Shown here: piece by piece, positions 1 to 64,000 of the stretch
How positions within the stretch are numbered: the first letter of the stretch is position 1
Layout: every line of letters begins with the position of its first letter
Made by a program: the position numbers and the translations under genes
Assembly: GCA_050185275.1 (NCBI GenBank)
Contig: JBFWZN010000004.1
Coordinates: 320,919-384,918 of the forward strand
Source: Vicinamibacterales bacterium
GTDB taxonomy: Bacteria > Acidobacteriota > Vicinamibacteria > Vicinamibacterales > UBA2999
Direction of reading: 5' to 3'
DNA length: 64,000 nucleotides
The notes under the pieces: generated by a model
Seen by the model: only the letters and a program-made list of their open reading frames with translations
What the model was told of the DNA's origin: nothing
The model's database searches: none

Positions 1-710
1 ACCTGGTGCGCCGCGACGCGCAGCTCGTCCTGCTGCTCACGCCCCCGTTCGACCGGATGGCGCATGATCCCGGCTACATCAAGGGGTACCTGCCGGGGAT
101 TCGCGAAAACGGCGGGCAGTACACGCACGCGGCGCTCTGGACCGTGATGGCTCTCACGCGCCTGGGCCTCGGGGACGAAGCGATGGAGCTGTTCCACATG
201 CTCAACCCCGTCAATCACATGCGCTCGCCCGAGGACATCGAGCGCTACAAGGTGGAACCCTACGTGGTGGCGGCCGACGTCTACGCCCACCCGGCCCACG
301 TGGGGCGCGGCGGGTGGACGTGGTACACCGGCTCGGCCGGCTGGATGTACCAGGCCGCCATCGAGGGGCTCCTCGGCCTGCGCCGCCAGGGCGACACCAT
401 GCGCGTGAACCCCTGCATCCCCGCGGTGTGGCCGTACTACGCGCTGGACTGGCGGATCGGCGGCACGCACTACCACTTCAGCGTCTCGAATCCCGAGCAG
501 CGGAGCGCAGGCGTCGGGTCGGCCGACCTCGACGGCATGCCTGTCGATCCGGACCGGATTCCCCTGGTCGAGGATGGCCGGACCCATGAGGTGCGCATCG
601 TGCTCGGCGCCAGCCCCGGGGCCAGGGACGGGTTGGCGGGTGGGACGCTCCCGATGCGCGACCTCCGGAGGGCGCCCGCGCTGGACACCGGGCAGCGGGG
701 CGCGGGCTGA
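1..710 (+). CDS. 3' end of a GH94-family glycosyl hydrolase/phosphorylase gene (cyclic beta-1,2-glucan synthase / cellobiose phosphorylase type); 5' part outside window
   Basis: Frame open to window start (track ORF 6..710); blocks GGQYTHAALW and GWTWYTGSAGWMYQA match the GH94 catalytic domain as I recall it. Confidence 0.75.
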   Translation, partial: LVRRDAQLVLLLTPPFDRMAHDPGYIKGYLPGIRENGGQYTHAALWTVMALTRLGLGDEAMELFHMLNPVNHMRSPEDIERYKVEPYVVAADVYAHPAHVGRGGWTWYTGSAGWMYQAAIEGLLGLRRQGDTMRVNPCIPAVWPYYALDWRIGGTHYHFSVSNPEQRSAGVGSADLDGMPVDPDRIPLVEDGRTHEVRIVLGASPGARDGLAGGTLPMRDLRRAPALDTGQRGAG

Positions 711-749
711 GGTCCGACGCGAGAGCGCAGCCGTTGGCGCGGGTGCGGC

Positions 750-1382
750 CTACGGCCGGATGCTGATGGTCTTGATGACCGGGGGCGTCTCGGGCAGACT
801 CCTCGCCCCGTCGGGACCGGGCAGCGTCGGCGTGTCCGCGAGCGCATCCACGACGGACATGCCGTCGACCACCCGCGCGAAGATGACGTAGTTGGGCGGC
901 AGCAGGAAGTCCTCGTGCATGATGAAGAACTGGCTGCCGTTGGTGTCGGGGCCGGCATTGGCCATGGCGACGAGGCCGCGGCGATACCCTTCCCGATAGA
1001 GGTCGGACTCGAGCGGAATCTCATCCTCGAACGTTCCGCCCCACGCGCTCTCCCCCCCGGTGCCATCCCCTGCCGGATCGCCCCCCTGAAGCATGAAGCC
1101 CTTCACGATGCGGTGAAACGTCAGGCCGTCGTAGTAGCCATGCTCGGCCAGCAGGCGGAAGTTCTCGACCGCCCGAGGCGCTTCGGTTTCGAAGAACTCG
1201 AGCGCGATGTCTCCCCGGTCCGTCTGGATGACGGCATGGCGGCCACCGGAGCTGGTGGCGCCGGCCGGTACCTTCGGGTTGCCGGGCCCGGCTCCCGAGC
1301 CACAGCCGGCGACGAACAGCGCCAGCGCCGAGGTCACGCAGGCGAGCGGGACGACACGCGAGAGCAGGAGGCGTCGAGTCAC
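750..1382 (-). CDS. Peptidyl-prolyl cis-trans isomerase (cyclophilin type), lipoprotein
   Basis: Track ORF 750..2075 trimmed to GTG at 1382; lipobox LALFVAGC; cyclophilin blocks FHRIVKGFMLQGGDP and GLVAMANAGPDTNGSQFFI. Confidence 0.9.
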   Translation of the reverse strand: MTRRLLLSRVVPLACVTSALALFVAGCGSGAGPGNPKVPAGATSSGGRHAVIQTDRGDIALEFFETEAPRAVENFRLLAEHGYYDGLTFHRIVKGFMLQGGDPAGDGTGGESAWGGTFEDEIPLESDLYREGYRRGLVAMANAGPDTNGSQFFIMHEDFLLPPNYVIFARVVDGMSVVDALADTPTLPGPDGARSLPETPPVIKTISIRP

Positions 1383-1522
1383 GAGGTCAAGAGTACGCGA
1401 TCCGTCCCTGTCCCGACACGCCGTCCGGTTGCGGTCGCCACCCGTCGGCTGCCCGTACGCGCAGGCGCGTGGGGCCAGGCCCAGGCACGCCCGCGCGCCC
1501 GCCGGCCCCGCAAGCCCGGCCC

Positions 1523-1960
1523 TCAGGCTGGGTCCGCGCGCCTGATTCGCACACGGTTGTTCCGCGCGCCGTGTTCCAGCTCGACGCGACCGAGCAGCTC
1601 GAGGATTGGCGTGACGTAGTTGGCGAAGCGGCCGCGGTACCCCTTGCGAAGGCCGTAGTAGCCGCCGACCGGGTTGTCCGCGTCTCGCGCCCACGCCTCC
1701 ACCGTGCCCGGCTGGACGGGCTTGCCCTCGTCGGCGTTGCCGAGGGGCATCCAGTCGCCGTGCGCCGCCAGCATGGCGGTCAGGTCGTCGAGACACGCCA
1801 GCCGGTACGACAGCACCGTGCTGCCCACCTGCACGACGAGCGCGGGCGGCGTGCGCGTGTCGTCGCGCCACGCCTTGTAGTCGGAGGTCAGTGAGGGCGT
1901 CTTGAGGATCCAGGGGTCGTCGGCGGTCCCGGTCCCGTAGGTCACCGTGTGTTGCGTCAT
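1523..1960 (-). CDS. Conserved hypothetical protein
   Basis: 145-aa ORF whose ATG overlaps the stop of the SRPBCC gene (ATGA at 1957..1960); block NPVGGYYGLRKGYRGRF is familiar from uncharacterised proteins, but I cannot name the family. Confidence 0.6.
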   Translation of the reverse strand: MTQHTVTYGTGTADDPWILKTPSLTSDYKAWRDDTRTPPALVVQVGSTVLSYRLACLDDLTAMLAAHGDWMPLGNADEGKPVQPGTVEAWARDADNPVGGYYGLRKGYRGRFANYVTPILELLGRVELEHGARNNRVRIRRADPA

Positions 1961-2382
1961 CGCGTGCGCTCCTCGGCCAGCGCCTGCAGGCCGCTGGCGA
2001 ACTTCTCGAACGACGGCGTGAGATCCGGCAGGCTGCGCCCGATGAGCGGGGCGAGCAGGCCGGTGAACTCCTCACGCATGTGGAACTCAGTGCCGGCGCC
2101 GGCCGGGGTGAGAGTGAAATGACGCACGCCTCGGAACAGGCCGAGCGGCATCCCGCCCTCCCACACCATGCGCCGGTGCGGCGTGAACTCGCGCACGCGC
2201 AGCGCGAACGCGCGACCGGGGCTCGCGTCGGACCACAGCTTCAGGCGTGCGCCGGGCGCGATGGTGCCGTCAAGGCGCGTGAGGCCGAGGCCGCCGGCCA
2301 CCAGGGCCCGCGCATCGGTGAGGACGGCCCACACGCGGTCGGGCGATGCCGCAATCGTGCGGCGGACTTCGAAATGTCTCAT
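1957..2382 (-). CDS. SRPBCC-superfamily (START/polyketide cyclase-like) protein
   Basis: Track ORF 1957..2565 trimmed to ATG at 2382 (MRHFEVRRTIAASPDRVWAVLTD...), a typical SRPBCC N-terminus; divergent from a WYL regulator. Confidence 0.8.
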   Translation of the reverse strand: MRHFEVRRTIAASPDRVWAVLTDARALVAGGLGLTRLDGTIAPGARLKLWSDASPGRAFALRVREFTPHRRMVWEGGMPLGLFRGVRHFTLTPAGAGTEFHMREEFTGLLAPLIGRSLPDLTPSFEKFASGLQALAEERTR

Positions 2383-2434
2383 CGGGACTCCGTTCAGGAC
2401 TGCAGCCCTTATCGCCCACCAACGGTGACATCTT

Positions 2435-3130
2435 GTGTCATATTTGGGCGTGCGCGCCTCACGCCTCCTGCAGATGCTCCTCCTGCTGCAGAATCGCGGG
2501 CGCCTCACGAGCGCCGACCTGGCCCGCGAACTCGAAGTGGCGCGCCGCACGATCCTGCGCGACATCGACGCGTTGACGCAGGCCGGCCTGCCGATGGTCG
2601 TCTACCCGGGGCACCGGGGCGGCATCGAGCTGGGCTTCAACTACCGCACCCGCCTCACCGGCCTCGCGGCAGACGAGGCCGAGGCCGTGGGCGTCCTGCT
2701 CTCGCGGCCGCAGGAGGCCCTGGCCGCTGTGGGCCTCGCCGATGCGGCGCGGCGCGCGAGCCGGAAGCTGCTGGAGTCGCTGCCCGACCAGGTTCGCGAA
2801 CGGGCGCTCCTGGCCGCAGCGCGCTTCCGGTTCCTGCCGGACACGGCCGGCGAGGACGATCCGCGGGTGCCCGCCGTCGCCCTGGCCGTCCGCGAGCGCC
2901 GCATCGTGCGGCTGCACGCCCACCAGCCGTCTGAACGCGTCGTCCATCCGGTGGCGCTCGTCTTTGGCCGTGACGGCTGGAACCTCGAGGACGCACGCGC
3001 CGGCGGGGGGCTCGTCCCCCTCGCCGCGTGGGGAGACGTCAACATCTCGTCGCGCACGTTCGCGCCCCCGGTGCCGCCGCCCAGGCGGCGGCCCGCCAGA
3101 AGGCGCCGGGCGCGGGCCGGAACACCGTAG
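2435..3130 (+). CDS. YafY-type HTH/WYL-domain transcriptional regulator
   Basis: N-terminal HTH RLLQMLLLLQNRGRLTSADLARELEVARRTILRDIDAL; size and layout of YafY/WYL regulators; start may be the GTG a few codons downstream. Confidence 0.8.
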   Translation: MSYLGVRASRLLQMLLLLQNRGRLTSADLARELEVARRTILRDIDALTQAGLPMVVYPGHRGGIELGFNYRTRLTGLAADEAEAVGVLLSRPQEALAAVGLADAARRASRKLLESLPDQVRERALLAAARFRFLPDTAGEDDPRVPAVALAVRERRIVRLHAHQPSERVVHPVALVFGRDGWNLEDARAGGGLVPLAAWGDVNISSRTFAPPVPPPRRRPARRRRARAGTP

Positions 3131-3252
3131 CCGCGCCGTCACGCACCACGTCCACGGCATCAGCACGGAGCGGCAGCCGGTCGGCGTTCACACCTGCGTT
3201 CACGCCGGCATTCACACCCCCGTTCACGCCCCCGTTCACGTGGGCGGGCTGG

Positions 3253-4659
3253 TCACGTCGGCGGGCTGGCCTCGAGCGGCAGCCGAGACGCCTCCCACGC
3301 GGAGCAGCCGCCGACCAGGTCATAGAGGGGCCCCGGTCTGCGCTGCGCCAGCAGGCTCGCGGCGGTGGCGGAGCGATAGCCGGCTTCGCAGTGCACGACG
3401 AGCGGACGATCGGCGGGCAGCTCGCCCACGCGGTCACGCAGCCGGTTCAGGGGCACGTTCAGGCTGCCGGGGATGTGCCGGTCCTGCCATTCCTTCTCGG
3501 TGCGCACGTCCAGCACGAGCGGTGCACCGGGCCGCGCCAGTTGCTCGCTGAGGGCCACGGCCGTTATCCGTTCGATGCGAGCCACCAGGTCCGGACGCTC
3601 CGCCAGGGCGTCCATGCCGTCCCGCAGGTAGCCGGCCACGCGGTCGAACCCGATGCGTCCCAGCCGGATGACCGCCTCCTCGTGTGCACCCGCGTCGGCA
3701 ATGAGGACGATGGGGCGGTCGTGGTCGAGGACGGTGCCACACCAGGTCGCGTAGGGTCCCTGCAGCCCCACGTGGACGGCCCCGGTCAAGTGGGCGGCCT
3801 CGAAGTCGATGCCCGCGCGGACATCGAGGACCTGCGCGCCCTCGGCCTGCAGGCGCAGGACCTCGTCGAGCGGCAGGGCCCGCAGGGCGCCGGTGAGCGT
3901 CCGGTCGAGGCTCGGCCGCTCCTGCCGGTTGAGCATGGCGTCCACGCTGAAGTACCCCGGCGCCTCGGGCTGCTCGGCGGTCACGAGCCGGGCGAACGTC
4001 TCGCGGTCCATCGGCTGCAGGGCGTAGTTGAAGCGCTTCTGCTCGCCGATCGTCGAGACCGTGTCCGTGCTCAGGTGCTTGCCACACATCGAGCCGGCGC
4101 CGTGGGCAGGATAGACGAGCGTGTCGTCGGGCAGGCGCGCGAGCTTCGTCGTGAGCGAGTCGTAGAGCATGTCGGCCAGCGCCTCGGCGGTCACGCCCAC
4201 CGACGCCATCAGGTCGGGCCGGCCCACGTCGCCGATGAACAGCGTGTCGCCGGTGAGCACGGCATAGGGCGTCTCCGGACGTGCCGCCAGGTCGTACACG
4301 AGGATGGAGATGCCTTCCGGGGTGTGCCCCGGCGTCTCGAGAATCTCGAGGCGCACGTCGCCGAACTCGATGCGCTCGCCATCGGCGAGCTTGCGGGCGT
4401 CGAACTCCGGCTCGGCGCGACGGCCGAGGCAGATGCGGGCGCCGACACGGTCCCGCAGCTCGATATGGCCCGCCAGGAAATCGGCGTGGAAATGCGTGAG
4501 GAACACGTAGTCGATCGAATAGCCGCCGGCTCGCGCGTCCGCCAGGTACTGCTCGATGTCGCGTTGCGGATCGACGACGGCGGCCACGCGGCTGCGCTCG
4601 TCGGCGATGAGGTACGAGGCGTGGGCCAGACACCCGAGGTAGTACTGCGTGAAGACCAT
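3253..4659 (-). CDS. MBL-fold hydrolase fused to two rhodanese domains (persulfide dioxygenase-sulfurtransferase-like)
   Basis: Trimmed to ATG at 4659 (MVFTQYYLGCLAHASYLI); HxHxDH motif LTHFHADF; C-terminal rhodanese active-site loop VVHCEAGYRS. Confidence 0.85.
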   Translation of the reverse strand: MVFTQYYLGCLAHASYLIADERSRVAAVVDPQRDIEQYLADARAGGYSIDYVFLTHFHADFLAGHIELRDRVGARICLGRRAEPEFDARKLADGERIEFGDVRLEILETPGHTPEGISILVYDLAARPETPYAVLTGDTLFIGDVGRPDLMASVGVTAEALADMLYDSLTTKLARLPDDTLVYPAHGAGSMCGKHLSTDTVSTIGEQKRFNYALQPMDRETFARLVTAEQPEAPGYFSVDAMLNRQERPSLDRTLTGALRALPLDEVLRLQAEGAQVLDVRAGIDFEAAHLTGAVHVGLQGPYATWCGTVLDHDRPIVLIADAGAHEEAVIRLGRIGFDRVAGYLRDGMDALAERPDLVARIERITAVALSEQLARPGAPLVLDVRTEKEWQDRHIPGSLNVPLNRLRDRVGELPADRPLVVHCEAGYRSATAASLLAQRRPGPLYDLVGGCSAWEASRLPLEASPPT

Positions 4660-4762
4660 GATCGTGCTCCGCACGCATTCTATGTCTGCGTGACCACCCG
4701 GCAACGCGCGCGGCGTGCAGTACACTCACGAGGCACTCGAACGCTGAACGAAGGGAGCTCCC

Positions 4763-5485
4763 ATGGCCACGCGCACCAAGACGACCGCCTCATCCTCCAG
4801 CCGGCGCACGACCGGCTCACCCGATCCGCGCTTCTCCAAGCCACTCGAGCGGCGCATGCTCGCGTTTGCCGAGCAGCTCGGTCAGGTCGTCGGCGCCGTG
4901 CACACCACGGCGGAGGGATGGATGGACAAGGGCTCGCTGGGGGCACAGCTCGCGTCGGTGCGCGACGGCGCCACCGAACTCCTGCGCCAGCTGGCCGCCG
5001 GCGCCGCGAAGGCGACACGCCAGGCCAGCACGAAGGCCACGGCCGGCTCCACGCGCGCGACGCGCGCCACGACCGCGAAGGCGACCGCAGGCGCGGGTGG
5101 CAGGGGCGCGGCCAGGAAGGCCTCCGCACCCGCATCCGGCAAAGGCGCCGGTTCGCCAGCAGTAAAGACGGGAAGGGCGGGAAGCACGGCGAAGGCGGGA
5201 AGCACAGCGAAGGCCGGGAGCACGGGAAAGGCCGGGAGCACGGGAAAGGCCGGCAAGACGCGCACGGCCAGCCGAACGGCGAAGGCCGGCGCGAAGGCCG
5301 CGGCCTCGAGCGCCGCCCCAGGCAGGGCCGGAGGCCGTAGCGGTGGCAGGGTGGACGCTCCGGGCAAGCGTCACCGCTCGCCTGCGCCGTCCGATGCACT
5401 GCCCAGCCCTGCGCCAGGGCAGGAGGTCAAGGCGCAGCGCGCCAGAACGGCGCAGCGTCTCATCCGGCGGCGCGGGCGCATCTAG
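4763..5485 (+). CDS. Basic Ala/Lys/Gly/Thr-rich protein with KAGST repeats (histone-H1-like low-complexity tail)
   Basis: GGGAG 5 nt upstream of ATG; structured N-terminal ~80 aa followed by a low-complexity basic tail including (KAGST[A/G])x4. Confidence 0.6.
   Translation: MATRTKTTASSSSRRTTGSPDPRFSKPLERRMLAFAEQLGQVVGAVHTTAEGWMDKGSLGAQLASVRDGATELLRQLAAGAAKATRQASTKATAGSTRATRATTAKATAGAGGRGAARKASAPASGKGAGSPAVKTGRAGSTAKAGSTAKAGSTGKAGSTGKAGKTRTASRTAKAGAKAAASSAAPGRAGGRSGGRVDAPGKRHRSPAPSDALPSPAPGQEVKAQRARTAQRLIRRRGRI
5176..5260 (+). repeat. 18-bp in-frame tandem repeat (about 4.5 units) inside CDS 4763..5485
   Basis: ggcgggaagcacggcgaa / ggcgggaagcacagcgaa / ggccgggagcacgggaaa x2 / partial unit. 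Confidence 0.85.
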
Positions 5486-5490
5486 CGATT

Positions 5491-5651
5491 TTCGCGTCGG
5501 TGTCGCACGCCCTCCCGGTCCGACTTGCGCACGGCGTGACAGCGGCAGTCTGGAAAACGATGCGCAAGGGGAGTCACCGAATCCCCGGAGCATCGTTTTC
5601 CCACGGCGTCGCGCCGGAGGACCGGGAGGGCGTGCGACACCCACGCGCGAA
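5491..5651 (+). repeat. Nested palindromic intergenic element, copy 1 of 3 (MITE/REP-like or structured RNA)
   Basis: Outer arms gtgtcgcacgccctcccggtcc / ggaccgggagggcgtgcgacac; inner 12-bp stem ggaaaacgatgc / gcatcgttttcc; lies between convergent genes ending at 5485 and 5673. Confidence 0.85.
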
Positions 5652-5672
5652 GGGCTGACCACACGGGACCGG

Positions 5673-6671
5673 TCAGGGTCGCGGTGCCGTGAGCCCGCGG
5701 AGCACGGACTCCGCCTCCTCGACCAGGGCAAGGACGACCTCTCGGGCCGGGCGCACATCGGTGACGAGCCCGACACCCTGTCCTGCCCACAACGACAGGT
5801 TGTCGATATCGCCTGCCGTCTGCGGGCCCGGCGTGTGCGATTGATAGCGGCGTACCGGTGCGCCGCTGGCCGCGACGGCCAGCACATCTCCCTCGCCGGG
5901 CCGCGCGCCCGACGGGGGCCGCCCCGCGGCCTCCCACGCCGCGACCGTGTCGTTGCCCAGCGCACGATGAGGCGCATGCGGCCACCCGATGTCGAAGAGG
6001 TTCTCGAACCACCGCGCGTCCGACGCGTCGGCGGACAGCAGCCGCTCCCGATACCGGGGGTGAATGGCCGCCTCAGGCGTGGCCAGGAACCGGGTGCCGA
6101 GCCACACGCCGCCCGCGCCGAGCGCGAGCGCCGCCGCGAGCCCGCGCCCGTCCGCCATGCCCCCGGCCGCCACGACCGGCACGTCCCCCACGACATCCAC
6201 GACCGCGGGCACGAGCGCCATCGTTGCCACGGTCCCCCACACATGACCGCCCGCTTCCCAGCCCTGGGCCACCACCACGTCGGCGCCACGGTCCACCGCC
6301 GCACGGGCTTCGTCCGCACTCCCCACCGATTCGAGCACGGTGGCGCCTCCCGCACGGGCCCTGGTGACGAGCGCCCTCGATGTGCCCCAGAAGAACGAGA
6401 CGATTGGCACGCCCGCCTCCAGGCAGATCTCGAGGCGCTCCTCCTGCGGCCACGCCAGGTTGAGATTGACGCCGAACGGCCGATCGGTGCGTTCGCGCAC
6501 GTGCCGGATGGCCGCGCGCACGGCATCGGGCGCGTGGCGCCAGAGCGCGAGCATGCCGAGGCCGCCCGCCTCGCTCACGGCTGCGGCCAGCTCCGGACCG
6601 TCGCCGCCGCTCATCGGCGCCTGAATGACGGGATGCGTGATGTGGAGTCGATCGGTCAGCCTGGTCTGCAT
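5673..6671 (-). CDS. Nitronate monooxygenase (2-nitropropane dioxygenase family, FMN TIM barrel)
   Basis: Trimmed to ATG at 6671 (MQTRLTDRLHITHPVIQAPMSGG); block GADVVVAQGWEAGGH. Confidence 0.85.
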   Translation of the reverse strand: MQTRLTDRLHITHPVIQAPMSGGDGPELAAAVSEAGGLGMLALWRHAPDAVRAAIRHVRERTDRPFGVNLNLAWPQEERLEICLEAGVPIVSFFWGTSRALVTRARAGGATVLESVGSADEARAAVDRGADVVVAQGWEAGGHVWGTVATMALVPAVVDVVGDVPVVAAGGMADGRGLAAALALGAGGVWLGTRFLATPEAAIHPRYRERLLSADASDARWFENLFDIGWPHAPHRALGNDTVAAWEAAGRPPSGARPGEGDVLAVAASGAPVRRYQSHTPGPQTAGDIDNLSLWAGQGVGLVTDVRPAREVVLALVEEAESVLRGLTAPRP

Positions 6672-6688
6672 GGTGGTCTCCTGCGGCC

Positions 6689-8146
6689 TCAGAGGTACGG
6701 CGTGAACAGGCGGGCCACGCCGTCGCGCAGCCGCACGGGCAGCGAGCGGGCGTCCACCTCGGCCAGGGACGTTTCGTGCGACCGGCCGACGATCGCGTCG
6801 AAGTGCGTGGCCAGCCGGCCGGCCAGGGGAGCGTCGTAGCACTCCACGTTGAACTCGAAGTTCAGCCGCAGGCTGCGCGGGTCCCAGTTGGTGGAGCCGA
6901 TCAGCGCCCACGCCCCGTCCACGACCAGTATCTTCGAGTGGTCGAACGGAGGCGGACTGAGGAACAGGCGGCAGCCACACGCCAGCACCTGCCACCAGTG
7001 CGCGGTGGAGGCCCACTGCACGAAGGGCAGGTTGCCCCGGGCCGGCACCAGGATGTGGACGGCCACGCCGCGCATGGCGGCCAGCGTGAGCGCGGCGATG
7101 AGCGTCTGGTCGGGCAGGAAGTACGGTGTGGCGAGCCGCACCGACGAACGGGCCGCGCCGAGGGCCGACAGCAGCGTCCAGCGCAGCCGCTCGAGATCCT
7201 CGTCCGGTCCGTCCGCGATGCCCCGTGCCACCACCGGTCCCTCCGCGTCGACCGACGGAAACCAGTCGTCACCCCGCAGGGCCTCCCCGGTCGTGAAGGC
7301 CCAGTCGTCGGCAAACGCCTCCTGCAGGTGCGCCACGATGGGCCCTTCGAGGCGGAAGTGCACGTCCCGTACGGGATGCGGAGGGTTGCGCGCGAGCCAG
7401 TGTCCGGCACGAATGTTCATGCCTCCGGTGAACCCGACCCGTCCGTCGACGACCAGCAGCTTCCGGTGATTGCGCAGGTTGAGCGACACGACCTGCCAGA
7501 TCGGAAACGTCGGCAGGAACCGCGCGTACGGCACACCCGCTCGGCGGAGCGCGCCCGTGATGGTGGGCCAGGAGTACCAGGCGCCCGTCGCGTCCACCAA
7601 CACGCGCACCTGCACACCGCGTCGCACGGCTGCGCCCAGGGCCCGTACGAACGTCAGCCCCACGTCGTCCCGGTCGAAGATGTAGGTGGACAGCGTGACG
7701 GTGTGGCGGGCCCCCTCGATGGCGGCCAGCATCGCCGGGTAGGCCTCGTCGCCGTCGACGAGCGGCTCCACGTGGTTGCCGAGGAGCAGCGGCCGAGGCA
7801 ACAGCCCGGAGGAGGCCCGGGCAAGCGTCACGAGGTGGGCCGCCGAGCCGGGCAGGCGCTCGACCAGCGCCTCGGGCGAAACCTCGCGCTCGGGTTGTGG
7901 GACCCGCGCATGGCGGAGCCCGCGGCGCAGGAGCACAGCCTGACGCCGGATGCGATTGACGCCCAGAATGAAATAGAGGATCGTGCCGAAGAGCGGCAGG
8001 ATCCAGATGACGCTCACCCACAGGGCCGCGGCGCGAGGATCGCGCTTGTAGAGCACGGCGTGCCCTGCCCCGACGGCCGCCACCGCCACGAGCAGAGCCA
8101 GTGCCACGAGCGGCCAGACGTGTGCCGATGACCACCACCAGTCCAT
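6689..8146 (-). CDS. cls: Cardiolipin synthase (phospholipase D superfamily)
   Basis: Trimmed to ATG at 8146 (MDWWWSSAHVWPLVALALL, N-terminal TM helices); two HKD motifs NHRKLLVVDG and DHSKILVVDG. Confidence 0.9.
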   Translation of the reverse strand: MDWWWSSAHVWPLVALALLVAVAAVGAGHAVLYKRDPRAAALWVSVIWILPLFGTILYFILGVNRIRRQAVLLRRGLRHARVPQPEREVSPEALVERLPGSAAHLVTLARASSGLLPRPLLLGNHVEPLVDGDEAYPAMLAAIEGARHTVTLSTYIFDRDDVGLTFVRALGAAVRRGVQVRVLVDATGAWYSWPTITGALRRAGVPYARFLPTFPIWQVVSLNLRNHRKLLVVDGRVGFTGGMNIRAGHWLARNPPHPVRDVHFRLEGPIVAHLQEAFADDWAFTTGEALRGDDWFPSVDAEGPVVARGIADGPDEDLERLRWTLLSALGAARSSVRLATPYFLPDQTLIAALTLAAMRGVAVHILVPARGNLPFVQWASTAHWWQVLACGCRLFLSPPPFDHSKILVVDGAWALIGSTNWDPRSLRLNFEFNVECYDAPLAGRLATHFDAIVGRSHETSLAEVDARSLPVRLRDGVARLFTPYL

Positions 8147-8284
8147 GACGCCGCCACCGCAGAGCCTAGCAGCTATCGTCAGCAGGCGTGAGCAGCACCG
8201 GGACGCCCCGCTGACCGGGCCCCACGACCGGGCCGGCCTCCTGCCCGCGAGGATGCCGCCGCCCCGCAGCGAGGCGAGAGCGGC

Positions 8285-10876
8285 GTGCCGGCCGGCCGTG
8301 AGCCCCCAGGCGTGAACAGGGCCGCGCGCACCTGGGCGCCCGGCGACTACCTGAGACACCGGTTCAATCCGGAGCTCGGTGTGGGACGCGTCGTACGGAC
8401 GGAGGGCCGCGTCCTGACGGTGGTGTTCGCACGGCCGGGCACGGAGCTGCGTCTGGCCGCATCCACCGATGCGCTCATGCCGGTGGATCTCACGGCCGGG
8501 CGCCCGGTCCGCATCGTGGCCACCCACGAGGCGTCCGTTGTGGCCGGGCGCCTCCCCGATGGGCGTCTCCGTCTGGCCGATGGACGGCTGGTCGAAGCGC
8601 ACGAGCTGTGGCCGCTGTCACTCGATAGCCCGCTGGTCGAACGCCTGGCCATGGGCGAGCTCGACGAGGTCGAGGACTTCCTCATCCGGGTGGACATGCT
8701 GCACCTGCTGGCCCTGCGGGAGGCCGGCGGCCTCGGCTCGTTCCTCGGCGGACGGGTCCGGCTGTTCCCCCATCAGCTGTACGTGGCCGAGCGGGCGACC
8801 GCCGGCGCCACGGCGCCCGTCCGCTGGCTGCTGGCCGACGAGGTCGGGCTCGGGAAGACCATCGAGGCCGCGCTGATCCTGAACCGGCTCGTGCACACGG
8901 GGCAGGTGGAGCGGTGCGTGGTGGTGGTGCCCGAGGCCCTCACGGTGCAGTGGCTGGGCGAACTGTGGCGCAAGTACCACCAGGTCTTCACGCTGCTCGA
9001 CGACACCAGGCTGACCGACGTCGCGCGCGACTTCGGCCAGCACTTCAATCCGTTCGACGTGCACCGCCGTGTGGTCGTCGCGCTCGAACTGCTCGTCGCC
9101 CGGCCGGAGCTCACGGCCCAGGCCGTCGCCGCCGGCATCGACCTGCTCGTGGTGGACGAGGCGCAGCGCCTGCGCCGGCCACCCGGGCATCCTGGCGAGC
9201 CGGCGTGGCGGGCGGTGGCGCCCATCGCCGCCCTCGGCCGGCACGTCCTGCTCCTCAGCGCCACGCCGCTCGAGGACGACGCCCACGGGTTCTTCCGGCT
9301 GTTGCAGTTGCTCCGCCCCGATGAGTTCCCGGACGGTACGAGCATCGAGGCACGCCTCGCCTCCGGCACACCGCTGCCGCCCTGCACCAGCGCCACCCGC
9401 CGCTCGGACATCGGCGGTCTGCCGCCACGCGTGGGCCGGCCGATCGCACTGGACGAGGGCCCCGGCTGGACGCTCCGGCACGACATGGAGACGGCCCTGC
9501 GCACGCGCGCACGCGACGCGGGCAACGTCGTGCAGCAGCGGCAGCACCTGGACCGGCTGCGCCGCGCGATGGCCTCCGGTGCCGCGCTCGCCGCCGTCCT
9601 CGGGCCCGAGGACCACGCGTGGCCGCAACGCACCGCGGACATGGACGCGCAGGATCCACGGCTCGCCTGGCTGCTCGTGCAAGCACCCCGTTGGCGTGCG
9701 GCTGGAGACAAGACGCTGGTCTTCGTCGCACACCGCGAGACGCTGGAAATGCTGCGGACGGCGCTCAGCCACCGGGCGCAGATGGCCACCGGCGTGTTCC
9801 ACGAGGCGCTGTCGCCCGCCCGGCGCGACACCGAGGTCGCGCGGTTCCGGGAAGCCGACGGCCCGAGCCTGCTCGTCTCCACCGAGTGTGGCGGCGAGGG
9901 CCGCAACTTCGAGTTCTGCCGGCGACTCGTGCTGTACGACCTGCCGTGGACGCCGGCAACCGTGGAGCAGCGCATCGGGCGCCTCGACCGCATTGGCCGG
10001 CGTCGGCCCGTGGACATCTGCTACTTCCACCCGCCGGGCGGCATCGGCCTGGACGTCGTGCGCCTGTTCGAGCGGCTCGGCGTGTTCCGGGAACCACTCG
10101 GGGGCCTCGAACTGCAGGTCGCACACGTCGAGCAGGCCCTCGAGGCAGTGGCGCTGAACCCCGTGGGGACGCTCACCGACGCGGCGCTGGATGCGCTCGT
10201 GGCCGATCCGCAGGCGGCCCGTACGCGCATCCGCGAGGCCGCCTACCACCAGCTGCATCGCGATCCGTACCGCGCCGACATGGCGCCGGGCATCCTCGCC
10301 CGCGTACCCGCCGAGCTCGACGCGCTGAACGAGCAGGTCGTCACCAGCGCGTGCGCCCGCCTGGGTTTCTCGCTCGAGCGACCCCGTGGACACCGCACGT
10401 GGGCCATCGAGCTGGGCCAGCAGGCGTTCGTGGACGGCCTCCCAGGCGTGCCCGACGGCGCTTCCTTCGTGGGCTCGTTCGACCGGGAGGAGGCGGTTGA
10501 GGACGAGTCCCTCGACTTCTTCGCCTCCGGTCATCCGCTGGTGGAAGGCGTCTTCGCGTACCTCGAGGAGGCGCCGACCGGTCGTGCCGTGCGCTTCGCG
10601 GTGCACATGGGGAACGAACAGGGCGAGGGCCTGGTGGCCGTCTACAAGACCGCATCGGGCTTCGACGTCGTGGCCATCGACGCCAGCGGCCGGAACAGGC
10701 CCGACTGGGCCGCGCGGCTGCGCGAGCGCCCGCTCCTGGCCCGTCACCTGGCGGTCGAGGCGGCGGGGGAGGCACACTGGCAACAGCTTGCCCGACGGCT
10801 CGGGGCGCTGCTCGATCCGGCACGCCGCCCCGTTGCGCTGGCCCTGATCGCGGTCAGGCCGGCTATGCTGTCGTAG
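8285..10876 (+). CDS. rapA: SNF2-family ATPase, RNA polymerase-associated protein RapA/HepA-like
   Basis: LFPHQL..., motif I LLADEVGLGKTIEA, motif II LLVVDEAQRL, collinear with E. coli RapA as recalled; exact start uncertain (a GTG near 8312 is possible). Confidence 0.85.
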   Translation: MPAGREPPGVNRAARTWAPGDYLRHRFNPELGVGRVVRTEGRVLTVVFARPGTELRLAASTDALMPVDLTAGRPVRIVATHEASVVAGRLPDGRLRLADGRLVEAHELWPLSLDSPLVERLAMGELDEVEDFLIRVDMLHLLALREAGGLGSFLGGRVRLFPHQLYVAERATAGATAPVRWLLADEVGLGKTIEAALILNRLVHTGQVERCVVVVPEALTVQWLGELWRKYHQVFTLLDDTRLTDVARDFGQHFNPFDVHRRVVVALELLVARPELTAQAVAAGIDLLVVDEAQRLRRPPGHPGEPAWRAVAPIAALGRHVLLLSATPLEDDAHGFFRLLQLLRPDEFPDGTSIEARLASGTPLPPCTSATRRSDIGGLPPRVGRPIALDEGPGWTLRHDMETALRTRARDAGNVVQQRQHLDRLRRAMASGAALAAVLGPEDHAWPQRTADMDAQDPRLAWLLVQAPRWRAAGDKTLVFVAHRETLEMLRTALSHRAQMATGVFHEALSPARRDTEVARFREADGPSLLVSTECGGEGRNFEFCRRLVLYDLPWTPATVEQRIGRLDRIGRRRPVDICYFHPPGGIGLDVVRLFERLGVFREPLGGLELQVAHVEQALEAVALNPVGTLTDAALDALVADPQAARTRIREAAYHQLHRDPYRADMAPGILARVPAELDALNEQVVTSACARLGFSLERPRGHRTWAIELGQQAFVDGLPGVPDGASFVGSFDREEAVEDESLDFFASGHPLVEGVFAYLEEAPTGRAVRFAVHMGNEQGEGLVAVYKTASGFDVVAIDASGRNRPDWAARLRERPLLARHLAVEAAGEAHWQQLARRLGALLDPARRPVALALIAVRPAMLS

Positions 10877-11010
10877 GCCCGGACGACGCGACTGCGGCCC
10901 GGGATGGCGGCGCCCGGCAGCCGCACGAACCGGCGATGTGCGCCCACCGGCCGGCCGACACCCGACGGCGCGGGCGTCGCGCCCACCACAGCGAAAGGCA
11001 GGACCGACGC

Positions 11011-12105
11011 ATGACGTGGCACATGGGAACGATCGCCGGCATCGCGGTGCGGATGCACGCCACGTTCCTCCTGCTCCTGGTGTTCGTGGGCTGGCAGCAC
11101 TGGCTGCAGGGGCGGAGCGTGGCCGCGGTGCTCGAGGGCGTGGTGTTCATCCTCGTGCTGTTCGGGTGCGTCGTGCTCCACGAGTTTGGCCACGCGCTCA
11201 CCGCCCGCCGGTTCGGCATCACCACGCGCGACATCACGCTGCTGCCCATCGGCGGTGTGGCCAGGCTCGAGCGCATGCCCGACGATCCGGTCCAGGAGCT
11301 GTGGGTGGCGCTCGCCGGGCCGGCCGTCAACGTCGTCATCGCCCTCGCGCTGGCGGCGTGGCTGGCCTCGTCGGGCGCCCTGGTGCCCATCACCGAGATC
11401 GATGTCGCCCGGGGGCCGTTTCTCGAACGCCTCCTGTACGTGAACGTGCTGCTCGTGGGCTTCAACCTCCTGCCGGCCTTCCCCATGGACGGTGGACGGG
11501 TCCTGAGAGCCCTGCTCGCCACGCGCATGGAGTACACGCGCGCCACGCAGGTGGCCGCGACGCTGGGCCAGAGCATGGCGTTCTTCTTCGGGTTCCTGGG
11601 CATCGTCGGGAACCCGCTGCTGCTCTTCATCGCCCTGTTCGTGTGGCTGGGCGCCAGCCAGGAAGCGAGCATGGTGCAGATCCGGTCGGCGCTGGCCGGC
11701 ATTCCGGTGAGTCGGGCGATGATCACCGAGTTTCGCTCGGTGGCCCCCGGCGACACGCTCGCCACGGTGGTCGACCTGCTGCTCGACGGCGCCCAGCAGG
11801 ACTTTCCCGTCGTGGACGGCGGACGGATGGTGGGCATCGTGCTCGGGAGGGATCTCTCCTCGGCGTTGCAGCAGCGCGGCCCCGACGGCCGCGTGGACGA
11901 CGTGATGCGGCGCGATGCACCTACCGTGGACGGTCGCGACATGCTGGAACCCGTGTTCAGGCGCCTGAGCACGACGGGGTCGCCGGTGGCCGCCGTCGAG
12001 CGCGACGGGCGCATGGTCGGGCTCGTCACGCTCGACAACGTGGGCGAATTCCTGATGGTGCAGAGTTCCCTGGCCAGCCACGACCGCCGCGGGCGGCCTG
12101 TGTGA
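11011..12105 (+). CDS. Site-2 protease family (M50) zinc metalloprotease with C-terminal CBS pair
   Basis: Trimmed to ATG at 11011; HEFGHAL (HExxH), NLLPAFPMDGG, then CBS-like repeats. Confidence 0.85.
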   Translation: MTWHMGTIAGIAVRMHATFLLLLVFVGWQHWLQGRSVAAVLEGVVFILVLFGCVVLHEFGHALTARRFGITTRDITLLPIGGVARLERMPDDPVQELWVALAGPAVNVVIALALAAWLASSGALVPITEIDVARGPFLERLLYVNVLLVGFNLLPAFPMDGGRVLRALLATRMEYTRATQVAATLGQSMAFFFGFLGIVGNPLLLFIALFVWLGASQEASMVQIRSALAGIPVSRAMITEFRSVAPGDTLATVVDLLLDGAQQDFPVVDGGRMVGIVLGRDLSSALQQRGPDGRVDDVMRRDAPTVDGRDMLEPVFRRLSTTGSPVAAVERDGRMVGLVTLDNVGEFLMVQSSLASHDRRGRPV

Positions 12106-12148
12106 GCGCCCCGCGGCCCACCGCTTCTGTTCGAGGCACCGAGACCCG

Positions 12149-13273
12149 ATGACCTACGCTGCCATCACCGGCTGGGGCGCCTGCATGCCTCCCGCCGTCC
12201 TCAGCAACGACGACCTGTCCACCTTCCTCGACACGACCGACGAATGGATTCGCACGCGCACCGGCATGCGGGAGCGCCGGATCTCCCACGTGTCGGCCAT
12301 CGAGATGGCCACCGTGGCGGCCCGACGCGCGCTCGCGTGCGCGGGACTCGAGCCCGATGACGTGGACCTCATCGTGTACGGAGGCGCGAGCGCGGACGAA
12401 CAGGTCCCCAACTCGGCCAGCGGCGTGCAGCTGGCGCTCGGCGCCCGCCGCGCGTCGGCAATGGACGTGAACACGGCCTGCACGAGCTTTCTCTACGGTC
12501 TCTCGACGGCCAGCGCCCTCATCCGTACCGGCTCGGCCCGCCGGGCGCTGGTGATTGGCGTGGAGCTGATCTCCCCGTACATGGACTGGGACAATCGGAA
12601 CGTCGCGGTGCTCTTCGGCGACGGCTCGGCCGCCGTCGTCGTGGAGTCGTCGGAACACCCGGCGGGCGTGCTGGGCGAGCAGCTTGGCTGCTACGCCGAG
12701 GCGCGACACACCCTCCGGGTGAGGGGCATGGGCTGCACCTACGCCAATCACGACGTGGTGTACGGCGACACGCAGTGGGACTTCGACGGCCAGGAGATCT
12801 TCCGCCACGCGGTGCGCGGCATGACGGAGGCGAGCGCGGAGGTGCTGCGGAAATGCGGCGTGACACCGGACCAGATCGATCTGGTGGTCCCCCACCAGGC
12901 CAACCTGCGCATCATCGAGGCCGTGGTCTCGCGTGCCGGCATCCCGATGGACAAGGTGATGCTCACCGTGCAGCGCTACGGCAACATGAGCGCGGCCACC
13001 GTGCCGGTGGCCCTCGCGGAGGCGGTGGAGACGGGCCGCGTCACCCCGGGAGCCCTCATCCTGATGCCAGCGTTCGGCGCGGGCCTCAGCTACTGCGCCC
13101 ACCTCGTACGATGGGGTGACCGCGTCACGCCCATCAGCCAGACCGACGCCGCGCTGCCCGCCCCCACCCACACCGCCCTGGAGATGGTGCAGGCCATCCG
13201 CACGCGCAAGGCATCCGCGCGCGAGCGATCGGGGCCCGGGCTGAACGCCGCGCGTCTGGCGGATCAGGGATAG
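12149..13273 (+). CDS. fabH: 3-oxoacyl-ACP synthase III (KAS III, FabH-like) with C-terminal extension
   Basis: Cys-His-Asn triad contexts NTACTSFLYGL, VPHQANLRII, GNMSAATVPVAL. Confidence 0.85.
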   Translation: MTYAAITGWGACMPPAVLSNDDLSTFLDTTDEWIRTRTGMRERRISHVSAIEMATVAARRALACAGLEPDDVDLIVYGGASADEQVPNSASGVQLALGARRASAMDVNTACTSFLYGLSTASALIRTGSARRALVIGVELISPYMDWDNRNVAVLFGDGSAAVVVESSEHPAGVLGEQLGCYAEARHTLRVRGMGCTYANHDVVYGDTQWDFDGQEIFRHAVRGMTEASAEVLRKCGVTPDQIDLVVPHQANLRIIEAVVSRAGIPMDKVMLTVQRYGNMSAATVPVALAEAVETGRVTPGALILMPAFGAGLSYCAHLVRWGDRVTPISQTDAALPAPTHTALEMVQAIRTRKASARERSGPGLNAARLADQG

Positions 13274-13291
13274 GGCAGTACGGCGTCCCGC

Positions 13292-13324
13292 GCCTGGCGA
13301 GGTCGCGACGCTCAGTCGCCAGGC
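13292..13324. terminator. 9-bp perfect hairpin between convergent fabH-like and last-cassette genes (bidirectional terminator or decayed terminal attC)
   Basis: gcctggcga ... tcgccaggc with a 15-nt loop; overlaps the stop codon at 13312..13314. Confidence 0.3.
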
Positions 13325-13812
13325 CGAGGCAGCCCAGCGTTCGAATCGAGCGCGAGTTCCATCACCACTTCCCCCTCGTCGAATTCGCCGGTGGGGCGAA
13401 ACCCGAGGGAGAGGTACAAGTGTTCGGGTCCCCCTTCACCCGGTACGTACGAGAGCGCCAGCTTCTTGAACCCCTTGCGGCGGGCGTGCTCGATGACGAG
13501 CAGCAGGGCCGCCCTGCCAATGCCCTTGTGCTGGTGCCTGGCATCCACCATGAAGCGCCAGACGCCGACTGCCGGGTTCTGTCGCGGCGGGTCCAGGAGC
13601 GAGTCGTCGGCCAGCATCACGAACCCCACGGGCTCTTCGTCAAGATAGATCGCTCTGTACCAGGCTTCAGGTGCGAAGAGGGCCTGGGCCAACGACACCG
13701 CGTTCGGCGCGACGAACCTGTTCTGATAGTCCGTGACCGCCAGTGCGGTCACCGCCCGCACGGTGCCTGCGGTGATCTCGCGCAATGTGACGCGCTCAGC
13801 GATGCCTGGCAT
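13312..13812 (-). CDS. GNAT-family N-acetyltransferase (cassette 19, distal end of array)
   Basis: Acetyl-CoA block RHQHKGIGRAALLLVIEHARRKGF; start set to ATG 13812 (GGAG just upstream) rather than GTG 13824. Confidence 0.8.
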   Translation of the reverse strand: MPGIAERVTLREITAGTVRAVTALAVTDYQNRFVAPNAVSLAQALFAPEAWYRAIYLDEEPVGFVMLADDSLLDPPRQNPAVGVWRFMVDARHQHKGIGRAALLLVIEHARRKGFKKLALSYVPGEGGPEHLYLSLGFRPTGEFDEGEVVMELALDSNAGLPRPGD

Positions 13813-13817
13813 CTCCA

Positions 13818-13876
13818 ACCTCACGTAGCGTTCACCGGGCGACTACCGCATGGTCCGGCTGAACGACCTGTCAGGC
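13818..13876 (-). repeat. Degenerate attC (site 18)
   Basis: Minus strand: R'' GCCTGAC (contains the TGA stop of ORF 13871..) ... inner arms cgttcagccgg/cccggtgaacg ... R' GTGAGGT; AAC/GTT triplets mutated. Confidence 0.45.
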
Positions 13877-14386
13877 CTCACCATTCAACGCCTCCGCATA
13901 GCGGGCCAGAGACCGGTTGTAGCGAGGCAAGTACTTCGAGAGCGCACTGAGGCTGATACACAGCGCCTCTCGCTCCCGTCCCAAGTCGGCCAGGGCCAGG
14001 GCCAGGAATGCTGCCACAGCCTGATCGAGTTCGTCCGACGGCTGCTGACGCTCAGTGAACAGCATCTCGGCCGCTTCCTCAAGACGCCCAAGGTTTCTGA
14101 GCGAGCTGGCCATCTGAATGCGCGCCCTGCGTCGCCGAAGCCCGGACAGCCCGGCCGCCAGTGACGCGGCATACAGGCTCACGGCTTCTTCCGGCGAACC
14201 CGTCGAGTCATGTGCCGCCCCCAGTTCGAACAATCCCACGGGGTCGCCCGCCGGCCGCTCGGCTGTGAGCTGGCGCATCGCGTGCACGAACTCGGCTGCT
14301 TCGCATTCGTCCAGGCGCGCCCAGAGATTGGACAGGCGACGTTCCCACGCGGCGTCTGGTGTGTGCATGGAGAGAGTGTGCACCAT
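13871..14386 (-). CDS. Helical-repeat (TPR-like) protein (cassette 18)
   Basis: Resembles proteins annotated as tetratricopeptide repeat protein (...RRRRARIQMASSLRNLGR..., ...AFLALALADLGRE...); start placed at ATG 14386 (14368 also possible), downstream of candidate attC 17. Confidence 0.55.
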   Translation of the reverse strand: MVHTLSMHTPDAAWERRLSNLWARLDECEAAEFVHAMRQLTAERPAGDPVGLFELGAAHDSTGSPEEAVSLYAASLAAGLSGLRRRRARIQMASSLRNLGRLEEAAEMLFTERQQPSDELDQAVAAFLALALADLGREREALCISLSALSKYLPRYNRSLARYAEALNGEA

Positions 14387-14442
14387 GAGGCCGTTTGCGG
14401 GGCGTGGCGCGGAGTCAACCGGGCGGCCGCGGATGGACGCCG

Positions 14443-14503
14443 TTCCAACGAGGTGCAGGATACGCAGGCGGCGTCTCGCGGGCACGGTGGCCATCCGTTG
14501 ACG
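14443..14503 (-). repeat. Weak candidate attC (site 17)
   Basis: Minus strand R'' CGTCAAC directly after the TAG stop of ORF 14504.., R' GTTGGAA; arm pairing is poor. Confidence 0.35.
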
Positions 14504-14920
14504 CTACGACGACGCGGCCTGGCCCTTCACGTGATTGGCGAAGTTGTCCAGGATGGCTTGCCAGCCCGCCCGCTGCTGTTCCTCAGAGTGGGTCTCCTCA
14601 CCATCGAAGGTGACCGTGACGAGCACGCCATCCTCCCGGTCCGTGAACTCCACCAGCGCGGTCCGGCCACCGAACTCGTACTCGATGAGCTTGTGCGGAA
14701 CCACTTGCGTGTAGACACCAGCGAAGTCGAAGCCAAATGAACCGTCCTTGGCTTCCATTCGGGACGAGAACTCGCCTCCGGGGCGTAGATCGACGCGTGC
14801 CGCTGTCGTGTGCCAATCAGGCGATGCGGCGTTCCAGGCCTTGATGTCCTCTGGCGTGGTGTAGCACTTCCACACCAGGTGCATCGGTGCAGTGACCACG
14901 GTGGACACGACGATCTTCAT
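14504..14920 (-). CDS. SRPBCC/AHSA1-like protein (cassette 17)
   Basis: AGGAGA 4 nt upstream of ATG; MKIVVSTVVTAPMHLVWKCYTTPEDIKAWN... matches the Activator-of-Hsp90-ATPase-homolog-1-like SRPBCC family. Confidence 0.8.
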   Translation of the reverse strand: MKIVVSTVVTAPMHLVWKCYTTPEDIKAWNAASPDWHTTAARVDLRPGGEFSSRMEAKDGSFGFDFAGVYTQVVPHKLIEYEFGGRTALVEFTDREDGVLVTVTFDGEETHSEEQQRAGWQAILDNFANHVKGQAASS

Positions 14921-14954
14921 GCTGTCTCCTGTGCACTAGAGCGCGTCATGTGAG

Positions 14955-15051
14955 GCCTCACGTGCCGGTTCAGCCGCGAGCGGCGCTCGCACCCCCGTCG
15001 GCCACCCAGCTCTGCCCGCCCCGCTCGCCGGGCTGCAGCGGCTCGTTGGAC
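14955..15051 (-). repeat. attC (site 16), core site degenerate
   Basis: Minus R'' GTCCAAC ... R' GTGAGGC; internal arms ttcagccgcgagcggcg / cgctcgccgggctgcagcgg resemble site 1. Confidence 0.6.
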
Positions 15052-15081
15052 GGCTGGTCGCGTTCAACGCAACGTTCGGCT

Positions 15082-15939
15082 TCACCGTAGCACGAGCGCC
15101 TCGGTGAGAAACGCTTCAACGCGGCGCGGGAGCTCGACGTGGAAGCCGTCCCGGTCGAAACCATCCGGGTCCGTTGCCGGCGGGAAGTCGGGGCGGCGCA
15201 TCTGCGCCGGGAAAGGCGTGAGGAATGAGTAGTGTCCCGCGCCCGGGACCACATCCAATGTCGCCGTCCCCCGCGTGAGCAGGCCCGCCAGGGCCTGCCG
15301 GATCGCAGCGGGCGGGGTCACGTGGTCCCGCTCGCCAGCAAGGACGAGCAGCGGCACCGATACGTCCGCCAGCGCTCCCGGGGCCATGAACCAGTCGGTC
15401 GCCGGCGCGAGGAGGACCGCCGCGCGGACCCGCGCGTCGGCGCGGGTCGGAATCGGCTGGCCGGAGCGTGACCACGGCCGACCGCCGACGAGGGCGAGCG
15501 CCGTGTAGCCGCCCATCGAGTGTCCGACGACGCAGGCGCGCGCGCCGTCAGCCACCTGGCCCAGGACCGGGTCGGCGAGCACCGCGTCGATCGCGCACGA
15601 CGCGTGCCGCGGGCGATCCAGCGCGGCGCGATCCGTGCCCGAGCGCGAGCGGTCATTCCGGTTATCCCCCGGGTGTTCGAGGCTGACCACGACGTAGCCG
15701 CTGATTGCCAGGTGCGTACCGATCGAGCGATAGAGCAGGTGGGATCCGCCGCCGCCGTGGGAGATCACGCAGGTCGGAAAGCGACCGGGAGCCGGCACCG
15801 CATCAGGCGTCGCCTCGAAGTAGTAGGGGCCGATCATCGTTCCGGTGGACGCCTGGTCGGTCGGGTACTGGACCACAGCCGGAAAGGGCGCGCCCCCCTC
15901 CGAGTCGAGGATCTCGAGCTGGCGGATGCCGGAGTTCAC
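15082..15939 (-). CDS. Alpha/beta hydrolase (dienelactone hydrolase / PAF-acetylhydrolase-like) (cassette 16)
   Basis: GTG start at 15939; nucleophile elbow GHSMGG. Confidence 0.75.
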   Translation of the reverse strand: MNSGIRQLEILDSEGGAPFPAVVQYPTDQASTGTMIGPYYFEATPDAVPAPGRFPTCVISHGGGGSHLLYRSIGTHLAISGYVVVSLEHPGDNRNDRSRSGTDRAALDRPRHASCAIDAVLADPVLGQVADGARACVVGHSMGGYTALALVGGRPWSRSGQPIPTRADARVRAAVLLAPATDWFMAPGALADVSVPLLVLAGERDHVTPPAAIRQALAGLLTRGTATLDVVPGAGHYSFLTPFPAQMRRPDFPPATDPDGFDRDGFHVELPRRVEAFLTEALVLR

Positions 15940-15986
15940 GATTCAGTCACGATCAGGGGTGTGTCGCGGAAGGTGCATGTGGTGAA

Positions 15987-16076
15987 GCGTAACGCCTGGC
16001 GATGAGCCGCGCTCGGAGCGCGGGAACGTGGCGCGGGCGAGCGCCCCCACGCGTAGGCTCCACCGCCTTGTCAGGC
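15987..16076 (-). repeat. attC (site 15), inverse core degenerate
   Basis: Minus R'' GCCTGAC (holds the TGA stop of the HicB remnant) ... R' GTTACGC; 3' arm gcgtaggctccaccgcc resembles subfamily B sites. Confidence 0.6.
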
Positions 16077-16235
16077 ATCGATGCTGATGAACTGACTCGT
16101 AGAGCTTGGCTGAGGGACCGGCTGGCCTCCCTCCCGCATTCCCTCGATGTGAAGTTCGACTGCCTCTCGCATCAGCGACTCCACTTCCTGTTGGCTCTCA
16201 CCCAGGTCACCGTCGACCGGACGGCCAGGATCGAC
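16071..16235 (-). pseudogene. HicB-family antitoxin remnant (N-terminal ~25 aa missing)
   Basis: Own translation: ...PGRPVDGDLGESQQEVESLMREAVELHIEGMREGGQPVPQPSSTSQFISIDA, the HicB/UPF0150 C-terminal pattern; no start for a full-length protein; abuts the stop of ORF 16237..17100 in another frame. Confidence 0.45.
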
Positions 16236-16236
16236 G

Positions 16237-17100
16237 CTATTCTGTGAATGCGGATTCGGCTCTCTGGCGCTTGTCCGGGTCTTGCGTCCCTCTCACGTGA
16301 TTCCATAGCTTTGTCTTCAGGGCATTCGGTACTTCTTTCAAGCCCCCGGGGCGTTGCTTCCTAAACGACCATCCTCCGAACAGGCGCGCAGCTCCCTCCG
16401 TTTGTGCGGAGGTCACGCTGGACAACTCGAAGGCCTCGACGAGGCTCCTGGTCGGATACGCAAGGAGGAGCTTTTCGGTTGCCATCTCGTAGAACGGGAC
16501 GCCTGACCAAGGACCCGCTCCTGAACCAAACCATTCGAGCAGGGCACGAATGCGTTTCGGTTCATCTGGCAGCCCCCGTTCAAGAGCGCCCTCCAGCATT
16601 TCAACATCCACCTCCCCAGGGAGTCGTAAGGCCTCTGCCCAGAGCGGGACGATCGCCTCCGGCATCGCGGCCAGCCATCTGTCCCAGTTGCGCTTCTGCT
16701 GCTCCTTCTGAGCCAGCATCCCTCTGACCTCGTCTCGAGGATCAGACATTCCACGGCTCTCGAACCACGATGCCCACTTCTCTACGTCGCCGATGCACAC
16801 GTCGCTGTCCCACAGCGAACAGCGCACCGTCAGGCCATGGTGGCTCGTCAGCTGTACGGGTTTACCGCGGCCCTCGTATAGATAGATGGCAGGCGAGCCG
16901 ATGCACATGCAGTGCAGCCATTCGTCTGGCGGCTCAAGGACCAGACTCCTCCTCAGATCGTCGATGTCTTTGCGATCGGTCGACTCGAACAGCGTAATCG
17001 CAGTGTCCCTCGGGTCCTCCTTGACCACGATCCTCACTGCCCTGGCCAATACACCGTCGAGCTCCGCGAGAACAACAGGCTTCTCCTTCTGCCTGGTCAT
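16237..17100 (-). CDS. Hypothetical protein (cassette 15)
   Basis: Track ORF trimmed to ATG 17100 with AGGAG 6 nt upstream; no domain recognised. Confidence 0.6.
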   Translation of the reverse strand: MTRQKEKPVVLAELDGVLARAVRIVVKEDPRDTAITLFESTDRKDIDDLRRSLVLEPPDEWLHCMCIGSPAIYLYEGRGKPVQLTSHHGLTVRCSLWDSDVCIGDVEKWASWFESRGMSDPRDEVRGMLAQKEQQKRNWDRWLAAMPEAIVPLWAEALRLPGEVDVEMLEGALERGLPDEPKRIRALLEWFGSGAGPWSGVPFYEMATEKLLLAYPTRSLVEAFELSSVTSAQTEGAARLFGGWSFRKQRPGGLKEVPNALKTKLWNHVRGTQDPDKRQRAESAFTE

Positions 17101-17203
17101 GATGTGCTCCTGGCGAACGCGATGCAGACACACGTGTTGCGGCCCAGCAGGACCGCGGCGTGATCCTATACCAGCCGCCGTGTGGTGCAGCTCCGGGCTA
17201 CTA

Positions 17204-17276
17204 GCCTGACGCCCACGCATCACCAGCGGCGCCTCCACGATCGCGCGAGCGCCGTCTGGTGCATGCGGTGTCAGAC
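17204..17276 (-). repeat. attC (site 14) with compensated GAC/GTC instead of AAC/GTT
   Basis: Minus R'' GTCTGAC (TGA stop of ORF 17271.. inside) ... R' GTCAGGC; arms gacaccgcatgcaccagacggcgc / gcgccgctggtgatgcgtgggcgtc pair well. Confidence 0.6.
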
Positions 17277-17642
17277 AGCTGGTTCGTGCGCTCCACGGAC
17301 ACGTACACGTCCCGGCTCCACGATCCAGAGTTGATGTTCGGCCCACTCTGCGGCCAAGACCGGAAGAACCCGGGCCACCAGCTGAAGCACCTGTCGTCGG
17401 CTGGGCTCGGCCGGTCGAAACACCACGATGCCGACGTACGTGCTCGGCGGATAGGTTCGGATATCGGAGAAATCGAGGTCGAGCGTAAAGAGCACGCGAG
17501 CCTCAGATTGGCAAGCCGCCCCGACCGTGGGATCGTCCGCGCCCGCGAGACCTTCGTCGTGAACGGTGTCGCAGATCCACCCGGCAGCGCGAAGGAGCTC
17601 GGCGGCCTCGAGCGGCACGTTCTCATCGAGCTTCGCGCGCAT
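17271..17642 (-). CDS. DUF5615-family (Mut7-C/PIN-like) putative toxin (cassette 14, gene 2)
   Basis: MRAKLDENVPLEAAELLRAAGW...; 9 nt downstream of a DUF433 gene, the usual pairing. Confidence 0.7.
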   Translation of the reverse strand: MRAKLDENVPLEAAELLRAAGWICDTVHDEGLAGADDPTVGAACQSEARVLFTLDLDFSDIRTYPPSTYVGIVVFRPAEPSRRQVLQLVARVLPVLAAEWAEHQLWIVEPGRVRVRGAHEPAV

Positions 17643-17651
17643 TCCCGGACG

Positions 17652-17879
17652 CTACGCAGGGAGGGGCAGGATCCGCTCTTGCGCTAGGTCGGCTGCATAC
17701 GCCAACGCCGCCTGAATGCCCTCCGCCGTCAGCGAGGGATAGCTCCGGATGAGCTCGTCGGCCGACAGCCCTTCCGCCAGATTCGCCAGGACCACAGCCA
17801 CAGGAATCCGCGTTCCGCGAATGCAGGCCTTGCCATGCAGCACAGCGGGGTCGACCGTGATGTGTTCGCGCCACTCCAT
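17652..17879 (-). CDS. DUF433-family putative antitoxin (cassette 14, gene 1)
   Basis: ITVDPAVLHGKACIRGTRIPVAVVLANLAEG is the DUF433 signature as recalled. Confidence 0.75.
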   Translation of the reverse strand: MEWREHITVDPAVLHGKACIRGTRIPVAVVLANLAEGLSADELIRSYPSLTAEGIQAALAYAADLAQERILPLPA

Positions 17880-17920
17880 GAACGTTTCCCGCTCGAAGGA
17901 TACCCGGAAGCCGTTCAGCT

Positions 17921-17992
17921 GTCTAACGACGCCACATCCGCCGCGCGCCGAAACGCATAACGCGGCGCGTCGGCTGCATTTGGTGGTTAGCC
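17921..17992 (-). repeat. attC (site 13)
   Basis: Minus R'' GGCTAAC ... R' GTTAGAC; 72 bp; plus-strand 3' arm cgcggcgcgtcggctgcatttggtgg (subfamily B). Confidence 0.85.
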
Positions 17993-18018
17993 AGACAGTC
18001 CCTCAGGTGCCGGCTGGC

Positions 18019-18633
18019 CTACGCCGGCGTGGACTGCGGCGGTCGAAGCATCGCCCAAGCCGGCGGTCCCCCTTTGCCGAGAGTCGCCTCCTCAAGGACG
18101 GCGAAGCCAAAGCGTTCGTAGAACGCCAGATTGCGAGGTTCGCTCGTCTCGAGATAGCACGGTAGTGACTCGCGATCGGCCAGGGCGAGCCCCTCGCGAA
18201 TGATTGCCGATCCGATACCCTGGCCGTGCAGTTCGGGATCGACGGCAACACCAAAGAGATACCAATGAGGCCCAGGAACCCGAGCCTTGTGGATCTTGTC
18301 CATCGCTTCGTTGGCCGCCACGAACCGGACGAAAGGCCCTAGCCCCGTGCGCAGCGGCACGCCGAGCATGCCAGCGCGAACCATCCCTGGAATCGTGATC
18401 CCCGGGCCTGGAGGGATCCAGACACATGCGGCCCTCGCGTCATGGGACGCTGCGATCCTTCCGTACCGCATGCCGTATTCGGCGAGAACGCGCATGAGTG
18501 CACGCGCCCCGGCAAGCCGCCCTGCCGCGTCTGGAAACACCCACGTGATCATCGGATCGGGCAAGAACGCACGCGCGAATGTCATGACCGCACGATCCAG
18601 CGAACCGCGGTCAAGCGGCTTGATGTCGGACAT
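18019..18633 (-). CDS. GNAT-family N-acetyltransferase (cassette 13)
   Basis: Block HGQGIGSAIIREGLALAD and C-terminal NLAFYERFGF. Confidence 0.8.
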   Translation of the reverse strand: MSDIKPLDRGSLDRAVMTFARAFLPDPMITWVFPDAAGRLAGARALMRVLAEYGMRYGRIAASHDARAACVWIPPGPGITIPGMVRAGMLGVPLRTGLGPFVRFVAANEAMDKIHKARVPGPHWYLFGVAVDPELHGQGIGSAIIREGLALADRESLPCYLETSEPRNLAFYERFGFAVLEEATLGKGGPPAWAMLRPPQSTPA

Positions 18634-18669
18634 CGAACGGCGCTCCCTTGGACACGTCGACTGTGGTCT

Positions 18670-18753
18670 GGCTAACGCGCAAAATGAGCCCCGCGCGTCG
18701 CGGCCATGATGGCCCAGACACGCGAGCGGGACGGCTCCATGTGGATGTTAGCC
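18670..18753 (-). repeat. attC (site 12)
   Basis: Minus R'' GGCTAAC (TAA stop of ORF 18748.. inside) ... R' GTTAGCC; 84 bp. Confidence 0.8.
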
Positions 18754-19260
18754 GCCGAGTCGTTTGCGAAGTCGAACTTCGAACAGTTCAGATCCGCCCA
18801 GTGTAATCGCCTTTGCGCTGCCGGGCTCGATGGCCAAGCCGATCGACTCGTAGAACGCGATAGCCTGCGCGTTGCTCTTCAACACCCACAGCGTGATCTC
18901 CGAAAGACCGGACGCATTCAAGTGTCTCTCCGCTTCGCGCCAGAGCCGTCGTCCTACGCCTCGGCGCCAGTGTGGAGGGTCCACGTGAACGGCCCAGACC
19001 TCCACGGTTGTCGGCAGGGCGTCCGAATCACGGCTCCGTGCGGCGCTGATCCCACCAAGCACCTGGCTCTCTTCCTCGACCACACAGGTCTCCGAAGCCC
19101 TTTGTTCAAGGTTCTGTCGCCAGAAGCTCTCCCGTTGCTCAACGGACAGCGAGTCCAGGACTGCCGACGAAACGATGCCCTGGTAGGCCACCTGCCACGA
19201 TTGGACGTGAATAGCAGCAATCGCCCGGGCATCTTCCAGTCTTGCTTGCCTAACACCCAT
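18748..19260 (-). CDS. GNAT-family N-acetyltransferase (cassette 12)
   Basis: MGVRQARLEDARAIAAIHVQSW..., block WRRGVGRRLWREAERHL, AIAFYESIGL. Confidence 0.85.
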   Translation of the reverse strand: MGVRQARLEDARAIAAIHVQSWQVAYQGIVSSAVLDSLSVEQRESFWRQNLEQRASETCVVEEESQVLGGISAARSRDSDALPTTVEVWAVHVDPPHWRRGVGRRLWREAERHLNASGLSEITLWVLKSNAQAIAFYESIGLAIEPGSAKAITLGGSELFEVRLRKRLGG

Positions 19261-19274
19261 GTGACTCGAGGTGC

Positions 19275-19346
19275 GGCTACCGCTGCGTTTCAGCCGCGGC
19301 GTCTCATAACCGCCAGACCCCCGACGGCTGCAAACGCCCGTTCAGT
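19275..19346 (-). repeat. attC (site 11), both core heptamers off-consensus
   Basis: Minus R'' ACTGAAC ... R' GGTAGCC; arms gcgtttcagccgcggcg / cgacggctgcaaacgc are typical of subfamily A. Confidence 0.6.
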
Positions 19347-19353
19347 TGCGTAA

Positions 19354-19827
19354 TCATGTGGACCACGCGAAGGGGCGAAACACCTCGATGAAGCACAACA
19401 CGAAGCCAACCGCCGCAACGACAAGGTGCAAGGAGATCCACCCCCAGTTGAGCCGCCACTCGTATAACCTCGGGAACTCTGCCTTCGCGATCTTGTGTGC
19501 TTCCTCGCGGAGAACCTGAGCGCGACCGTTCAGAACGCCCGAATCAAGCTCCTTGCGGATGAGGCTGGCTCTGCGCATGTGATCCTTGAAACGTTCGTAG
19601 TGCTTAGCACTCAGAACTGCTCCAAAAAGTCCAAACAGCGTCAAAGCTACAGTGTAGGGAAGGTCGCGGACATCCACGGACTTGTCTGCGAGCGCCAGAT
19701 TCGCAAGAGCCGCGGTACTGGCAATCACGAAAGCCGTCATCACACTACGTTGGGTCTCGTGATGCCGGCCATGCACACAATTCTCGTTGTAGAGAGCGAG
19801 CCACACTTGGGCTTCTTCGCTTTTCAT
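19354..19827 (-). CDS. Small membrane protein, unknown function (cassette 11)
   Basis: Trimmed to ATG 19827; three hydrophobic segments (AFVIASTAALANLALA, YTVALTLFGLFGAVL, WISLHLVVAAVGFVLCFI). Confidence 0.55.
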   Translation of the reverse strand: MKSEEAQVWLALYNENCVHGRHHETQRSVMTAFVIASTAALANLALADKSVDVRDLPYTVALTLFGLFGAVLSAKHYERFKDHMRRASLIRKELDSGVLNGRAQVLREEAHKIAKAEFPRLYEWRLNWGWISLHLVVAAVGFVLCFIEVFRPFAWST

Positions 19828-19879
19828 GATCGCCTCGGCCAACCAATCGCTGCCTTCGACTCCAGCCCGTCCCTTCTCC

Positions 19880-19939
19880 GCCGAACGGGCCGGTTCAGCG
19901 GCGGCGTCTCGTGCCGTCCGCTGCAACCGGTGGTTATGC
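19880..19939 (-). repeat. attC (site 10), 60 bp
   Basis: Minus R'' GCATAAC ... R' GTTCGGC; arms ccggttcagcggcggc / gccgtccgctgcaaccgg. Confidence 0.7.
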
Positions 19940-20030
19940 GTCTTCGTCGCTCTCCTTCTTCAACCTCCGCCTGGCAGGTTTGTTCTCAACGTCGAGCATG
20001 CCAAGGGCGCACTCCACAAGGACACCGCCC

Positions 20031-20104
20031 AACTAACGACCGCGGTTTAGCCGCGGTGCGCTCAGCATGCACCGGTGCGCCGTCGGCTGCAATCGCTGTT
20101 AGAT
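20031..20104 (-). repeat. attC (site 9)
   Basis: Minus R'' ATCTAAC (TAA stop of ORF 20099.. inside) ... R' GTTAGTT; 74 bp; arms gcggtttagccgcggtgcg / gcgccgtcggctgcaatcgc. Confidence 0.8.
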
Positions 20105-21037
20105 GGCCATTCTCGCTTGGTTTGTGATGCCGAACGGGACGTGCACGGATGGCACGGTTCCGGCCGCGGGGTCGATGTGGCCGATCTGATCGTCAAAGAA
20201 GATGTGAGGCTTGAACTCAGAGAGAATCCTTGTCTTGTCCATACCGCCGAGGAAGAAGGTTTCGTCCACCTCGATGCCCCATGCGCGTAACGTGGTCACC
20301 AGACGTTTATGGGCCGGCGCGTTTCGTGACGTGATGATCGCTGTTCTGATTACCGGGGTATAGCCGTTGTCTTGTTGAGCGCGCGCCAGTTCTCGCTGGT
20401 GTATCTTGCCGATCTCTTCGACCAAGGGCTTCAGAGGCCCTGGGTTATGCGGCTCAAGTGCCTTGAGCGCTTCTGACTGATGAAACCCGCTGAGACCCTC
20501 TATCTGGAAGACGCGTTCCGCTTCGTCGTCGATGATAACGCCGTCGAAGTCGAACGCAACGCGTAACTCACGGTCGTTCGGATCGTCGACGTAGTTCGAC
20601 GCGAGAACACGCCCTGCAGGCAAACCCGCCATCACCGCCTCCTTGACATTGGCCTCATCTGCCGACAGAAACAGACAGGCGTTAAATGACTTCACGTACC
20701 GAAAGGGGTCACGGCCTCGCACAAACGCCGCACGGCTAATTGGCAGGGTATAGTGCTCGATCGAGTTCATGACACGAAGCCCCGTGTCGGGATCGTTCCG
20801 AGAGAGGAGCACGACCTCAACGGGCTCGTCGCTGCGCTCTGGGTCGTTCAGGCTCAACAGCCGCTTGATGAACGGAAATGCGACACCGGGCTGGAGAATC
20901 TCGGCATCACGCGCGCGCTGGTACTCCCGGTACGCTTCTTCACCCTTCGACAGGAAGACCTCGTGGGACTGGCTGAGGTCGAAGAGTGCACTTGATGCGA
21001 TGGCGACGACGCGTTTTTCATGAATCGGGTATGGCAT
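20099..21037 (-). CDS. 5'-nucleotidase, cN-IA-like bacterial family (PF06189-type) (cassette 9)
   Basis: Trimmed to ATG 21037; collinear blocks SRNDPDTGLRVMNSIEHY, ITSRNAPAHKRLVTTLRAWGIEVDETFFLGG, KPHIFFDDQ. Confidence 0.8.
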   Translation of the reverse strand: MPYPIHEKRVVAIASSALFDLSQSHEVFLSKGEEAYREYQRARDAEILQPGVAFPFIKRLLSLNDPERSDEPVEVVLLSRNDPDTGLRVMNSIEHYTLPISRAAFVRGRDPFRYVKSFNACLFLSADEANVKEAVMAGLPAGRVLASNYVDDPNDRELRVAFDFDGVIIDDEAERVFQIEGLSGFHQSEALKALEPHNPGPLKPLVEEIGKIHQRELARAQQDNGYTPVIRTAIITSRNAPAHKRLVTTLRAWGIEVDETFFLGGMDKTRILSEFKPHIFFDDQIGHIDPAAGTVPSVHVPFGITNQARMAI

Positions 21038-21057
21038 CGGCGCGCCAATACTAGTCC

Positions 21058-21130
21058 ACCTAACGCGCCGCTTCAGCCGCGGCGGCTCATGATCGCCCCG
21101 GCCGCTGTCGGCTGCAACCGGATGTTGGGC
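21058..21130 (-). repeat. attC (site 8)
   Basis: Minus R'' GCCCAAC ... R' GTTAGGT; 73 bp; arms ccgcttcagccgcggcgg / ccgctgtcggctgcaaccgg. Confidence 0.85.
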
Positions 21131-21177
21131 AGCCGCCACGATTCAGGCATATCCTGCCGCAGTTCCCGCCCTACGGG

Positions 21178-21699
21178 TCACTTGACGAAGAGCTCCATCG
21201 CCACGTCATCTAGGTATTGGCTTGGTCCGATCTTGATCCGATGCCGCCAACGCCCCATCTCCGTGAAACCCATCCTGAGGTAGAGCGCCTGCGCCGGTTC
21301 GTTCGACGATCGTACGTGAAGCTCGATCTTCTCGACGGTCTGGGCGGCCATTGCCCATTCGATCAATCGACTGAGCAGCTGTCGCCCGACACCCTGACGT
21401 TGCCAGCCTGGGTGAGTTACCAGGGTCACATGCACAACGTGGCGAGTGGCAGCGAGTGGCAGTGGATCGAGTACTCCGTGGCCGACGACTTTCCCCTGCG
21501 TCTCTGCGACGAGATAGCACCCGTTGTCGGCGCGACCGAGCGCCGCGATCTTCCGCGCAAATCCCTCGTCCGTCAGCTCCGCTGGCTGCGACACCAGAAA
21601 GCCAGGCTTCGCCGCAATCGTTCGTTCGGCTTGCGCCAGCACGGACGCGTCCTCGATGCGAGCCGGCCGGATCGAGATTCCTCTGTTCAACGGATTCAC
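21178..21699 (-). CDS. GNAT-family N-acetyltransferase (cassette 8)
   Basis: GTG start; block WQRQGVGRQLLSRLIEWA and ALYLRMGF. Confidence 0.85.
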   Translation of the reverse strand: MNPLNRGISIRPARIEDASVLAQAERTIAAKPGFLVSQPAELTDEGFARKIAALGRADNGCYLVAETQGKVVGHGVLDPLPLAATRHVVHVTLVTHPGWQRQGVGRQLLSRLIEWAMAAQTVEKIELHVRSSNEPAQALYLRMGFTEMGRWRHRIKIGPSQYLDDVAMELFVK

Positions 21700-21716
21700 G
21701 GTTTCACGACTTGTCT

Positions 21717-21788
21717 GCCCAACGTGCCGAATGGGCCGCGCGCCATCGTCGGCTCATGCGGCGCGTCGGCTCCATTTGGAGGTTAGGC
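21717..21788 (-). repeat. attC (site 7)
   Basis: Minus R'' GCCTAAC ... R' GTTGGGC; 72 bp; subfamily B 3' arm gcggcgcgtcggctccatttggagg. Confidence 0.85.
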
Positions 21789-21810
21789 AGCAACACACCC
21801 TGACACCCGC

Positions 21811-22536
21811 CTACACCTTGAGATGCGCGTGAAAGAAGGTTTCGATCCGTCGGCGCGCATCCGCGTTCGCCTGGGCGTCGTATGTCGTGTGTGACCACCG
21901 TGCCAGCGCGGTGAGGATCCACGGACCTTCGCCGCGACCGTGATCGTTCATGAAACCGTGACCGACGCCGGCGTACTCCTTCACGTCGTGCATGATGCCA
22001 TGTGATGTGAGCAGATCCTCAAGTCGCGCGGCGGTGCCCTTCAACGTGGGATCCTTTCCGCCGTAGCTCGCGACGATGGGGCACGCATCGGCGAGGCGCC
22101 GCCAACCGTCTTCGGTCGCCCCACCGTAATTCACAGCTGACGCCCCGTAGCCGTGCCCTGGCGCCAATGCCAGCGCCAACCCACCACCCAGACAGAATCC
22201 AATGACGCCCACGCGCCCCGTGCCCAGTTCGTGCGCCGCGAGCCACGCCTGCACAGCCGCGAGTTCGTCGAATGCAGGCCCACGAGTACCGCGCGCCAAG
22301 TCCCGCATTGTGCGGACGAGACACCGAAGGTGCCCGCCCCAATGGAACAGGTCCGGGGCGGCCGCTAGATAGCCGACGTCCGCGAGCCATCGGGCCTGAT
22401 TGCGCAAGTCCTCGGTCATGCCGAGTGCGTCGTGGACAACGACGACACCTGGCCACGGGCCATCATCGTCTGGTGTCGCCACAAAGGTGGGGATCTCGCC
22501 CCCGGAGCCGCCGGGAATCCTGGAGAGATGGTCCAT
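21811..22536 (-). CDS. Dienelactone hydrolase family protein (cassette 7)
   Basis: ATG 5 nt after core site; GFCLGGG nucleophile motif, C-terminal GVGHGF. Confidence 0.85.
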
Positions 22537-22541
22537 TGTCT

Positions 22542-22630
22542 GCCTAACGCTGGCGGTTCAGCCGCGGCGGCTCTCTTTGGTTGGCTTGGTCACAACCTGC
22601 GCCGCCGTCGGCTGCAACCGCTGGTTAGCC
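22542..22630 (-). repeat. attC (site 6)
   Basis: Minus R'' GGCTAAC ... R' GTTAGGC; 89 bp; the 5' arm GGTT[G]CAGCCG[A]CGGCG has two extra bases relative to its partner, as in classical attC. Confidence 0.9.
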
Positions 22631-23304
22631 AGTCGGCCGCCAACTCGCATGTACGGGGCGAATCGACGGCGCGACTCCTCGAACTGCTCGGTAAACCACA
22701 GCATAGCGTCGGCCCACTCTCTCGACAGCTGCGCCCGATCAGAATCTGGGGCTTCTCGCATCGCATAGAGAGCATGAAGCTGTACGGCCCTCCGATAGAG
22801 TTCCCGCAGGTAGCCGGCCAGATGATCGTCGAACAGGAACAGAGCCTCGTCGGTCTGCCGAGCGAACTCGAAGATTTTATCAAGCTCCAGGCGTCTGCCG
22901 TTCACGGCCTCGCGAAGAAACGCCTGCGTTGCACGATAGGCCGGAATTCGTCGGTCGAAGAGCTCAAGAGAGATGACCGGTCCTCGCGTCGTTTGGCCAC
23001 CGCTATCGGACCAGGTCAACGACGTGGCCATGTGCTCGTAGAGCATTCCGCGGTAAGTCAAGAGTTCATCGACGGTATGTCCCTTGGTCTGCCGAGACTT
23101 GGCGTCGTATCTGGCGTGATGTTTGGTACAGAGCCACGCTGCATTCGCCTCATCCGCGTTCGTCGCATCGCGGTCCACGTGGGCGATCTGACCCTCTTTC
23201 TCTAGCGTATCGCCATCTAAGCCGTAGCAGAGCGCGCACCGTCGCCTGCTGGCGACCAACACCGCGGCTACAACTGCCCCAGAAAACGGCCTTCTATTCG
23301 CCAT
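22558..23304 (-). CDS. HNH-like nuclease-domain protein with uncharacterised C-terminal domain (cassette 6)
   Basis: N-terminus CALC...IAHVDRD...NAAWLCTKHHARYD fits a CxxC/H-N-H zinc-finger nuclease pattern; the ORF reads through R'' and stops inside the attC. Confidence 0.55.
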   Translation of the reverse strand: MANRRPFSGAVVAAVLVASRRRCALCYGLDGDTLEKEGQIAHVDRDATNADEANAAWLCTKHHARYDAKSRQTKGHTVDELLTYRGMLYEHMATSLTWSDSGGQTTRGPVISLELFDRRIPAYRATQAFLREAVNGRRLELDKIFEFARQTDEALFLFDDHLAGYLRELYRRAVQLHALYAMREAPDSDRAQLSREWADAMLWFTEQFEESRRRFAPYMRVGGRLANQRLQPTAAQVVTKPTKESRRG

Positions 23305-23325
23305 CGCGTGATGTGGTCTTGATCT

Positions 23326-23442
23326 GGCTAACGACGCGCCGCGCGACGCCGCGTGATGCGCGGCGCGAGCGCAGAATGAAATGGCGCGCTCGCGACGGCG
23401 CCGCGACGACGTGTCACGGTCCGCTGCAACCGCTGGTTATGC
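23326..23442 (-). repeat. attC (site 5), long (117 bp)
   Basis: Minus R'' GCATAAC ... R' GTTAGCC; GC-rich central palindrome. Confidence 0.8.
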
Positions 23443-23460
23443 GGCATTCGCGATGACCTC

Positions 23461-23916
23461 TCAACCTGACCTGGCACTCTGCGGAAGATAGTTAACCAAC
23501 TTCTCAGGGAACAGGCACTGGCTGCCCTTCACGAATTCGCTCACCGGACGCCACGCCACGTGGTTCGTGACGCCTCCGTCCACAAACGAAGACGTGATCG
23601 TGGGCTCGAGCCCACGCTCCAACAGTTCTGCTTCAAACGCGAAAACAACCTCGTGACCGCGCGCTCCCTCATGGCTATACAGGTTCTCGAGAACGCACAA
23701 CTGCTTGACGCAGCGGACATGCCTTCCGATCTCCTCGAGAACTTCACGCGCGACCGCTTCCTCGGCCGACTCGCCAAACTCGATTGCTCCCCCAAGCGGT
23801 CGCCATCCCTTCACGGCGCCAGCATCGTCTTTCACGGCCATCACGAGCACGTCCGTGCCCTGATAGATGAGCGCGACGGCAATCACTCTGATTCGCTGCG
23901 GAGGACGCCACTGCAT
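23461..23916 (-). CDS. NUDIX hydrolase (cassette 5)
   Basis: Complete Nudix box GAIEFGESAEEAVAREVLEEIG (Gx5Ex7REUxEExGU). Confidence 0.85.
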   Translation of the reverse strand: MQWRPPQRIRVIAVALIYQGTDVLVMAVKDDAGAVKGWRPLGGAIEFGESAEEAVAREVLEEIGRHVRCVKQLCVLENLYSHEGARGHEVVFAFEAELLERGLEPTITSSFVDGGVTNHVAWRPVSEFVKGSQCLFPEKLVNYLPQSARSG

Positions 23917-23986
23917 CAGATCTGAGACTCCATGCGGAATAGTGATTGTGGGCTCCTCACGAAGCTACGCCGACCCCAACCATGAC

Positions 23987-24055
23987 GCATAACGGTAGGC
24001 ATCACCAGCCGCGCGGGACGATCCCGTGCGCGGCCTGGTGCATGCCGCGTTAGGC
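23987..24055 (-). repeat. attC (site 4)
   Basis: Minus R'' GCCTAAC (TAA stop of ORF 24050.. inside) ... R' GTTATGC; arms ggcatcaccagccgcgc / gcgcggcctggtgcatgcc. Confidence 0.85.
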
Positions 24056-24958
24056 ATCTTCTTCGACGCCATCAACGACGGACACCCGCCCCCGCTTCAG
24101 CGCGGTATCAGCAGGGAAGTACTGCGCGTACAACTGCGCGATCCGCCAAGCAATCGAGTTCTTGTTGATCTCGAAGCCGCCTCCGGCAACAAGGATGGGC
24201 AACGGCAGCGAATAGCGCCCGCCGTCGCAGCTTACATACGGAATGCGTCGGAGCACCGTTGTTCCGTAACGTAGCTCGACTTCATAGCTGTGGGCCGACG
24301 GATCCGGAAAGACCGTGGTCCAGGATTCCCGAAACGATGGGTTCAAGGTGGCACCATGCACGACCGTGAACTCCGGAAAGTCCCTGTGATACAGATACGT
24401 CTCGCCACCGACCTTTACCCAGGCATCTGGGTTCTCCAGAAGGCGGTATGCGCGACGAAGCGGTGGCAGTCCGATGCCGAAGCGCTCCCGCCACGCCAGC
24501 TCGGTCGCGGCCTCGGACGCGCACTCTCGGAGAGGACAGTTGGTGTCCCCGATTCGGGTGTACACCACGCCAGCCCTGATGGTCTGGTCTCTATGGGTCT
24601 TGTCGGCTAGCAGGAAGAAGGGCTTATCTGGTCGATTCTCGATCGTGAGAACGTCAATCTCGTGACCATTCAAGGTGTGCGTTGAGATCGCGACTGTCGG
24701 AAGACGATTTAGCCGAGAGGAGCGCAGCAGGTCCTGAATCTCGGCGCCTCGACGGCGATTCTGATCCTCCTCGATGCCGATTATGTCACCGTTGTTGGCT
24801 ACGCCAAACACTAGGAAGCGCCGGCTCTCGGCCCATGCGTTGGTCAAGCACAGAATGTCATGCAGTAACGACAGCGTGTCCTCGTGGTGGACCCGCTTGA
24901 AGTCAAGCCACTCGCACTCGGTTGTTTCGACTAGGGCGTCGATGTCCATGTCCAGCAT
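24050..24958 (-). CDS. AlbA_2 / Schlafen-like putative DNA-binding protein (cassette 4)
   Basis: ATG immediately follows core site GTTAGGC; N-terminal ETTECEWLDFKR resembles the AlbA_2 (PF04326) E..LEFK motif; remainder unassigned. Confidence 0.6.
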   Translation of the reverse strand: MLDMDIDALVETTECEWLDFKRVHHEDTLSLLHDILCLTNAWAESRRFLVFGVANNGDIIGIEEDQNRRRGAEIQDLLRSSRLNRLPTVAISTHTLNGHEIDVLTIENRPDKPFFLLADKTHRDQTIRAGVVYTRIGDTNCPLRECASEAATELAWRERFGIGLPPLRRAYRLLENPDAWVKVGGETYLYHRDFPEFTVVHGATLNPSFRESWTTVFPDPSAHSYEVELRYGTTVLRRIPYVSCDGGRYSLPLPILVAGGGFEINKNSIAWRIAQLYAQYFPADTALKRGRVSVVDGVEEDA

Positions 24959-25030
24959 GCCTAACGACCCCAACTCAGCCGCGCATCGCCACGCGACTCG
25001 CGGCGCGTCGGATGCATTTGGAGGCTAGGC
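24959..25030 (-). repeat. attC (site 3), inverse core mutated
   Basis: Minus R'' GCCTAGC (AAC changed to AGC; provides the TAG stop of ORF 25025..) ... R' GTTAGGC; subfamily B arm. Confidence 0.75.
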
Positions 25031-25579
25031 ATCGGATTCTACCCGTTCGAGAATCAACTGGCTCACTTCATGCGGACGCCACTTGAAGTGATACTCGATT
25101 AGCTCTTCCTCGAGGCCGTCAATGGGCTGAGGCTGAGCCGTGGCCCTGGCAAACAGAGACAGTGTCTGTCGATGGTTAGCGATGGCCTCGCCAGCGGACT
25201 CGAACTCACACCAGCGACCGGGGTGCCACGTGCCGACGCTGCTCAGCACTTTGACGTAGATCGACATGGCGGGCGCGTGCCCGAGCCGCGCGAGCACCTC
25301 GCGCAGGCACACGCCCTCGACGACCACTAGCTCAGTGAGTTCGCCTAGACGCGCACCCAACTCAGGGTACCGGATCCGGTCAAGGTAGCCGCCCTGGTTC
25401 CTTTCCAGGAACTTGTCGACCTCGACATACTCGCACGATACCGCCTGGGCGAGGGCGCTTGCGAGGGTCGATTTCCCCGAGCCGTCCCAGCCGTCAACGG
25501 CGATCAGGCCATGCGGCTCGGTGTCGCGGACGAGCCGGACGACCGTGTCGAGGTCTCTCACGACCGTTGGCGTATTCAC
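25025..25579 (-). CDS. P-loop NTPase / small kinase-like protein (cassette 3)
   Basis: GTG start; Walker A VDGWDGSGKSTLASAL. Confidence 0.7.
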   Translation of the reverse strand: MNTPTVVRDLDTVVRLVRDTEPHGLIAVDGWDGSGKSTLASALAQAVSCEYVEVDKFLERNQGGYLDRIRYPELGARLGELTELVVVEGVCLREVLARLGHAPAMSIYVKVLSSVGTWHPGRWCEFESAGEAIANHRQTLSLFARATAQPQPIDGLEEELIEYHFKWRPHEVSQLILERVESDA

Positions 25580-25596
25580 TCGTGTGCGTTCCGTAT

Positions 25597-25671
25597 GCCT
25601 AACGACCGCAGTTCAGCCGCGGCGCGCTCAGGATGCCACCGCGCGCCGTCGGCTGCAACTGCTGGTTAGCC
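25597..25671 (-). repeat. attC (site 2)
   Basis: Minus R'' GGCTAAC (TAA stop inside) ... R' GTTAGGC; 75 bp; arms gcagttcagccgcggcgcg / cgcgccgtcggctgcaactgc. Confidence 0.9.
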
Positions 25672-26538
25672 GGCATCGTTCAAGACCTGAATTCGACCTG
25701 TGCTCAGTTGGTAGGCGAAAGTCTCCATCAAGAAGTCAGCGAGTGTTTTGGCTGCGTTTACGGCGAGCCTCGCGTGGTGCCGTTCCGGCCGATAGCTCCG
25801 GGCGTGAGCATCGCCCATCTTGTTCCGCATGGGTGCGAGGCCGGAGACGATGCTCGACAGACCGGCCAATACCTGCCGCAGGCTGTCGGCGATGTCGGTT
25901 CTTGCGGGATCGAGGTTGAGTAGCTTCTGGACACGTTTGTAGAGCCTTGGCAGATCGCCGTCGTACGCCGGTGGCTGCTGGACCAGCCGGGCTTCGATGG
26001 CAATCAGGACGGCCTCGACCAGCGAGCGTGCATTCGTTATGGCTCCATCGTAGTCGCCGTCGCGAAGCTTGCGGTCGCACTTCGACAACTGCTCGTCGAT
26101 AAACTCGTGCGATGTGGGATCAAGGTGGCTGAGCTTCGCCTCAACGGCTACTAGCTGCTCGCCCAGACGGCGCAAGCGATAGTGGCCCGCGCTGAGTACG
26201 AGCTCAAGGCCGTCGTACGCCAGGTACTTGTTGAGGTATTCGACCGCGCTCGACGCTTCAAACGGTGTATCGAAGAACCGCGGTGGGTATACCGAGCCCT
26301 CAATTGCGTCGGTCAGCTGGGGCGTCTCGTTTAGCTGCTCGAGCTTGGCCTCCGCGTACGCCCACCTCGACGGAAATCCTTGGCCGTACGTTTCGTTGAA
26401 GCCGAACTCGTTGAAGAACTCGACCAGCTTCGGGCCGCTCAGGTAGGGCGCCAGCGGCCCGGCGTTCGTGTCGAACTTGTCGCCCGTAATGACGTGCTGG
26501 ATGGCGGAGATAGTGCGCTTCGAGATCTTGGGCGACAC
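25666..26538 (-). CDS. Abi_C / HEPN-domain abortive-infection-like protein (cassette 2)
   Basis: GTG start; C-terminal LAPMRNKMGDAHARSY...HHARLAVNAAKTLADFL = Rx6H HEPN-type motif of the Abi_C (hypoth_ymh-like) domain; N-terminal ~150 aa unassigned. Confidence 0.7.
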   Translation of the reverse strand: MSPKISKRTISAIQHVITGDKFDTNAGPLAPYLSGPKLVEFFNEFGFNETYGQGFPSRWAYAEAKLEQLNETPQLTDAIEGSVYPPRFFDTPFEASSAVEYLNKYLAYDGLELVLSAGHYRLRRLGEQLVAVEAKLSHLDPTSHEFIDEQLSKCDRKLRDGDYDGAITNARSLVEAVLIAIEARLVQQPPAYDGDLPRLYKRVQKLLNLDPARTDIADSLRQVLAGLSSIVSGLAPMRNKMGDAHARSYRPERHHARLAVNAAKTLADFLMETFAYQLSTGRIQVLNDAG

Positions 26539-26573
26539 GGATCAGGCTTCGCGGGCTAAGGCGCTCGTTGTCC

Positions 26574-26675
26574 GGCTAACGTTCTGCCGCTCAGCCGCGA
26601 GCGGCGGGGTCGAAGTGTACCGCACCGGCGACCCGCGTACGCCCGCCGCTCGTCGGCTGCAGCGGCGGGTTAGGC
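26574..26675 (-). repeat. attC (site 1, integrase-proximal)
   Basis: Minus R'' GCCTAAC (TAA stop inside) ... R' GTTAGCC; 102 bp. Confidence 0.85.
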
Positions 26676-27134
26676 GTCCGCACGCAACGCGACCCGATAG
26701 CGGCACTTGCGCCGCTCGCCCTCGAGGTACATGTCGGAGTCCGGTGGAAGGTCCACTGTCTCGACGAGTTCCGCGCCGGCGAGCTCGCAGGTTCGCCTGG
26801 ACGCCCAGTTGTCCGGGTTGCACGTGATCCACAACTCGGTCATGCCGTGCGCGCGCGCGAGCGGCAGCAGCAGTCGCAGGCTGCGCGACGCGAAGTGGTG
26901 GCCACGATGCGCCGGGCGCACCCCGTACGCAATCTGACCGCCGACGTTCACCATGGCAGGCGTCGCGCCGAGCCGGAACTCGATGTCGCCGGCGACCTCG
27001 CCCGCGACGACTAGGTCGAAGCGATAGGCGGGCACCCACGCTCTCGCGGCATCCCCCGGGAATCGCTCTCGCAGACGCAGGTGCAACTCGCCATCGAGAA
27101 GCGTGCCTGGGTCGCGAAACTCGGTACTGATCAT
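26670..27134 (-). CDS. GNAT-family N-acetyltransferase (cassette 1)
   Basis: ATG 7 nt after the first GTTAGGC junction; HRGHHFASRSLRLLLPLARAHG and WASRRTCELAGAELVE fit a GNAT core. Confidence 0.75.
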   Translation of the reverse strand: MISTEFRDPGTLLDGELHLRLRERFPGDAARAWVPAYRFDLVVAGEVAGDIEFRLGATPAMVNVGGQIAYGVRPAHRGHHFASRSLRLLLPLARAHGMTELWITCNPDNWASRRTCELAGAELVETVDLPPDSDMYLEGERRKCRYRVALRADA

Positions 27135-27141
27135 CCCGTGC

Positions 27142-27448
27142 GCCTAACTACTTACTAACTGGACGTCCGGTACGTCCCCTCCCAGGCTTCGCCCCCCTGA
27201 GCTACACCGCGTGCCCATCGGCCGCAAGCTGTTGAGTGGGCGGAGTCTAGCACTCCGAAGTGGGAGCGACAACGGATTCAGTCACCGCGGCGCGGTGAGC
27301 CGGCCATAGCTGCGGGGCCGGTCAGGCGTATGAGGGAGCTGGTGTGGGGCGTCTTCAGGCGGAAGTACCAGCCGGAGAAGGGATTAGGGCTTGAGAAGGT
27401 CGTATCGGGAGGATGTGTATACCTGCGAAGCCCGCGCGGTATAGCGGG
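27142..27448 (-). other. Candidate attI / cassette-promoter region (non-coding spacer between intI remnant and first cassette)
   Basis: Minus strand ends ...CCAGTTAGTAAGTAGTTAGGC|gcacgggATG; no credible ORF; several short hairpins (e.g. ggacgt-ccggt-acgtcc at 27161..27177). Confidence 0.4.
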
Positions 27449-27790
27449 TCAGAGCCGGTCTGCGGGGCTTCGCACGCCTAATCCACCCCGGTTCAGAACG
27501 TGGGTGTAGATCATCGTGGTGCTGACGTCGGCGTGACCGAGCAATTCCTGCACCGTCCTAATGTCGTAGCCGTCCTCGAGCAGGTGCGTGGCGAACGAGT
27601 GTCGAAACGTGTGGCAACTCGCCCGCGCCGCGATGCCGGCCTGCCGCACCGCCCGCATCAGCCTCGCCGGTGCATGCCGTGATCGCCCGTCACGCGGAGC
27701 CGCCCCTACTCGCGGCGCCGGCGACAGGGTACGAGCGTCGTCAGGACTTCCGGCGTGCGGAGCCGGAGGCTCATGGGCCGGCCGGCGGGG
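27449..27790 (-). pseudogene. intI: Integron integrase (intI) C-terminal remnant
   Basis: Last 72 aa [69 protein letters not shown] carry tyrosine-recombinase box II (HxxR, LLGH, catalytic Y) plus the IntI-type tail GVRSPxDxL; upstream similarity fades; the next gene ends at 28152, so no room for the N-terminal ~200 aa. Confidence 0.85.
27654..27785. repeat. Direct repeat unit 1 (period 243 bp) overlapping the intI remnant
   Basis: cgcatcagcctcgccggtgcatgccgtgatcgcccgtcacgcgga...cggcgtgcggagccggaggc recurs at 27897 with a few substitutions. Confidence 0.85.
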
Positions 27791-27896
27791 CGCGGCCGTC
27801 TCACGGACCGACTGCGACGCACGCCGACACGGCTCGCCTGAAGTCGTGGCGACGCGACGACCCGCCGCGAGTCCGTGCCCCACGATCCGTGACGCT

Positions 27897-28028
27897 CGCA
27901 TCAGCCTCGCCGGTGCGTGCCGTGATCGACCGTCGCGCGGATCCGCCCCTACTCGCGGCGCCAGCGGCAGGGTACGAGCGTCGCCAGGACTTCCGGCGTG
28001 CGGAGCCGGAGGCCCGTGGGGCGGCCGC
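27897..28028. repeat. Direct repeat unit 2 (copy of 27654..27785)
   Basis: Near-identical ~130 bp; encodes a second ...[35 protein letters not shown] segment in the same frame. Confidence 0.85.
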
Positions 28029-28095
28029 GCCCCGCCGGCCGGGGGCAGCAGCGGAAGGCGCATCTGCCGGCTGCGAACGGAGGTCCCGGCGGCGT

Positions 28096-28129
28096 ACAAA
28101 GCAAAGGGGCGGACCCGAAAGCCCGCCCC
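28096..28129 (-). terminator. Rho-independent terminator of the SnoaL-like gene
   Basis: Minus strand GGGGCGG-gctttcgggt-CCGCCCC followed by TTTGCTTTGT, 22 nt after the stop at 28152. Confidence 0.7.
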
Positions 28130-28151
28130 TCGTCGTGCATTGCGGCTTAGG

Positions 28152-29072
28152 CTAGCGGCGGGTGATGCCGTTCGGGAAGGCCACGTCCCAGTGCTCCTGG
28201 ATGAGGCCGTCGTCCACGCGCACCATGTCGAACCGGTAGTACACCGTCTGGCGCGCGCTGTTGCCCGGGTCCGGCTCCGTCCGCTGATCGAACTTCAGGT
28301 AGAAGTTGCCGGTGATGAGTTCGAGCGTCGGCGGCGTCACCCACTCGTCCTTGATCGGCTGCTTCTCGCGGTTGCTGAAGTTCTTGATGAAGTTGTCGCG
28401 CCCGCCCGGCACGTTCATGTTGTGCTGCATGTAGCCGGGCGCCATGGCCTGCATCGCCAGCTCCGTGTGCCCGTACTGCAGGATGTCCTTGAACTCGACG
28501 ATGCCCAGGCGGCGCGTCTCCTGCTCGCGCGGGCTCAGGTTCGTGGAGTGGTTGTACACGCCGCCCCCGAGCAGCTTCGGACCGAAGTCGGTCTGCACCG
28601 TCCGCCGCGCCCCATCCCAGTGCTCCACGATCTTGCCGTCGGCAATCCGGAAGAGATCCAGGGTGTTGTACTTGAAGATCTTCGCGGGCTCGGTCGGGTC
28701 GATGATGAAGTTGGCCCACATCAGGAACACGTACTCGTTCTTGGCGAACTCCACCTCTGGCCGCCCGGCGCGCTGCTCCGTGAAGTTCTGCAGCAGCTCG
28801 GGCCGCGTCCGCAGCGTCTGCACGAAGCCGTCGCGGCCCGCCGGCACGTTGGGATTGCGCGAGATGAAGTTCTCGGGCATGTAGTGCGACGCGATGTCGA
28901 GGTTGCCCCGCTGCATGATGTCGCGCCACCAGTCGTGCACCAGCTGCAGGTTCGCGCGCTCGGCCGGATTCATGGCATAGGACGTCTGCTGCGGCACCTG
29001 GTACTGCGCCGAAGCGGGCGCGGCCAGCCCCACGCACAGGAACAACGCGGCCGGAATCAGTGCTCTTCTCAT
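28152..29072 (-). CDS. Secreted protein with two tandem SnoaL/NTF2-like domains
   Basis: Trimmed to ATG 29072; signal peptide [23 protein letters not shown]; duplicated blocks [11 protein letters not shown] and [11 protein letters not shown]. Confidence 0.7.
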
Positions 29073-29350
29073 CTCTATTCCCCCAGAACTGTCGGAATCC
29101 ATCGGAACGCGGCGCATTATAGCCAATCCCTCCCGCCCGGCTCGCATGGGCGCAGGCGACGGCGCGCGGCCCCACTTGTCGCACCGCTGTCGCGTCGTCG
29201 ACAGGCGGGCGCAACACCTGGACCGTACAACCAGTGGTGCGGACAGCCGCGTGGTGCTGTACGCGCACTGCGGTCAGACCGCTCGGGTGGCGTCGGAGCG
29301 ACGCTCGCTCGACGACATCCCACACGATCTCACGCCAGGAGAGACTCCAG

Positions 29351-30856
29351 ATGAATACGTTTCCCAGCCGCGCGAGGCTTGCCGTTGGCGGCATCCTGCT
29401 CGCGGGCGCCGTCGCGTCGGCCAGTGGCCTTCGCTTTTCCGACTTCACGCCCCTGGTGGCCTCGGCCGGCCCGACGGCCGATGAAGCCATGCCTGTCACG
29501 TTCGGTAATCCTGCGTTCGAACAGGCGTCCATTGCCGACCGGACCTTCCAGCTGGGCGCGGGCGTGCCCAACTCGGGCAACTGGGACATGCTCACCGTCA
29601 ACGAGACGGGCCGGCATCGCGGCCGCTATCTCTTCACGGTGTTCGAGACCGGCCAGGCCGGTGTGCAGCGGCACGACCTGAAGACGGGCCTTGTCGAGAC
29701 CGTGTGGTACAGCCCGACGCCCGGCGGACACGTGGCCTTCGACGCGTCGTACTGGACGCCGTGGGGCACCTTCATCACGGCGGAAGAGAGCTGGTCGACG
29801 GCCGCCGGAGGGTCCACGAGCCCCTACGGACGACTGTTCGAGCTGAAGAATCCGCTCCAGGCCCCCGGGATCGTGGGCGTGCCGACCGCGGCCAGCAACC
29901 TGAACGCTGACTTCGTGCACCAGAACGTCATCCCCCGCACCTCGCACGAGGGCATTCAGTTCGACAGCGCCGGGAACATGTACTTCATCGATGAGCTCAA
30001 TGGCGGCAACGTCTACAAGTACACGCCGGCGGCAAGCATGAAGCGGGTGAAGGCTGGACGGGCCGACTACTTCGCGGCGGGCCAGACCTTCGTGCTGCGC
30101 GTGGGAGACGGCAACACGCCGAACGCCACTGGTGCCTACCAGTGGGTGCCCTTCACGGACGGGACGGGCGCGGGCCTTCCGGGCGCGCTCACGATTACCG
30201 ACACCAACGGCGTGACGTCAGTCGACGCGCGGAACACGACGAACCTGCCGGCATTCAAGGGTACGGACTATCAGCGGCCGGAGGATCTCCAGATCCAGAT
30301 CGTGCGCGGACGTGAGTACCTGTACATGGCCACGACCACGACGAACGAAGTCTATCGGCTGGATCTCCGCAACCAGGTCATCTCGGTCTTCGCCGATCGC
30401 AACACCCTGGACCTGGCGACGGGTGCACCCGTGGGTGTGGCACTCACCAGCCCCGACAACCTCGCCATCGACCACGAGGGCAACATCTACGTCATCGAGG
30501 ACCAGCCCGGTGGCGTCAGCGACGACATCTGGTTCGCAAAGGACCGGAACCGGGACGGCGATCTGCTCGACGCGGGTGAGGGATTGGCGCGTTGGGCGTC
30601 GAACGGCACACCCGGGTCGGAGTTCACCGGCCTCTATTTCGACCCCTTCAACAAGGGTCGCGCCTGGGTCAACATCCAGCACCCCTCGAGCGGCAACGAC
30701 CGGACCATCGAGATCCGCCTTCCGGGCCGCCGGCACGGGCACGACCACGACGGCGACCACTCGGAGTGCGACGACGACGACCACCGTAACGATCACCGCG
30801 ACGGCGACCGTCGGGACGACCGACGGGGTGACGACCGGTACGATCGGCGGCGCTAG
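29351..30856 (+). CDS. Secreted PhoX/DUF839-like beta-propeller protein with His/Asp/Arg-rich C-terminal tail
   Basis: Trimmed to ATG 29351 (GGAGAG upstream); signal peptide; blocks WTPWGTFITAEE, HEGIQFD, RPEDLQI, PDNLAIDHEGNIYVIEDQ. Confidence 0.7.
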   Translation: MNTFPSRARLAVGGILLAGAVASASGLRFSDFTPLVASAGPTADEAMPVTFGNPAFEQASIADRTFQLGAGVPNSGNWDMLTVNETGRHRGRYLFTVFETGQAGVQRHDLKTGLVETVWYSPTPGGHVAFDASYWTPWGTFITAEESWSTAAGGSTSPYGRLFELKNPLQAPGIVGVPTAASNLNADFVHQNVIPRTSHEGIQFDSAGNMYFIDELNGGNVYKYTPAASMKRVKAGRADYFAAGQTFVLRVGDGNTPNATGAYQWVPFTDGTGAGLPGALTITDTNGVTSVDARNTTNLPAFKGTDYQRPEDLQIQIVRGREYLYMATTTTNEVYRLDLRNQVISVFADRNTLDLATGAPVGVALTSPDNLAIDHEGNIYVIEDQPGGVSDDIWFAKDRNRDGDLLDAGEGLARWASNGTPGSEFTGLYFDPFNKGRAWVNIQHPSSGNDRTIEIRLPGRRHGHDHDGDHSECDDDDHRNDHRDGDRRDDRRGDDRYDRRR

Positions 30857-31043
30857 CGAATCCGCCGAGTCAGACACCCCAGCGTACCTGCAGGACTCCG
30901 CGGGTACGCTGGGGGTCGGCCCGCGCACGGCGTCCGACACTCAGCGTTTCGCGACAGGCGGCCCAGGCCCAGCGGTCAGCCAGGACGGAACAGGCGACAC
31001 GCACCGGCGACCTGGGGTAGGCTCTCGCCCTGAGGCGCGAGCC

Positions 31044-31748
31044 ATGCGTGCATTCCGAGCCGTCGTCGTGTTCGCCTGTCTGGCGGCGTGCCTGGCCGTC
31101 CCGCCCCGCGCGCACGCCCAGGGTGCGGGGTCCTTCTATCCCGACAGCCTGGCTGAACTGCGAGCCGCCGCCGAGCAGGGCGATGCCGACTCGCAGGTCC
31201 TGATGGGCCGCCTCTACTTCGAGGGAGAGGGCGTGCCGCAGGACGATGCCGAAGCGCTCCGGTGGTGGCGCCTGGCCGCCGCCCAGAACAACCGGGACGC
31301 GCAGTTCCGCATCAGCTACATGTACGAGTACGGCCGGGGCGTGCCGCTGGACCTGGACGAGGCCATCCACTGGTACCGGCTGGGCGCGGCGCAGGGCGAC
31401 GAGCTCGCGCAGTTCAACCTGGGCCGCATGTACTACACGGGGCAGGGCGTGCCGCAGGACTTCGCCGAAGCGGCGCGGTGGTGGCGGATGGCGGCGCGCC
31501 TGCACAACCTCGTCGCCCAGTTCAACCTCGGCGTGATGTACGAGACGGGCCGGGGCGTGACGCAGGACGACGTCCGCGCGTACATGTGGTTCAGCCTGTC
31601 CACCGCCGCCTCGTCCGACGAGGACTGGGTGCGGCGGCTGGCCTACCGCGATGCGGTGGGCGCCCGGCTCACGGCGGACCAGCGAGCCCGCGCCGAGACG
31701 CTGGCCAGCGCGTGCCGCGCATCCGCCTTCCTCGACTGCGGCGACTGA
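31044..31748 (+). CDS. Secreted Sel1-like repeat (SLR) protein
   Basis: Trimmed to ATG 31044; signal peptide; about 5 repeats of A..W(W/Y)R.AA.QG...AQ..LG.MY..G.GV.QD. Confidence 0.85.
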   Translation: MRAFRAVVVFACLAACLAVPPRAHAQGAGSFYPDSLAELRAAAEQGDADSQVLMGRLYFEGEGVPQDDAEALRWWRLAAAQNNRDAQFRISYMYEYGRGVPLDLDEAIHWYRLGAAQGDELAQFNLGRMYYTGQGVPQDFAEAARWWRMAARLHNLVAQFNLGVMYETGRGVTQDDVRAYMWFSLSTAASSDEDWVRRLAYRDAVGARLTADQRARAETLASACRASAFLDCGD

Positions 31749-31822
31749 CCACCCGCCTCCGGGAGCCCGCTGGCCCGTCGGCGGTGGACCATCCGCTACG
31801 TGGCCTCTCTAGGTGGCCGGCG

Positions 31823-33973
31823 TCAGTCCAGGCCGCGACGCACGAGCAGCGGGGCGACGTCGGGTTCGCGGCCCGTGAAGGCGCGGTACTGGTCCATGGC
31901 GTCCACCGACCCGCCGCGCGACAGGACAGTGCGCCGCAGGCGGTCGCCATTCTCACGGGTGAGGCCACCGTTGGTCTTGAACCACTCGACGGAATCGGCG
32001 TCGAGCACCTCGGCCCAGATGTAGGAGTAGTAGCCGGCCGAGTAGTCGTTCGAGAACACGTGCAGGAAGTAGGTGCTCCGGTAGCGCGGCGGCACCTGCT
32101 CGAGCGCGACGCCGGCCGCGCGCAAGGCCGCCTCCTCGAACGCGGCCACACCCTCGGGTGCCGGCACGTCGTCGGGCGGCAGGCGGTGCCAGGCCATGTC
32201 GAGCAGCGCGGCGGCGAGATACTCGGTCGTCGCGAAGCCCTGGTTGAAGGTCTGCGCCGCCAGCACCTTGTCGAGCAGCGCCGTCGGCATCGGCGCGCCC
32301 GTCTCGTGGTGCAGGGCGTAATTGCGCAGCACCTCGGGCCAGATGGCCCACATCTCGTTCACCTGCGAGGGAAACTCCACGAAGTCCCGCGGCACGGCCG
32401 TGCCCGAGAAGTACGGATACCGCACGTCCGAGAGCAGGCCGTGCAGCGCGTGCCCGAACTCGTGGAACATCGTCTCGACCTCCTCGAGCGTCAGCAGCGT
32501 GGGGGCTCCGGACGCCGGCTTGGCGATGTTCTGGTGGTTGGCCACGACCGCGCGCGTGCCCAGCAGGCGCGACTGCGGGACGTACGCCCGCATCCAGGCG
32601 CCACCCTCCTTCGACGGACGGGCGTAGAAGTCTCCAAGGAAGAGGCCGAGCGGCGTGCCGTCGGCCTCGAAGACCTCGAACACCCGCACGTCGGGGTGAT
32701 ATACCGGCAGGTCGGTGCGTTCGCGGAACGTGATGCCGAACAGGCGCGTGGCCGCATGGAACACGCCCTTGACGAGCACGGCGTCGAGCTCGAAATAGGG
32801 CTGAAGCTCCGCCTGGTCGAACGCGTAGCGTTGTGCGCGGACCTTTTCCGTGTAGAACGCCCAATCCCAGGACGCGAGGCTGACGGGCTCATTCTCTGGC
32901 GCCTGCCCCGCACGCAGGAGCGCCTCCAGGCTCTCGGCCTCCTGCCTCGCGTTGCGCGCGGCGGCGGCAGCCAGGCTCGCAAGACGCGTCATCACGGCGT
33001 CCACCGAGCCCGCAGTCTGCCGCTCGATCACGTAGTCCGCGTGCGTGGCGTAGCCGAGCAGCCGCGCCCGCTCCGCGCGCAGGCGCACCATGCGCGACAC
33101 ATGCGTCGTGGTGTCGAAGGGTCCGCCCCTGAGCCCGCGGCCGAGCGAGGCAGCCATCACCCGCTCGCGCACACGACGGTCCGTCAACGAAGCCAGCACC
33201 GGCTGGCCGCTCGTGTTCGCAAGCGACAGCACGTACTGGCCGGCCAAGCCGCGTTCGGCGGCGGCGGCCTCAGCCGCGGCCACCTGGCTGGCCGAGAGCC
33301 CGGCCAGGTCGTCGCGCGACGCGACGACGAGTCCGGCCGCATTCGCCTCGTCGAGTACGTGCTGGCCGAACACCGTGCCGAGCGTGGCGAGTTCCTCGTT
33401 GATGGCGCGCAGGCGGGCCTGGTCGGCTTCGCCCAGGGCAGCACCGGCCCGCACGAAGTCGGTGTAGTACTCCTCCACGAGACGACGGCCCTCGGCATCG
33501 AGCCCGAGCGCGTCGCGTCGATCGTGGAGTGACTGCACCCGCGCGAAGAGCCGCGGGTCGAGCAGGATCCGATCGTCGTGGGCGGCGAGCTTCGGGGCGA
33601 CCTCGGTGCCGATGGCCTTGAGCGCGTCGTTGGTGTGCGCCGATGCCAGGGAGAAGAACACGTTCCGCACACGGCCGAGGAGCTGGCCCGACCGCTCCAT
33701 CGCCTCGAGGGTGTTCTCCACGGTGGGCGCGTCGCTCGACCCCGCGATGGCCTCGATCTCGTCCAGGTGCTCCGTCATGCCGCGCTCGAACGCCGGCAGG
33801 AAGTGCGCGTCCTGAATCACGTCGAACCGGGGGAGCTGGTACGGCAGGCTGCTCTCGACGAGCAGGGGATTTCCGACCTGTGACACGAGGTCCTCCGAAG
33901 CAGGGAAACCGGGAGCGGCACCGCCGCACCCGGCGAGCAGCAATACCAGCACGAGCCGACCAGCCATCGTCAT
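31823..33973 (-). CDS. dcp: M3-family peptidyl-dipeptidase (Dcp / oligopeptidase A-like), lipoprotein
   Basis: HEFGHALH zinc motif; lipobox LLLAGC; start set to ATG 33973. Confidence 0.9.
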   Translation of the reverse strand: MTMAGRLVLVLLLAGCGGAAPGFPASEDLVSQVGNPLLVESSLPYQLPRFDVIQDAHFLPAFERGMTEHLDEIEAIAGSSDAPTVENTLEAMERSGQLLGRVRNVFFSLASAHTNDALKAIGTEVAPKLAAHDDRILLDPRLFARVQSLHDRRDALGLDAEGRRLVEEYYTDFVRAGAALGEADQARLRAINEELATLGTVFGQHVLDEANAAGLVVASRDDLAGLSASQVAAAEAAAAERGLAGQYVLSLANTSGQPVLASLTDRRVRERVMAASLGRGLRGGPFDTTTHVSRMVRLRAERARLLGYATHADYVIERQTAGSVDAVMTRLASLAAAAARNARQEAESLEALLRAGQAPENEPVSLASWDWAFYTEKVRAQRYAFDQAELQPYFELDAVLVKGVFHAATRLFGITFRERTDLPVYHPDVRVFEVFEADGTPLGLFLGDFYARPSKEGGAWMRAYVPQSRLLGTRAVVANHQNIAKPASGAPTLLTLEEVETMFHEFGHALHGLLSDVRYPYFSGTAVPRDFVEFPSQVNEMWAIWPEVLRNYALHHETGAPMPTALLDKVLAAQTFNQGFATTEYLAAALLDMAWHRLPPDDVPAPEGVAAFEEAALRAAGVALEQVPPRYRSTYFLHVFSNDYSAGYYSYIWAEVLDADSVEWFKTNGGLTRENGDRLRRTVLSRGGSVDAMDQYRAFTGREPDVAPLLVRRGLD

Positions 33974-34134
33974 GCGCGCGCTCTCCAACCCGGGTGTCAA
34001 CGTCGTGAAGGCCGACCGCCGAGCCGGATCATCATCGCTCACCTCGGCCCCGGCCTGCCACGGCCGGCGCGACCCGCCTCCCCGATTGTGCCCGGACGCG
34101 AACGACCGTATGATGCACGCGCTCGTCAGCCATC

Positions 34135-35172
34135 ATGTCCATCCGCGTCGCCCGTACCGTCGGTGTCCTCGCGTGCGTCCTGCTCGCCGTGCCGCTGCCA
34201 GGCACCGGCGGCGCCAGCCGGGCCCTCGCGCAGGCCTCGGGCGAACCGACCGCTGGAGCGCACGCACTCGAGGTCGTGCAGCTGCGACCGAATTTTTTCG
34301 TCATCGCGGGCGCGGGCGGCAATATCGGCGTCCAGGTCGGTCCTGACGGAGCCGTGGTGGTCGACAGCGGGCGCGCCGAGGATGCCGAGGCCGTCGTCGC
34401 CACCATCCGGCGTCTCTCGCCGCAGCCCATTCGATACATCATTGCGACCGGCCCGGATGCCGACCATGTGGGCGGCAATGCGCGGGTGGCGCAAGCCGGC
34501 CAGACGATCCTCAACCTGAACAATGTGGTCCTGCGCGGCCTGACCAACGGCGGTGCCGCGGCGGTGCTGGCCGCCGAAGGGGTGCTGCGACGGATGAGCG
34601 CGCCCACCGGCGAGACCGCGCCGTTCCCCGTGGCGGCCTGGCCGACAGAGACGTTCGAGGGACGCCGCAGCTACATGTACCTGAACGGAGAAGGCATCGA
34701 GACGCTGCACCAGCCGGCGGCGCATACCGACGGCGACAGCCTCGTGTTCTTCCGCCGGTCCGACGTGGTGATGGCGGGCGACGTGCTGGATGCCACGCGG
34801 TTTCCCGTGATCGACATCGCACGGGGCGGCACCATCCAGGGAACACTCGACGCGCTCAACCGGCTCGTCGAGCTGGCCATCCCGTCGTTCCCCCTCGTCT
34901 GGCGGGAAGGGGGCACGTACGTGGTGCCGGGCCATGGCCGCGTCTACCAGCAACTGGATGTCGTGGAGTACCGGGACATGGTGACGATCGTCCGTGACCG
35001 CATCCAGGCCCAGATCGCCGAGGGCCGTACGCTCGACGAAGTCCAGGCCTCGCGGCCTGCGCGCGGCTATCCCCAGTACGCCTCGGACACGGGCGCCTGG
35101 ACGACGCGCATGTTCGTGGAGGCCGTGTACCGCAGCCTCGTGGCCGACGCCGGCGGAGACCAGCAGCCGTGA
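34135..35172 (+). CDS. Secreted MBL-fold-like protein with non-canonical metal motif
   Basis: Signal peptide; MBL-like blocks HTDGDSLVFF and VVPGHG, but motif 2 reads ATGPDADHVGG instead of HxHxDH. Confidence 0.6.
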   Translation: MSIRVARTVGVLACVLLAVPLPGTGGASRALAQASGEPTAGAHALEVVQLRPNFFVIAGAGGNIGVQVGPDGAVVVDSGRAEDAEAVVATIRRLSPQPIRYIIATGPDADHVGGNARVAQAGQTILNLNNVVLRGLTNGGAAAVLAAEGVLRRMSAPTGETAPFPVAAWPTETFEGRRSYMYLNGEGIETLHQPAAHTDGDSLVFFRRSDVVMAGDVLDATRFPVIDIARGGTIQGTLDALNRLVELAIPSFPLVWREGGTYVVPGHGRVYQQLDVVEYRDMVTIVRDRIQAQIAEGRTLDEVQASRPARGYPQYASDTGAWTTRMFVEAVYRSLVADAGGDQQP

Positions 35173-35975
35173 CGCCACGATCAGCGCCGGTCTCGATGGT
35201 CCGGGCCGCGGTCGCCGCCCTGTCGCTTGCGCTGGCCACGGTCGCCCCCGTCCACGCACAGGGTGGCGGCGCGGCCGCGGGAACGGCCCCTCCAGCGTCC
35301 GCACGCGCGGCAGCGCCGGTAGACCTGGTCGGCACCTGGGTGTCGCTCGTCACCGAGGACTGGCGCTACCGGATGGTGACGCCGGCCAAGGGCGACTATC
35401 AGAGTGTCCCGATGACACAGGACGCGCTGCGCATCGCCGATGCCTGGGATCCGGAGCAGGACGAGGCGGCCGGCCTGCAGTGCAAGGCGTTCGGCGCCGG
35501 GGGCATCATGCGGGTGCCGGGACGCCTCCGCATCGACTGGCAGGACGACGACACGCTGCGGCTCGAGTTCGATGCCGGCAGCCAGACTCGCGCCTTCCGC
35601 TTTGGCCCGCCGCGCGGGCGGCCGGGCCGGCGCAGCTGGCAGGGGGAGTCGTCGGCCACCTGGCTGCCTGCGCGTGCGGCACGCGGACCGGGGAGTGGTC
35701 CCGTGCCCGGCGCCGGCATGGGGACGCTCAAGGTGGTGACCACCAATGTCCGCGCCGGATACCTCCGTCGCAACGGCGTGCCCTACAGTGACGAGGCCGT
35801 CATCACCGACTACTTCGCGCAGGCCCGCCTGGCGTCGGGCGCGGACGTGCTCGTGGTCACGACGGTGGTCACCGATCCCCGGTATCTCACGCAGCCCTTC
35901 ATCGTGAGCACCCACTTCCGCCGTCAGGCAGACGACACGGGGTGGAACCCCACACCGTGCGCATCCACATGGTGA
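35169..35975 (+). CDS. Secreted hypothetical protein (paralogue A)
   Basis: GTGA overlap with the upstream stop; signal peptide ...ATVAPVHAQ; shares RAGYLRRNGVPYSD and DPRYLTQPFIVS blocks with the next gene. Confidence 0.6.
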   Translation: MTPRSAPVSMVRAAVAALSLALATVAPVHAQGGGAAAGTAPPASARAAAPVDLVGTWVSLVTEDWRYRMVTPAKGDYQSVPMTQDALRIADAWDPEQDEAAGLQCKAFGAGGIMRVPGRLRIDWQDDDTLRLEFDAGSQTRAFRFGPPRGRPGRRSWQGESSATWLPARAARGPGSGPVPGAGMGTLKVVTTNVRAGYLRRNGVPYSDEAVITDYFAQARLASGADVLVVTTVVTDPRYLTQPFIVSTHFRRQADDTGWNPTPCASTW

Positions 35976-36865
35976 AACGCCCCCTGCTGATGCTGCCGCT
36001 GCTGGTACTGTCGCTCCTGGTGCTGCCCACCGCGGCGTTCGCGGAAGTGGACCTGGCCGGCTCGTGGGCGGCCCGCAACCATGAGGACGCGCTGGAACGC
36101 GGGCCGGGCCCGTACGCGGTGGACTACACCGGGCTCCCGATCACCGCCGAGGCGCGGGACCGCGCGTTGAGCTACTCGGCTTCGCAGCTCGGCATGATCG
36201 AGCGCCAGTGCGGTCTGTACCCGCCCTACTACGTCGCGCTCGGCCCCTTCGGCGTGCGTATCTGGAGCGAGGCCGACCCGGTGAGCGGCGCGACCACGGC
36301 CTGGAAGATCGGGGCCTGGGAAGACCGGGCGGCCACCACCATCTGGATGGACGGCCGGCCCCATCCCTCCCCCACGGCCCCGCACGAGACAACGGGCTTC
36401 ACGACCGGCACGTGGCAGGGCGACACCCTGGTCGCCGTCACCACCCACATGCGCGCCGGCGCCATCCGGCGCAACGGCGTACCAAGCAGCGATCAGGCCA
36501 CCATGACCACCTACCTGATGCGCACCGAAGATCTGCTCACGTTGCTGGTCGTCATCGAGGATCCGGGCTACCTGGCCGAGCCCTACCTGATCTCGCGGAC
36601 GTTCCAGCTCGATGCCGCACCCATCCGCCCCATCGGTCCACCCTGCGTGCCGGGATACGAAGGCCAGAGCGGGAACCAGGTGCCTCACTACCTGCCGGGC
36701 GCGAACCCGTTCATCGACGAACTCACGACGCTGTACGGCATCCCGCGAAGCGCGGTCCTCGGCGGCCCGGAAACGATGTATCCCGAGTTTCGCGAGACGC
36801 TGCGCGGCACCTACGTGCGGCCGGAACGGTGTGTCAGGAACTGCGGCGGTCCGCCCAGACCGTAG
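35969..36865 (+). CDS. Secreted hypothetical protein (paralogue B)
   Basis: Start at ATG 35969 (MVKRPLLMLPLLVLSLLVLPTAAFA); blocks RAGAIRRNGVPSSD and DPGYLAEPYLIS parallel paralogue A. Confidence 0.6.
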   Translation: MVKRPLLMLPLLVLSLLVLPTAAFAEVDLAGSWAARNHEDALERGPGPYAVDYTGLPITAEARDRALSYSASQLGMIERQCGLYPPYYVALGPFGVRIWSEADPVSGATTAWKIGAWEDRAATTIWMDGRPHPSPTAPHETTGFTTGTWQGDTLVAVTTHMRAGAIRRNGVPSSDQATMTTYLMRTEDLLTLLVVIEDPGYLAEPYLISRTFQLDAAPIRPIGPPCVPGYEGQSGNQVPHYLPGANPFIDELTTLYGIPRSAVLGGPETMYPEFRETLRGTYVRPERCVRNCGGPPRP

Positions 36866-36868
36866 CGG

Positions 36869-38155
36869 CTACGGCACCTGGATGGGCGCGAGCGGCAGGC
36901 GAGCCGGCGCCGGCGTGCGCTCGACGAGCCAGCCATCGGCCAGCGCGAGCCCGAACCACACCCAGTTGAGATCGTAGTAGCGGTCGTCACGGTCGAGGAT
37001 GGCGCCGAGCGACGGCAGCCCGAGGTGCGTGCGCCGCACCAGCCCGGCGAGGTCGGGTCGCAGGCGATCGAGCGCGGGCAGCAGGCACGCGTACACGCTG
37101 GGCGATTCCTCCTGGTCGAGCGCCCGCCCGCTGGTGTCGTACGCGGTGACCAGACGACCCTCCTGCGCCAGCAGCGCGGACAGGGTCGGCAGTCCACCGG
37201 TGGAGGCGCAGGCCTCCGGGCGGCCGTGCAGGCGGCAGTCGAACTCCACCCGCCAGGGAATCCGGATGCCGTCGAAGGAGAAGGTCTTCCCCAGCGTGCT
37301 GTCGGGCGGCAGTGGTGCGATCTGTCCATCTGGCGCCACCACCATGAAGTCCGGCGGCAGGCTCGCCTCCCCGCCCGCCGTCGCGCGGGCCAGCAGCGCG
37401 TAGCCGACCGTGGCCACCGCGTCCCAGTTCGCGTTCGGGTCGAGCCGGGCGAAGTAGGGGTACGCGTACGGGGCGAAGTACGACAGGTTCACGATGCGCT
37501 CGGTCACCGCCCAGTTGCCGGCCGACGGGAACCAGCCACCCGCCACCTCGATGCCGGCACGCTGATGGATCGCGCGAAGGATGTGCCTGGCGCGATCGAG
37601 GTGTGCCGGCTCGTTGAATCGGTCGGCCGCGAGGATGAGCGCGAACGCGATGTCCTGGTCCGCATCGGTCGCGCTGTTGCCATCGAGGATGCGGCCGCCC
37701 GCCTCCGGCGACCAGCGCCAAGCGTGCAGACCGTCGGGCCGTTGCAGCACGCGCGCGGTCCAGCCGGAGACACGGTCGAATGTGGCGCGGTCGCCCATCC
37801 AGGCCGCCCGGAGGAGCGCATACGACTGCCCCTCCGACGTCACTTCCCCACCATTCCGCGTCCGGTCGAGCACGTAGCCCGAGGGGTGGACGTAGATGCG
37901 GCGGTACGCCTCCCACGACTCGGCGAGGAACGCGCGCGTGGCGGCCGGGTCGTCGCCGTCGGGCATGCACGACGCCGTCAGCAGGGTGAGCGCGCACACC
38001 AGTGCTGCCAGGCACGCGCGTGGCCCCCTGGATCGCGGTGGGCGGCCGCGCGCAAGGCCCCACGGACGCACCCGCCGCACACCGCGTACACCCGACACGC
38101 CAGCACCGCGTCGCGGCTTTGAAGGGGGGGTGTACACCGTGCTAGTCTCACACAT
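36869..38155 (-). CDS. Glycoside hydrolase family 8 (endoglucanase-like), lipoprotein
   Basis: TSEGQSYALLRAA and NSATDADQDIAFAL resemble GH8 catalytic Glu/Asp regions; lipobox LLTASC; start uncertain. Confidence 0.7.
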   Translation of the reverse strand: MCETSTVYTPPSKPRRGAGVSGVRGVRRVRPWGLARGRPPRSRGPRACLAALVCALTLLTASCMPDGDDPAATRAFLAESWEAYRRIYVHPSGYVLDRTRNGGEVTSEGQSYALLRAAWMGDRATFDRVSGWTARVLQRPDGLHAWRWSPEAGGRILDGNSATDADQDIAFALILAADRFNEPAHLDRARHILRAIHQRAGIEVAGGWFPSAGNWAVTERIVNLSYFAPYAYPYFARLDPNANWDAVATVGYALLARATAGGEASLPPDFMVVAPDGQIAPLPPDSTLGKTFSFDGIRIPWRVEFDCRLHGRPEACASTGGLPTLSALLAQEGRLVTAYDTSGRALDQEESPSVYACLLPALDRLRPDLAGLVRRTHLGLPSLGAILDRDDRYYDLNWVWFGLALADGWLVERTPAPARLPLAPIQVP

Positions 38156-38271
38156 CGCGGGCGGCCGGCTCCGACCTGCCGCGCTCACGTGGGGCACCGT
38201 CCTCACATCATCGCCCGCACAGTCGCACACATGGACCTGCCGCCCGCCCTCCGTCCCGCGCCGGGCCGCCG

Positions 38272-39633
38272 ATGAACGTCCTGCCGTGGCTGGTCGCCCT
38301 GCTGCCGTGGGCCGCCTCTCCTGCCGACGCCGCCTTCCGCATCGTGGCCGCCATCGGGCTGGTGTCGCTCGAGATGCAGGTCGTGACGATCGCCGGTGTC
38401 GGGTCCCTTGGCGGACTCGTGCCCGTCAACCTGCTGGGGGCGGCCGTGGCGGCCGCATGGCAGGCCACACGCAGGCGGCCCGGGGCGGCGTGGTGGCAGC
38501 AGACCGTGCATGCGATACCCGCCCCCGCCCTGCTGGCTGCGCTTGGTGTCGTGCTCGCGCTCAACGCGGTGCTTCCCTTCGAATCGGCAGATACCTATCA
38601 CCTCGACCGGGTCGCGCAGATCCAGCGACTGGGCACGATGGCCTACGACCCGGCCGCGGACCCCAAGGGCAACATCCTGGGCTCGGCCTACGAGCTGGCG
38701 GTGGCCGACATCGGGGCGGTGCCGACGATCGGACCGCTCCTCCTGCGGGTGCACGGCGTCTTCGGCCTGGGCCTCTACCTGCTGGCCATCGCGGCCGCCC
38801 GCGCCCGCGCGCCGCGAGCGCGAGCCGCATGGGCGTGGGCCCTCCTGCTGGTGATACCCGTGCCGTTTCACCAGATGGTCCTGCTGAAGAACGATCTCTT
38901 CGTCACCATCCCCGCCTTCGTGGGCCTGCTGTGGCTGGTGCTGCCGGGCGACGACGAGCCCACGTGGACCGACGTGCTGCGCGCGGCCTGCCTGGTGGGC
39001 TTCTCGGTGGGCTGCAAGCCCACGAACCTGCCACTCGCCCTTGTCCTCTCGGCGGGTGTCCTGCTCCGCCTCGGCCTCCGGTGGCGCCCGCTCGCCGCGC
39101 TGGCGGCGGGCGGCATCGCCGGCGGCCTGGCGGGGGGCGTCTTCCTCACGCTCTGGCAGAACGCGCGCGTGTACGGCGACCCGTTTGCCCGCGCGGAAGT
39201 GGCCGCGATGGGCAACGTGACGACGGATGCGGCGCACGCGGCACTCAGTGTGGGCCGCCTCGCCATCGGCCTCGTCGATCTCGGCATCCTGACGCCGGTG
39301 CTCTGGCCCGGGCGCGGGGGCTGGGGTGGCACGTTCGGCCTGCCGTTTCTCTGGGCGCTCCTCGTGCTGGTGCTGTACCGGCACACCCGGGAGGCTCGCT
39401 GGACGGCCGCCATCATGGCGGTGGTGTTCGTGGCGTTCGCGGCGACGTTTCCCGACGCCGACATCGCGCAACGCCTGGCCCTGACGCCCGCGCTGCTGGC
39501 CGTCACGGTGGCCATCGCGCTGCACGACCGTGCGTCCGGGATCGTGGCGCCCGCACGGCTCCTGCCGCCCGTGCTGTTGCTCTCCGCCGCACAGGTCCTG
39601 CGCAGCGCGTGGCTCTACTGGGTGCGCACCTGA
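38272..39633 (+). CDS. Polytopic membrane protein (possible GT-C glycosyltransferase or polysaccharide polymerase)
   Basis: About 10-12 hydrophobic segments; sits among polysaccharide genes; no specific motif recognised. Confidence 0.6.
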   Translation: MNVLPWLVALLPWAASPADAAFRIVAAIGLVSLEMQVVTIAGVGSLGGLVPVNLLGAAVAAAWQATRRRPGAAWWQQTVHAIPAPALLAALGVVLALNAVLPFESADTYHLDRVAQIQRLGTMAYDPAADPKGNILGSAYELAVADIGAVPTIGPLLLRVHGVFGLGLYLLAIAAARARAPRARAAWAWALLLVIPVPFHQMVLLKNDLFVTIPAFVGLLWLVLPGDDEPTWTDVLRAACLVGFSVGCKPTNLPLALVLSAGVLLRLGLRWRPLAALAAGGIAGGLAGGVFLTLWQNARVYGDPFARAEVAAMGNVTTDAAHAALSVGRLAIGLVDLGILTPVLWPGRGGWGGTFGLPFLWALLVLVLYRHTREARWTAAIMAVVFVAFAATFPDADIAQRLALTPALLAVTVAIALHDRASGIVAPARLLPPVLLLSAAQVLRSAWLYWVRT

Positions 39634-39740
39634 ACCACAGGGGGTCGTGGTAGGATGTCGCCTGCCAGCCACAGGTTGCGGTTTGGCCGCCATGCTGCCA
39701 GCCTTCGCGCTGTCAGCCTCCGCCCACCACACGACCCTGC

Positions 39741-40430
39741 ATGATCTTCACCGAGACCGAACTCACGGGCGCCTTCATCGTGGACCTCGAGCCGAGGACC
39801 GACACGCGAGGCTTCTTCGCGCGGGTCTTCTGCCAGCGCGAGTTCGCCAGGCACGGCCTCGATGCCTCCGTGGCGCAGATGAACGTCTCCCTCAACCACC
39901 GGAAGGGCACCGTGCGCGGCCTGCACTTCCAGTACCCTCCGGGAGCGGAGGCCAAGTTCGTCCGCTGCTCGCGCGGCGCCATCCTGGACGTCGTCGTTGA
40001 TCTGCGTCCCGAGTCGCCCACCTACCTGCGTCATGTCACGGTGGAACTGACCGCGGACAACCGCCGGGGGATCGTCGTGCCGGAACGGTGCGCGCACGGG
40101 TTCCAGGTCCTCGAAGATGCCACCGAGACCACGTACCTGGTCAGCGAGTTCTATACGCCGGGTCTCGAGGACGGCCTGCGCCACGACGACCCCGCCCTGG
40201 CCATCGCCTGGCCCCTGCCCGCCGGCGACATGTCGGACAAGGACCGCGCGTGGCCGCTGCTGGCGCACGTGGAGTCGGCCGTGCGCGCGCGCATGACAGT
40301 GCAGTCCCCCGCCGTGCAGTCCCCCGCTGTGCAGCCCTCCGCTGTGCAGCCCTCCGCTGTGCAGCCCTCCGCCGTGCAGCCCTCCGCCGTGCAGGCCCGC
40401 GCCGTGCAGGCCCCCGCAGGCGCGCGGTGA
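39741..40430 (+). CDS. rfbC: dTDP-4-dehydrorhamnose 3,5-epimerase (RmlC) with a 40-aa pentapeptide-repeat tail
   Basis: RmlC cupin blocks DTRGFFARVF, KGTVRGLHFQ, GAILDVVVDLR, HGFQVL; the tail SPAVQ/PSAVQ x8 is not typical. Confidence 0.85.
   Translation: MIFTETELTGAFIVDLEPRTDTRGFFARVFCQREFARHGLDASVAQMNVSLNHRKGTVRGLHFQYPPGAEAKFVRCSRGAILDVVVDLRPESPTYLRHVTVELTADNRRGIVVPERCAHGFQVLEDATETTYLVSEFYTPGLEDGLRHDDPALAIAWPLPAGDMSDKDRAWPLLAHVESAVRARMTVQSPAVQSPAVQPSAVQPSAVQPSAVQPSAVQARAVQAPAGAR
40299..40418 (+). repeat. 15-bp in-frame tandem repeat x8 at the 3' end of rfbC
   Basis: gtgcagtcccccgcc / gtgcagccctccgct ... gtgcaggcccccgca. Confidence 0.9.
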
Positions 40431-41746
40431 TCCTCGTCGACACGGCGCTCGCGGCGCGCGAAGCCGAGGGGCGGCCCATCCGCGTGGCGATGCTAGGGGC
40501 CGGCTTCATGGGGCGCGGCGTCGCCAACCAGATCATCAACACGACGCCCGGCATGCGGCTGGTAGGGGTCTATGCGCGGCGGCTGGGCGCGGCGGCCGAG
40601 GTGTACGCCTACGCCGGCGCGGAACCACCCGTGACGGTCTCCACGGAGGCGCACATCGCCGATGCGCTCGCGCGGGGGCGCAGCGTGGCCACCGACGACC
40701 CGCTGCTGCTGTGCCGCTCCGGGCACGTGGACGCCCTGCTCGACGTGACGGGCGCCGTGGAACTGGGGGCGCACATGGCGCTCGAGGCCATCGCGCACGA
40801 CAAGCCGCTCGTCCTGATGAACGCCGAGCTCGATGCGACGCTCGGCCCGATCCTCCAGGTGAAGGCCCGCGCGAGGCAGGTGATCCTCACCGCGTGCGAC
40901 GGCGATCAGCCCGTCGTCCAGATCAACCTGTTCCGCTTCGTGAAGGGGCTTGGGCTGATTCCGCGCGTGCTCGGCAACATCAAGGGCCTTCAGGACCCGT
41001 ACCGCACGCCGGAGACGCAGAGGGGCTTTGCCGAGCGCTGGGGCCAGAAGCCGACCATGGTCACCAGCTTCGCGGATGGGTCGAAGATCAGCTTCGAGCA
41101 GGCGCTCGTGGCCAACGCCACCGGCATGACGGTGGCGAAGCGCGGCATGCTCGGGTTCGACCACGACGGGCACGTCGATGCGCTCACCACGAAGTACGAC
41201 CTGGACCTGCTGCGGCAGCTCGGTGGCATCGTGGACTACGTCGTCGGTGCGCGTCCCGCGCCGGGCGTCTACTGCCTGGCCGAGCACACCGACCCGAAGC
41301 AGCGGCACTACCTGAACCTGTACAAGCTGGGCGAGGGCCCGCTCTACAGCTTCTACACGCCGTATCACCTGTGCCACTTCGAGACGCCCACCACCATCGC
41401 GCGCGCCGTGCTCTTCGGCGACGCGGCCGGCGCGGCCGCGGGGGCGCCCCAGGTGGAGGTCTGCGCGGTGGCCAAGCGCGACCTGGTGGCCGGCGAGACC
41501 CTCGACGACTACGGCCACTTCATGACCTACGGGGAAGCGGTGAGCGCGGCCGAGCGGCAGCGCGGGCGCTATCTGCCCGAGGGCCTGGTGGAGGGATGCC
41601 GACTGCGGCGCAGCGTGGCGAAGGACGCCGTGCTCACGCTCGACGACGTGGAACCGCCTGCCGGCCGGCTCTCGTTCGCCCTCTTCGAGGAACAGCAGGC
41701 GCACTTCGGTGAGCTGGTGCCGGCCGCCGCCGCGCCTCGGGCCTGA
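40427..41746 (+). CDS. NAD(P)-binding oxidoreductase with SAF-like C-terminal domain (homoserine-dehydrogenase-like, COG4091-type)
   Basis: GTG at 40427 overlaps the rfbC stop (GTGA); Rossmann MLGAGFMGRGV; family from recall only. Confidence 0.65.
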   Translation: MILVDTALAAREAEGRPIRVAMLGAGFMGRGVANQIINTTPGMRLVGVYARRLGAAAEVYAYAGAEPPVTVSTEAHIADALARGRSVATDDPLLLCRSGHVDALLDVTGAVELGAHMALEAIAHDKPLVLMNAELDATLGPILQVKARARQVILTACDGDQPVVQINLFRFVKGLGLIPRVLGNIKGLQDPYRTPETQRGFAERWGQKPTMVTSFADGSKISFEQALVANATGMTVAKRGMLGFDHDGHVDALTTKYDLDLLRQLGGIVDYVVGARPAPGVYCLAEHTDPKQRHYLNLYKLGEGPLYSFYTPYHLCHFETPTTIARAVLFGDAAGAAAGAPQVEVCAVAKRDLVAGETLDDYGHFMTYGEAVSAAERQRGRYLPEGLVEGCRLRRSVAKDAVLTLDDVEPPAGRLSFALFEEQQAHFGELVPAAAAPRA

Positions 41747-41821
41747 GCGCTCGCCGCGACAGCCGCAGGGCCTGGTGGCCCATGGTTCACGCGGAGGCAC
41801 GCGAGCAGCCATGTGAGGGGA

Positions 41822-41973
41822 TTCAGGTGTAGCACTCCATCCCGGTCCGACTTGCGCACGGCGTGACAGCGGCAGTCTGGAAAACGATGCGCAAGGGGAA
41901 TGACCGAGTCCCCTGGAGCATCGTTTTCCCACGGCGTCGCGCCGGAGGACCGGGATGGAGTGCTACACCTGAA
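41822..41973 (+). repeat. Nested palindromic intergenic element, copy 2 of 3
   Basis: Core identical to copy 1 (ccggtccgacttgcgcacggcgtgacagcggcagtctggaaaacgatgcgcaagggg...); outer arms gtgtagcactccatcccgg / ccgggatggagtgctacac changed in a compensatory way; between convergent genes. Confidence 0.85.
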
Positions 41974-41988
41974 GCGAAGCTCGAGCTA

Positions 41989-42753
41989 CTAGGCCTGGCG
42001 CGCGGACGGCCGGCGGGGCGCCTGGAGCCCGAACCGCACGAGCATCACCCGGAACGACTCGGTCAGCGTCCCCCACCCATAGACGATCGATCCCTTGAGG
42101 GGATTGGAGGACATTTCCGGGAAGTAGCGGCAGTACGAGGGCGTCTCGCCGATCGAGCGACCGTCCTCCACCGCCTGCCCCACCAGCTCGAACCCCAGCT
42201 TGAAGTCGTCCGAGAACGCGTCGAGCGGCAGCTCCCGCACCCAGGCGCCGTCGTACACACGGAAGCCGGAGTGGAACTCGGACAGGCGGATGCCCATCAT
42301 GGCGCAGTTCAGGAACGTGAGGATCCGGTTGGCCACGAACTTCCACCAGGGCATGCCGTGCTCGAGCGCGCGTCGCGGGGGCAGGAAGCGCGAGCCGATG
42401 ACGATGGTGTCGCCGGTGGAACGGATCGCCTCGACCAGGGCGGGAATCTCGTCGGCCGGGTATTGGTCGTCGGGGTGGATCTCGACCACGTAGTCGGCGC
42501 CGGCGGCCACCGCCGTGCGGAAGCAGGTCTTGATGCTGCCGCCGAAGCCGCGATCCACGGGATGCCGGACCACGGTGATGCCCAGGCGCTCGGCGATGGC
42601 GACGGTGGCGTCGCGGCTGGCGTTGTCCACCAGGATCACCTCGTGCACCGCACCTGGCGGAATCTTGCGGAACGTGGACTCGAGGGTGGCGGCGCTGTTG
42701 CGCGCGGGCATGACCGCCACGACGCGGGGATGCGCGGATGTGTGCTGAACCAT
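41989..42753 (-). CDS. Family 2 glycosyltransferase (GT-A fold)
   Basis: VVAVMPARNSAATLE, VDNASRDAT; start set to ATG 42753. Confidence 0.85.
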   Translation of the reverse strand: MVQHTSAHPRVVAVMPARNSAATLESTFRKIPPGAVHEVILVDNASRDATVAIAERLGITVVRHPVDRGFGGSIKTCFRTAVAAGADYVVEIHPDDQYPADEIPALVEAIRSTGDTIVIGSRFLPPRRALEHGMPWWKFVANRILTFLNCAMMGIRLSEFHSGFRVYDGAWVRELPLDAFSDDFKLGFELVGQAVEDGRSIGETPSYCRYFPEMSSNPLKGSIVYGWGTLTESFRVMLVRFGLQAPRRPSARQA

Positions 42754-42769
42754 CACGGGTGGCCACCGA

Positions 42770-43705
42770 TCATACCGGATGCCCACCGCCCGGGCGCCGC
42801 GCGGAACTGCCGAACACCTGGTCGCGGGCGGCGCTGGTGATGGCGAGCACGCCGGGATGTTTCACGCGACGCTCCGCGGAGATCGCGTAGTAGCGCTCGA
42901 CGACCCCCGACGTCTGCCCCACCATCTTCACGCCGTAGAGACGACAGACCTCGTCGGCGATCGCCACGGGGGCGGGAAACACCATGCCGACCTCCCGCCC
43001 GAAGACCTTCATCAGGGCACTGTCCTCGAACTCCGCCATCAGCTGCGGGTGCAGCCCCTCCCGCTCGAACCAGTGATCCAGATCCCGCCGGACGAGCGTG
43101 TTCGACGTCGGGAGCAGGATGGGCACGCCATCGAGCGAGGCCGGGAAGCGACGCGCGAGCTTCCGCGCGATGGCCGCGGGTGCGAAGAACGCGGTGGCCG
43201 ACTCACCGAGCAGGTGGTTGAACACCTTGACCCGCACATGGGGAGGCGCGGGGACGTCCGCGATCACGACGTCGAGACTGTGCGTGGCGAGCCGGGCCAC
43301 GAGCTGTTCGGGATTGTCCTCCAGGCAGACTAGACGCACGCGATCGTCGCCTTCGAACGCCGGTCGCAGCAGCTTCTGCACCACGAGCTTCGGGACCGCG
43401 TTGGCGACGCCCACCGTGAGCTGCACCGGCCGGCCCGCCGGGCGGCCTCGGAGGGTCTCCACGAGTTCACGCCCGATGCCGAAGATCTCGTCCGCGTATC
43501 CGAACACGACCTGGCCGACGTCGGTCAGCACCAGCCGCCTGCCTTGTCGGTCGAACAGGCGCTGGCCGAGCGAGGCCTCCAGCGTCCGGATCTGGGCGCT
43601 GATCGTGGGCTGCGACAGGCGGAGCTTCTCCGCCGCGCGACCGATGCCCCCTTCGCGGGCCACGGTCCAGAAATACAGCAGGTGGTGATAGTTGAGCCAC
43701 TCCAT
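42770..43705 (-). CDS. LysR-family transcriptional regulator (NhaR-like)
   Basis: N-terminal HTH YHHLLYFWTVAREGGIGRAAEKLRLSQPTISAQIRTLE. Confidence 0.85.
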   Translation of the reverse strand: MEWLNYHHLLYFWTVAREGGIGRAAEKLRLSQPTISAQIRTLEASLGQRLFDRQGRRLVLTDVGQVVFGYADEIFGIGRELVETLRGRPAGRPVQLTVGVANAVPKLVVQKLLRPAFEGDDRVRLVCLEDNPEQLVARLATHSLDVVIADVPAPPHVRVKVFNHLLGESATAFFAPAAIARKLARRFPASLDGVPILLPTSNTLVRRDLDHWFEREGLHPQLMAEFEDSALMKVFGREVGMVFPAPVAIADEVCRLYGVKMVGQTSGVVERYYAISAERRVKHPGVLAITSAARDQVFGSSARRPGGGHPV

Positions 43706-43827
43706 CGACGCCTCTCGATACTTCGCCCCAGCCTTAGTGAACGACTCAAATTATGTATTTTCTGTATGGGACTGCCACCCCGTATCGTCGGGACTCGCCA
43801 ATGGACGCCACACCACGGAGGCACCCG

Positions 43828-44154
43828 ATGCAGATGAAGATTCGCGGCCGCGAGGCCTCGCCCGGGATCCACGAGCATGCGCGGCGGCGGTTCGAGTTCG
43901 CGCTCAGCCGGTTCGGCGGGCGCATCCAGTCGCTCACCATCAGCCTCGCCGACCTCAATGGCCCACGGGGCGGTGTGGACAAGCGCTGCCTCGCCATCGT
44001 GCGACTCGTCGCCCGTGGCAGGACGGTGGTCGTGGAGGATACCGACGCCTCGCTGGCCGTGGCCGTGGATCGGGCGGCCGACCGCACCGGACGCGCCGTG
44101 GCGCGCGCCGTGCGTCCAGGGCTCGCGTGGAGCCCCGCGCCGATGCCGGGGTAA
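43828..44154 (+). CDS. Short HPF/RaiA-family ribosome-associated protein
   Basis: GGAGG 6 nt upstream of ATG 43828; MQMKIRGREASPGIHEHARRRFEFALSRF... fits the short HPF/RaiA-like family as recalled; divergent from the LysR gene across an AT-richer spacer. Confidence 0.6.
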   Translation: MQMKIRGREASPGIHEHARRRFEFALSRFGGRIQSLTISLADLNGPRGGVDKRCLAIVRLVARGRTVVVEDTDASLAVAVDRAADRTGRAVARAVRPGLAWSPAPMPG

Positions 44155-44557
44155 GCGGCACTCGCCGCGCCCATCCCTCCGCGTGGTGGACGCCGCCGGA
44201 TAGTCCGGCCCGCCGACTTCCTCGAACATCCCTCCGCCGGGCGGGTCTCCACCACCCCGCCCGGCTTCCTCGTCCCGTCCGGGCGCCTGCACCGGCGCGG
44301 GAATATCCCGCGGGTACCACGGGACATTTCGCGGCATTCGTTGCCCCCCGCCCCCACGCACGCGTGTGCACTTCTGCCCGTGGTGGTGTCCTTCTTGCTC
44401 CGTGTCCGAACGGCGCAGCGCATCCTCGCCTTCAGCCGACGGTCCTGATGAGGACGGCCTGCTGAAGACCGACCTGGCGAAGACCGGCCCTGGAGGCACG
44501 GCTGCTGATGGTCGGCCCCTCCGTGGGTGGAGGGAGGGTGGGCTGGCCCTGGAGGAC

Positions 44558-45921
44558 ATGCACATGCGGAGACGGGCAGCACCGGGGACGAGCGGCGCAG
44601 TGGCGGGCCTCGTGGCCGTGACGGTGGCCGCGGCGCTGGCCATGGGTGCGTGCAGCGGAGGCACCGACGCGCCCCCGGCCACCGCAGACGCCAGCCGTGG
44701 CGTGCCGCAGGCCGCGCACGGCGCGGCGGCGATGGCGTTCCAGCTGGCGGAGCTGGCGCGCCTGCTCCCCGGTCAGGACGAGACGCAGGTGCCGGCCGGC
44801 CTCGACTACGTCGTCTTCGATGCCGCGCAGCCCGCCGACAACGTCCTCACCGCGGAGCGCGTGGCGCTCGGCCGGAAGCTGTACTTCGACGTGCGGCTCT
44901 CGGCCGACGGCAGCGTGTCGTGCGCGACCTGCCACGACGTGACGCGCGGGTTCACCGACCAGCGCCCGACCTCGGAGGGCATCGGCGGGCAGATCGGCAA
45001 GCGCAACGCCCCGACGACGATGAACGTGGCCCTGCTGCAGACGCTCTTCTGGGACGGACGGTCGCCCTCACTCGACACCAGGCCACGCAGCCCATCGTCA
45101 ATCCCATCGAGATGGGACAGCCCGACGGGGACGCGGCCGTGCGGGCCATCGCCGACGACCCGGAGTACCAGCAGCAGTTCCAGGCCGCGTACGGGCGCGA
45201 GGTCAACTACATGGACATCGGACGTGCCCTGGGCGCCTTCGAACGCACCCTGGTGTTCATGGACTCGCCCTTCCGGCGATTCCTGCAGGGTGACGCCAGC
45301 GCGATCTCGGCCGGGGCGCGCGAGGGCTGGCGCCTGTTCAACGAGGAGGGGCGCTGCGTGACGTGCCATCCGCTCAACACGGGCAACCCCTTCGGTACGG
45401 ATAACCGATTTCACAACATCGGCGTCTCGGCGTCGCGGCAGGACTTCGAAACGCTGGCCGCCACCGCCCTGCGAGCGCTGGCCGAGGACCCGAGCGAGCA
45501 GAAGCTCGACGCGCTGGCCCTCGGGACCGACCTCGGCGAACTGGGCCGGTTCATGGTCACGCGCAACCGCTCGGACATCGGCAACTTCCGGACGCCGATC
45601 CTCGCCAACATCGGCATCACCGCTCCGTACATGCACGACGGCACGATGCCTACGCTCTGGGACGTGGTGGACCACTACAACAAGGGCGGCGAGGCCAACC
45701 TGTATCTCGACGGTGGTGTCGAGGCGCTGGCGCTCAGCGACCGGCAGATCGACGACCTGGTCGCGTTCCTCTTCAGCATGACCGACGACCGGTTCGCGGC
45801 GCAGAACGACGCGGCCCTGGCCGCCCAGCGCGCCGCGGCCGCGACCGAACGCCGGTTCCGTGACACGGCACTCGCCATGCGCGGGAAGCTGACGTTCGAA
45901 GACCGCATCACGGGACAGTAA
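44558..45921 (+). pseudogene. Di-haem cytochrome c peroxidase (CCP/MauG family) interrupted by a 1-nt frameshift near 45076
   Basis: Frame A: lipoprotein signal, CATCH, KRNAPTTMN, LFWDGRSPSLD; frame B continues HQATQPIVNPIEMG ... CVTCH ... YMHDG; the two halves are contiguous in CCP family order. Confidence 0.8.
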
Positions 45922-45931
45922 GGAGCAGCAG

Positions 45932-47059
45932 ATGGCAGCCAGGCACACGAGCGTCGAGACCAGGTGGATGCAGGACCGCGACCGGTTCTTCACGAGCCTG
46001 CGACGACTGGACCGGCGCGACTTCCTGCGGGTGTCGTCGGCCGCAGCCATCGCGGCGGCCGCCCGGAGCTTCGCTCCACCCGGCACGTTCCAGCCCGTCG
46101 CGCTCGCCTTCCAGGACGTCCCGTCCGGTGGAGCGCGGACGTTCCGGTTTGCCTACATCTCCGACTCGCACCTGTACGAACGCGACAAGAACGACCGGTT
46201 CGTCAAGGCGCTCATGCGGGCGGTGGACGACGTGAACCGGCTCGACCCGCAACCCGACTTCGTCTTCTACGGCGGCGACCTCGCGCAGCTGGGCAGCCCG
46301 CTCGAACTCGATCTCGGCGCGCAGATCCTCAGGAACCTCAAGGCGCCGCTGCGCATTATGGTCGGGGAACACGACTGGTACTTCGACATGGGCGAGAAGT
46401 GGCGCGAGCTGTTTGGCGAACCCACCGAGTCGTGGGACCAGGACGGCGTGCACTTCGTCAAGCTGATGAGCGTGCACGAGGAGGACTTCTGGACGGCGCG
46501 CGGCATGAGCCCGGCCGAGCGCATGCAGACCGTGGCCGGCCTCGACAACGGCGTGCAGCGGCCCTTCATGGTCGGTGCGGAGCAGCGCGCCTGGCTGGCC
46601 GACGACCTGGCCCGGCTGCCGACCAGCACGCCCCTCGTCGTGTTCTCGCACTCGCCGCTCTACAAGCTGTACCGGAACTGGAACTTCTGGACCGACGACG
46701 CGGACGAGATCCAGGCCATCCTGCGGCGCTTCGACAACGTGACCGTGGTGCACGGACACACGCACCAGATGCTGACCAACCGCATCGGCAACATCCACTT
46801 CCATGGCCTGCTGGCCACGGCCTGGCCCTGGCCGTATGCGCCGGAGGGCATGCCGGAGCTCACCATCCAGATGGCGCGCCCCGACCCGTTCAACCCGAAC
46901 GACGGCTGCGGGGACGGCGAGATTGCCGTGCACCCCGACGGGCTGATCGACATGGTCCACAACTTCTGGAACCGCAACCCGGTGACCGTCGCGCGCGAGT
47001 ACACGGCCAGCTGGGGCCGCCAGGCGGTACCGCCCGTGCCGACACGGCGGTCCTTCTGA
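45932..47059 (+). CDS. Tat-exported metallophosphoesterase
   Basis: AGGAG upstream; twin-arginine motif DRRDFLR; metallophosphoesterase blocks ISDSH, YGGDL, GEHD, FSHSP, HGHTH. Confidence 0.8.
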   Translation: MAARHTSVETRWMQDRDRFFTSLRRLDRRDFLRVSSAAAIAAAARSFAPPGTFQPVALAFQDVPSGGARTFRFAYISDSHLYERDKNDRFVKALMRAVDDVNRLDPQPDFVFYGGDLAQLGSPLELDLGAQILRNLKAPLRIMVGEHDWYFDMGEKWRELFGEPTESWDQDGVHFVKLMSVHEEDFWTARGMSPAERMQTVAGLDNGVQRPFMVGAEQRAWLADDLARLPTSTPLVVFSHSPLYKLYRNWNFWTDDADEIQAILRRFDNVTVVHGHTHQMLTNRIGNIHFHGLLATAWPWPYAPEGMPELTIQMARPDPFNPNDGCGDGEIAVHPDGLIDMVHNFWNRNPVTVAREYTASWGRQAVPPVPTRRSF

Positions 47060-47109
47060 TGGCCGCCGGGCGCCGACCGACGACGATTCCTGGAACGAGG
47101 AGGCCTTCC

Positions 47110-47778
47110 GTGCGCAACCGCTCCGTCATCGCCCCGCTCGCGTCGTCGGCTGCCTGGGTGGCCGTCGTGATCGTCGTCGCGTCGTGCACGCCGCCACCGG
47201 CGCCGACGATCGGCTCGGCGCCCGCGTCGCAGCCGTCAGCATCCTCGCCGACGGATGGCGCCGGGACCGCCACCTCTGGTCAGGCCCTGGCCGACACGCA
47301 CCTCACGCAGTGGAAGCTGCAGAATCCCGAGCGCGCCGGCGACTGGGTGGCTGAAGAGAAGGAGCGCCACGCCATCAAGCCGCCTTTCGACAATGCGTTC
47401 CTGCTCGAGGGCGGGTCGGGCGTGGGGCAGACCTACGCCCAGTTCAGCGCGGCCGACCTGCAGCTGTGGGCCCGCGAGACGGAAAAGCTGGTGGTCGAGG
47501 GCTCTCGCATCTTCCACAGCGCCGATGCGCTCGGCAGCACCGTGGGCGTCTCCTGCGACATGTGTCACCCGGACGCCGCCAACACGCACCCGGAAACCTA
47601 TCCCAAGTTCCAGGCACAGCTGGGTCGCGCCATCCTGCTGCGCGACATGATCAACTGGTGCATCCAGCAGCCGGTGCGGGGTGTCCGGCTCGACGACAGC
47701 TCGGCGAATCTGCGCGCCCTCGAGGCCTACATCTACGCGCAGCGCTCCGGCACGCCGCTCGCCTACGGCCGGCACTAG
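47110..47778 (+). CDS. Monohaem c-type cytochrome lipoprotein (C-terminal part reminiscent of SoxA-type cytochromes)
   Basis: GAGGAGG upstream of GTG 47110; lipobox VVASC; haem site CDMCH; the SoxA resemblance (LLRDMINWC...ALEAYIY) is from recall only. Confidence 0.65.
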   Translation: MRNRSVIAPLASSAAWVAVVIVVASCTPPPAPTIGSAPASQPSASSPTDGAGTATSGQALADTHLTQWKLQNPERAGDWVAEEKERHAIKPPFDNAFLLEGGSGVGQTYAQFSAADLQLWARETEKLVVEGSRIFHSADALGSTVGVSCDMCHPDAANTHPETYPKFQAQLGRAILLRDMINWCIQQPVRGVRLDDSSANLRALEAYIYAQRSGTPLAYGRH

Positions 47779-47789
47779 CACCGGGTGCG

Positions 47790-47933
47790 CTTCGGCGTCG
47801 CACTCCGGTCCGGTCCTCCGGCGCGACGACGTGCGAAAACGATGCTCCAGGGGACGCCCCTTGCGCATCGTTTTCCAGACTGGCGCTGTCACGTCGTGCG
47901 CAAGTCGGACCGGGCCGGAGTGCGACACCGAAG
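47790..47933 (-). repeat. Nested palindromic intergenic element, copy 3 of 3 (inverted relative to copies 1-2)
   Basis: The reverse complement aligns with copies 1-2 through ccggtccgacttgcgcacgacgtgacagcgccagtctggaaaacgatgcgcaagggg; between convergent genes ending at 47778 and 48014. Confidence 0.85.
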
Positions 47934-48013
47934 CGGGAATCGCGTTAGCGCCCGACGGCGTGTGGGCGCAGCGCGGCTTTCGGGCCGTTGGGTGAGGATG
48001 CGACGCGGCGGCG

Positions 48014-49258
48014 TCAGCAGTAGCCGGGCGGCACGTCGAGCAGGACACGCCGCGCCAGCAGCTCGTCCCACGCCGGGCCCACGCGTGCCGGGTCGAGTGC
48101 CCCGCCGGTGAGATCCCCGTGCACCGTCAGGCGCTCGGGAAGATAGCGGAGGACGGCGCGAAACTCGTCGGCATACTCCTCGGTTGGGAACCGGAGCGTG
48201 AGTTCCGACGTCTCGCCGCGCCGCTCCACGTGGTACAGCGGATTGACGACCACCGTGGCCGTCGCGGCCGGGCGCACCGGCGCCAGCGCATAGCGGCGGA
48301 AGACGGACGCGTCGCGACTGGCCACCAGGTCGAGCGCCGCCTCGCCCTCGAGCGCCTCGGGCACGACGTCGCGCGTGAGATCGACGGCGTGCTGATCGAG
48401 TAGCTGGTCCAGCATGGCCGAATCGCGAAAGAGGCGGGCGCCGTGAGGCGCGAAGAGATCGCGGTAGGTGGCCGGCGTCAGCGTCATGCCCGCGGTGTAG
48501 TTCTCACCGAGCGCGCTGTGCAGGTGCGGCATCACCACCAGGCCGTCCGCGCCGGCCGCCCGCATCATCTCCTCGGCGAGCAGGCGCCGGTTCCAGACGT
48601 ACGGAAAGGCGTCCGAGCACACGACCATGCCGAAGGCGCCCCGCGCGAAGGGCAGCGGGCTGCTGGCGTCACAGCACACCGCGTCGGCGGACGGGGCCGT
48701 GAAGCGCCTGGCCAGCCACAGCTTCCAGAAGTACAGATCGGCCACCACGGCCCGCGTCCCGGGCACGGCGCCGGCCAGCACCCGCGTCAGGTGTCCGGAT
48801 CCGCCGCAGACATCGAGCGTCCAGCTGCCGTGGGGCAGGCCGGCGCCGAGCGACCGCAGGAGCGCCTCGGCCACGAGGAACGTGGGGTCCGAGAAGCGAT
48901 ACACGAAGTACAGGCTCTCGGCATCCTGGCTGAGGAGCGCCAGGCCCTCCCGGTACGTCGCCCCAGGGCCCGCCGCGAGAAAGCCCCGGAAGGCATCGGC
49001 ACGGTCCCCGTCGAGATCGAGCAGGCGCATGAGTGCCGCGTCGGACTCGCCGGCCTCCAGCAGGCGGATCGCGTCCCGGGCCCGGTCGTCGGCGATCAGC
49101 ACGGGAATGCCGGCGACGACGGGAAAGGCACAGCACTCGCACCCGAGCACACCGGCCTCGATGCCGGACGGGGTGCGGACGAGCGCGTCGTGCTCCACGA
49201 CGTCCAGCGGAGACCCGCAGTGCGGGCAGCGGAGGCGCTCGAGCAGGTCTAGACGCAT
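48014..49258 (-). CDS. Class I SAM-dependent methyltransferase with N-terminal Trm112-like zinc ribbon
   Basis: Trimmed to ATG 49258; CPHCG...CECC; SAM motif I LDVCGGSGHL. Confidence 0.75.
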   Translation of the reverse strand: MRLDLLERLRCPHCGSPLDVVEHDALVRTPSGIEAGVLGCECCAFPVVAGIPVLIADDRARDAIRLLEAGESDAALMRLLDLDGDRADAFRGFLAAGPGATYREGLALLSQDAESLYFVYRFSDPTFLVAEALLRSLGAGLPHGSWTLDVCGGSGHLTRVLAGAVPGTRAVVADLYFWKLWLARRFTAPSADAVCCDASSPLPFARGAFGMVVCSDAFPYVWNRRLLAEEMMRAAGADGLVVMPHLHSALGENYTAGMTLTPATYRDLFAPHGARLFRDSAMLDQLLDQHAVDLTRDVVPEALEGEAALDLVASRDASVFRRYALAPVRPAATATVVVNPLYHVERRGETSELTLRFPTEEYADEFRAVLRYLPERLTVHGDLTGGALDPARVGPAWDELLARRVLLDVPPGYC

Positions 49259-50037
49259 GGCAATCGTTCGATGAAGGCGTCGCGCGCGGACGGAAGGGCC
49301 GCGCGGTGATAGTGCTCCACGCCGAGCAGGCGCGTGGCGGCGTCGGCCCGCATCCGGGCAAAGGGCCCGCCGGCCACCTGGGACCGGTGACACTGCAGCG
49401 CCTCCAGCTTGCGCGCCGCCACGTCGCGCACGTCGAGCACCAGCGTCGGCGGCGCGGCGAGCGCGCCGAATGCATCGGGATCGGTGATGCCGAGCACGGT
49501 CTCCCCCGGGGCCGCGCCGAACCGGCACGACTCGACGATGCGGCGCACCTGCCCTCCGGGCATGGTCACGTAGTAGAGCGCCGGAGCACGCTCGCCCAGC
49601 GCACCGACGGCGGCGGTGGTCCGCTCGTGCACCACGACGTGATCCGGATGCCAGTACAGCCCGTCGGCGCCGAAGGTGACGACGACGTCCGGGGACAATC
49701 GCTGCAGCTCCCGCACGAGCACGGCGTCGAACGCCTCGACGTCCACCCACGGCAGGTATCCGTCCGGGAGGTCGAGGTGCACCACCTCCGCGAGGCCCAG
49801 CACCCGGGCCGCCCGGGCCAGTTCCGCGACGCGCGTGTCTCCGAGCGCGGCGTCGGTGTCGCCAGCCCGCAGGTCGCCTCGGGTGGCACACACGAGCGTC
49901 ACCCGCGCGCCCCGCGCCGCACAGGCGGCCAGCAGGCCACCACTCGCCAGCGACTCGTCGTCCGGATGCGCGAAGACGGCCACGAGCGAGCGTCCGGCGA
50001 ACCCGTCCGCGCCCGGCGCGCCCACCTCAGGCCCCAT
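49249..50037 (-). CDS. PIG-L (LmbE) family deacetylase
   Basis: VFAHPDDESL and HPDH motifs; 10-nt overlap with the downstream gene. Confidence 0.85.
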   Translation of the reverse strand: MGPEVGAPGADGFAGRSLVAVFAHPDDESLASGGLLAACAARGARVTLVCATRGDLRAGDTDAALGDTRVAELARAARVLGLAEVVHLDLPDGYLPWVDVEAFDAVLVRELQRLSPDVVVTFGADGLYWHPDHVVVHERTTAAVGALGERAPALYYVTMPGGQVRRIVESCRFGAAPGETVLGITDPDAFGALAAPPTLVLDVRDVAARKLEALQCHRSQVAGGPFARMRADAATRLLGVEHYHRAALPSARDAFIERLPCV

Positions 50038-51109
50038 CGCGTCCTGCCCTCCCGGGCACCGACCGGGCACCGCGCGCCCGCGCCAGCACCTGGTGGTAGA
50101 CCGCCTCGTACGCCTCGACCATCCGCGCCACATCGAACCGGGCCTCGAAGCACCGCCGCACCTCGCGGCGATCCAGGGCCAGCACCCGGGGCAACCCGTC
50201 GACCAGGGCCTCCAGCGAGGCGAACACGCCCCCGCTGGCGCCGTCGTCCACGATCTCGCGCACCGCGCCGCGATCGAGGGCCGCCACGGGAGTGCCGCAC
50301 GCCATCGCCTCGATGAGCACCAGCCCGAACGGCTCGTCGGCCTGCACGGGGTACAGGAGCGCGCGCGCGCCGCCGAGCAGGGCCACCTTGCCGGCATGGT
50401 CGACCTCGCCGGCACAGACCACCTGCCGGCCGTCCACGAGCGGGCGGACGTGCGCGTCGTAGTACTCGTTCTCCGCCGCCGCCAGCACCAGCCGCAGGCC
50501 GGCGCGCGTCGCCACATCGATGGCCTGGAGCACGCCCTTGCCCTCGGTGAAGCGGCCGAGGAAGAGGACGTAGTCGTCCGGCTGCGCGCGGAACGGGAGC
50601 GCGGCAGGGTCCAGCCCGTGATGGACGACGCCAGCCACGTGGAGTCCGGCCAGGCGGGACGCCTGGTACGCGGAGATGGCCACGAAGGGCGCCGCCGGGT
50701 ACCTCGCCCAGAGCGCCACCTCCGACGGGTCCGGGTCGTGGTGGAGCGTCTGCACGAGGGGCGTCGCACACAGACGGGAGAACGCCAGGGCCATCGGCCA
50801 GTACATGGCCTGGCAGTGCACCAGATCGAAGTCCGCGGCGCGCTCGACCGCGGCCGCCACATTGAACAGCTCGCACGCTTCCCAGGGCCAGAGCGAGAGG
50901 TCCTCCGCGTAGCCCCGCGGAAAGGTCGCGTGCAGGGAGGCCGTCGTGCGGGACGTGCCCGTGGCGAAGAGCGTCACCTCGTGGCCGCGCGCGACGAGGC
51001 CGTCGGTGAGCTGGGCCGTCATCAGCTCCACCGAACTCGAGCGCGGAGGCGGCACCGACGTGGCCACCGGACCCACCTGCGCAATCCGCAGCGGCCGCCC
51101 TACCCGCAT
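50027..51109 (-). CDS. Family 4 glycosyltransferase (GT-B fold)
   Basis: C-terminal EPFGLVLIEAMACGTPV (EX7E-type) motif. Confidence 0.85.
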   Translation of the reverse strand: MRVGRPLRIAQVGPVATSVPPPRSSSVELMTAQLTDGLVARGHEVTLFATGTSRTTASLHATFPRGYAEDLSLWPWEACELFNVAAAVERAADFDLVHCQAMYWPMALAFSRLCATPLVQTLHHDPDPSEVALWARYPAAPFVAISAYQASRLAGLHVAGVVHHGLDPAALPFRAQPDDYVLFLGRFTEGKGVLQAIDVATRAGLRLVLAAAENEYYDAHVRPLVDGRQVVCAGEVDHAGKVALLGGARALLYPVQADEPFGLVLIEAMACGTPVAALDRGAVREIVDDGASGGVFASLEALVDGLPRVLALDRREVRRCFEARFDVARMVEAYEAVYHQVLARARGARSVPGRAGRDGA

Positions 51110-52218
51110 GCCACCTCGAGCAACGGGGCCAGGACGCGCGATGCCTCGAAGTGCTCACGCGCGATCTCGGTCGCGCCCCGCGCATGCTGGTCGCGGTCCG
51201 CCTCGATCCGGGCGAGTCCGTCCACCGCTTCTTCCGGTGTCGAGAAGGCGAGGAGCCCGTTGCCCGCCGGCAGGTGCGCGCTCCATCCGGTGTCCTGCAC
51301 GAGGGCCGGACGCCCCGCGGCGAGGTAGCACTCGGTGCGATCGCTGAACCAGCCCGAACGACGGGACACGTAGGCGTGCTTCGCCACGCCGAACTCGGCC
51401 ATCGAGCCCTGGATGAACGCACGGTAGTCCCACGGGGAGCGTGAGACCTGCATGGCGTCCACGGTGTGCCAGCCGTGGGCCCGCAGCAGGTCGCGCGGGC
51501 CGTTGACGGCCAGCTCGAAGCGCGCCGGGGTGCGCGACGGCAGATCGAGCAGCTTGAGGAACTCCCGATCCTTGTTGCCGTCCACGTCGGTGAAGCTCTC
51601 GATGCGCCAGGTCATCACCGTGGTGAAGCGGTCGCCCGCCGGGCGCGGCGTCGCCCACTGCTCGATAGTGACCGGCTGCCAGGTGTGGTGCCAGGTGAGG
51701 CCGCTGGTGGGCACGTCGCAGGCCGGTGTCCCGATGTTCGCCCCGAACGTGAACAGCGCGTCGAACCCGCGGAAGAACTCGACGTACCAGGGCTCGCCCT
51801 TCGCGATGGCCAGCTGGGTGAAGACCGGGTCGGAATCGATGAAGGCCTTGCGGGGAATCCGCGCGTACTCGTCGCGCCAGAACCAGGAACCGCCCGACAG
51901 GTTGATGTAGAGGTCCGCGTCACGGCAGAAGCGCAGCACGTCGTCCTTCGACATCCCGTGATAGGTGCCGTCGTAGTTCACGAAGCTCCAGTGCCGGCCC
52001 AGGCCGAACGGGTCGAGCGCCTGGTGGATGTAGCGCGTGCCGTAGCCCGGGTCCAGCGAGATCGCATCCTGATCGGGGTCGTAGATGCACTCGCCCGTGT
52101 CCTCGATGTAGAGCACCTCGTGACCGAGGGCCCGCAGGCCGAGCAGGTACATGAGCGAGCACCAGGTGACGCCACCAAACGGGTAGCGGGCGACGATGCC
52201 CGCGAAGACGACCTTCAT
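51100..52218 (-). CDS. GT-B-fold glycosyltransferase-like protein (CgeB-like C-terminal region)
   Basis: Trimmed to ATG 52218 (MKVVFAGIVARYPFGG...); operon context; family assignment tentative. Confidence 0.55.
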   Translation of the reverse strand: MKVVFAGIVARYPFGGVTWCSLMYLLGLRALGHEVLYIEDTGECIYDPDQDAISLDPGYGTRYIHQALDPFGLGRHWSFVNYDGTYHGMSKDDVLRFCRDADLYINLSGGSWFWRDEYARIPRKAFIDSDPVFTQLAIAKGEPWYVEFFRGFDALFTFGANIGTPACDVPTSGLTWHHTWQPVTIEQWATPRPAGDRFTTVMTWRIESFTDVDGNKDREFLKLLDLPSRTPARFELAVNGPRDLLRAHGWHTVDAMQVSRSPWDYRAFIQGSMAEFGVAKHAYVSRRSGWFSDRTECYLAAGRPALVQDTGWSAHLPAGNGLLAFSTPEEAVDGLARIEADRDQHARGATEIAREHFEASRVLAPLLEVACG

Positions 52219-54038
52219 CCCGCCGCCTGGATCAGTTCCTCGATGGTGGCGGGCTCGTCGAGCGACCGTCCCACGCGCAGCAGCTGGCACATCCGCCGGT
52301 ACAGGTCGCTCGAGGCGAGCAGGTCGTGGTGCGTGCCCTGCGCCATGATGCGGCCATCGTACAGCACGAGAATCCGGTCCGCATCCTGGATGGTGGACAG
52401 GCGGTGCGCAATCACCAGCGTCGTGCGCCCCTGTCGCAGGCGGCGCAGGGCGGCGAACACCGCCTCCTCCGACAGCGCGTCGAGCGAGGACGTCGGCTCG
52501 TCGAGGATCAGGATCGGGGCGTCCTTGAGCAGGGCCCGCGCAATGCTCAGGCGCTGCCGTTCGCCGCCCGACAGGGCGGCGCCCGCTTCCGACACGGGCG
52601 TGGCGTACCCCTCCGGGAGGCGCATGATGAAATCGTGCGCGTGCGCGGCCCGGGCGGCCGCCTCGACCTGGGCATCGCTCGCCTGGAGGTTGCCGTACCG
52701 GATGTTGTCGGCCACCGTCCCGCCGAACAGGACGGGTTCCTGCAGCACGATCGCGATGCGCTCCCTGAGCCCGCGCAGGCCGTAGCGTGCCACGTCCACC
52801 CCGTCGATCAGCACGTGCCCGTCGGTCGGATCGAAGAAACGCGGCACCAGGCTGGCGAGGGTGGACTTGCCCGCTCCGGTGAGCCCTACGAGCGCCACCA
52901 TCTCGCCGGGCCTGGCCACGAAGCTGATGTCGCGGAGCACGGGCACGTCGGGGCGATAGGAGAAGCCGACGCGGTCGAAGCGAATCTCGCCGGCCAGACC
53001 CGAGGCGTCCACGGCGCCTTCGGCGTCGAACGCCTCCGGCGCATGCCCGAGCACCTCGCGCACGCGGCGCGCGCTGGCGACGGCGTTCTGAAGCGAGCCC
53101 ACGGTGTGCGCGATGGCCGAGAGCGGCCCGTAGACGGCGCCCAGATACGCCACCACCACGAGCAGCGAGCCGAGACTCAGCTCGCCGCGCAGCACGTGGA
53201 TGCCGCCCATCACGAGCACCAGCGCCGTGCCGGCGAGGGTGAGGGCGGTGACCACGAAGGTGAAGAGCGACTCCTGCCACGTGTAGCGCAGCCTGGCCCG
53301 CATCGTCTCGTCCCCGACGCGGGCGAAGCGCTCGAGTTCGTGGTCCTCGCGGGCAAACCCCTTGACGACCTTGATCGACGACAACACTTCGTAGAGCCGC
53401 TCGACGAGGCCCGACTCCAGTTCCTTGACCCGCTCGGCGCGGTCCACCATGCGCGCCGAGTAGAAGCGCAGGCTCGCGTACAGGAACGGCACGACGGCGA
53501 GCGCGAGCAGCGCGAGCGCGGCGTCGAGCCGCAGCAGCACGACGAACATGGCAACGAGCGTCAGGCCGGCGGTGGCCAGCGGCAGCCAGCCGCTCATCAC
53601 GAGGTCGTGAATGCAGTAGGCGTCCGACTCCAGCCGGTAGACGGAGTCGGCGGTGCGGGCCGACAGATGGTGTCGCAGCCCGAGCGCCTGGAGGTGCGAG
53701 AGCAGGCGGCGGCGCAGCGTGTAGACCATGCGCTGCCCCGTGTCCACCTGCACCTGCGTGTTCGCCATGGACACGGCCTGCGCCGCCACCTGCAGCAGGA
53801 AGCCGCCGACGACGATCGCCACGAGCAGCGCGACGGGCGACGGGCCGAGCGTCGCCTGCACCAGGTCGGCGAAAGCCGGCGGCAACGGCGCGCCGGCGAG
53901 GACGTTGTCCACCACCAGCTTCATGGGCCACGGCGCGAGCAGGCCCAGGACCACCTCGGCCAGGGCCAGGCCGCCCAGCCAGACCACCCGTCCCCGCCAG
54001 GGTGTGAGAAACGAGAGGGTCCAGGCAAACAGCGACAT
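52215..54038 (-). CDS. ABC exporter, fused permease/ATPase (MsbA-like)
   Basis: Six-TM N-terminal half; Walker A GLTGAGKSTL, signature LSGGERQRLSIARAL, Walker B ILILDEPTS. Confidence 0.9.
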   Translation of the reverse strand: MSLFAWTLSFLTPWRGRVVWLGGLALAEVVLGLLAPWPMKLVVDNVLAGAPLPPAFADLVQATLGPSPVALLVAIVVGGFLLQVAAQAVSMANTQVQVDTGQRMVYTLRRRLLSHLQALGLRHHLSARTADSVYRLESDAYCIHDLVMSGWLPLATAGLTLVAMFVVLLRLDAALALLALAVVPFLYASLRFYSARMVDRAERVKELESGLVERLYEVLSSIKVVKGFAREDHELERFARVGDETMRARLRYTWQESLFTFVVTALTLAGTALVLVMGGIHVLRGELSLGSLLVVVAYLGAVYGPLSAIAHTVGSLQNAVASARRVREVLGHAPEAFDAEGAVDASGLAGEIRFDRVGFSYRPDVPVLRDISFVARPGEMVALVGLTGAGKSTLASLVPRFFDPTDGHVLIDGVDVARYGLRGLRERIAIVLQEPVLFGGTVADNIRYGNLQASDAQVEAAARAAHAHDFIMRLPEGYATPVSEAGAALSGGERQRLSIARALLKDAPILILDEPTSSLDALSEEAVFAALRRLRQGRTTLVIAHRLSTIQDADRILVLYDGRIMAQGTHHDLLASSDLYRRMCQLLRVGRSLDEPATIEELIQAAG

Positions 54039-54042
54039 CCGC

Positions 54043-57000
54043 CTAGGTGACCTTCCGTCGCCGTGGCGTGGTGGCCTCCACCGGGGCGGGCGCTGGAGCG
54101 TCGCGCAGGCGCACGGCCGAGAGCGCCCCGGTGTCGCTGGCCACGTACAGCCAGCCATCGGGACGATACGCGAGCCGTGTGGGCGACACGAACTGGCGGG
54201 GGCCTCCCACCGTGGCCATCAACCCGCCGGGCAGCACCACGCGCACGCTGCCGTTGTGGTAGTCCGCGATGTACAACGTGACGGCGCCGCCCGACGCGGT
54301 GGCCAAGGCCAGGCCTGCCGGGGCAGACAGGGTCGCGTGTACGGCCGGGCCGCCGTCGCCACCCAGGCCGGCCGTGCCGGTGCCCGCCACCGTCTCGATG
54401 ACGCCGGTGGCGCCGTCCACGCGGCGCACGCGGTGATGCCCCATGTCCGCGATATAGAGATCCCCGTTGGGCGCCAGCGCGAGATCGGCTGGCCGATCGA
54501 GGTGCGCCAGCAGGGCCGGTCCGCCGTCGCCAATCGCATCGGCCTCGCCCGTGAGTCCGTCGCCCGCCACGGTGCGGATGTGCCCGGTCGCCTGGGCGAC
54601 CACCCGGACGCGGTTGTTGAGCGTGTCGGCGATGTAGACATCCCCGTTGGCCGCCACCGCCACGGCGGCGGGTCCGTGCAGCGACGCCTCGATGGCTGGA
54701 CCCAGATCGCCGGCGAAGCCCGAGTCGCCGGAGCCGGCCACCAGCGTCACCGCACCCGTGGCCCGGTCGATGCGACTGATCCGATCGTTACGCGCATCGG
54801 CCACGAAGACGTCGCCGTTGGCCGCCACGGCCATGTCGGCCGGGCTCTGGAAGGGCAGGCCCGTATCACTGCGCGCGAGTTCGATGGTGCTCGAGAGCCG
54901 CTCGTCGAACACCCGGGGATCGAGCCGGCGGATCACGCGGTCGCGTGCATCGCTCAGCACGAGTTCCCCGTCGGGCGCCATGGCCAACGCGGCCGCGCCG
55001 TCGAAGTCCGGTTCCGTGCCCGTCGCCTGCCCGACCGCGGAGGTCGCCACCGGGCGAAGGCGCGCGACCACGACATCGCGCACGATGGATGCGCCGGTGA
55101 GCAGCGCGCTGAGCCCGAGCGCGATCGCCACCACGGCCTGCATCGCCTGCGACAGCGTGGCGGGCCGGAGGGTGACGCGACGTGCACGCGCGGTGCCGGC
55201 CGTCCGCGGCATCGGGATCATGCCCGCACCCGCCGCGGCACGTTGCACGGCCTGCCGCGCAAGGGCGGACGCGGTGGTGGTCTGCCAGACCGCCCGGGCG
55301 AAGATGGCGCCGACGCCCGAGACCGACGCGATGCTGAGCCAGGGCCACCGCAGCGCCACCGCCGCGCTCGTCATGGCCACGGCCAGCAGGCCCAGGGCGA
55401 GCGCCACGACCACGCCGCGCTGGGCCGGACGCAGCCGGAGCCCCGAGCGCAGCAGGACGCGCCCGCCGCCGTGCTCCTCGATGAGGACGCGCAGGTCGAG
55501 CCAGCCCCAGGTCCCGAGCGCGATGCTCACGTCACGGTCCGCGCGCCAGCCGTCATCGATGGCCACCTGCCGCGCGGGCCGTGACGCCCGCAGCAGCCCG
55601 GCCACTTCGGCCAGCAGGGCCGACGGCGAGATCCAGGTCTCGCCCCAGAACGTCTCCTCGTGCGCGCCGCCCACCAGGCCGATCACCGCCGCCCCCAGGT
55701 CCTGGCGACTGGGCGACAACGGCTTCCAGGGCAGCCGGGTGACGCGGTCGGGTTCGACAACCAGTGGCGGCGACAGCAGACCCTTGACGCGGCCGTAGAA
55801 GCGCGCGAAGGGCTGAATGAGGTGCAGCCAGCCAATCAGGGCGCGATGCCGGAACCGGCTGGCCTCGGCGCCGATCGTGGGCAGCCCGCGCAGGTCGGCG
55901 TTCCAGCCGAAGGCGGCACACCGCGCCAGCGTGATCAACCAGCCCGCCACCCCGGCCAGCAGCAGCAGGACCGCGCTGCCGGGGAACGGACTGGCGAGTG
56001 CCAGGGCGCCCACCGCGCAGAGCACGGTGGAGACGAGCAGCCAGCGGGGCGAGTGCGGGAGGAACTGGAACGCGTGGACGTCGGTGCGGTAGACCGAGGG
56101 GAACGCGGCGGTGCCCCAGACGCCGGTATTGACCCGGCGCCCGGACAGCGACCGGACGAACGGCAACGGGCTGTAGATGCGGCCGCGCCACACCATGCTG
56201 CCGTGGACGAACTTCTCGGGGTGGTGCGCGTCGAGCCAGGTCTCGCCTTCGCCGTAGCCGACCTGCTGCCGCCAGTAGGCCTGCACCGAGGTGCGGTGAT
56301 GGTGCCAGACGAGCGCCGAGGGCGCGAAGCCGATCTGCTGCCCCTTGGCCTGCAGCCGCCAGCAGACGTCCACGTCGTCGCCGGCACGCAGGAACACGGG
56401 GTTGAACCCCCCGATGGCCAGCAGCGCCTCGCGGCGGTAAGCCATGTTGCAGCCGGGCACGTGCTCCGCGATCCGGTCGTCGAGCAGCACGTGCGTCGGT
56501 CCGCCGGGCGCACGCGCGACGCACTGCGCCACGAAGGGATCGTCGTGGGGTACGACATTGGGCCCACCGGCCGCGACCACGTCCGAGTGCAGGAACGGCT
56601 GCACGAGGTACGTCAGCCAGTCGGGATCCACGCGCACGTCGGCATCGGTATACGCGACGATCTCGCCCCGTGCGTGCGACAGCCCGACGTTGCGCGCCGC
56701 GCTCAGCCCCGCGTTGGGCGTGTCGAGCACGCGGACCCCGGCGTAGCGCCGGGCGATGGCGCTGGTGGCATCGGTGGAACCGTCATTGACCACCACGATC
56801 TCGACGTCGGGGTAGGTGAGGCCGGTCAGCGCCGTGAGGCAGTCGTCGAGGGTATCGGCTGCGTTGTACGCGCAGACGACCACCGAGACCGACGGCCAGG
56901 CCTGCTGTGCCTCGCGTGGAAACGGCGCCTCGGCGAACGCCTGCGCAACGGCCGCCAGGGCGGGCTTGGGCTGTCGATCGCGATCCACGAGACCGAAGGC

Positions 57001-57786
57001 CCAGTCCTCGACCGCCTGGCCGCCACGCCACCATTCGTCGGTCCACGAATAGGCCACCGCGCCGCAGAGCCCTTCGCGAAACGCCGCCCGCAGGTGCATG
57101 GAGGTGATGGCCGCCTGCCCGTCCAGTCCCTCACGCAGGCTGTCGGCGCCGGCCTCGGCCAGCAGGAGCGGCTTGTGCCCCGCGATCTGCTGCAGCCGCG
57201 CGAGATAGGCGCGCAAGTCCGTCTCGCGGTGCAGGTAGACGTTGAACGAGGCGACGTCGTAGCACTCGGTGTCGAGGTACTCGGTGGGCGGATAGTTCAC
57301 GTAGGTGAGCAGCGCCGCCGGGGCGGCCGCCTTCACCTCGTCGTAGAGCCCCCGCAGGAACCGCTCGACGGCCGGCTCCCCGTGCCAGCGGACGACGGAC
57401 GGGGGGATCTCGTTGCCGAGCGCGAACAGCAGGGCCGCCGGATGGCCGGCCAGCGAGCGTACGGTGGCGGCCGCTTCCCTGCGGATGCGGCGGGCGGCCC
57501 GACGGTCGTCGAGGAACGCGACGTGCTGGGCCCAGGGGATGCCGACGATCAGGCGGAGGTCGTGCCGGGCCGCCTCGTCGAGCACGGCGGGGGACGGCAC
57601 GGTGTAGAGCCGGACCGTGTTGATGCCCGCCGCCTGCATGGCCTGGAAGTCCTGAGCCACCCGCGCGGGGGCCGGGAACTGCTCGCCCCGGACGTCAGGC
57701 GCAAATGTCCCATAGGCGACGCCCTTGATGAGGAAGCGGCGGTCGCCGGCACGCAGGAACTTGCCGTCTACGGTTGGGTGGGTCAC
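54043..57786 (-). CDS. 1247-aa multidomain protein: TIM-barrel glycosidase-like N-terminus + GT2 glycosyltransferase + TM segments + C-terminal NHL-repeat beta-propeller
   Basis: GT2 blocks SVVVCAYNAADTL, VVNDGSTDAT, YTDADV; hydrophobic block around residues 560-720; C-terminal repeats ...GDVYIADTLNNRVRVV..., ...GDLYIADMGHHRVRRV... Confidence 0.8.
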   Translation of the reverse strand: MTHPTVDGKFLRAGDRRFLIKGVAYGTFAPDVRGEQFPAPARVAQDFQAMQAAGINTVRLYTVPSPAVLDEAARHDLRLIVGIPWAQHVAFLDDRRAARRIRREAAATVRSLAGHPAALLFALGNEIPPSVVRWHGEPAVERFLRGLYDEVKAAAPAALLTYVNYPPTEYLDTECYDVASFNVYLHRETDLRAYLARLQQIAGHKPLLLAEAGADSLREGLDGQAAITSMHLRAAFREGLCGAVAYSWTDEWWRGGQAVEDWAFGLVDRDRQPKPALAAVAQAFAEAPFPREAQQAWPSVSVVVCAYNAADTLDDCLTALTGLTYPDVEIVVVNDGSTDATSAIARRYAGVRVLDTPNAGLSAARNVGLSHARGEIVAYTDADVRVDPDWLTYLVQPFLHSDVVAAGGPNVVPHDDPFVAQCVARAPGGPTHVLLDDRIAEHVPGCNMAYRREALLAIGGFNPVFLRAGDDVDVCWRLQAKGQQIGFAPSALVWHHHRTSVQAYWRQQVGYGEGETWLDAHHPEKFVHGSMVWRGRIYSPLPFVRSLSGRRVNTGVWGTAAFPSVYRTDVHAFQFLPHSPRWLLVSTVLCAVGALALASPFPGSAVLLLLAGVAGWLITLARCAAFGWNADLRGLPTIGAEASRFRHRALIGWLHLIQPFARFYGRVKGLLSPPLVVEPDRVTRLPWKPLSPSRQDLGAAVIGLVGGAHEETFWGETWISPSALLAEVAGLLRASRPARQVAIDDGWRADRDVSIALGTWGWLDLRVLIEEHGGGRVLLRSGLRLRPAQRGVVVALALGLLAVAMTSAAVALRWPWLSIASVSGVGAIFARAVWQTTTASALARQAVQRAAAGAGMIPMPRTAGTARARRVTLRPATLSQAMQAVVAIALGLSALLTGASIVRDVVVARLRPVATSAVGQATGTEPDFDGAAALAMAPDGELVLSDARDRVIRRLDPRVFDERLSSTIELARSDTGLPFQSPADMAVAANGDVFVADARNDRISRIDRATGAVTLVAGSGDSGFAGDLGPAIEASLHGPAAVAVAANGDVYIADTLNNRVRVVAQATGHIRTVAGDGLTGEADAIGDGGPALLAHLDRPADLALAPNGDLYIADMGHHRVRRVDGATGVIETVAGTGTAGLGGDGGPAVHATLSAPAGLALATASGGAVTLYIADYHNGSVRVVLPGGLMATVGGPRQFVSPTRLAYRPDGWLYVASDTGALSAVRLRDAPAPAPVEATTPRRRKVT

Positions 57787-58027
57787 GACACGTCTCGCCC
57801 AGCGATCTTACCGGCAAGACCGGGCAGCCACGAAAGGTTCCGCCGGCGGCAAGCCCAGCTGAACGAGCTGACCATCCAGGCGGCGGCGTGGTGCAAATGC
57901 CTCACGAGACGGTTTCGGTCGCAGGCCGCCATCCCTTCAGGCGATCGCGGCTACGACGTCAGCCGGCGTGGGCGCTCGGCGTAGACCGGGCCCCAGGGCC
58001 TCGAGGAGGCCCGGGGCACGGGCGCGG

Positions 58028-58807
58028 TTACTGGCAGGTGTCGGCGATCGATCGGGTCTGGCTGACGTTGAGGCCGCCAACCCCGCCCTCGCCGATCAGC
58101 AGGCCGGTCACGGCCATCCGGTGGCCCGCGAAGCGCTGCAGCGAGGTGACGACGAACTTCAGGTCGAAGGCCTGCTCACCCAGGGCCACCGTCGCCGGAT
58201 CCACACCGGTCTCGCGGCCCATCATGCGCGCGGGCCTGGCGGCCCGGGTGATCCGCCAGGCGTTGCGCCCCTCGCCGGCCTCGAGGCAACCCACCACCTG
58301 CACGAGCGTCCCTTCGGGAAGGGGGCCGGGGCCCTCCTTCCTGATGATCGCCACCCCCTTGGCCGACTCGGCACTCAGCTCGGACGACCCGGCTGGGAAT
58401 CCGTTGGTCCTGAGGATGTGGGCGACGATGTCGGCGTAGGTGTTGGGGTTCAGGGAGCCGGCGAGCGAACCGTCCTCCGAGGCAGGCATGTTCTGGCTGA
58501 TCTGGCGCAGCAGATAGTCCACCGTCGTCTCGCGCCAGTCGTTCCAGAAGACGTCACCGGTGAGCGGCTTGCCCTCACCGCCCGCCAGGTTGCCGCCGTG
58601 ACACTCGGCGCAGTTGGAGCCGTACGCCACCTGGCCACGGTCTGCCTGGCCGTCTGTGTACGCCCCGTCCCACACGGAACGTCCCTGCGCCGGTGCCGGC
58701 TGCTGTCCCGCACGCAGGACGACCACCGCCGAGGTCGCCAGGAACACCACGCCCGCCGCGAGAATCAACCTGCGGGCCCGCACGCCGAGGATGTTGTGGA
58801 GTCGCAT
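58028..58807 (-). CDS. Membrane-anchored c-type cytochrome
   Basis: N-terminal anchor LILAAGVVFLATSAVVVL; haem site CAECH. Confidence 0.75.
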   Translation of the reverse strand: MRLHNILGVRARRLILAAGVVFLATSAVVVLRAGQQPAPAQGRSVWDGAYTDGQADRGQVAYGSNCAECHGGNLAGGEGKPLTGDVFWNDWRETTVDYLLRQISQNMPASEDGSLAGSLNPNTYADIVAHILRTNGFPAGSSELSAESAKGVAIIRKEGPGPLPEGTLVQVVGCLEAGEGRNAWRITRAARPARMMGRETGVDPATVALGEQAFDLKFVVTSLQRFAGHRMAVTGLLIGEGGVGGLNVSQTRSIADTCQ

Positions 58808-59080
58808 AACCGTGGATCATAAAGGCGCCGGCGGGTTCTGTCGAGTCCACGGCCAGCCCCTTCTTCCCCCGGGGCGATTTCCCGAAGCCCTGTGTGCGGT
58901 CAGCGCTCGAGGCGGCTCCCGGCGGCACTGCGCGTGCGCCAGCCGGTGACGGCGACGATGCCCGCAGCACAGCACGCGATCCGCTGCCCGGCGTCGCGTT
59001 CGTACGGTGTCCCGCGTCGCCGCGCCGAGAGCCGCGAAGGATCGAGAGCGCCGACATGCGACGCCGAAGCGCGCACGACG

Positions 59081-60604
59081 CTAGTTGGTGATCTGCCGCA
59101 CCTGCGCGGAGATGCCGGTCTGGCCGGCTGTGGAGGCATTCGCGCCTGACCTCAGCCCCCCAGCGCCGCCAGGCCCCGGCGTGATCTGGTTGTTGCCGCT
59201 GAACGAGCTGCCGGCGCTCAGCAGGATCCCGATCGAGGGACCTCCGGAACCGGACCCGGCATCGCCGCTTCGCCCACCGCTGCCGCCACGCCCGCCGCTG
59301 CCGCCAGACCCCTGGAAGCCGCCGTCGCTGCCGCCAGCACCGCCGGCGCCACCCGCGCCGCCAGCGGCGCCCAGTCCGCCGGCCCCCCCGGCGCCGCCAC
59401 GACCAGTCGTGATCGTGTTGCCGTCGATGGTGGCCTGGCTCGACCCGGCGAGCACGATGCCGAACGACCCGAGGCCGCCCTGGCCGCCGGTCGCCGACCG
59501 GCCGCCTTCGCCACCCTGGCCGCCGCCGCCGCCACCACCAGCGGTGGACGTCAGGCCGAGCGCTGCGCCCGTCCCCCCGCCCCCACCGCCGCCGCCACCG
59601 CCGCCGCGACCGCCGACCTCGCCGCTGCCGCCGGTGCTGGGCTCGTACTGCCCGCTGGCACTCAGCGTCCCGAACTGCGCCGCCGGGGCGCCGTGCCGTC
59701 CGTCGCTTCCCGACACGCCGGCCTCCCCAAAGACACCGTTCCCTCCCTTGCCGAGAAATCCGGCGGAGAAGCCGCCTCTGCCCCCGGCGCCGGCCGTACC
59801 CAGGCCGCCGGAGCCGGGCACGATAGTGCCCGCGTCTCCAGTGCTGCCATTGCCACCAATGGAGCTGTCGGAACTGGCACCGCGGCCCCCAGCGCCGCCG
59901 TTGCCGCTGCCGGCGCCACCATTGCCCGACTGCCCACCCGCCCCACCGGCGCCCGAGCCGCCCGTGTTGGTGCCCCTGGCACCGGCAGCGCCGGGCTGCC
60001 CCGCGGTACCGTTGGCGCCCCCACCCCCCGGGAGCGCGTCTCCCGCGACGATTCGGTTGCGAATGATCTCCATGCCGGTCGCGTTGACGAGGATCACCGC
60101 CGCGGTGTTGCCCCCGAACTGCGTGCCGGTCTCGATGGTCAGGTCCTGCAGGCCGGCCCCGGTGACGTTCTGCGCGGTCACGACAGGGGCCTGCCCCGTG
60201 ATGACGCTGGTGAAGTTGGCCGTGTCCTGCGCCCAGGTGTCAGGGTTGAACCCGCCGACCAGCCGCACGCCCGACGGCAGCGCAATCCGCTCGTTGTAGG
60301 TGCCACCTGCCAGGCGCACCACGCCACCCCCCGCAGCCGCCGCCCGCTCGATGCCACGCATCAGCGTCCGTACCGGCGCGACCTGCGTGCCGGAGTTCGT
60401 GTCGTCGCCGCGCGAGCTCACGAAGAACACGTTCGCGGCAGGTGGAGGAGGCGGCGGTGGCGGTGGGTCAATGGTGGGATCGGTGACGCCGTTGCCGCCG
60501 CCGCCACCGCAGGCCGCCACGAAGAGGGCGCCAAGGACCACGAGGAAGGACCACACACGACGGGAACGGAACGGGAAGCGGCGGGAGGCGGACACTGCGA
60601 TCAC
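59081..60604 (-). CDS. Lipoprotein with right-handed beta-helix N-domain and very long Gly-rich (GGxGG) repeat region
   Basis: GTG 60604 preceded by AGGAG; lipobox FVAAC, poly-Pro linker, FFVSSRGDDTNSGT (DUF1565-like), then ~330 aa of GGAGG/GGNG-type repeats. Confidence 0.7.
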   Translation of the reverse strand: MIAVSASRRFPFRSRRVWSFLVVLGALFVAACGGGGGNGVTDPTIDPPPPPPPPPAANVFFVSSRGDDTNSGTQVAPVRTLMRGIERAAAAGGGVVRLAGGTYNERIALPSGVRLVGGFNPDTWAQDTANFTSVITGQAPVVTAQNVTGAGLQDLTIETGTQFGGNTAAVILVNATGMEIIRNRIVAGDALPGGGGANGTAGQPGAAGARGTNTGGSGAGGAGGQSGNGGAGSGNGGAGGRGASSDSSIGGNGSTGDAGTIVPGSGGLGTAGAGGRGGFSAGFLGKGGNGVFGEAGVSGSDGRHGAPAAQFGTLSASGQYEPSTGGSGEVGGRGGGGGGGGGGGTGAALGLTSTAGGGGGGGQGGEGGRSATGGQGGLGSFGIVLAGSSQATIDGNTITTGRGGAGGAGGLGAAGGAGGAGGAGGSDGGFQGSGGSGGRGGSGGRSGDAGSGSGGPSIGILLSAGSSFSGNNQITPGPGGAGGLRSGANASTAGQTGISAQVRQITN

Positions 60605-60766
60605 GAACGAACTCCTGCAAGGTGGGGCCTCGTCGTGCCCCGGGCGTCTGAAGGCGCAATTGTAGCCCGCTGAGCTGGAGGTCTGCAGCAGCCAGGAACG
60701 GCGCTCCGAGGATGGGGAACTGCCCGGTCGTACCTGCACAGGACTGCGCGCCGCGGCGGCCTGAAC

Positions 60767-63055
60767 TCAGGTCCAGAAGGCGAGGCGGCGCCACGTCCCG
60801 GCATCCCGCCCAGCGCCGGCGGCGCGGTGGAAGTGGAGCATTCGCCCCCCGGGCTCGCCATCGTCTGGGGGCGAGAGCGCGAATCCCTGAGACAGCAGCG
60901 TACGGGTCAGAGCGTCCGCGCCGTCGTCGCCACGCACGGCGACGAGCACCGAGCGGAGGCGCTCGTCGCCCAGCACGGTCGCAGCACCCGCCAGCACCGA
61001 CGCCGCCTGACGGGCCGACCCGATGCGGAGCGCGTTGGCCGGCGGCAAGCCATGCCGGGCCACGACGTCGTCGAGCCGTTCGGCGCAGACCGGTTGCACG
61101 TAGGAGGCGCCCGCCGGGTCGGCACGCGGCCGCCACCGGTCGGCCCGCAGGCTGTGGTGATCGTCGCCGGCCGCGTGCGGGTACTGGAGTTCCAGCAGGC
61201 CCGTGTGCGCGCCGAGCGCGACCGGCAGGGGGATGACCGCCCGGCCGCAGCCGTTCAGCAGTACGTTGTCGCACAGGTGCGCGAACGCGGCGAACCCTGG
61301 CTCGAACGCCACGCTGAGTGCGCCGCGCGCCACCGCCGCCACGAGCGCACACGTCCCGACGCCCGCGCCGATGTCGTACACGACATCGCCAGGCTGCACG
61401 TCGGTATCGAGCCATCGGTGCACGTGGGGGTCGAGCTTCACGCGGCCGTGCCGGACGTGCTTGCGCGTTTCGGGCGTGGCCCGCACCAGCACCCGCGCGC
61501 CGGCATAGGCGATCGGCAGCGCGTCGGGTGACGCCGTGCCCAGGCTGGCCAGGGCGCCGCCGTCGTGCGCCTCGCCGGGCAGCAGGTCCGACGCGACCGT
61601 CTCCGGTCCTTGAGCACCGGCCGACACGTCTCCCGCTCCGGGCTGCACACGCGCCGCGGCCACGGCGACGCACCGGGCCGCGAGTTCGTCGGCCAGCAGT
61701 GCCGACACCGGCTGGTCGCCGCGCGGACGCAGGAAGGCCCGGATGAAACGCGCGATGGCGCCGCCGTCGGGCGGTGCCTCCAGCGCGTCGGCGAGTTGCG
61801 CTGCGTGCGCATCGAGGTCGGGCGCGCAGTGGACGAACCCTCCATGCTCGTGCAGCAGGTAGTTGAAGTGCAGCGTGTCCGACTGACCGTCGCTCACCCG
61901 TGCGGTGAAGACGGGACGTCCGGCGATGCCCGCCTCGAGTTCGGCGCTCGTGTTCAGTCCCACCACGGCGGCGGCATGGTGCAGGCACTCGAAGAAGGCC
62001 TGCTGCGTGCGGTAGGTGGTGCGGAGCACGATGGCGCCGGGATCTTCGAACGGCCGCTGGACCCACCCGCTGGCCTGGGGCATGTCCCGCCAGCCCACCG
62101 TCTCGACCTCGCCACCGTCCATGATGTCCACGTCGGGGTGCGGACGGATGATCACGTTGCAGGTGCGGAGCACGTCACGTGGGGACCGACGCAGCGCGGC
62201 GAGCCAGGTGCGGATGAAGGGCACCTCGCTGCCGGCCACGAAGCGCGACGAGCACACATAGAGGAGCGTGGGCCGCGCGGGGTCGAGACCGAGCGGCCGG
62301 AAGAACTCGGGCCTGGACACGGCCGGGCGCAGCGTGAAGAACTCATCGAAGCGCGGGGCGCCGACCACCACCACGCGATCGGCGGGCACGTCGTGCAGCG
62401 CACCCGCCTCGGTGCGCTGGTGCTCGTTCCACACGAACAGGAGATCGGGCATCACGTGCAGCGCGCCCTTCGTGCTGAGATTGTCCCAGCTGAAGAGCAG
62501 CATCCAGGCCGGAATGCCGAGGGCGCGGGCCGCCTTCACGAAGTCGGCCTGGGCAGAGCCGAAGTGCACGCCCGGCGTGACCAGCACCACGTCGGGCGCG
62601 TGACGCGCGATGAACTCCCGGTGCAGCGCGTCGGCGGGGATCGACGCCTCCACCAGCGCCAGCAGACGGCGCAGCCGCGCGGCCCGAGCGGGATCGGCCG
62701 CGGCGAGGTCGAGGCCGGAGGCCGTGCCCGACAGCACCAATTCCTTCTCGAGCTTCTCGAGCGCCCGCTGGCGGAGCTTCCCGGCGCCCGCATACGGCGC
62801 CCGCGAGTACTGCAGCCAGTCGCGCAGGCTCCGCACGAGCGGCGCCTCGGTGCGCCAGGCGTCCCCGCGCGCGGCAGGTGCCGTGGCCAGCGACAGGCCG
62901 GGGGCGCCGAGTTCCTGCACGATCCGGGCGTCGATGGCGGGCGTGCGGTCCTGCACCACCAGCACCACCTCGTGTCCGTCCGCCAGCAGACGGGCCACGG
63001 CGCCCTGGAACGTGTCGATGTTCTTCTTCTGCTTGGCGATGAACAGGAAGCGCAT
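60767..63055 (-). CDS. Fusion protein: uncharacterised GT-B-like/polysaccharide-biosynthesis N-terminal region + FkbM-type methyltransferase C-terminus
   Basis: Start ATG 63055 (MRFLFIAKQKKN...); C-terminal SAM motif VVYDIGAGVGTCAL as in FkbM family. Confidence 0.65.
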   Translation of the reverse strand: MRFLFIAKQKKNIDTFQGAVARLLADGHEVVLVVQDRTPAIDARIVQELGAPGLSLATAPAARGDAWRTEAPLVRSLRDWLQYSRAPYAGAGKLRQRALEKLEKELVLSGTASGLDLAAADPARAARLRRLLALVEASIPADALHREFIARHAPDVVLVTPGVHFGSAQADFVKAARALGIPAWMLLFSWDNLSTKGALHVMPDLLFVWNEHQRTEAGALHDVPADRVVVVGAPRFDEFFTLRPAVSRPEFFRPLGLDPARPTLLYVCSSRFVAGSEVPFIRTWLAALRRSPRDVLRTCNVIIRPHPDVDIMDGGEVETVGWRDMPQASGWVQRPFEDPGAIVLRTTYRTQQAFFECLHHAAAVVGLNTSAELEAGIAGRPVFTARVSDGQSDTLHFNYLLHEHGGFVHCAPDLDAHAAQLADALEAPPDGGAIARFIRAFLRPRGDQPVSALLADELAARCVAVAAARVQPGAGDVSAGAQGPETVASDLLPGEAHDGGALASLGTASPDALPIAYAGARVLVRATPETRKHVRHGRVKLDPHVHRWLDTDVQPGDVVYDIGAGVGTCALVAAVARGALSVAFEPGFAAFAHLCDNVLLNGCGRAVIPLPVALGAHTGLLELQYPHAAGDDHHSLRADRWRPRADPAGASYVQPVCAERLDDVVARHGLPPANALRIGSARQAASVLAGAATVLGDERLRSVLVAVRGDDGADALTRTLLSQGFALSPPDDGEPGGRMLHFHRAAGAGRDAGTWRRLAFWT

Positions 63056-63259
63056 GGTGATGCCGCCGCGGGATCGCACTCACCGGAGCGGACGGACCTC
63101 ATGATACATGTCCGCTGGTGGGCCGGCGGGGAACGACCCGGGCATCACAGGCGGGCGTCGCACCGGCCCGTCCGGACAGGACGTGAGCGCGGCGGAGTCC
63201 CGCCCTCGTGCCACACCGATGCGCCCGGTCGAGGCGACTGGCGCCGTGCGCGCATCGCG

Positions 63260-63760
63260 CTAGCGGCAGCGCTCGAACGCGGGCAGGTGATTGAGCCGCG
63301 AGGCGGCCTGATTGTTGGTGAACACGGTCCGAACGTCCGCGGGAAGCGCCCCCTGCAGGAGGTCGTCGTACATCGCGATGTTCTCGCGTTCCGCGACCGC
63401 GCCCGCCGTACACGCGGCGGCCACGCTCGAGAAGTGTGGCACCGTGCCGGCTGACGTGCTGCTGGCCGGCACAGCCAGCCCGCGGATCGAGAAGAGCCGC
63501 GCGATGGCTGCCGAGTGCCGTTCCTCGGCCGTGAGCACGTTCACGAAGGGCACGACGGGTCCGAAGTCCGCCACGACCCCTTCGTAGGTGGCCTCTGCGC
63601 GAAACTCATCCTGAATGGCCCTCGTCAGCAGTCCTTCGAGGACGGCGACAGAGACTTGTGGGCCCTGGACCGAGGACGGTGCAGTGGGTGTATCACCGCA
63701 GGCGGCCAGGCCGGCACCGACCGTGACGACAGCGAGAGCGAGTATCCGAGTAAACGTCAT
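63260..63760 (-). CDS. Ferritin-like DUF2202-type lipoprotein
   Basis: GGAGG upstream of ATG 63760; lipobox GLAAC; helix pattern AIQDEFRAEATY ... LTAEERHSAAIARLF ... VAERENIAMYDDLL. Confidence 0.65.
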   Translation of the reverse strand: MTFTRILALAVVTVGAGLAACGDTPTAPSSVQGPQVSVAVLEGLLTRAIQDEFRAEATYEGVVADFGPVVPFVNVLTAEERHSAAIARLFSIRGLAVPASSTSAGTVPHFSSVAAACTAGAVAERENIAMYDDLLQGALPADVRTVFTNNQAASRLNHLPAFERCR

Positions 63761-64000
63761 GGATTTGACCTCCACACGCTACAGAGTCCCGCGGGGCGCC
63801 CCGGGATTCACTCGGCTCTCGATCGTGAATTCTCCGCGGCCGCTTGCGAGATTCCGCACCTCGCGCATCCCCGATCGGCACGCACAGGCAGTCGCACGTC
63901 GCCCCCGTGGGTGCCGTGGGCTGGCGCGCCGCTTGCTGCACCACGAGCGGGAGGTGTGGGCGTGAGCAACCAGACAGAGCGCAGCGCCGGAGGGCATCCG

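Follow-up and report, generated by a model that had tools for sequence, protein, structure and literature searches.

Sedentary chromosomal integrons with decayed integrases have been described in Xanthomonas (bioRxiv 10.1101/2025.06.18.660453), where they occupy a fixed chromosomal locus, carry co-oriented promoterless cassettes with one homogeneous attC family, have often lost intI function and differ in their cassettes between close relatives. The locus that we describe here is like them in each of these respects and differs in its host (probably Acidobacteriota, rather than Gammaproteobacteria), in its flanks (fabH and a SnoaL-domain gene) and in the direction of intI, which is divergent there and co-oriented with the cassettes here. 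That layout, with intI and cassettes pointing the same way and attI lying 3′ of the intI stop codon, is the one known from integrons with an inverted integrase, as in Treponema denticola (Cury et al. 2016, PMC4889954), although in our case intI is only a remnant. Clusters of attC sites without a functional adjoining intI are, in turn, the CALINs of IntegronFinder (PMC4889954, PMC9024848), and in the set of Cury et al. (PMC4889954) 15 of 279 had an intI pseudogene nearby; by that terminology, our element would be a CALIN with an intI pseudogene. CALINs, however, average about five sites and their attC sites are heterogeneous, whereas the present array is much larger and homogeneous, and its origin through intI loss is documented directly by the same locus in a relative. 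Chromosomal integrons with taxon-typical attC sites have also been recognized within Acidobacteriota, through a covariance model specific to the attC sites of Acidobacteria (Ghaly et al. 2021, PMC8352920). The kind of element, then, is already known (a sedentary chromosomal integron or, put the other way, a CALIN plus intI pseudogene); the locus itself is newly found.

Results

The window (the whole 64-kb stretch of DNA that was analyzed) belongs to an uncultured, soil-type bacterium of about 71% GC, which by its best protein hits is most likely a member of Acidobacteriota, order Vicinamibacterales. With a probability of about 0.93, we read positions 13275–27660 of the window as a sedentary chromosomal integron in the inverted-integrase layout that occupies a fixed place in the chromosome, with fabH on one side and SnoaL on the other, and that has lost most of its intI. 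An initial annotation had proposed a chromosomal integron with a homogeneous attC family in a high-GC genome, and the evidence supports it: the three tests that came with that proposal (matches to an attC covariance model, scatter of the palindromes outside the locus and cassette turnover between relatives) all turned out in favor of an integron. Both proposed flanking genes are confirmed by profile matches: fabH (beta-ketoacyl-ACP synthase III; 12149..13273, plus strand; NCBIfam PRK09352, 366.7 bits; TIGR00747, 335.6 bits) is the conserved flank at the distal end, and the SnoaL-domain gene (28152..29147, minus strand; Pfam SnoaL, E 1.4e-12) is the conserved flank on the integrase side, with a terminator-like hairpin nearby at 28104–28131.

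A contig of the relative GCA_021733565.1 has the same order of fabH, array, attI, intI and SnoaL, with flank identity of 90–93%, a fabH orthologue at 94% protein identity and a syntenic SnoaL gene at about 92%. Homology stops at window 13274, exactly at the fabH stop codon, and again at 27138, at the GTTAGGC of attI, and these two points are the limits of the variable cassette array (13275..27141, minus strand; 13.9 kb, about 19 intervals). Not one cassette is common to the two; at one and the same locus, the content of two close relatives has turned over wholly. The array has a GC of 63.4% (59–65% per kb) against 71–72% in the flanks, a contrast found likewise in the relative; the drop that had been noticed by hand is real, whereas the 50–60% given for it was too low.

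It had also been claimed that nearly every interval holds one minus-strand ORF, which stands as a general rule, with an empty interval of about 90 nt (20031–19939) and one two-gene toxin-antitoxin cassette as the exceptions. The latter is cassette 14 (17271..17879, minus strand), a DUF433/DUF5615 pair (Pfam E 5.5e-25 and 9.1e-21) of putative antitoxin and PIN-like toxin. The array also encodes six GNATs, and some of its proteins match AbiJ and three families that are candidates for phage defence. Cassette 2 (25666..26538, minus strand) is AbiJ/Abi_C-like (Pfam Abi_C E 6e-22; PADLOC AbiJ E 2.4e-30), cassette 4 (24050..24973, minus strand) encodes a Schlafen/AlbA_2 protein (Pfam E 5.9e-11; PADLOC PDC-S50 E 2.3e-67) and cassette 9 (20099..21139, minus strand) encodes a PF06189 5′-nucleotidase (Pfam E 3.8e-125; PADLOC PDC-S08 E 1.4e-134). 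Cassette content of this sort, with GNATs and defence-like genes beside a toxin-antitoxin pair, is typical of integrons.

The palindromes that separate these genes were first noticed by their core and inverse-core heptamers on the minus strand, and this observation holds in a specific form. The 64-kb window has 15 GTTAGSC heptamers, all within 17986–27148, where about 5.2 were expected, and none of 100 shuffles reached 15. The degenerate GTTRRRY pattern is not enriched across the window (53 observed, 50 expected), so the signal is that of the GTTAGSC family and not of the degenerate consensus. We trained a covariance model (R1) on 11 attC sites, all from the present locus, and scanned the entire window with filters off. 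It recovers 15 sites at E≤2e-4 (the 11 training sites and 4 untrained ones), every one on the minus strand and inside 15987–26675, with a strand contrast of 42–87 bits on the minus against 13–23 bits on the plus strand. At no other position of the 64 kb does E fall below 0.4. This covariance-model test had been set beforehand, and besides the strand-specific matches at the locus, R1 also recognizes a Gemmatimonadota array (below) and the attC of the class 1 integron cassette dfrA14, at the correct position and strand (29.2 bits, E 1e-4), with a significant score in just 1 of the approximately 5 class 1 sites examined. In a search at the DNA level, the attC sites had no match to any plasmid-borne cassette.

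Counting from the integrase end, with all sites on the minus strand, attC 1 (26574..26675; GCCTAAC...GTTAGCC, 102 nt; 56.3 bits) has a bottom-strand fold with two bulged bases, and attC 2 (25597..25671; GGCTAAC...GTTAGGC, 75 nt), whose arms we aligned, scores 87.2 bits on the minus and 20.3 on the plus strand. They are followed by attC 3 (24959..25030; GCCTAGC...GTTAGGC; 68.2 bits), attC 4 (23987..24055; GCCTAAC...GTTATGC; 44.8 bits) and attC 5, which has a long variable stem (23326..23442; GCATAAC...GTTAGCC, 117 nt; 42.5 bits), and then by attC 6 (22542..22630; 68.4 bits), attC 7 (21717..21788; 62.7 bits), attC 8 (21058..21130; 66.8 bits) and attC 9 (20031..20104; 66.7 bits). The untrained attC 10 (19880..19939; 60 nt, R′ GTTCGGC; 45.4 bits, E 1e-8) ends the cassette without an ORF. 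Next to it is attC 11 (19275..19347), also untrained, with a degenerate R′ (GGTAGCC; 31.3 bits, E 3e-5); a separate GTTAGGC lies after it, at 19248–19254. Beyond attC 12 (18670..18753; 54.2 bits) and attC 13 (17921..17992; 75.7 bits) come the two remaining untrained sites, attC 14 (17204..17276; 47.5 bits, E 4e-9), in which both core triplets are mutated yet still pair (GTCTGAC...GTCAGGC), and the degenerate attC 15 (15987..16076; GCCTGAC...GTTACGC; 28.1 bits, E 2e-4).

Eighteen sites had been claimed. Fifteen have the support of R1 and three do not, namely the weak or fossil palindromes that lie between cassette-like ORFs in a distal zone (13813..15051, minus strand): that at 14955–15051 scores 13.7 bits (E 0.5), and those at 14413–14503 and 13813–13876 have no match. 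We nevertheless count the zone as part of the variable array, because all of it is missing from the relative. The AAC/GTT triplets are gone from several of the distal sites (GTCTGAC..GTCAGGC, GCCTGAC.., ..GTGAGGC); in 13 sites the triplets are intact and the R1 scores high.

The structure of the family is seen in 31 attC sites from 5 loci, where pairing holds in 90.8% of cells (73.4% in shuffles), compensatory changes are found at 11 of 16 pairs and the covariation score is 0.408, compared with 0.118 when shuffled (0 of 500 shuffles as high) and at most 0.084 with slid partners. In the majority of sites, the 5′ arm on the minus strand has the two single-base extras that are canonical for attC, a G and an A at a distance of 6 nt (TT[G]CAGCCG[A]CG), and the spacer on the 3′ side is longer, giving an asymmetry that recurs in most of them. 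The extras that had been dissected by eye in attC 6 are borne out, as is the agreement of structural with ORF orientation: R1 favors the minus strand, and the ORFs are on the minus strand. The arms (TTGCAGCCGAC...CGGCTGAAC) resemble the TTCAAGCCGAC type of aadA7. Arms of the aadA7 type were placed in a Xanthomonadales-like clade by Ghaly et al. (PMC8352920).

Upstream of the array, as first proposed, is the C-terminus of an integron integrase (27449..27660, minus strand), the final 70 codons, which read in the direction of the cassettes ("inverted" rather than divergent). It matches TIGR02249 at positions 243–315 only (121.8 bits, cut-off 265), and only 27449–27660 is securely intI. The relative's intI ORF is 257 aa long and scores 339.5 bits against the integron-integrase cut-off of 265, with its first ~60 codons broken. 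Over the 3′ end that both retain there are 11 synonymous changes and 1 non-synonymous change, and because of this ratio in the common part, the inactivation looks recent and independent in the two. Abutting the deletion junction in the window is a 239-nt hairpin-forming tandem repeat (27650..28040; about 1.6 copies here, at least 4 in the relative), and a short common string, GATGCGGGCGGTGCGG, is found at the junction. Between intI and the cassettes is the attI-containing platform spacer (27142..27448, minus strand), with the crossover heptamer GTTAGGC at 27142–27148; it is 75% identical to that of the relative, with conserved blocks through the GTTAGGC, and beyond that similarity is absent. 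We looked in this spacer for a sigma-70 consensus promoter upstream of attI and found none.

Discussion

How might such an array have come about? On the minus strand, the order is intI, attI and then the cassettes, which would have been captured one at a time, the integrase joining the folded bottom strand of an attC (the plus strand of the window) to attI, with the crossover presumably at G|TTAGGC (27142–27148). The outcome would be the ~19 promoterless, co-oriented cassettes, each closed by an attC of one homogeneous family and probably expressed from a promoter upstream of attI. A deletion of about 2 kb beside the 239-nt repeat has removed all of intI except its final 70 codons. The local integrase being such a remnant, the element is therefore unable to recombine by itself; the array is now immobile unless an integrase is supplied in trans, and its distal attC sites are decaying in the direction of the high GC of the host.

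Supply in trans is the likeliest of the alternatives: a second, intact integrase elsewhere in the genome could keep the cassettes moving, and the loss of the local intI would not make a fossil of the array. The 13 well-preserved sites are what one would expect, turnover relative to GCA_021733565.1 is complete although both local intI copies are damaged, and several intI per genome, as well as CALINs in replicons that encode IntI, are documented (PMC9024848, PMC4889954). We think it unlikely all the same, for the 64-kb window has no second intI-like segment, cassette order is identical in three metagenome runs from the same site and the 11:1 ratio suffices to account for turnover by the local integrase before its recent loss. 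Rather more doubtful is that the whole array was replaced at once, by uptake of foreign DNA and homologous recombination in fabH and the intI/attI platform. Homology does break sharply at both ends with no common cassette even distally, and identity falls to 75% in the spacer and 90% in fabH, compared with ~93% in genes further out; but the break on the integrase side is exactly at the GTTAGGC crossover, which integrase exchange predicts and homologous recombination does not need, 75% is within neutral expectation for a non-coding spacer and synonymous divergence is alike in the intI 3′ end (11 of 69 codons) and fabH (79 of 375), which fits vertical co-inheritance of the platform.

Could the palindromes instead be generic intergenic repeats (REP/BIME-like, or terminators) in an acquired low-GC island? 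They are GC-rich, intergenic and 3′ of ORFs, and the window does have an unrelated dispersed palindromic repeat (5493–5647, 41826–41969 and 47788–47935). The family itself, however, is missing from the remaining 50 kb of the window and gives a single weak match in 1.3 Mb of other high-GC or related MAG loci, so that the scatter expected of such repeats is not seen; in 80 metagenome loci, it always adjoins an integron integrase and is arranged in one or other of the two canonical geometries, and R1 recognizes the genuine attC of dfrA14. Strand bias, conserved asymmetric bulges, covariation and confinement to the array refute this reading as far as the methods used can reach. We put just as little faith in a binning or assembly chimera, which the metagenomic origin of the sequence and the 8-point lower GC inside the array might bring to mind: an independent short-read assembly spans the array–fabH junction at 100% identity, and flank, integron and flank likewise lie together on one contig of a separate MAG, the product of another project.

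Within the integron reading, when the plasmid collection was searched with the IntI of the relative, the closest match, at 58% identity, was the IntI of Gemmatirosa kalamazoonensis KBS708 plasmid 1 (NZ_CP007129.1), a replicon of a cultured bacterium, where R1, trained on our window, matches at least 27 attC sites, co-oriented and downstream of intI. That integron belongs to the phylum Gemmatimonadota and lies on a megaplasmid, its integrase aligns untruncated across all 257 query residues and its attC sites, at ~96 nt, exceed ours in length and vary less. The co-oriented layout of intI and then attI is common to the window, the relative, Gemmatirosa and about 22 metagenome loci. Because relatives at 53–65% IntI identity show both geometries (~22 co-oriented, ~8 divergent), the orientation of intI is not a clean clade marker.

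An Integron of a Known Kind

The array at 13275-27141, which lies on the minus strand between fabH and a gene for a SnoaL-domain protein, is a genuine chromosomal integron; the kind is known, and this one has an inverted architecture and a truncated integrase. The initial annotation had proposed such an integron from the sequence, and both the observation and its interpretation hold: the locus has its own attC family, an attI boundary, and cassettes that have turned over relative to another genome. Its cassettes would have been moved by an integrase, through attI x attC and attC x attC recombination. Judged by sequence, it would also be classed as a CALIN in the sense of IntegronFinder (two or more attC sites, each under 4 kb from its neighbour, and no integron integrase detected nearby), with 15 sites at most ~1.3 kb apart and an integrase remnant below the TIGR02249 cut-off.

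Read on the minus strand from 28200 to 13200, the DNA carries one ORF after another, and behind each of these minus-strand ORFs stands an imperfect palindrome with the pattern GSCTAAC-N-TTGCAGCCGACG...CGCGGCTGAAC-N-GTTAGSC. About 19 such intervals can be counted, most of them a single co-oriented ORF with its own attC, as expected of cassettes, and the ORFs begin 0-104 nt past the preceding core site. The array also stands out by composition. The window is ~71% GC, and the 1-kb windows over 14-28 kb are all below 70% except that at 15-16 kb (0.71), falling to 59-65% between 16 and 27 kb; the mean is 63.4% in 13275-27137 versus 71.9% and 71.0% in the flanks.

The attC Family

Simple searches find these sites only in part. 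The motif GTTAGSC does well, since all 15 of its copies in the 64-kb window fall within 17986-27148 (about 5.2 were expected, and 0 of 100 shuffles reached 15). The degenerate consensus GTTRRRY is not enriched in the window, and strict pairing of RYYYAAC with GTTRRRY yields only 4 sites there, because many R'' boxes read GGCTAAC. An inverted-repeat finder, thrown off by the bulges, did not pick up the attC sites, Rfam at gathering thresholds gave no family match in the whole window, and blastn of one attC against 72,556 plasmids gave no match.

The sites were scored with R1, a covariance model made from an alignment of the 11 clearest sites; RNAalifold folds this alignment into an R-box helix and a spacer/L-box helix, supported by 7 compensatory pairs. 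Run without filters, R1 finds its 11 training sites again on the minus strand at 42-87 bits, together with four minus-strand sites on which it was not trained: 17204-17276 (47.5 bits), 19880-19939 (45.4), 19275-19347 (31.3) and 15987-16076 (28.1). This makes 15 sites at E<=2e-4, all on one strand and 60-117 nt long, and the plus-strand scores at the same sites are at most 23 bits. A covariance-model search was the check that the initial annotation had proposed for its 18 attC sites; strand-specific matches back 15 of them, and the three most distal fail (14955-15051 reaches 13.7 bits; 14413-14503 and 13813-13876 do not score).

Covariation backs the pairing. Over 31 sites from five loci, in an alignment that was fitted to the model and is hence biased towards the structure, 90.8% of cells are paired versus 73.4% when shuffled; the covariation score is 0.408 versus 0.118 shuffled (0 of 500 reach it) and at most 0.084 with slid partners, and 11 of 16 pairs have double changes. 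When the 5' arm is set against the reverse complement of the 3' arm, nearly every site has two single extra bases in the 5' arm, a G followed by an A at a spacing of six bases (TT[G]CAGCCG[A]CG). The 3' side is longer by one to three bases next to R'. In folds of the plus-strand DNA, the complementary C and T are bulged. The extras and the spacer have the layout of canonical attC sites such as attC-aadA7, with their extrahelical bases and an unpaired spacer at the centre. The arm geometry makes the plus strand of the window the recombinogenic bottom strand, so that orientation by structure agrees with that of the ORFs, as had been claimed. All the features of an attC (R''/R' cores, paired L boxes, a central spacer, extrahelical bases in one arm, and a variable terminal stem) are present, bar the three distal sites. 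As an independent cross-check, R1 matched the dfrA14 attC of a class 1 integron at the annotated cassette end on the correct strand (29.2 bits, E 1e-4); on two aac(6') cassettes it gave weak but correctly placed matches, and it missed blaIMP-1.

Might these be dispersed palindromes of the REP or BIME kind? Such elements would be scattered through intergenic regions genome-wide, independently of integrases, and the initial annotation had named scatter as one observation that would undo its reading. Across the remaining ~50 kb of the window, R1 has no match better than E=0.4. The 1.3-Mb negative control, 80 high-GC loci of other MAGs, contains one weak match (E=0.004). These loci came from a search with fabH as anchor in 185,579 species genomes, where identity was at most 80% and neither arrays nor synteny beyond fabH were found. 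Among 80 metagenome loci with IntI relatives at 53-65% identity, by comparison, R1 has 54 matches, all in integron geometry: about 22 loci have sites co-oriented downstream and about 8 divergent upstream, with no other geometry.

One site has an oddity of its own. attC 11 (the 19248-19281 region) has a degenerate end, GGTAGCC, and 27 nt farther on, within the beginning of the next GNAT ORF, comes a perfect GTTAGGC, perhaps left over from a site that was fused or lost in part.

A Relative with the Same Locus and Other Cassettes

The boundaries come from a relative, GCA_021733565.1, whose contig JAKFZD010000383.1 carries homologues of both the Dcp peptidase (31823-34042; 95% identical) and FabH (94%). 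The next-best FabH match is 82%, in a Vicinamibacterales MAG, and named Dcp matches, at 65-67%, are from Acidobacteria and Gemmatimonadetes; Vicinamibacterales is the probable order of the host. The contig is collinear with the window and 90-93% identical on both sides, and the order in both is fabH, array, attI, intI, tandem repeats farther on, SnoaL, PhoX and Dcp.

Homology ends at 13274, one base past the fabH stop codon, and at 27138, so the entire 13275-27141, including its degenerate distal part and terminal GNAT gene, is variable array. On the platform side, the alignment is conserved through ...AGTAGTTAGGC (27142-27148) and then becomes unrelated at once, which places the attI crossover at 27142-27148. 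This site adjoins intI and the first cassette is joined to it at G|TT, as befits an attI, a function that we assign it from sequence and position. With this relative as a match, the attI crossover and both ends of the array are placed to the base.

Between these ends, the two genomes differ completely. The array of the relative is 7.2 kb versus 13.9 kb in the window, with 9 significant and 2 marginal R1 matches on one strand and a like contrast in GC (62.8% versus 71.5%). No cassette is common to the two; similarity is limited to that of attC to attC and to one 37% kinase match. The turnover that the initial annotation had expected among relatives is thus seen, with entirely different content at the same location in the one relative compared.

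Other assemblies reproduce much of the array. Those made from the short reads of three runs, which a paper about landfill metagenomes cites, match 18274-25640 and 12937-17989 at 100% identity, the array-fabH junction included. A single cassette order is seen across these runs from one site, and a look-up of cassette proteins returned the same population only.

A Broken Integrase, Twice

The window holds no intact IntI beside the array. A 216-aa ORF (27449-28099) matches TIGR02249 at model positions 243-315 only, with 121.8 bits against a cut-off of 265, and tblastn with the joined IntI of another locus found no other intI-like segment, and no N-terminal part, in the 64 kb. Homology to the relative's intI begins at 27660, so the remnant is the last 70 codons of intI, on the strand of the cassettes; the integrase C-terminus that had been noticed at the upstream end of the array is really there. 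(The weak IntI similarity at 27661-27721 is part of a 239-nt tandem repeat and is not intI.) Relative to the other genome, the window has lost ~2.1 kb, which held DUF2442, DUF2283, a 177-nt fabH 5' fragment, and intI codons 1 to ~187, and the deletion junction is at a short string common to the repeat and intI.

The intI of the relative is also on the strand of its cassettes, and its 257-aa ORF scores 339.5 bits on TIGR02249, but its first ~60 codons contain one TAA, one TAG and one frameshift. Going by the remnant in one genome and the lesions in the other, the platform is an ancestral one that has become inactive in both. Over the 69 codons they share, the two copies have 11 synonymous changes and 1 nonsynonymous one, and their DNA is 94% identical versus 75% in the adjacent spacer (fabH has 79 synonymous and 22 nonsynonymous changes in 375 codons). 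We infer that purifying selection acted on the integrase over most of the period after the two lineages separated, with recent and independent inactivation in each, a history that also accounts for the complete turnover of cassettes.

Loss of Integrase Elsewhere

Two genomes with ~92% identical flanks, then, have wholly different arrays, though the local integrase of each is broken, and in different ways. Is this peculiar to the pair? The best 120 database matches to the IntI remnant are all ORFs of 66-139 aa, many of them on contigs of 0.1-4 Mb. One might imagine from this a conserved mini-protein made of the IntI C-terminus; the three contexts inspected, from Vicinamibacterales, Gemmatimonadota and a 2.6-Mb contig (L085 9290-10228, L086 9900-10213 and L087 9700-10339), proved to be ordinary intI pseudogenes beside R1-positive sites, in which the positions of the frameshifts, stops and truncations differ. 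Among the integrons of Vicinamibacterales and Gemmatimonadota, a decayed integrase may be the rule. A bolder reading of the two different arrays and of the 11:1 pattern in the intI 3' end, that arrays stay dynamic without a local integrase, being serviced in trans or swapped wholesale via the fabH and platform flanks, and that loss of the local intI is recurrent and tolerated or favoured in both groups, gains support from the short matches and the three pseudogenes, and we still think it unlikely.

The co-orientation of intI and cassettes might itself be the artefact of a local inversion, were it not the same in the relative, in ~22 of the metagenome loci, and on plasmid 1 of Gemmatirosa kalamazoonensis (NZ_CP007129.1). 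This plasmid has the IntI closest to that of the relative in the plasmid collection (58% identity; IntI1, 49%) and, like the window, carries its attC sites co-oriented downstream of intI, at least 27 of them by R1. The attC-like sites, ~96 nt long and regularly spaced on one strand, run through 16433-30186 of the fetched stretch (L091) up to its end, so the array is larger still.

The literature already has integrons with an inverted integrase, CALINs with intI pseudogenes close by, and an attC model for Acidobacteria (PMC4889954, PMC9024848, PMC8352920). The locus leaves the concept of the integron unaltered: it enlarges a known class rather than founding one, and what it adds is a well-bounded chromosomal integron for a lineage that is poorly cultured and abundant in soil and sediment.

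What the Cassettes Carry

The cassettes encode six GNAT acetyltransferases, an AbiJ/Abi_C protein, a Schlafen/AlbA_2 protein (a PADLOC PDC-S50 match), a NUDIX hydrolase (PDC-S07), a PF06189 5'-nucleotidase (PDC-S08), a P-loop kinase, a dienelactone hydrolase, an alpha/beta hydrolase, an AHSA1/SRPBCC protein, a TPR_5 protein, a putative DUF433/DUF5615 toxin-antitoxin pair, and three proteins without a family match; one cassette has no ORF. By analogy, the cassettes would be promoterless. A scan of 27000-28200 for the cassette promoter Pc upstream of attI, made for proteobacterial promoter types, found no sigma-70 consensus match. Chromosomal integrons have been proposed as reservoirs of defence genes (bioRxiv 10.1101/2024.07.02.601686), and the defence-like content here fits that idea: the AbiJ-like, PDC-S50, PDC-S08 and PDC-S07 proteins are compact candidates for phage defence, beside the toxin-antitoxin pair and several unknowns.

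At 16076-16236, between a 287-aa ORF (16237-17100) and attC 15, lies a short reading frame ending ...AVELHIEGMREGGQPVPQPSSTSQFISIDA, which to us resembles the C-terminal end of a HicB-type antitoxin and may be what is left of one more cassette that has decayed.

Repeats and Rearrangements near the Locus

The fabH fragment of the relative is a 177-nt copy of fabH codons 1-59 (L088 18043-18219, the same as L089 19691-19867 in the two overlapping stretches of that genome). It lies ~110 nt upstream of the intI start, divergent from it, and is 90% identical to the relative's own fabH. That integron is thereby bracketed by the full fabH and its 5' fragment in direct orientation, and the fragment is gone from the window. 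The arrangement may be a clue to the arrival or duplication of the platform, but we derived no simple rearrangement that gives the order fabH, integron, fragment. The relative also has a gene of the Na+/sulfate symporter family (479 aa; L089 8565-10004), which lies between that for the M50 peptidase and fabH; in the window (12105-12149) fabH comes straight after M50.

Two repeats complete the picture. The 239-nt tandem repeat separates the SnoaL gene from the integron platform (window 27650-28040; L088 15943-16979), and the intI deletion junction is at its edge. Its unit has ends complementary over ~15 nt and folds as one long hairpin. The copies, ~1.6 in the window and at least 4 in the relative, are 92-100% identical, and among all fetched DNA they occur at this locus only; Tandem Repeats Finder reported nothing for the window because fewer than two copies are left. 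A dispersed repeat of ~150 nt, partly self-complementary, occurs at 5493-5647, 41826-41969 and 47788-47935, with 84-93% identity between copies, and in the relative at L089 3035-3214. It has the look of a MITE- or REP-like element and bears no relation to the attC family.

Follow-up and report, generated by a model that had tools for sequence, protein, structure and literature searches.

On every feature that we examined, namely its Abi_C profile, motif, fold, PADLOC AbiJ match and single-gene organisation, the gene at positions 25666-26538 of the window (the whole stretch of DNA analysed here, 64,000 nt) belongs to the known AbiJ/Abi_C family of single-gene anti-phage RNases, and it is an ordinary member of it. 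It is carried by a bona fide integron cassette in an array whose chromosomal integron has lost its integrase. We think it likely that this is a promoterless cassette with one AbiJ-family defence gene, in which an N-terminal domain gates a HEPN RNase such that infection is aborted, with the trigger and the autoinhibition as the weakest links of that reading. A preliminary description of this DNA had proposed a candidate single-gene abortive-infection system, a proposal that gains support from the Abi_C and PADLOC AbiJ matches, the HEPN fold, the single ORF per cassette and the lack of a conserved neighbour. Abi_C defence in an integron cassette (Taranis) and the stockpiling of defence genes by integrons are already known, and the locus adds no new type of system; it is a clean example outside Vibrio of an AbiJ/Abi_C single-gene defence travelling as an integron cassette, and it supports the recent view of integrons as defence-gene libraries. 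Coordinates are collected in Table 1.

Table 1. Features of the AbiJ-family gene, its cassette and the surrounding array (positions in the window).
Feature	Position	Strand	Basis or remark
AbiJ-family gene	25666..26538	minus	290 aa, 873 bp, GTG start, TAA stop within attC R'' box
N-terminal domain, aa 1-125, AbiJ-NTD3/Stk2-N type	26164..26538	minus	AF2, PADLOC Stk2, Pfam AbiJ_NTD3 in relatives
Inter-domain linker, aa 126-140	26119..26163	minus	variable; pLDDT 62-73
HEPN domain, Abi_C/AbiJ type, aa 141-279	25702..26118	minus	Pfam Abi_C (PF14355), PADLOC AbiJ, Foldseek
Predicted catalytic motif R238-N-K-M-G-D-A-H245 (Rx6H)	25804..25827	minus	invariance in 66 homologues and position in the model
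Integron gene cassette 2, 979 bp: 43-nt leader, one ORF, attC	25603..26581	minus	G/TT boundaries and comparative breakpoints
attC of cassette 2 (R'' GGCTAAC ... R' GTTAGGC)	25597..25671	minus	DNA fold, covariance model
attC of cassette 1; R' box is the 5' boundary of cassette 2	26574..26675	minus	covariance model, 66.3 bits
Cassette 1, GNAT acetyltransferase (ORF 26670-27134)	26582..27147	minus	Pfam Acetyltransf_3, Acetyltransf_1
Presumed attI region, intI stop to first cassette	27149..27448	minus	position only
Integron integrase gene remnant (C-terminal 75-110 codons)	27449..27760	minus	Pfam Phage_integrase, 6.6e-20
Whole cassette array, 16 attC sites	14953..27148	minus	covariance model

The gene and its two domains

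Long ORFs arise by chance in DNA at 69.5% GC, and the ORF listing holds several that overlap the gene on both strands. The frame is a real gene and not a chance ORF of GC-rich DNA, because it scores 78 bits against Pfam Abi_C (cut-off 24; residues 197-271 on profile positions 1-82 of 83; 6.1e-22), has 1,595 homologues, shows a GC content of 0.78 at third codon positions (GC3) against 0.41 at second positions (GC2), and combines a dN/dS of 0.11-0.13, measured against two orthologous cassettes (DNA identity 83% and 94%), with a GTG start that is kept in a forest-soil contig (L001) and two MAG contigs (L007 and L008). The gene is under purifying selection. Nearly all of its homologues are about 290 aa long and align end to end (top identity 95%), and more than 1,500 full-length ones carry the NCBI name "abortive infection family protein". 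A search of NCBIfam with the protein found no matching model, and solved structures searched by sequence gave nothing relevant. The preliminary description had placed the ORF exactly, and the three stretches that it read from the translation are all present: RNKMGDAH at residues 238-245, HHARLAVN at 254-261 and GPKLVEFFNEFGFNETYGQGFPSRW at 35-59.

The C-terminal half is a HEPN domain of the Abi_C/AbiJ type, as had been proposed from its motifs, with lack of a HEPN-profile hit named as the finding that would speak against it; the Abi_C score lies well over its cut-off, and all of the 66 aligned homologues match the same profile. A PADLOC check had also been suggested, and the AbiJ model (PDLC02347) matches the whole protein at 2.4e-30 over model positions 19-66 and 104-275 of 281, while positions 146-276 match the HEPN half alone at 1.4e-24. 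Across the 66 homologues R238, N239, D243 and H245 of the motif are invariant, including the polar residue that follows the arginine, and so are H255 and N261 together with G165, T168, N169, R171 and E175 of the first helix. An AlphaFold2 (AF2) model of the whole protein, computed with the family alignment as input, has a mean pLDDT of 86.7 and gives the HEPN half five helices (residues 141-159, 163-185, 196-206, 218-237 and 253-279), with the Rx6H motif in the loop between the last two. When this fold was compared with the PDB by Foldseek, the top three matches were the HEPN structures 1o3u, 1ufb and 2hsb, with a probability of 1.0, weak E-values (0.02-0.2) and target-normalised TM-scores of 0.58-0.75, and further HEPN entries (4nqf and sacsin 3o10) appeared among the lower matches.

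Upstream of this domain lies a linker with the highest column entropy of the family alignment, the C-terminal tail excepted, and before it the N-terminal half, which the preliminary description had left unassigned and for which it had suggested a structure prediction. Modelled alone, residues 1-125 take up a confident fold of six helices and a beta-hairpin (AF2 pLDDT 92.6, pTM 0.85), and searches of the PDB and BFVD returned no counterpart (best E-values 0.31 and 0.19, TM-scores below 0.3). Faint matches to a winged-helix-like fold were not credible. Conservation in the family alignment is strong at residues 30-60, where the core APYxSGPxLVxFFNxxG..YGxGFPSRW (residues 30-59) is found. Mean pairwise identity within the family is 47% in the N-terminal domain versus 64% in the HEPN domain; the former value is fairly high, unlike the expectation for a domain chasing fast-evolving phage proteins.

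Judged by its sequence, the N-terminal half is a divergent domain of the AbiJ-NTD3 type, an assignment that holds at the family level only. The PADLOC Stk2 model matches the domain with its N-terminus (positions 8-71, 3.2e-11, and up to positions 4-132 in homologues), one relative (P0254) scores 35.7 bits against Pfam AbiJ_NTD3, over the gathering score of 32.5, and in two others the domain is followed by a TIR domain (P0323) or a DpnII-MboI restriction-nuclease domain (P0247). The PADLOC AbiJ model matches the N-terminal domain alone only weakly (positions 19-66, 0.0023), and the domain also matches the N-termini of two PHROG families, 290 and 501 positions long. AbiJ_NTD3 (PF18860) went unreported for the 290-aa protein at E <= 1, and 28 of the 66 family members gave a sub-threshold match. 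Because the protein falls below the Pfam gathering threshold and only some of its relatives rise above it, we regard it as a divergent NTD3 branch; an assignment to NTD1, whose predicted secondary structure is similar, is less likely. The architectures come from an exhaustive profile search with the N-terminal domain, which returned 907 representative proteins, the longer of which were examined for their domain content; a profile search with the domain in a database of 5.8 billion proteins yielded mostly gene fragments on short contigs, which say little about architectures.

These fusions agree with the published account of AbiJ-NTD3 as an alpha plus beta domain of about 140 aa whose fusion partners are kinases and TIR domains as well as AbiJ HEPN domains and restriction-type nucleases (Anantharaman et al. 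2013, PMC3710099), the same partners being recovered here for our domain. Sensor and antitoxin roles have been proposed for the AbiJ N-terminal domains (PMC3710099). The pairing of NTD3 with Abi_C is known and common, since a 2026 survey counted it in 510 of 2,815 Abi_C proteins, where it is the commonest architecture with an annotated N-terminal domain, behind proteins in which no such domain is annotated (PMC13590631).

The cassette and its array

Cassette 2 is a discrete unit that moves with its boundaries at the G/TT of the R' boxes, here GTTAGCC at 26576-26582 and GTTAGGC at 25597-25603, and the stop codon of the gene falls inside the R'' box of its attC; comparison with other contigs fixes these limits. 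It is known in at least four different array contexts, with boundaries resolved to the base pair. In the forest-soil contig, which has a genuine integron integrase, the same cassette (83% identical in DNA, 88% in protein) comes directly after that gene, and the contig is homologous to the window from exactly 26582 down to 25596 (83% over 991 nt). The two MAG contigs hold a 92.7%-identical copy deep in otherwise different arrays with attC sites on both sides, homology to L007 running from 26599 to 25590 between unrelated flanks. Wastewater and sludge assemblies contain a 98% variant that is joined to unrelated sequence at 26580, and in more distant homologues from Acidobacteriota (L039) and Syntrophaceae (L062) an attC-like site directly follows the gene. 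Near-identical copies of the cassette occur in contigs binned to different phyla, and the closest cassettes sit on MAG contigs that are short and carry the labels Gemmatimonadetes and Acidobacteria, labels of a kind that is unreliable for integron arrays. Apparent joints between attC sites in some contigs were rejected as excision events, their sides being only 20-33 nt long and derived from attC repeats in the assembly graph.

As DNA, the attC of cassette 2 has a fold of -31.9 kcal/mol (z = -4.8) in which the R''/L'' arm shows single-base bulges, and it scores 84.7 bits on the minus strand versus 26 on the plus strand with a covariance model that was built from ten aligned candidate sites of this array and is lineage-biased. 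In the alignment of those ten sites, compensatory changes occur in 9 of the 15 stem pairs. The model recovered the ten training sites and six untrained ones; every one of them falls within 14953-26677 on the minus strand, where the scores are far above those of the plus strand. Cassette 2 has a GC content of 61.9%, compared with 69.5% for the window.

As had been noted from the letters, the gene lies in the second cassette from attI, with only the GNAT cassette between it and the attI junction (GTTAGGC, 27142-27148), which stands 7 nt before the GNAT ATG. The preliminary description had expected expression to be highest in this place; the cassette nearest to the usual integron promoter is, however, the first, not the second. 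The intI remnant is co-oriented with the cassettes, as in the layout of the forest-soil contig, and an integrase gene on the same strand as its cassettes is the less common integron arrangement. A tblastn search with the IntI of the forest-soil contig aligned only its residues 122-231 in the window, with no counterpart of residues 1-121 anywhere in it, and a 243-bp tandem duplication adjoins the remnant. Next to the array we found no functional intI, only its last 75-110 codons. The array is probably immobile, because of this remnant, unless an integrase acts in trans; the identity of the cassette is unaffected.

Homologue contexts and the closest known systems

Members of the family are found in phyla that include Planctomycetota, Cyanobacteria, Acidobacteriota, Myxococcota, Verrucomicrobiota, Desulfobacterota and Proteobacteria, and they are almost absent from phage genomes. 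No neighbour gene is conserved, the flanks differing across the window, L001, L007, L003, L005, L087, L089, L092 and L093. Several of the contexts contain defence or mobility genes or small-gene islands: an Eco57I/BsuBI restriction-modification pair with a DUF4062 protein (L003), a tyrosine recombinase and a DUF2326/MC6/CTD10 cluster (L092), a CHAT, HTH and ImuA-like island (L093), and an island of small genes without known function (L089). L005 and L092 were considered as integrons and rejected, since outside the generic catalytic region the neighbouring integrases do not align with IntI.

Comparing the 145 ORFs within 2.5 kb of 71 homologues with 145 ORFs lying 4.5-8 kb away (PADLOC, E <= 1e-5), we found 353 PADLOC models matched near the homologues and 95 far from them, the latter mostly from one kinase family; the ratio is qualitative, because the models are redundant and the counts are of models and not of proteins. 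Matches among the near ORFs included type IIG restriction-modification (5.8e-97), AbiEii (1.6e-81), GajA (2.8e-75), type I and II methyltransferases, AriA and SduA. The preliminary description had held that homologues found mainly in housekeeping contexts would count against a defence role, and what we see argues against such contexts: homologues lie near restriction-modification, AbiE, Gabija and PARIS genes, on plasmids and in cassettes.

Among characterised systems, lactococcal AbiJ (Abi-859, from the Lactococcus lactis plasmid pND859) is similarly a single protein of about 280-290 aa in which an N-terminal domain precedes an Abi_C HEPN domain with Rx6H, and both are carried by mobile elements. 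It differs in that our N-terminal half only weakly resembles the lactococcal-type model (E 0.0023), and in coming from a dairy plasmid, whereas the present gene belongs to a GC-rich environmental bacterium and an integron cassette. Phages escape lactococcal AbiJ by mutations in the gene for a phage single-strand annealing protein, and AbiJ is likewise evaded by AbiA escape mutants in the single-strand annealing protein gene and in one for a Holliday-junction resolvase (PMC13064643).

SadR of Staphylococcus aureus provides the only direct biochemical evidence for an Abi_C domain: it degrades single-stranded and total RNA, though not DNA or double-stranded RNA, behaves as an apparent dimer, and blocks phages and plasmids alike (Nat Commun 2026, PMC13590631). 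Like the 290-aa protein, SadR defends as the product of a single gene and is of comparable length (266 aa), and its Abi_C HEPN domain has a motif of R, a polar residue, five residues and H. It has a different N-terminal region (the classes recognised being no NTD, NTD3, NTD4, NTD5 and Sdh5; PMC13590631), and its gene lies beside rlmH/SCCmec where ours lies in an integron.

That integron cassettes can carry compact anti-phage systems, as the preliminary description had noted, has a validated Abi_C precedent in Taranis, a single cassette of the Vibrio cholerae superintegron with anti-phage activity shown by experiment (Darracq et al., bioRxiv 10.1101/2024.07.02.601686). Taranis has an N-terminus that is a distant relative of AbiJ_NTD5, in contrast to the NTD3/Stk2 type found here, and its host phylum and integron type also differ (intI being co-oriented with the cassettes in our array). 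Stk2, an abortive-infection Ser/Thr kinase of Staphylococcus epidermidis, has the N-terminal domain in common with our protein but joins it to a protein kinase effector instead of a HEPN RNase. Stk2 responds to the phage protein PacK, and the N-terminal domain may be its responsive part.

Proposed mechanism and competing explanations

Assembling these features, we propose that the HEPN domain would act as an RNase module of the metal-independent type, with R238 and H245 as its active site, which probably spans a homodimer interface, and that the AbiJ-NTD3-type domain would be a separable recognition or regulatory module, common to Stk2 kinase, TIR and nuclease effectors. In uninfected cells the N-terminal domain would keep the RNase silent. 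A cue from phage (or plasmid) replication, maybe a protein of replication or recombination or the nucleic acid that it produces, would then engage that domain, and the freed HEPN domain would cut single-stranded cellular and phage RNA, such that translation stops and the infection aborts. The restraint exerted by the N-terminal domain, the kind of trigger, the formation of a dimer and activity in the host are inferred. By analogy with its relative SadR the 290-aa protein would have RNase activity, and by analogy with lactococcal AbiJ, SadR and Taranis, where the phenotype is known, it would protect against phages.

The alternative that survives best is that the main role of the gene is the exclusion of plasmids and other mobile DNA, the RNase firing on incoming DNA or its transcripts, such that establishment fails and the cell survives. 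With SadR, the one Abi_C protein that has been characterised biochemically, plasmid transformation and phage infection are both reduced (PMC13590631), and homologues of our gene are found on 189 plasmids, among them Acinetobacter plasmids of 5-11 kb on which the exclusion of competitors would pay. Such exclusion is nonetheless compatible with phage defence, both lactococcal AbiJ and Taranis are defined by phage phenotypes, and nothing in the sequence separates the two roles; as the main role we hold plasmid exclusion to be unlikely.

Quite improbable, in our estimation, is a gene that is a silent or non-defence passenger, either unexpressed in a decayed integron or encoding an enzyme of RNA metabolism unrelated to conflict. 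This reading can draw on the intI remnant, on a scan of 25500-27700 that found no sigma-70-like promoter, on a search that found no RNA-seq runs containing the gene, and on the two of about ten inspected contexts (L002 and L087) that are unremarkable and show no neighbour that is evidently a defence or mobile gene. The strong purifying selection on the gene and its intact catalytic motif speak against the passenger reading, as do the patchy distribution over many phyla, plasmids, cassettes and defence islands and the lack of housekeeping synteny. The same scan gave one terminator-like match, which is at chance level.

Toxin-antitoxin cassettes are common in sedentary integrons, which counts for a toxin that stabilises the cassette array, with the N-terminal domain or an undetected RNA as its antitoxin. 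HEPN proteins are moreover frequent as toxins of type II (HEPN-MNT) and type III (AbiV, AbiF) systems (PMC3710099, PMC13064643), but we consider this reading very improbable and rejected both system types here: cassette 2 has no second ORF, no MNT partner and only 43 nt upstream of the start, 25400-27500 contains no tandem repeats except one inside the GNAT gene, no Rfam family matched, the neighbouring cassettes vary between arrays, and a toxin and antitoxin fused in one stable polypeptide would give no post-segregational killing.

In practical terms the locus, a single gene of only 873 bp, is a compact candidate with which to learn what the widespread AbiJ-NTD3/Stk2 N-terminal domain recognises. 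A bolder extension, which we judge rather unlikely, is that the NTD3/Stk2-type domain would be a novel fold for sensing a single conserved infection cue (for example, something produced in phage recombination or replication) in place of individual phage proteins, and that the cassette would be a host-independent plug-in immune gene passed between the integrons of distantly related soil and wastewater bacteria. The basis of this single-cue idea is a domain without a solved structure, a pocket-like core that is strongly conserved, and effectors (HEPN, kinase, TIR and nuclease) that are swappable.

Gene content of the cassette array

The array spans positions 14953-27148 and holds 16 attC sites, all in a single orientation and sharing the consensus ..AACC.GCGGTTGCAGCCGACGG...CCGCGGCTGAA.CG..CGTTAGGC. 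The AbiJ gene forms cassette 2, and cassettes 3-6 after it are listed in the table. Cassette 4, which lies two positions beyond the AbiJ gene, would be a second defence-type cassette, and its gene probably starts at the ATG immediately past the GTTAGGC core site at 24959-24965. The kinase likeness of the cassette 3 protein is limited to the region named in the table. Taken with the AbiJ gene, cassettes 3, 4 and 5 could form a cluster of conflict-related genes close to attI. The cassette 6 protein matched no family in Pfam or PADLOC, but its N-terminus gave a faint match (E 0.09) to a phosphorothioate-DNA restriction endonuclease model. Apart from cassettes 2-6, at least four cassettes encode GNAT acetyltransferases, and the array also encodes a dienelactone hydrolase and an alpha/beta hydrolase alongside the nucleotidase listed.

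Features of the array and of the region adjoining the integrase remnant (window coordinates)
Feature	Position	Strand	Observation
PF06189 5'-nucleotidase	20099-21139		within array; match 3.8e-125
Cassette 6, 248-aa protein	22558-23304	-	HNH-like Cys/His pattern at N-terminus
Cassette 5, NUDIX hydrolase	23461-23916	-	weak match to PADLOC family PDC-S07, 7e-9
Cassette 4, Schlafen/AlbA_2-domain protein	24050-24973	-	PADLOC candidate defence family PDC-S50, 2.3e-67
Cassette 3, small P-loop kinase-like protein	25025-25579	-	Walker A region matches shikimate or nucleotide kinases
Tandem duplication, 243-bp	27650-27784 and 27893-28027		after intI remnant; copies 92% identical

Integrase remnant and read depth in the landfill community

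The region 27449-28100 holds all that remains of the integron integrase gene, intI, namely its last 75-110 codons, and the duplication adjoining them, which contains inverted repeats. Because read depth in the landfill metagenome holding the window reached 100-137 at 27872-28045 as compared with ~20 on either side, the duplicated piece seems to be present in many copies, and it is possibly a small non-autonomous mobile element. Depth in the landfill runs was likewise 118-194 over the intI 3' end (27350-27700) as compared with ~20 at the neighbouring cassettes; the community therefore contains many related integrons in which intI likewise points in the direction of the cassettes.

Homologue contexts and domain architectures

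In Allorhodopirellula solitaria (locus L092, 2785-6788), a homologue of the AbiJ gene lies in divergent orientation beside the gene for a tyrosine recombinase and the trio DUF2326/MC6/CTD10; this recombinase is not an integron-type integrase. Two short homologue-carrying contigs, L007 and L008, were binned to separate phyla (Gemmatimonadetes RBC101 and Acidobacteria RBC068) but share a run of cassettes whose attC sites score identically under the attC model. The explanation is either faulty binning or an integron segment present in both.

The exhaustive profile search with the N-terminal domain of the AbiJ protein revealed this domain type in other architectures: joined to a DpnII-MboI-type nuclease (P0247), joined to a TIR domain with ~125 additional residues upstream of the N-terminal-type domain (P0323), and, in P0362, which is 315 aa long, located at the C-terminal end.

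Follow-up and report, generated by a model that had tools for sequence, protein, structure and literature searches.

A chromosomal integron in a Vicinamibacterales bacterium with a co-oriented integrase gene probably decapitated by a deletion into an upstream structured repeat

The locus consists of an integron cassette array headed, on the same strand, by an attI-like site, a promoter-like element and the 3′ end of an integron integrase gene (intI), behind which lie one and a half units of a structured repeat, a terminator-like hairpin and a gene for a SnoaL-like secreted protein (Table 1). It is part of a 64,000 nt stretch of DNA, the whole of which was analysed and is referred to here as the window (Vicinamibacterales bacterium, GCA_050185275.1, JBFWZN010000004.1 positions 320,919-384,918). 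The host, an environmental bacterium of high GC content (69.5%), was recovered from a landfill metagenome as a metagenome-assembled genome (MAG) of 4.4 Mb in 19 contigs that is 100% complete by markers. We refer to this genome as G000, to a genome of the same genus as G001, to other related genomes by further G numbers and to contigs by C numbers.

Table 1. Features at the head of the integron, in coordinates of the window
Feature	Position	Strand	Basis
Weaker 16th attC site	14955-15051	-	Covariance model R1
Cassette array, at least 15 attC sites	15987..26675	-	Covariance model R1, E < 1e-3
First cassette, GNAT gene	26670..27134	-	
attI-like site, ..CCAGTTAGTAAGTAGTTAGGC (..AAGTAGTTAGGC block)	27142..27165	-	Conserved in relatives
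Promoter-like element TTGTCG, 17-nt spacer, (TGc)TAGACT, within palindrome GGAGTGCTAGACTCC	27244..27272	-	Conservation
Open-reading frame, 216 codons	27449..28099	-	Matches TIGR02249 and PF00589 partially
intI 3′ remnant, 67 codons (AVRQAGI...GVRSPADRL) and TGA stop	27449..27652	-	TIGR02249, tblastn
Repeat half unit 'A' (copy 1 of the 135-nt repeat), 'B' partner lost	27650..27784	+	Direct repeat, family alignment
Complete repeat unit B+A, holding copy 2 at 27893-28027	27777..28039	+	nhmmer, BLAST, folding
Terminator-like hairpin downstream of the SnoaL-like gene	28104..28131	-	Near-identical hairpins at other repeat copies
SnoaL-like secreted protein gene, chromosomal flank upstream of the former intI	28152..29147	-	PF07366, PF12680

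The original prediction for this locus had described an N-terminally truncated integrase, and had proposed comparing it with integrase profiles and searching the rest of the genome for an intact copy. The 216-codon open-reading frame matches the integron integrase family TIGR02249 (profile length 315, curated cut-off 265 bits) with 121.8 bits, below the cut-off and over positions 243-315/315 only, and the PF00589 tyrosine-recombinase domain over 109-169/172 only; judged by these matches, it is a remnant of a member of the TIGR02249 family and not itself a member. Comparison of 13 intact IntI proteins from related genomes with the 64-kb window (tblastn) gave homology from 27652 down to the stop codon at 27449-27451, and none to IntI residues 1-242. 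Nor would there be room upstream for the N-terminal part, as had been predicted, the SnoaL-like gene ending at 28152 and its hairpin occupying 28131-28104. The predicted survival of the last ~70-110 codons holds at its lower end, with ~67-73 codons being true intI sequence, whilst the figure of 110 arose from low-complexity similarity inside the repeat. Box II (HTFRHS, containing HxxR), LLGH, the catalytic Tyr (IYTH) and the GVRSPADRL tail could all be read in the remnant as described, but the box I Arg, the Lys and the IntI-specific insertion are missing, which leaves the catalytic set R-K-H-R-H/W-Y incomplete. A tyrosine recombinase cannot recombine DNA once its active-site Arg and Lys are gone, and the remnant, lacking these residues and the IntI-specific domain, is therefore unable to recombine: the locus reads as an ordinary intI pseudogene, N-terminally truncated and inactive.

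The closest intact IntI is that of G021, with 92.5% amino acid identity over the 67 residues; the remnant differs from the intact G021 gene at 39 nt, 30 of them third codon positions, and has acquired no frameshift or stop. As comparable remnants on contig C15 of G000 and in G001 (described below) are riddled with indels, the truncation in the window would appear comparatively recent. A six-frame search of the 19-contig assembly found neither an intact intI nor homology to IntI residues 1-242 and, apart from the remnant, returned only Xer-like recombinases scoring <81 bits and without the IntI insertion, so that the suggestion of an array either frozen or dependent on an integrase in trans stands as reasonable. 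An intact intI, or the missing 5′ part, could sit in unassembled or unbinned sequence, since the genome is a MAG and contigs C5, C14 and C15 end in the repeat. Metagenome depth reaches 250-340 over 27449-27570 against 17 in the flanks, and word depth over the conserved intI 3′ end (27449-27631) is 15-20x that of the flanks in runs X1, X2 and X23; many members of the landfill community thus seem to carry closely related IntI, and these are potential trans donors.

The attC sites were detected with a covariance model (R1) built on ten hand-picked attC sites and applied at E < 1e-3, which was used instead of regex and fold-based scans that proved too strict or too noisy. All 15 sites lie on the minus strand (five of them outside the training set), and the array has the make-up of an integron array, in that attC sites with R''/R' cores and a hairpin each follow a cassette ORF, with the ORF stop codons in or near R''. 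The remnant, the attI-like site and the attC sites share the minus strand, and the 3′ end of intI faces the array, just as predicted. A putative recombination point, GTTAGGC at 27148-27142, lies directly before the first cassette, and the attI-like block AAGTAGTTAG(G/C)C is common to G022, G018, G021 (which has an intact intI) and two platforms on C15. Both this block and the promoter-like element described next are conserved 3′ of the intI stop in the window, in G022 and in G021 and G014 with their intact genes.

The promoter-like element between attI and the intI stop codon is kept in five platform copies of G000 while their flanks diverge, and it is also kept in G001 and downstream of intI in G021, G014 and G022. 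A generic consensus promoter scanner made no call on this element; from its conservation, it is a candidate cassette promoter (Pc) or operator. A short palindrome (GGAGT-GCTAG-ACTCC in the window, 27244-27262) contains the -10-like TGCTAGA(C/A)T in its loop or arm, and the palindrome arms differ among genera yet stay complementary (C15, G001, G021, G022, G014). The palindromic block could accordingly be an operator or a structural part of attI, instead of or besides a promoter. We also considered whether the intI remnant is kept because it carries Pc and rejected this, as the conserved block lies 3′ of the stop codon and is still found at platforms from which intI has disappeared.

The layout of the locus, with intI co-oriented with its cassettes, is the inverted-integrase arrangement of Treponema integrons, as the original prediction had recognised. 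Eight of the 11 relatives with an intact intI (G023, G014, G021, G035, G043, G025, G004 and G015) likewise have attC sites downstream on the same strand, and the intI-to-attI spacer of the window contains motifs common to these co-oriented relatives, whilst the classical divergent layout occurs in two or three (G012, G006 and, weakly, G016). Comparison with these relatives indicates that the co-oriented layout is native here. Within this one bacterial family, G012 (L032) and G006 (L016) are divergent and G021, G014, G023 and others co-oriented; the IntI C-termini of both kinds are >85% identical despite the difference in layout, which suggests that, among close integrases, intI has been inverted with respect to attI.

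Beyond the remnant, the 216-codon frame runs through a direct repeat (27650-27784 and 27893-28027; 135 nt, 92% identical), whose spacing of 243 nt, or 81 codons, causes a 16-residue peptide to occur twice in frame. The ~130-bp repeated segment had been noticed in the original prediction and is real; what does not hold is the accompanying view that the remnant sits within duplicated intI sequence, for the repeat is non-coding, occurs at non-integron loci and is found in 11 genera. Its unit measures ~260 nt (about 243-300) and has three parts, a variable G/C spacer that contains sub-repeats of 36 nt and the two halves B and A, so that the window holds 1.5 units, namely an orphan A half and one full unit. 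That the repeat is non-coding follows from its periods, which are not multiples of three, and from its flat codon-position GC (0.83/0.74/0.72, compared with 0.66/0.49/0.82 in the intI remnant). BLAST with 27640-28150 located other copies in G000 on C15 (4-408, reversed; 6494-7010; 24021-24179; and a five-unit array at 33238-34585), on C10 (107396-107657) and in the first 300 nt of both C5 and C14, with C5, C14 and C15 having contig ends inside the repeat. A census of 194 genomes from 41 genera of the bacterial family (BLAST, nhmmer) found the repeat in 24 genomes and 11 genera, at 85-89% identity within the genus and 70-80% in other genera. Rfam covariance models gave no match to the repeat at E <= 1 over 27100-28300, and no match to RAYT (PF01797) was found in the G000 genome. 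RNA-seq runs containing the repeat were looked for as well, and none was found. Derivation of the A half from intI, raised by a weak tblastn extension to residue ~195 and an NF011946 alignment to ORF residue 126, was dismissed, as the same segment forms part of a conserved hairpin at non-integron loci and in other genera and bears no coding signature. On this comparative evidence, the 135-nt repeat is best assigned to a pre-existing dispersed family and is not intI-derived.

An alignment of 17 repeat copies from seven genomes contains invariant blocks in which GCACGCCG pairs with CGGCGTGC (outer stem) and CGCCGCGAGT with ACTCGCGGCG (inner stem); two small hairpins lie within. In this nested hairpin of ~190 nt, 98.3% of cells are standard pairs and four pairs exhibit compensatory double changes within single sequences, against a mean of 0.4 in shuffles (0/500 shuffles reach 4), and sliding the partners abolishes the pairing of the stems. 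Conserved G·U pairs favour the window plus strand as the likely folding strand.

The flank beyond the repeat has counterparts elsewhere. Near-identical terminator-like hairpins adjoin the repeat at C15:7101-7133 and C10:107346-107384, and contig C23 of G001 is orthologous to window 27985-32190, the SnoaL flank (91.9% identity over 4.2 kb), and ends inside the repeat beside the SnoaL ortholog. As the SnoaL flank of G001 also runs into the repeat, the placement of the repeat beside this gene predates the split of the two species. An 82% identical homolog of the SnoaL-like protein was found among GTDB genomes in an 'Acidobacteria bacterium' MAG (CANIAI010000099.1), where the locus has no shared flanks, no attC and no intI and is not an orthologous intact locus. 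A second, smaller SnoaL-like gene adjoins the repeat at C15:468-920.

At the junction itself, homology to intI extends as far as 27652, and that to the repeat sets in at 27650-27655. At every other repeat locus the A half is preceded by a B half; the first A half in the window is therefore a truncated unit, with a breakpoint that falls inside both intI and the repeat. Such a breakpoint would be the signature of a deletion.

Similar junctions recur in the genome. Contig C15 (34.6 kb) carries three further copies of the promoter-like/attI region, each abutting the repeat on the intI side. The copy at C15:6127-6490, 65.6% identical to window 27146-27512, retains ~63 frameshifted nt of intI and has attC downstream; that at C15:32877-33238 retains ~30-40 nt of intI (~33006-33238), again with attC downstream, whilst at C15:23907-24179 nothing is kept upstream of the promoter-like block. 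The platforms of G000 thus form a graded series in which 201 nt, ~63 nt, ~30-40 nt and 0 nt of intI are retained, with the same promoter-like block throughout. C15 as a whole resembles an integron graveyard (regions 4-408, 6127-7010, 23907-24179, 28692-28752 and 29598-34585), with six attC sites and, at both contig ends, repeat arrays in inverted orientation; an extra copy of the promoter-like block, at 28692-28752, has no detected adjoining repeat. The first C15 platform has an ortholog in G001 (C330), where intI codons ~248-313 remain, with internal deletions and an adjoining repeat, in front of different cassettes. Between G001:C330 and G000 C15:289-10769 the flanks are 87-92% identical and the cassettes between them have no detectable similarity, and both loci have a truncated intI only. 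For this second integron, either cassette turnover came first and the truncations followed independently, or an integrase was at work in trans.

Other genomes exhibit the same association. G021:C29 has the order repeat, intI codons 216-286 and attC sites, and in G011 (three loci) and G198 (one or two loci) the repeat precedes attC by 0.7-4 kb, oriented in the same way. The repeat also occurs in front of intact intI genes scoring above the TIGR02249 cut-off, 169 nt upstream in G193:C38 and ~305 nt upstream in G003:C131, in both cases with the B end of the unit facing intI as in the window, and the far side of the repeat in G003 is occupied by a hairpin and a convergent gene. Across about 50 repeat loci whose context was examined in seven genomes, ~13 are at integron heads, the remainder being ordinary intergenic sites beside unrelated genes. 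For elements present in a few copies per genome, this enrichment is far above chance, and may reflect either common descent of the platforms or independent association. The repeat is not required for intI loss, as 3′ intI remnants without a repeat occur in G022 and G018.

Fragments of intI are very common in the bacterial family: only 23/61 genomes have a match above the cut-off, and many relatives carry either 5′-only pieces ending at profile positions 250-267 or 3′-only pieces starting at 242-262 (G018 has complementary pieces, 1-250 and 248-315, on separate contigs). These ends may reflect a preferred breakpoint or detection bias. A recombination hot spot at intI codons ~242-267 was considered, given the 3′ remnants of four genomes, which begin at 242-258, and the 5′ fragments, whose ends lie at 250-267, and was not adopted: fragment starts are continuous over 174-262, codon ~243 opens a highly conserved block, and detection bias explains the pattern.

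Were the remnant, the repeat units or their number the product of mis-joining or collapse, the true locus might contain a complete intI. The source is a MAG, three contigs end within the same repeat and two 31-mer nodes are common to other copies, but we consider such an artefact very improbable. Logan unitigs, made by an independent assembler from two landfill-metagenome runs (X1, X2), match 26900-28209 exactly from end to end, their depth being 17-26 against ~17 in the flanks; one (27506-27685) contains the intI/repeat junction internally, and another (27656-27963) runs from the orphan A half into the full unit. The only non-unique 31-mers of the region start at 27654-55 and 27934-36, where the unitigs break, and all others are unique. 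This support is at contig and unitig level, with the number of units and the array after the junction resting on the assembler's read pairing. Two alternative joints in the unitigs, 27272→27808 and 27984→28103, occur at genome-like depth and are built like paralogous loci, C15:23907-24179 among them; we read them as probably being those loci, not variants of the window locus. Like junctions are also present at other loci and in the assemblies of other genomes.

A real junction could still have another cause. The repeat might be an invasive element that inserts at, or expands into, intI, its own activity having caused the truncation; this would agree with the nearly constant relative orientation of the ~13 of ~50 loci that lie at integron heads, with the varied positions of the junctions (codons ~243, ~216, ~248-258 and ~295, close to the stop codon, or ahead of the promoter block) and with the G000 repeat copies being 77-92% alike whilst the platforms they abut are 65-72% alike. 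Yet no locus has a 5′ fragment of intI on the far side of the repeat, two genomes have the repeat outside an intact intI, neither a transposase nor a RAYT accompanies the repeat, about three quarters of its copies are in ordinary intergenic sequence, and the junction in the window falls mid-unit, as the end of a deletion would and the terminus of an element would not. Invasion of this kind is therefore unlikely, though less so than an assembly artefact. The last ~200 bp of intI might instead be under selection, as a cassette promoter or as a small C-terminal protein, rather than being a neutral leftover, and the remnant is indeed free of stops and frameshifts and 92.5% identical to intact IntI, with 3′ remnants from near codon 242-258 recurring in G022, G018 and G001. 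We give this little credence, since the conserved promoter-like block is located downstream of the intI stop codon and is still present in platforms where little or nothing of intI is left, indels have degraded the remnants of G001 and C15, and a protein without the active-site Arg and Lys could not recombine; the repeated finding of starts near codon 243 may reflect a detection limit, because the most strongly conserved portion of IntI begins there.

The reading we prefer, and consider likely, is that a sedentary chromosomal integron of the co-oriented type has its head in the window, its intI having been decapitated by a deletion into the upstream repeat. The ancestral order on the minus strand would have been the SnoaL-like gene, the terminator hairpin, one or more repeat units of ~260 nt, a leader, intI, the promoter-like element, attI and the cassettes. 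A single deletion from the middle of a repeat unit to intI codon ~243 would have eliminated the leader along with the 5′ three quarters of the gene, joining the leftover 67 codons, in frame and by chance, to 1.5 repeat units; this chance fusion would account for the 216-codon open-reading frame and for the apparent '243-bp duplication'. The promoter-like element, attI and at least 15 attC sites would have been kept, and the cassettes, probably still expressible, could be moved only by an integrase from outside, because the assembly encodes none. We infer a deletion rather than another rearrangement as the simplest history, reconstructed from paralogous or heterologous loci: a search for an orthologous locus with an intact intI found none, the G001 ortholog breaking at the repeat.

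It is also possible, and we propose it tentatively, that the ~260-nt hairpin repeat is a lineage-specific element functionally tied to integron platforms, either as a regulatory or boundary element (RNA or folded DNA) upstream of intI, or as a selfish element that prefers this position, with its arrays deleting integrases. If so, recombinogenic repeat arrays would repeatedly turn active integrons into frozen arrays that retain their promoter. An intI pseudogene beside an array is an expected stage of integron decay and adds little on its own. The wider meaning of the locus lies in the concrete route it suggests from a complete integron to an integrase-less cassette cluster, the origin of such clusters being still debated; in the retention of the promoter-like block along the whole graded series, which points to where selection still acts; and in a conserved, structured repeat family, absent from Rfam, that is enriched at integron heads of several genera with a fixed orientation and might regulate or destabilise the integrons of this lineage as one of their components.

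Amongst known systems, the inverted integrase layout has been described for Treponema integrons (PMC3607928), and the window resembles the Treponema denticola type in having its integrase remnant, attI-like site and attC sites on one strand, an assignment made by layout. It differs in that the integrase here is a 67-codon stump, that the host is not a spirochaete and that the bacterial family also holds classical divergent integrons (G012, G006). A second comparison is with CALIN, clusters of attC sites without an integrase, of which 15/279 adjoin intI pseudogenes (Cury et al. 2016, PMC4889954) and for which loss of intI has been proposed as one origin (PMC4889954). By the definition in that study the locus is a CALIN with a pseudogene, since it combines two or more attC sites with the lack of a functional intI in the vicinity and with an intI-like pseudogene no more than 10 kb away (PMC4889954); it shares with these clusters its many attC sites and the recognisable C-terminal intI pseudogene alongside. 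Unlike them, the mechanism of loss is here legible as a deletion into the upstream repeat, the attI-like site and the promoter-like block are retained, and the genome carries three further, more eroded platforms. The repeat in turn recalls REP/BIME elements, being non-coding, palindromic, GC-rich, located downstream of genes, sometimes in tandem or next to terminators, dispersed, and marking the ends of rearrangements. However, its unit is ~260 nt with a nested hairpin of ~190 nt rather than 20-40 nt, the genome has no RAYT (PF01797), the repeat core is conserved in 11 genera, and it is strongly enriched at integron heads. The array is thus an ordinary 'frozen' integron, an example of a known state, and its unexpected part is the repeat family found at integron heads.
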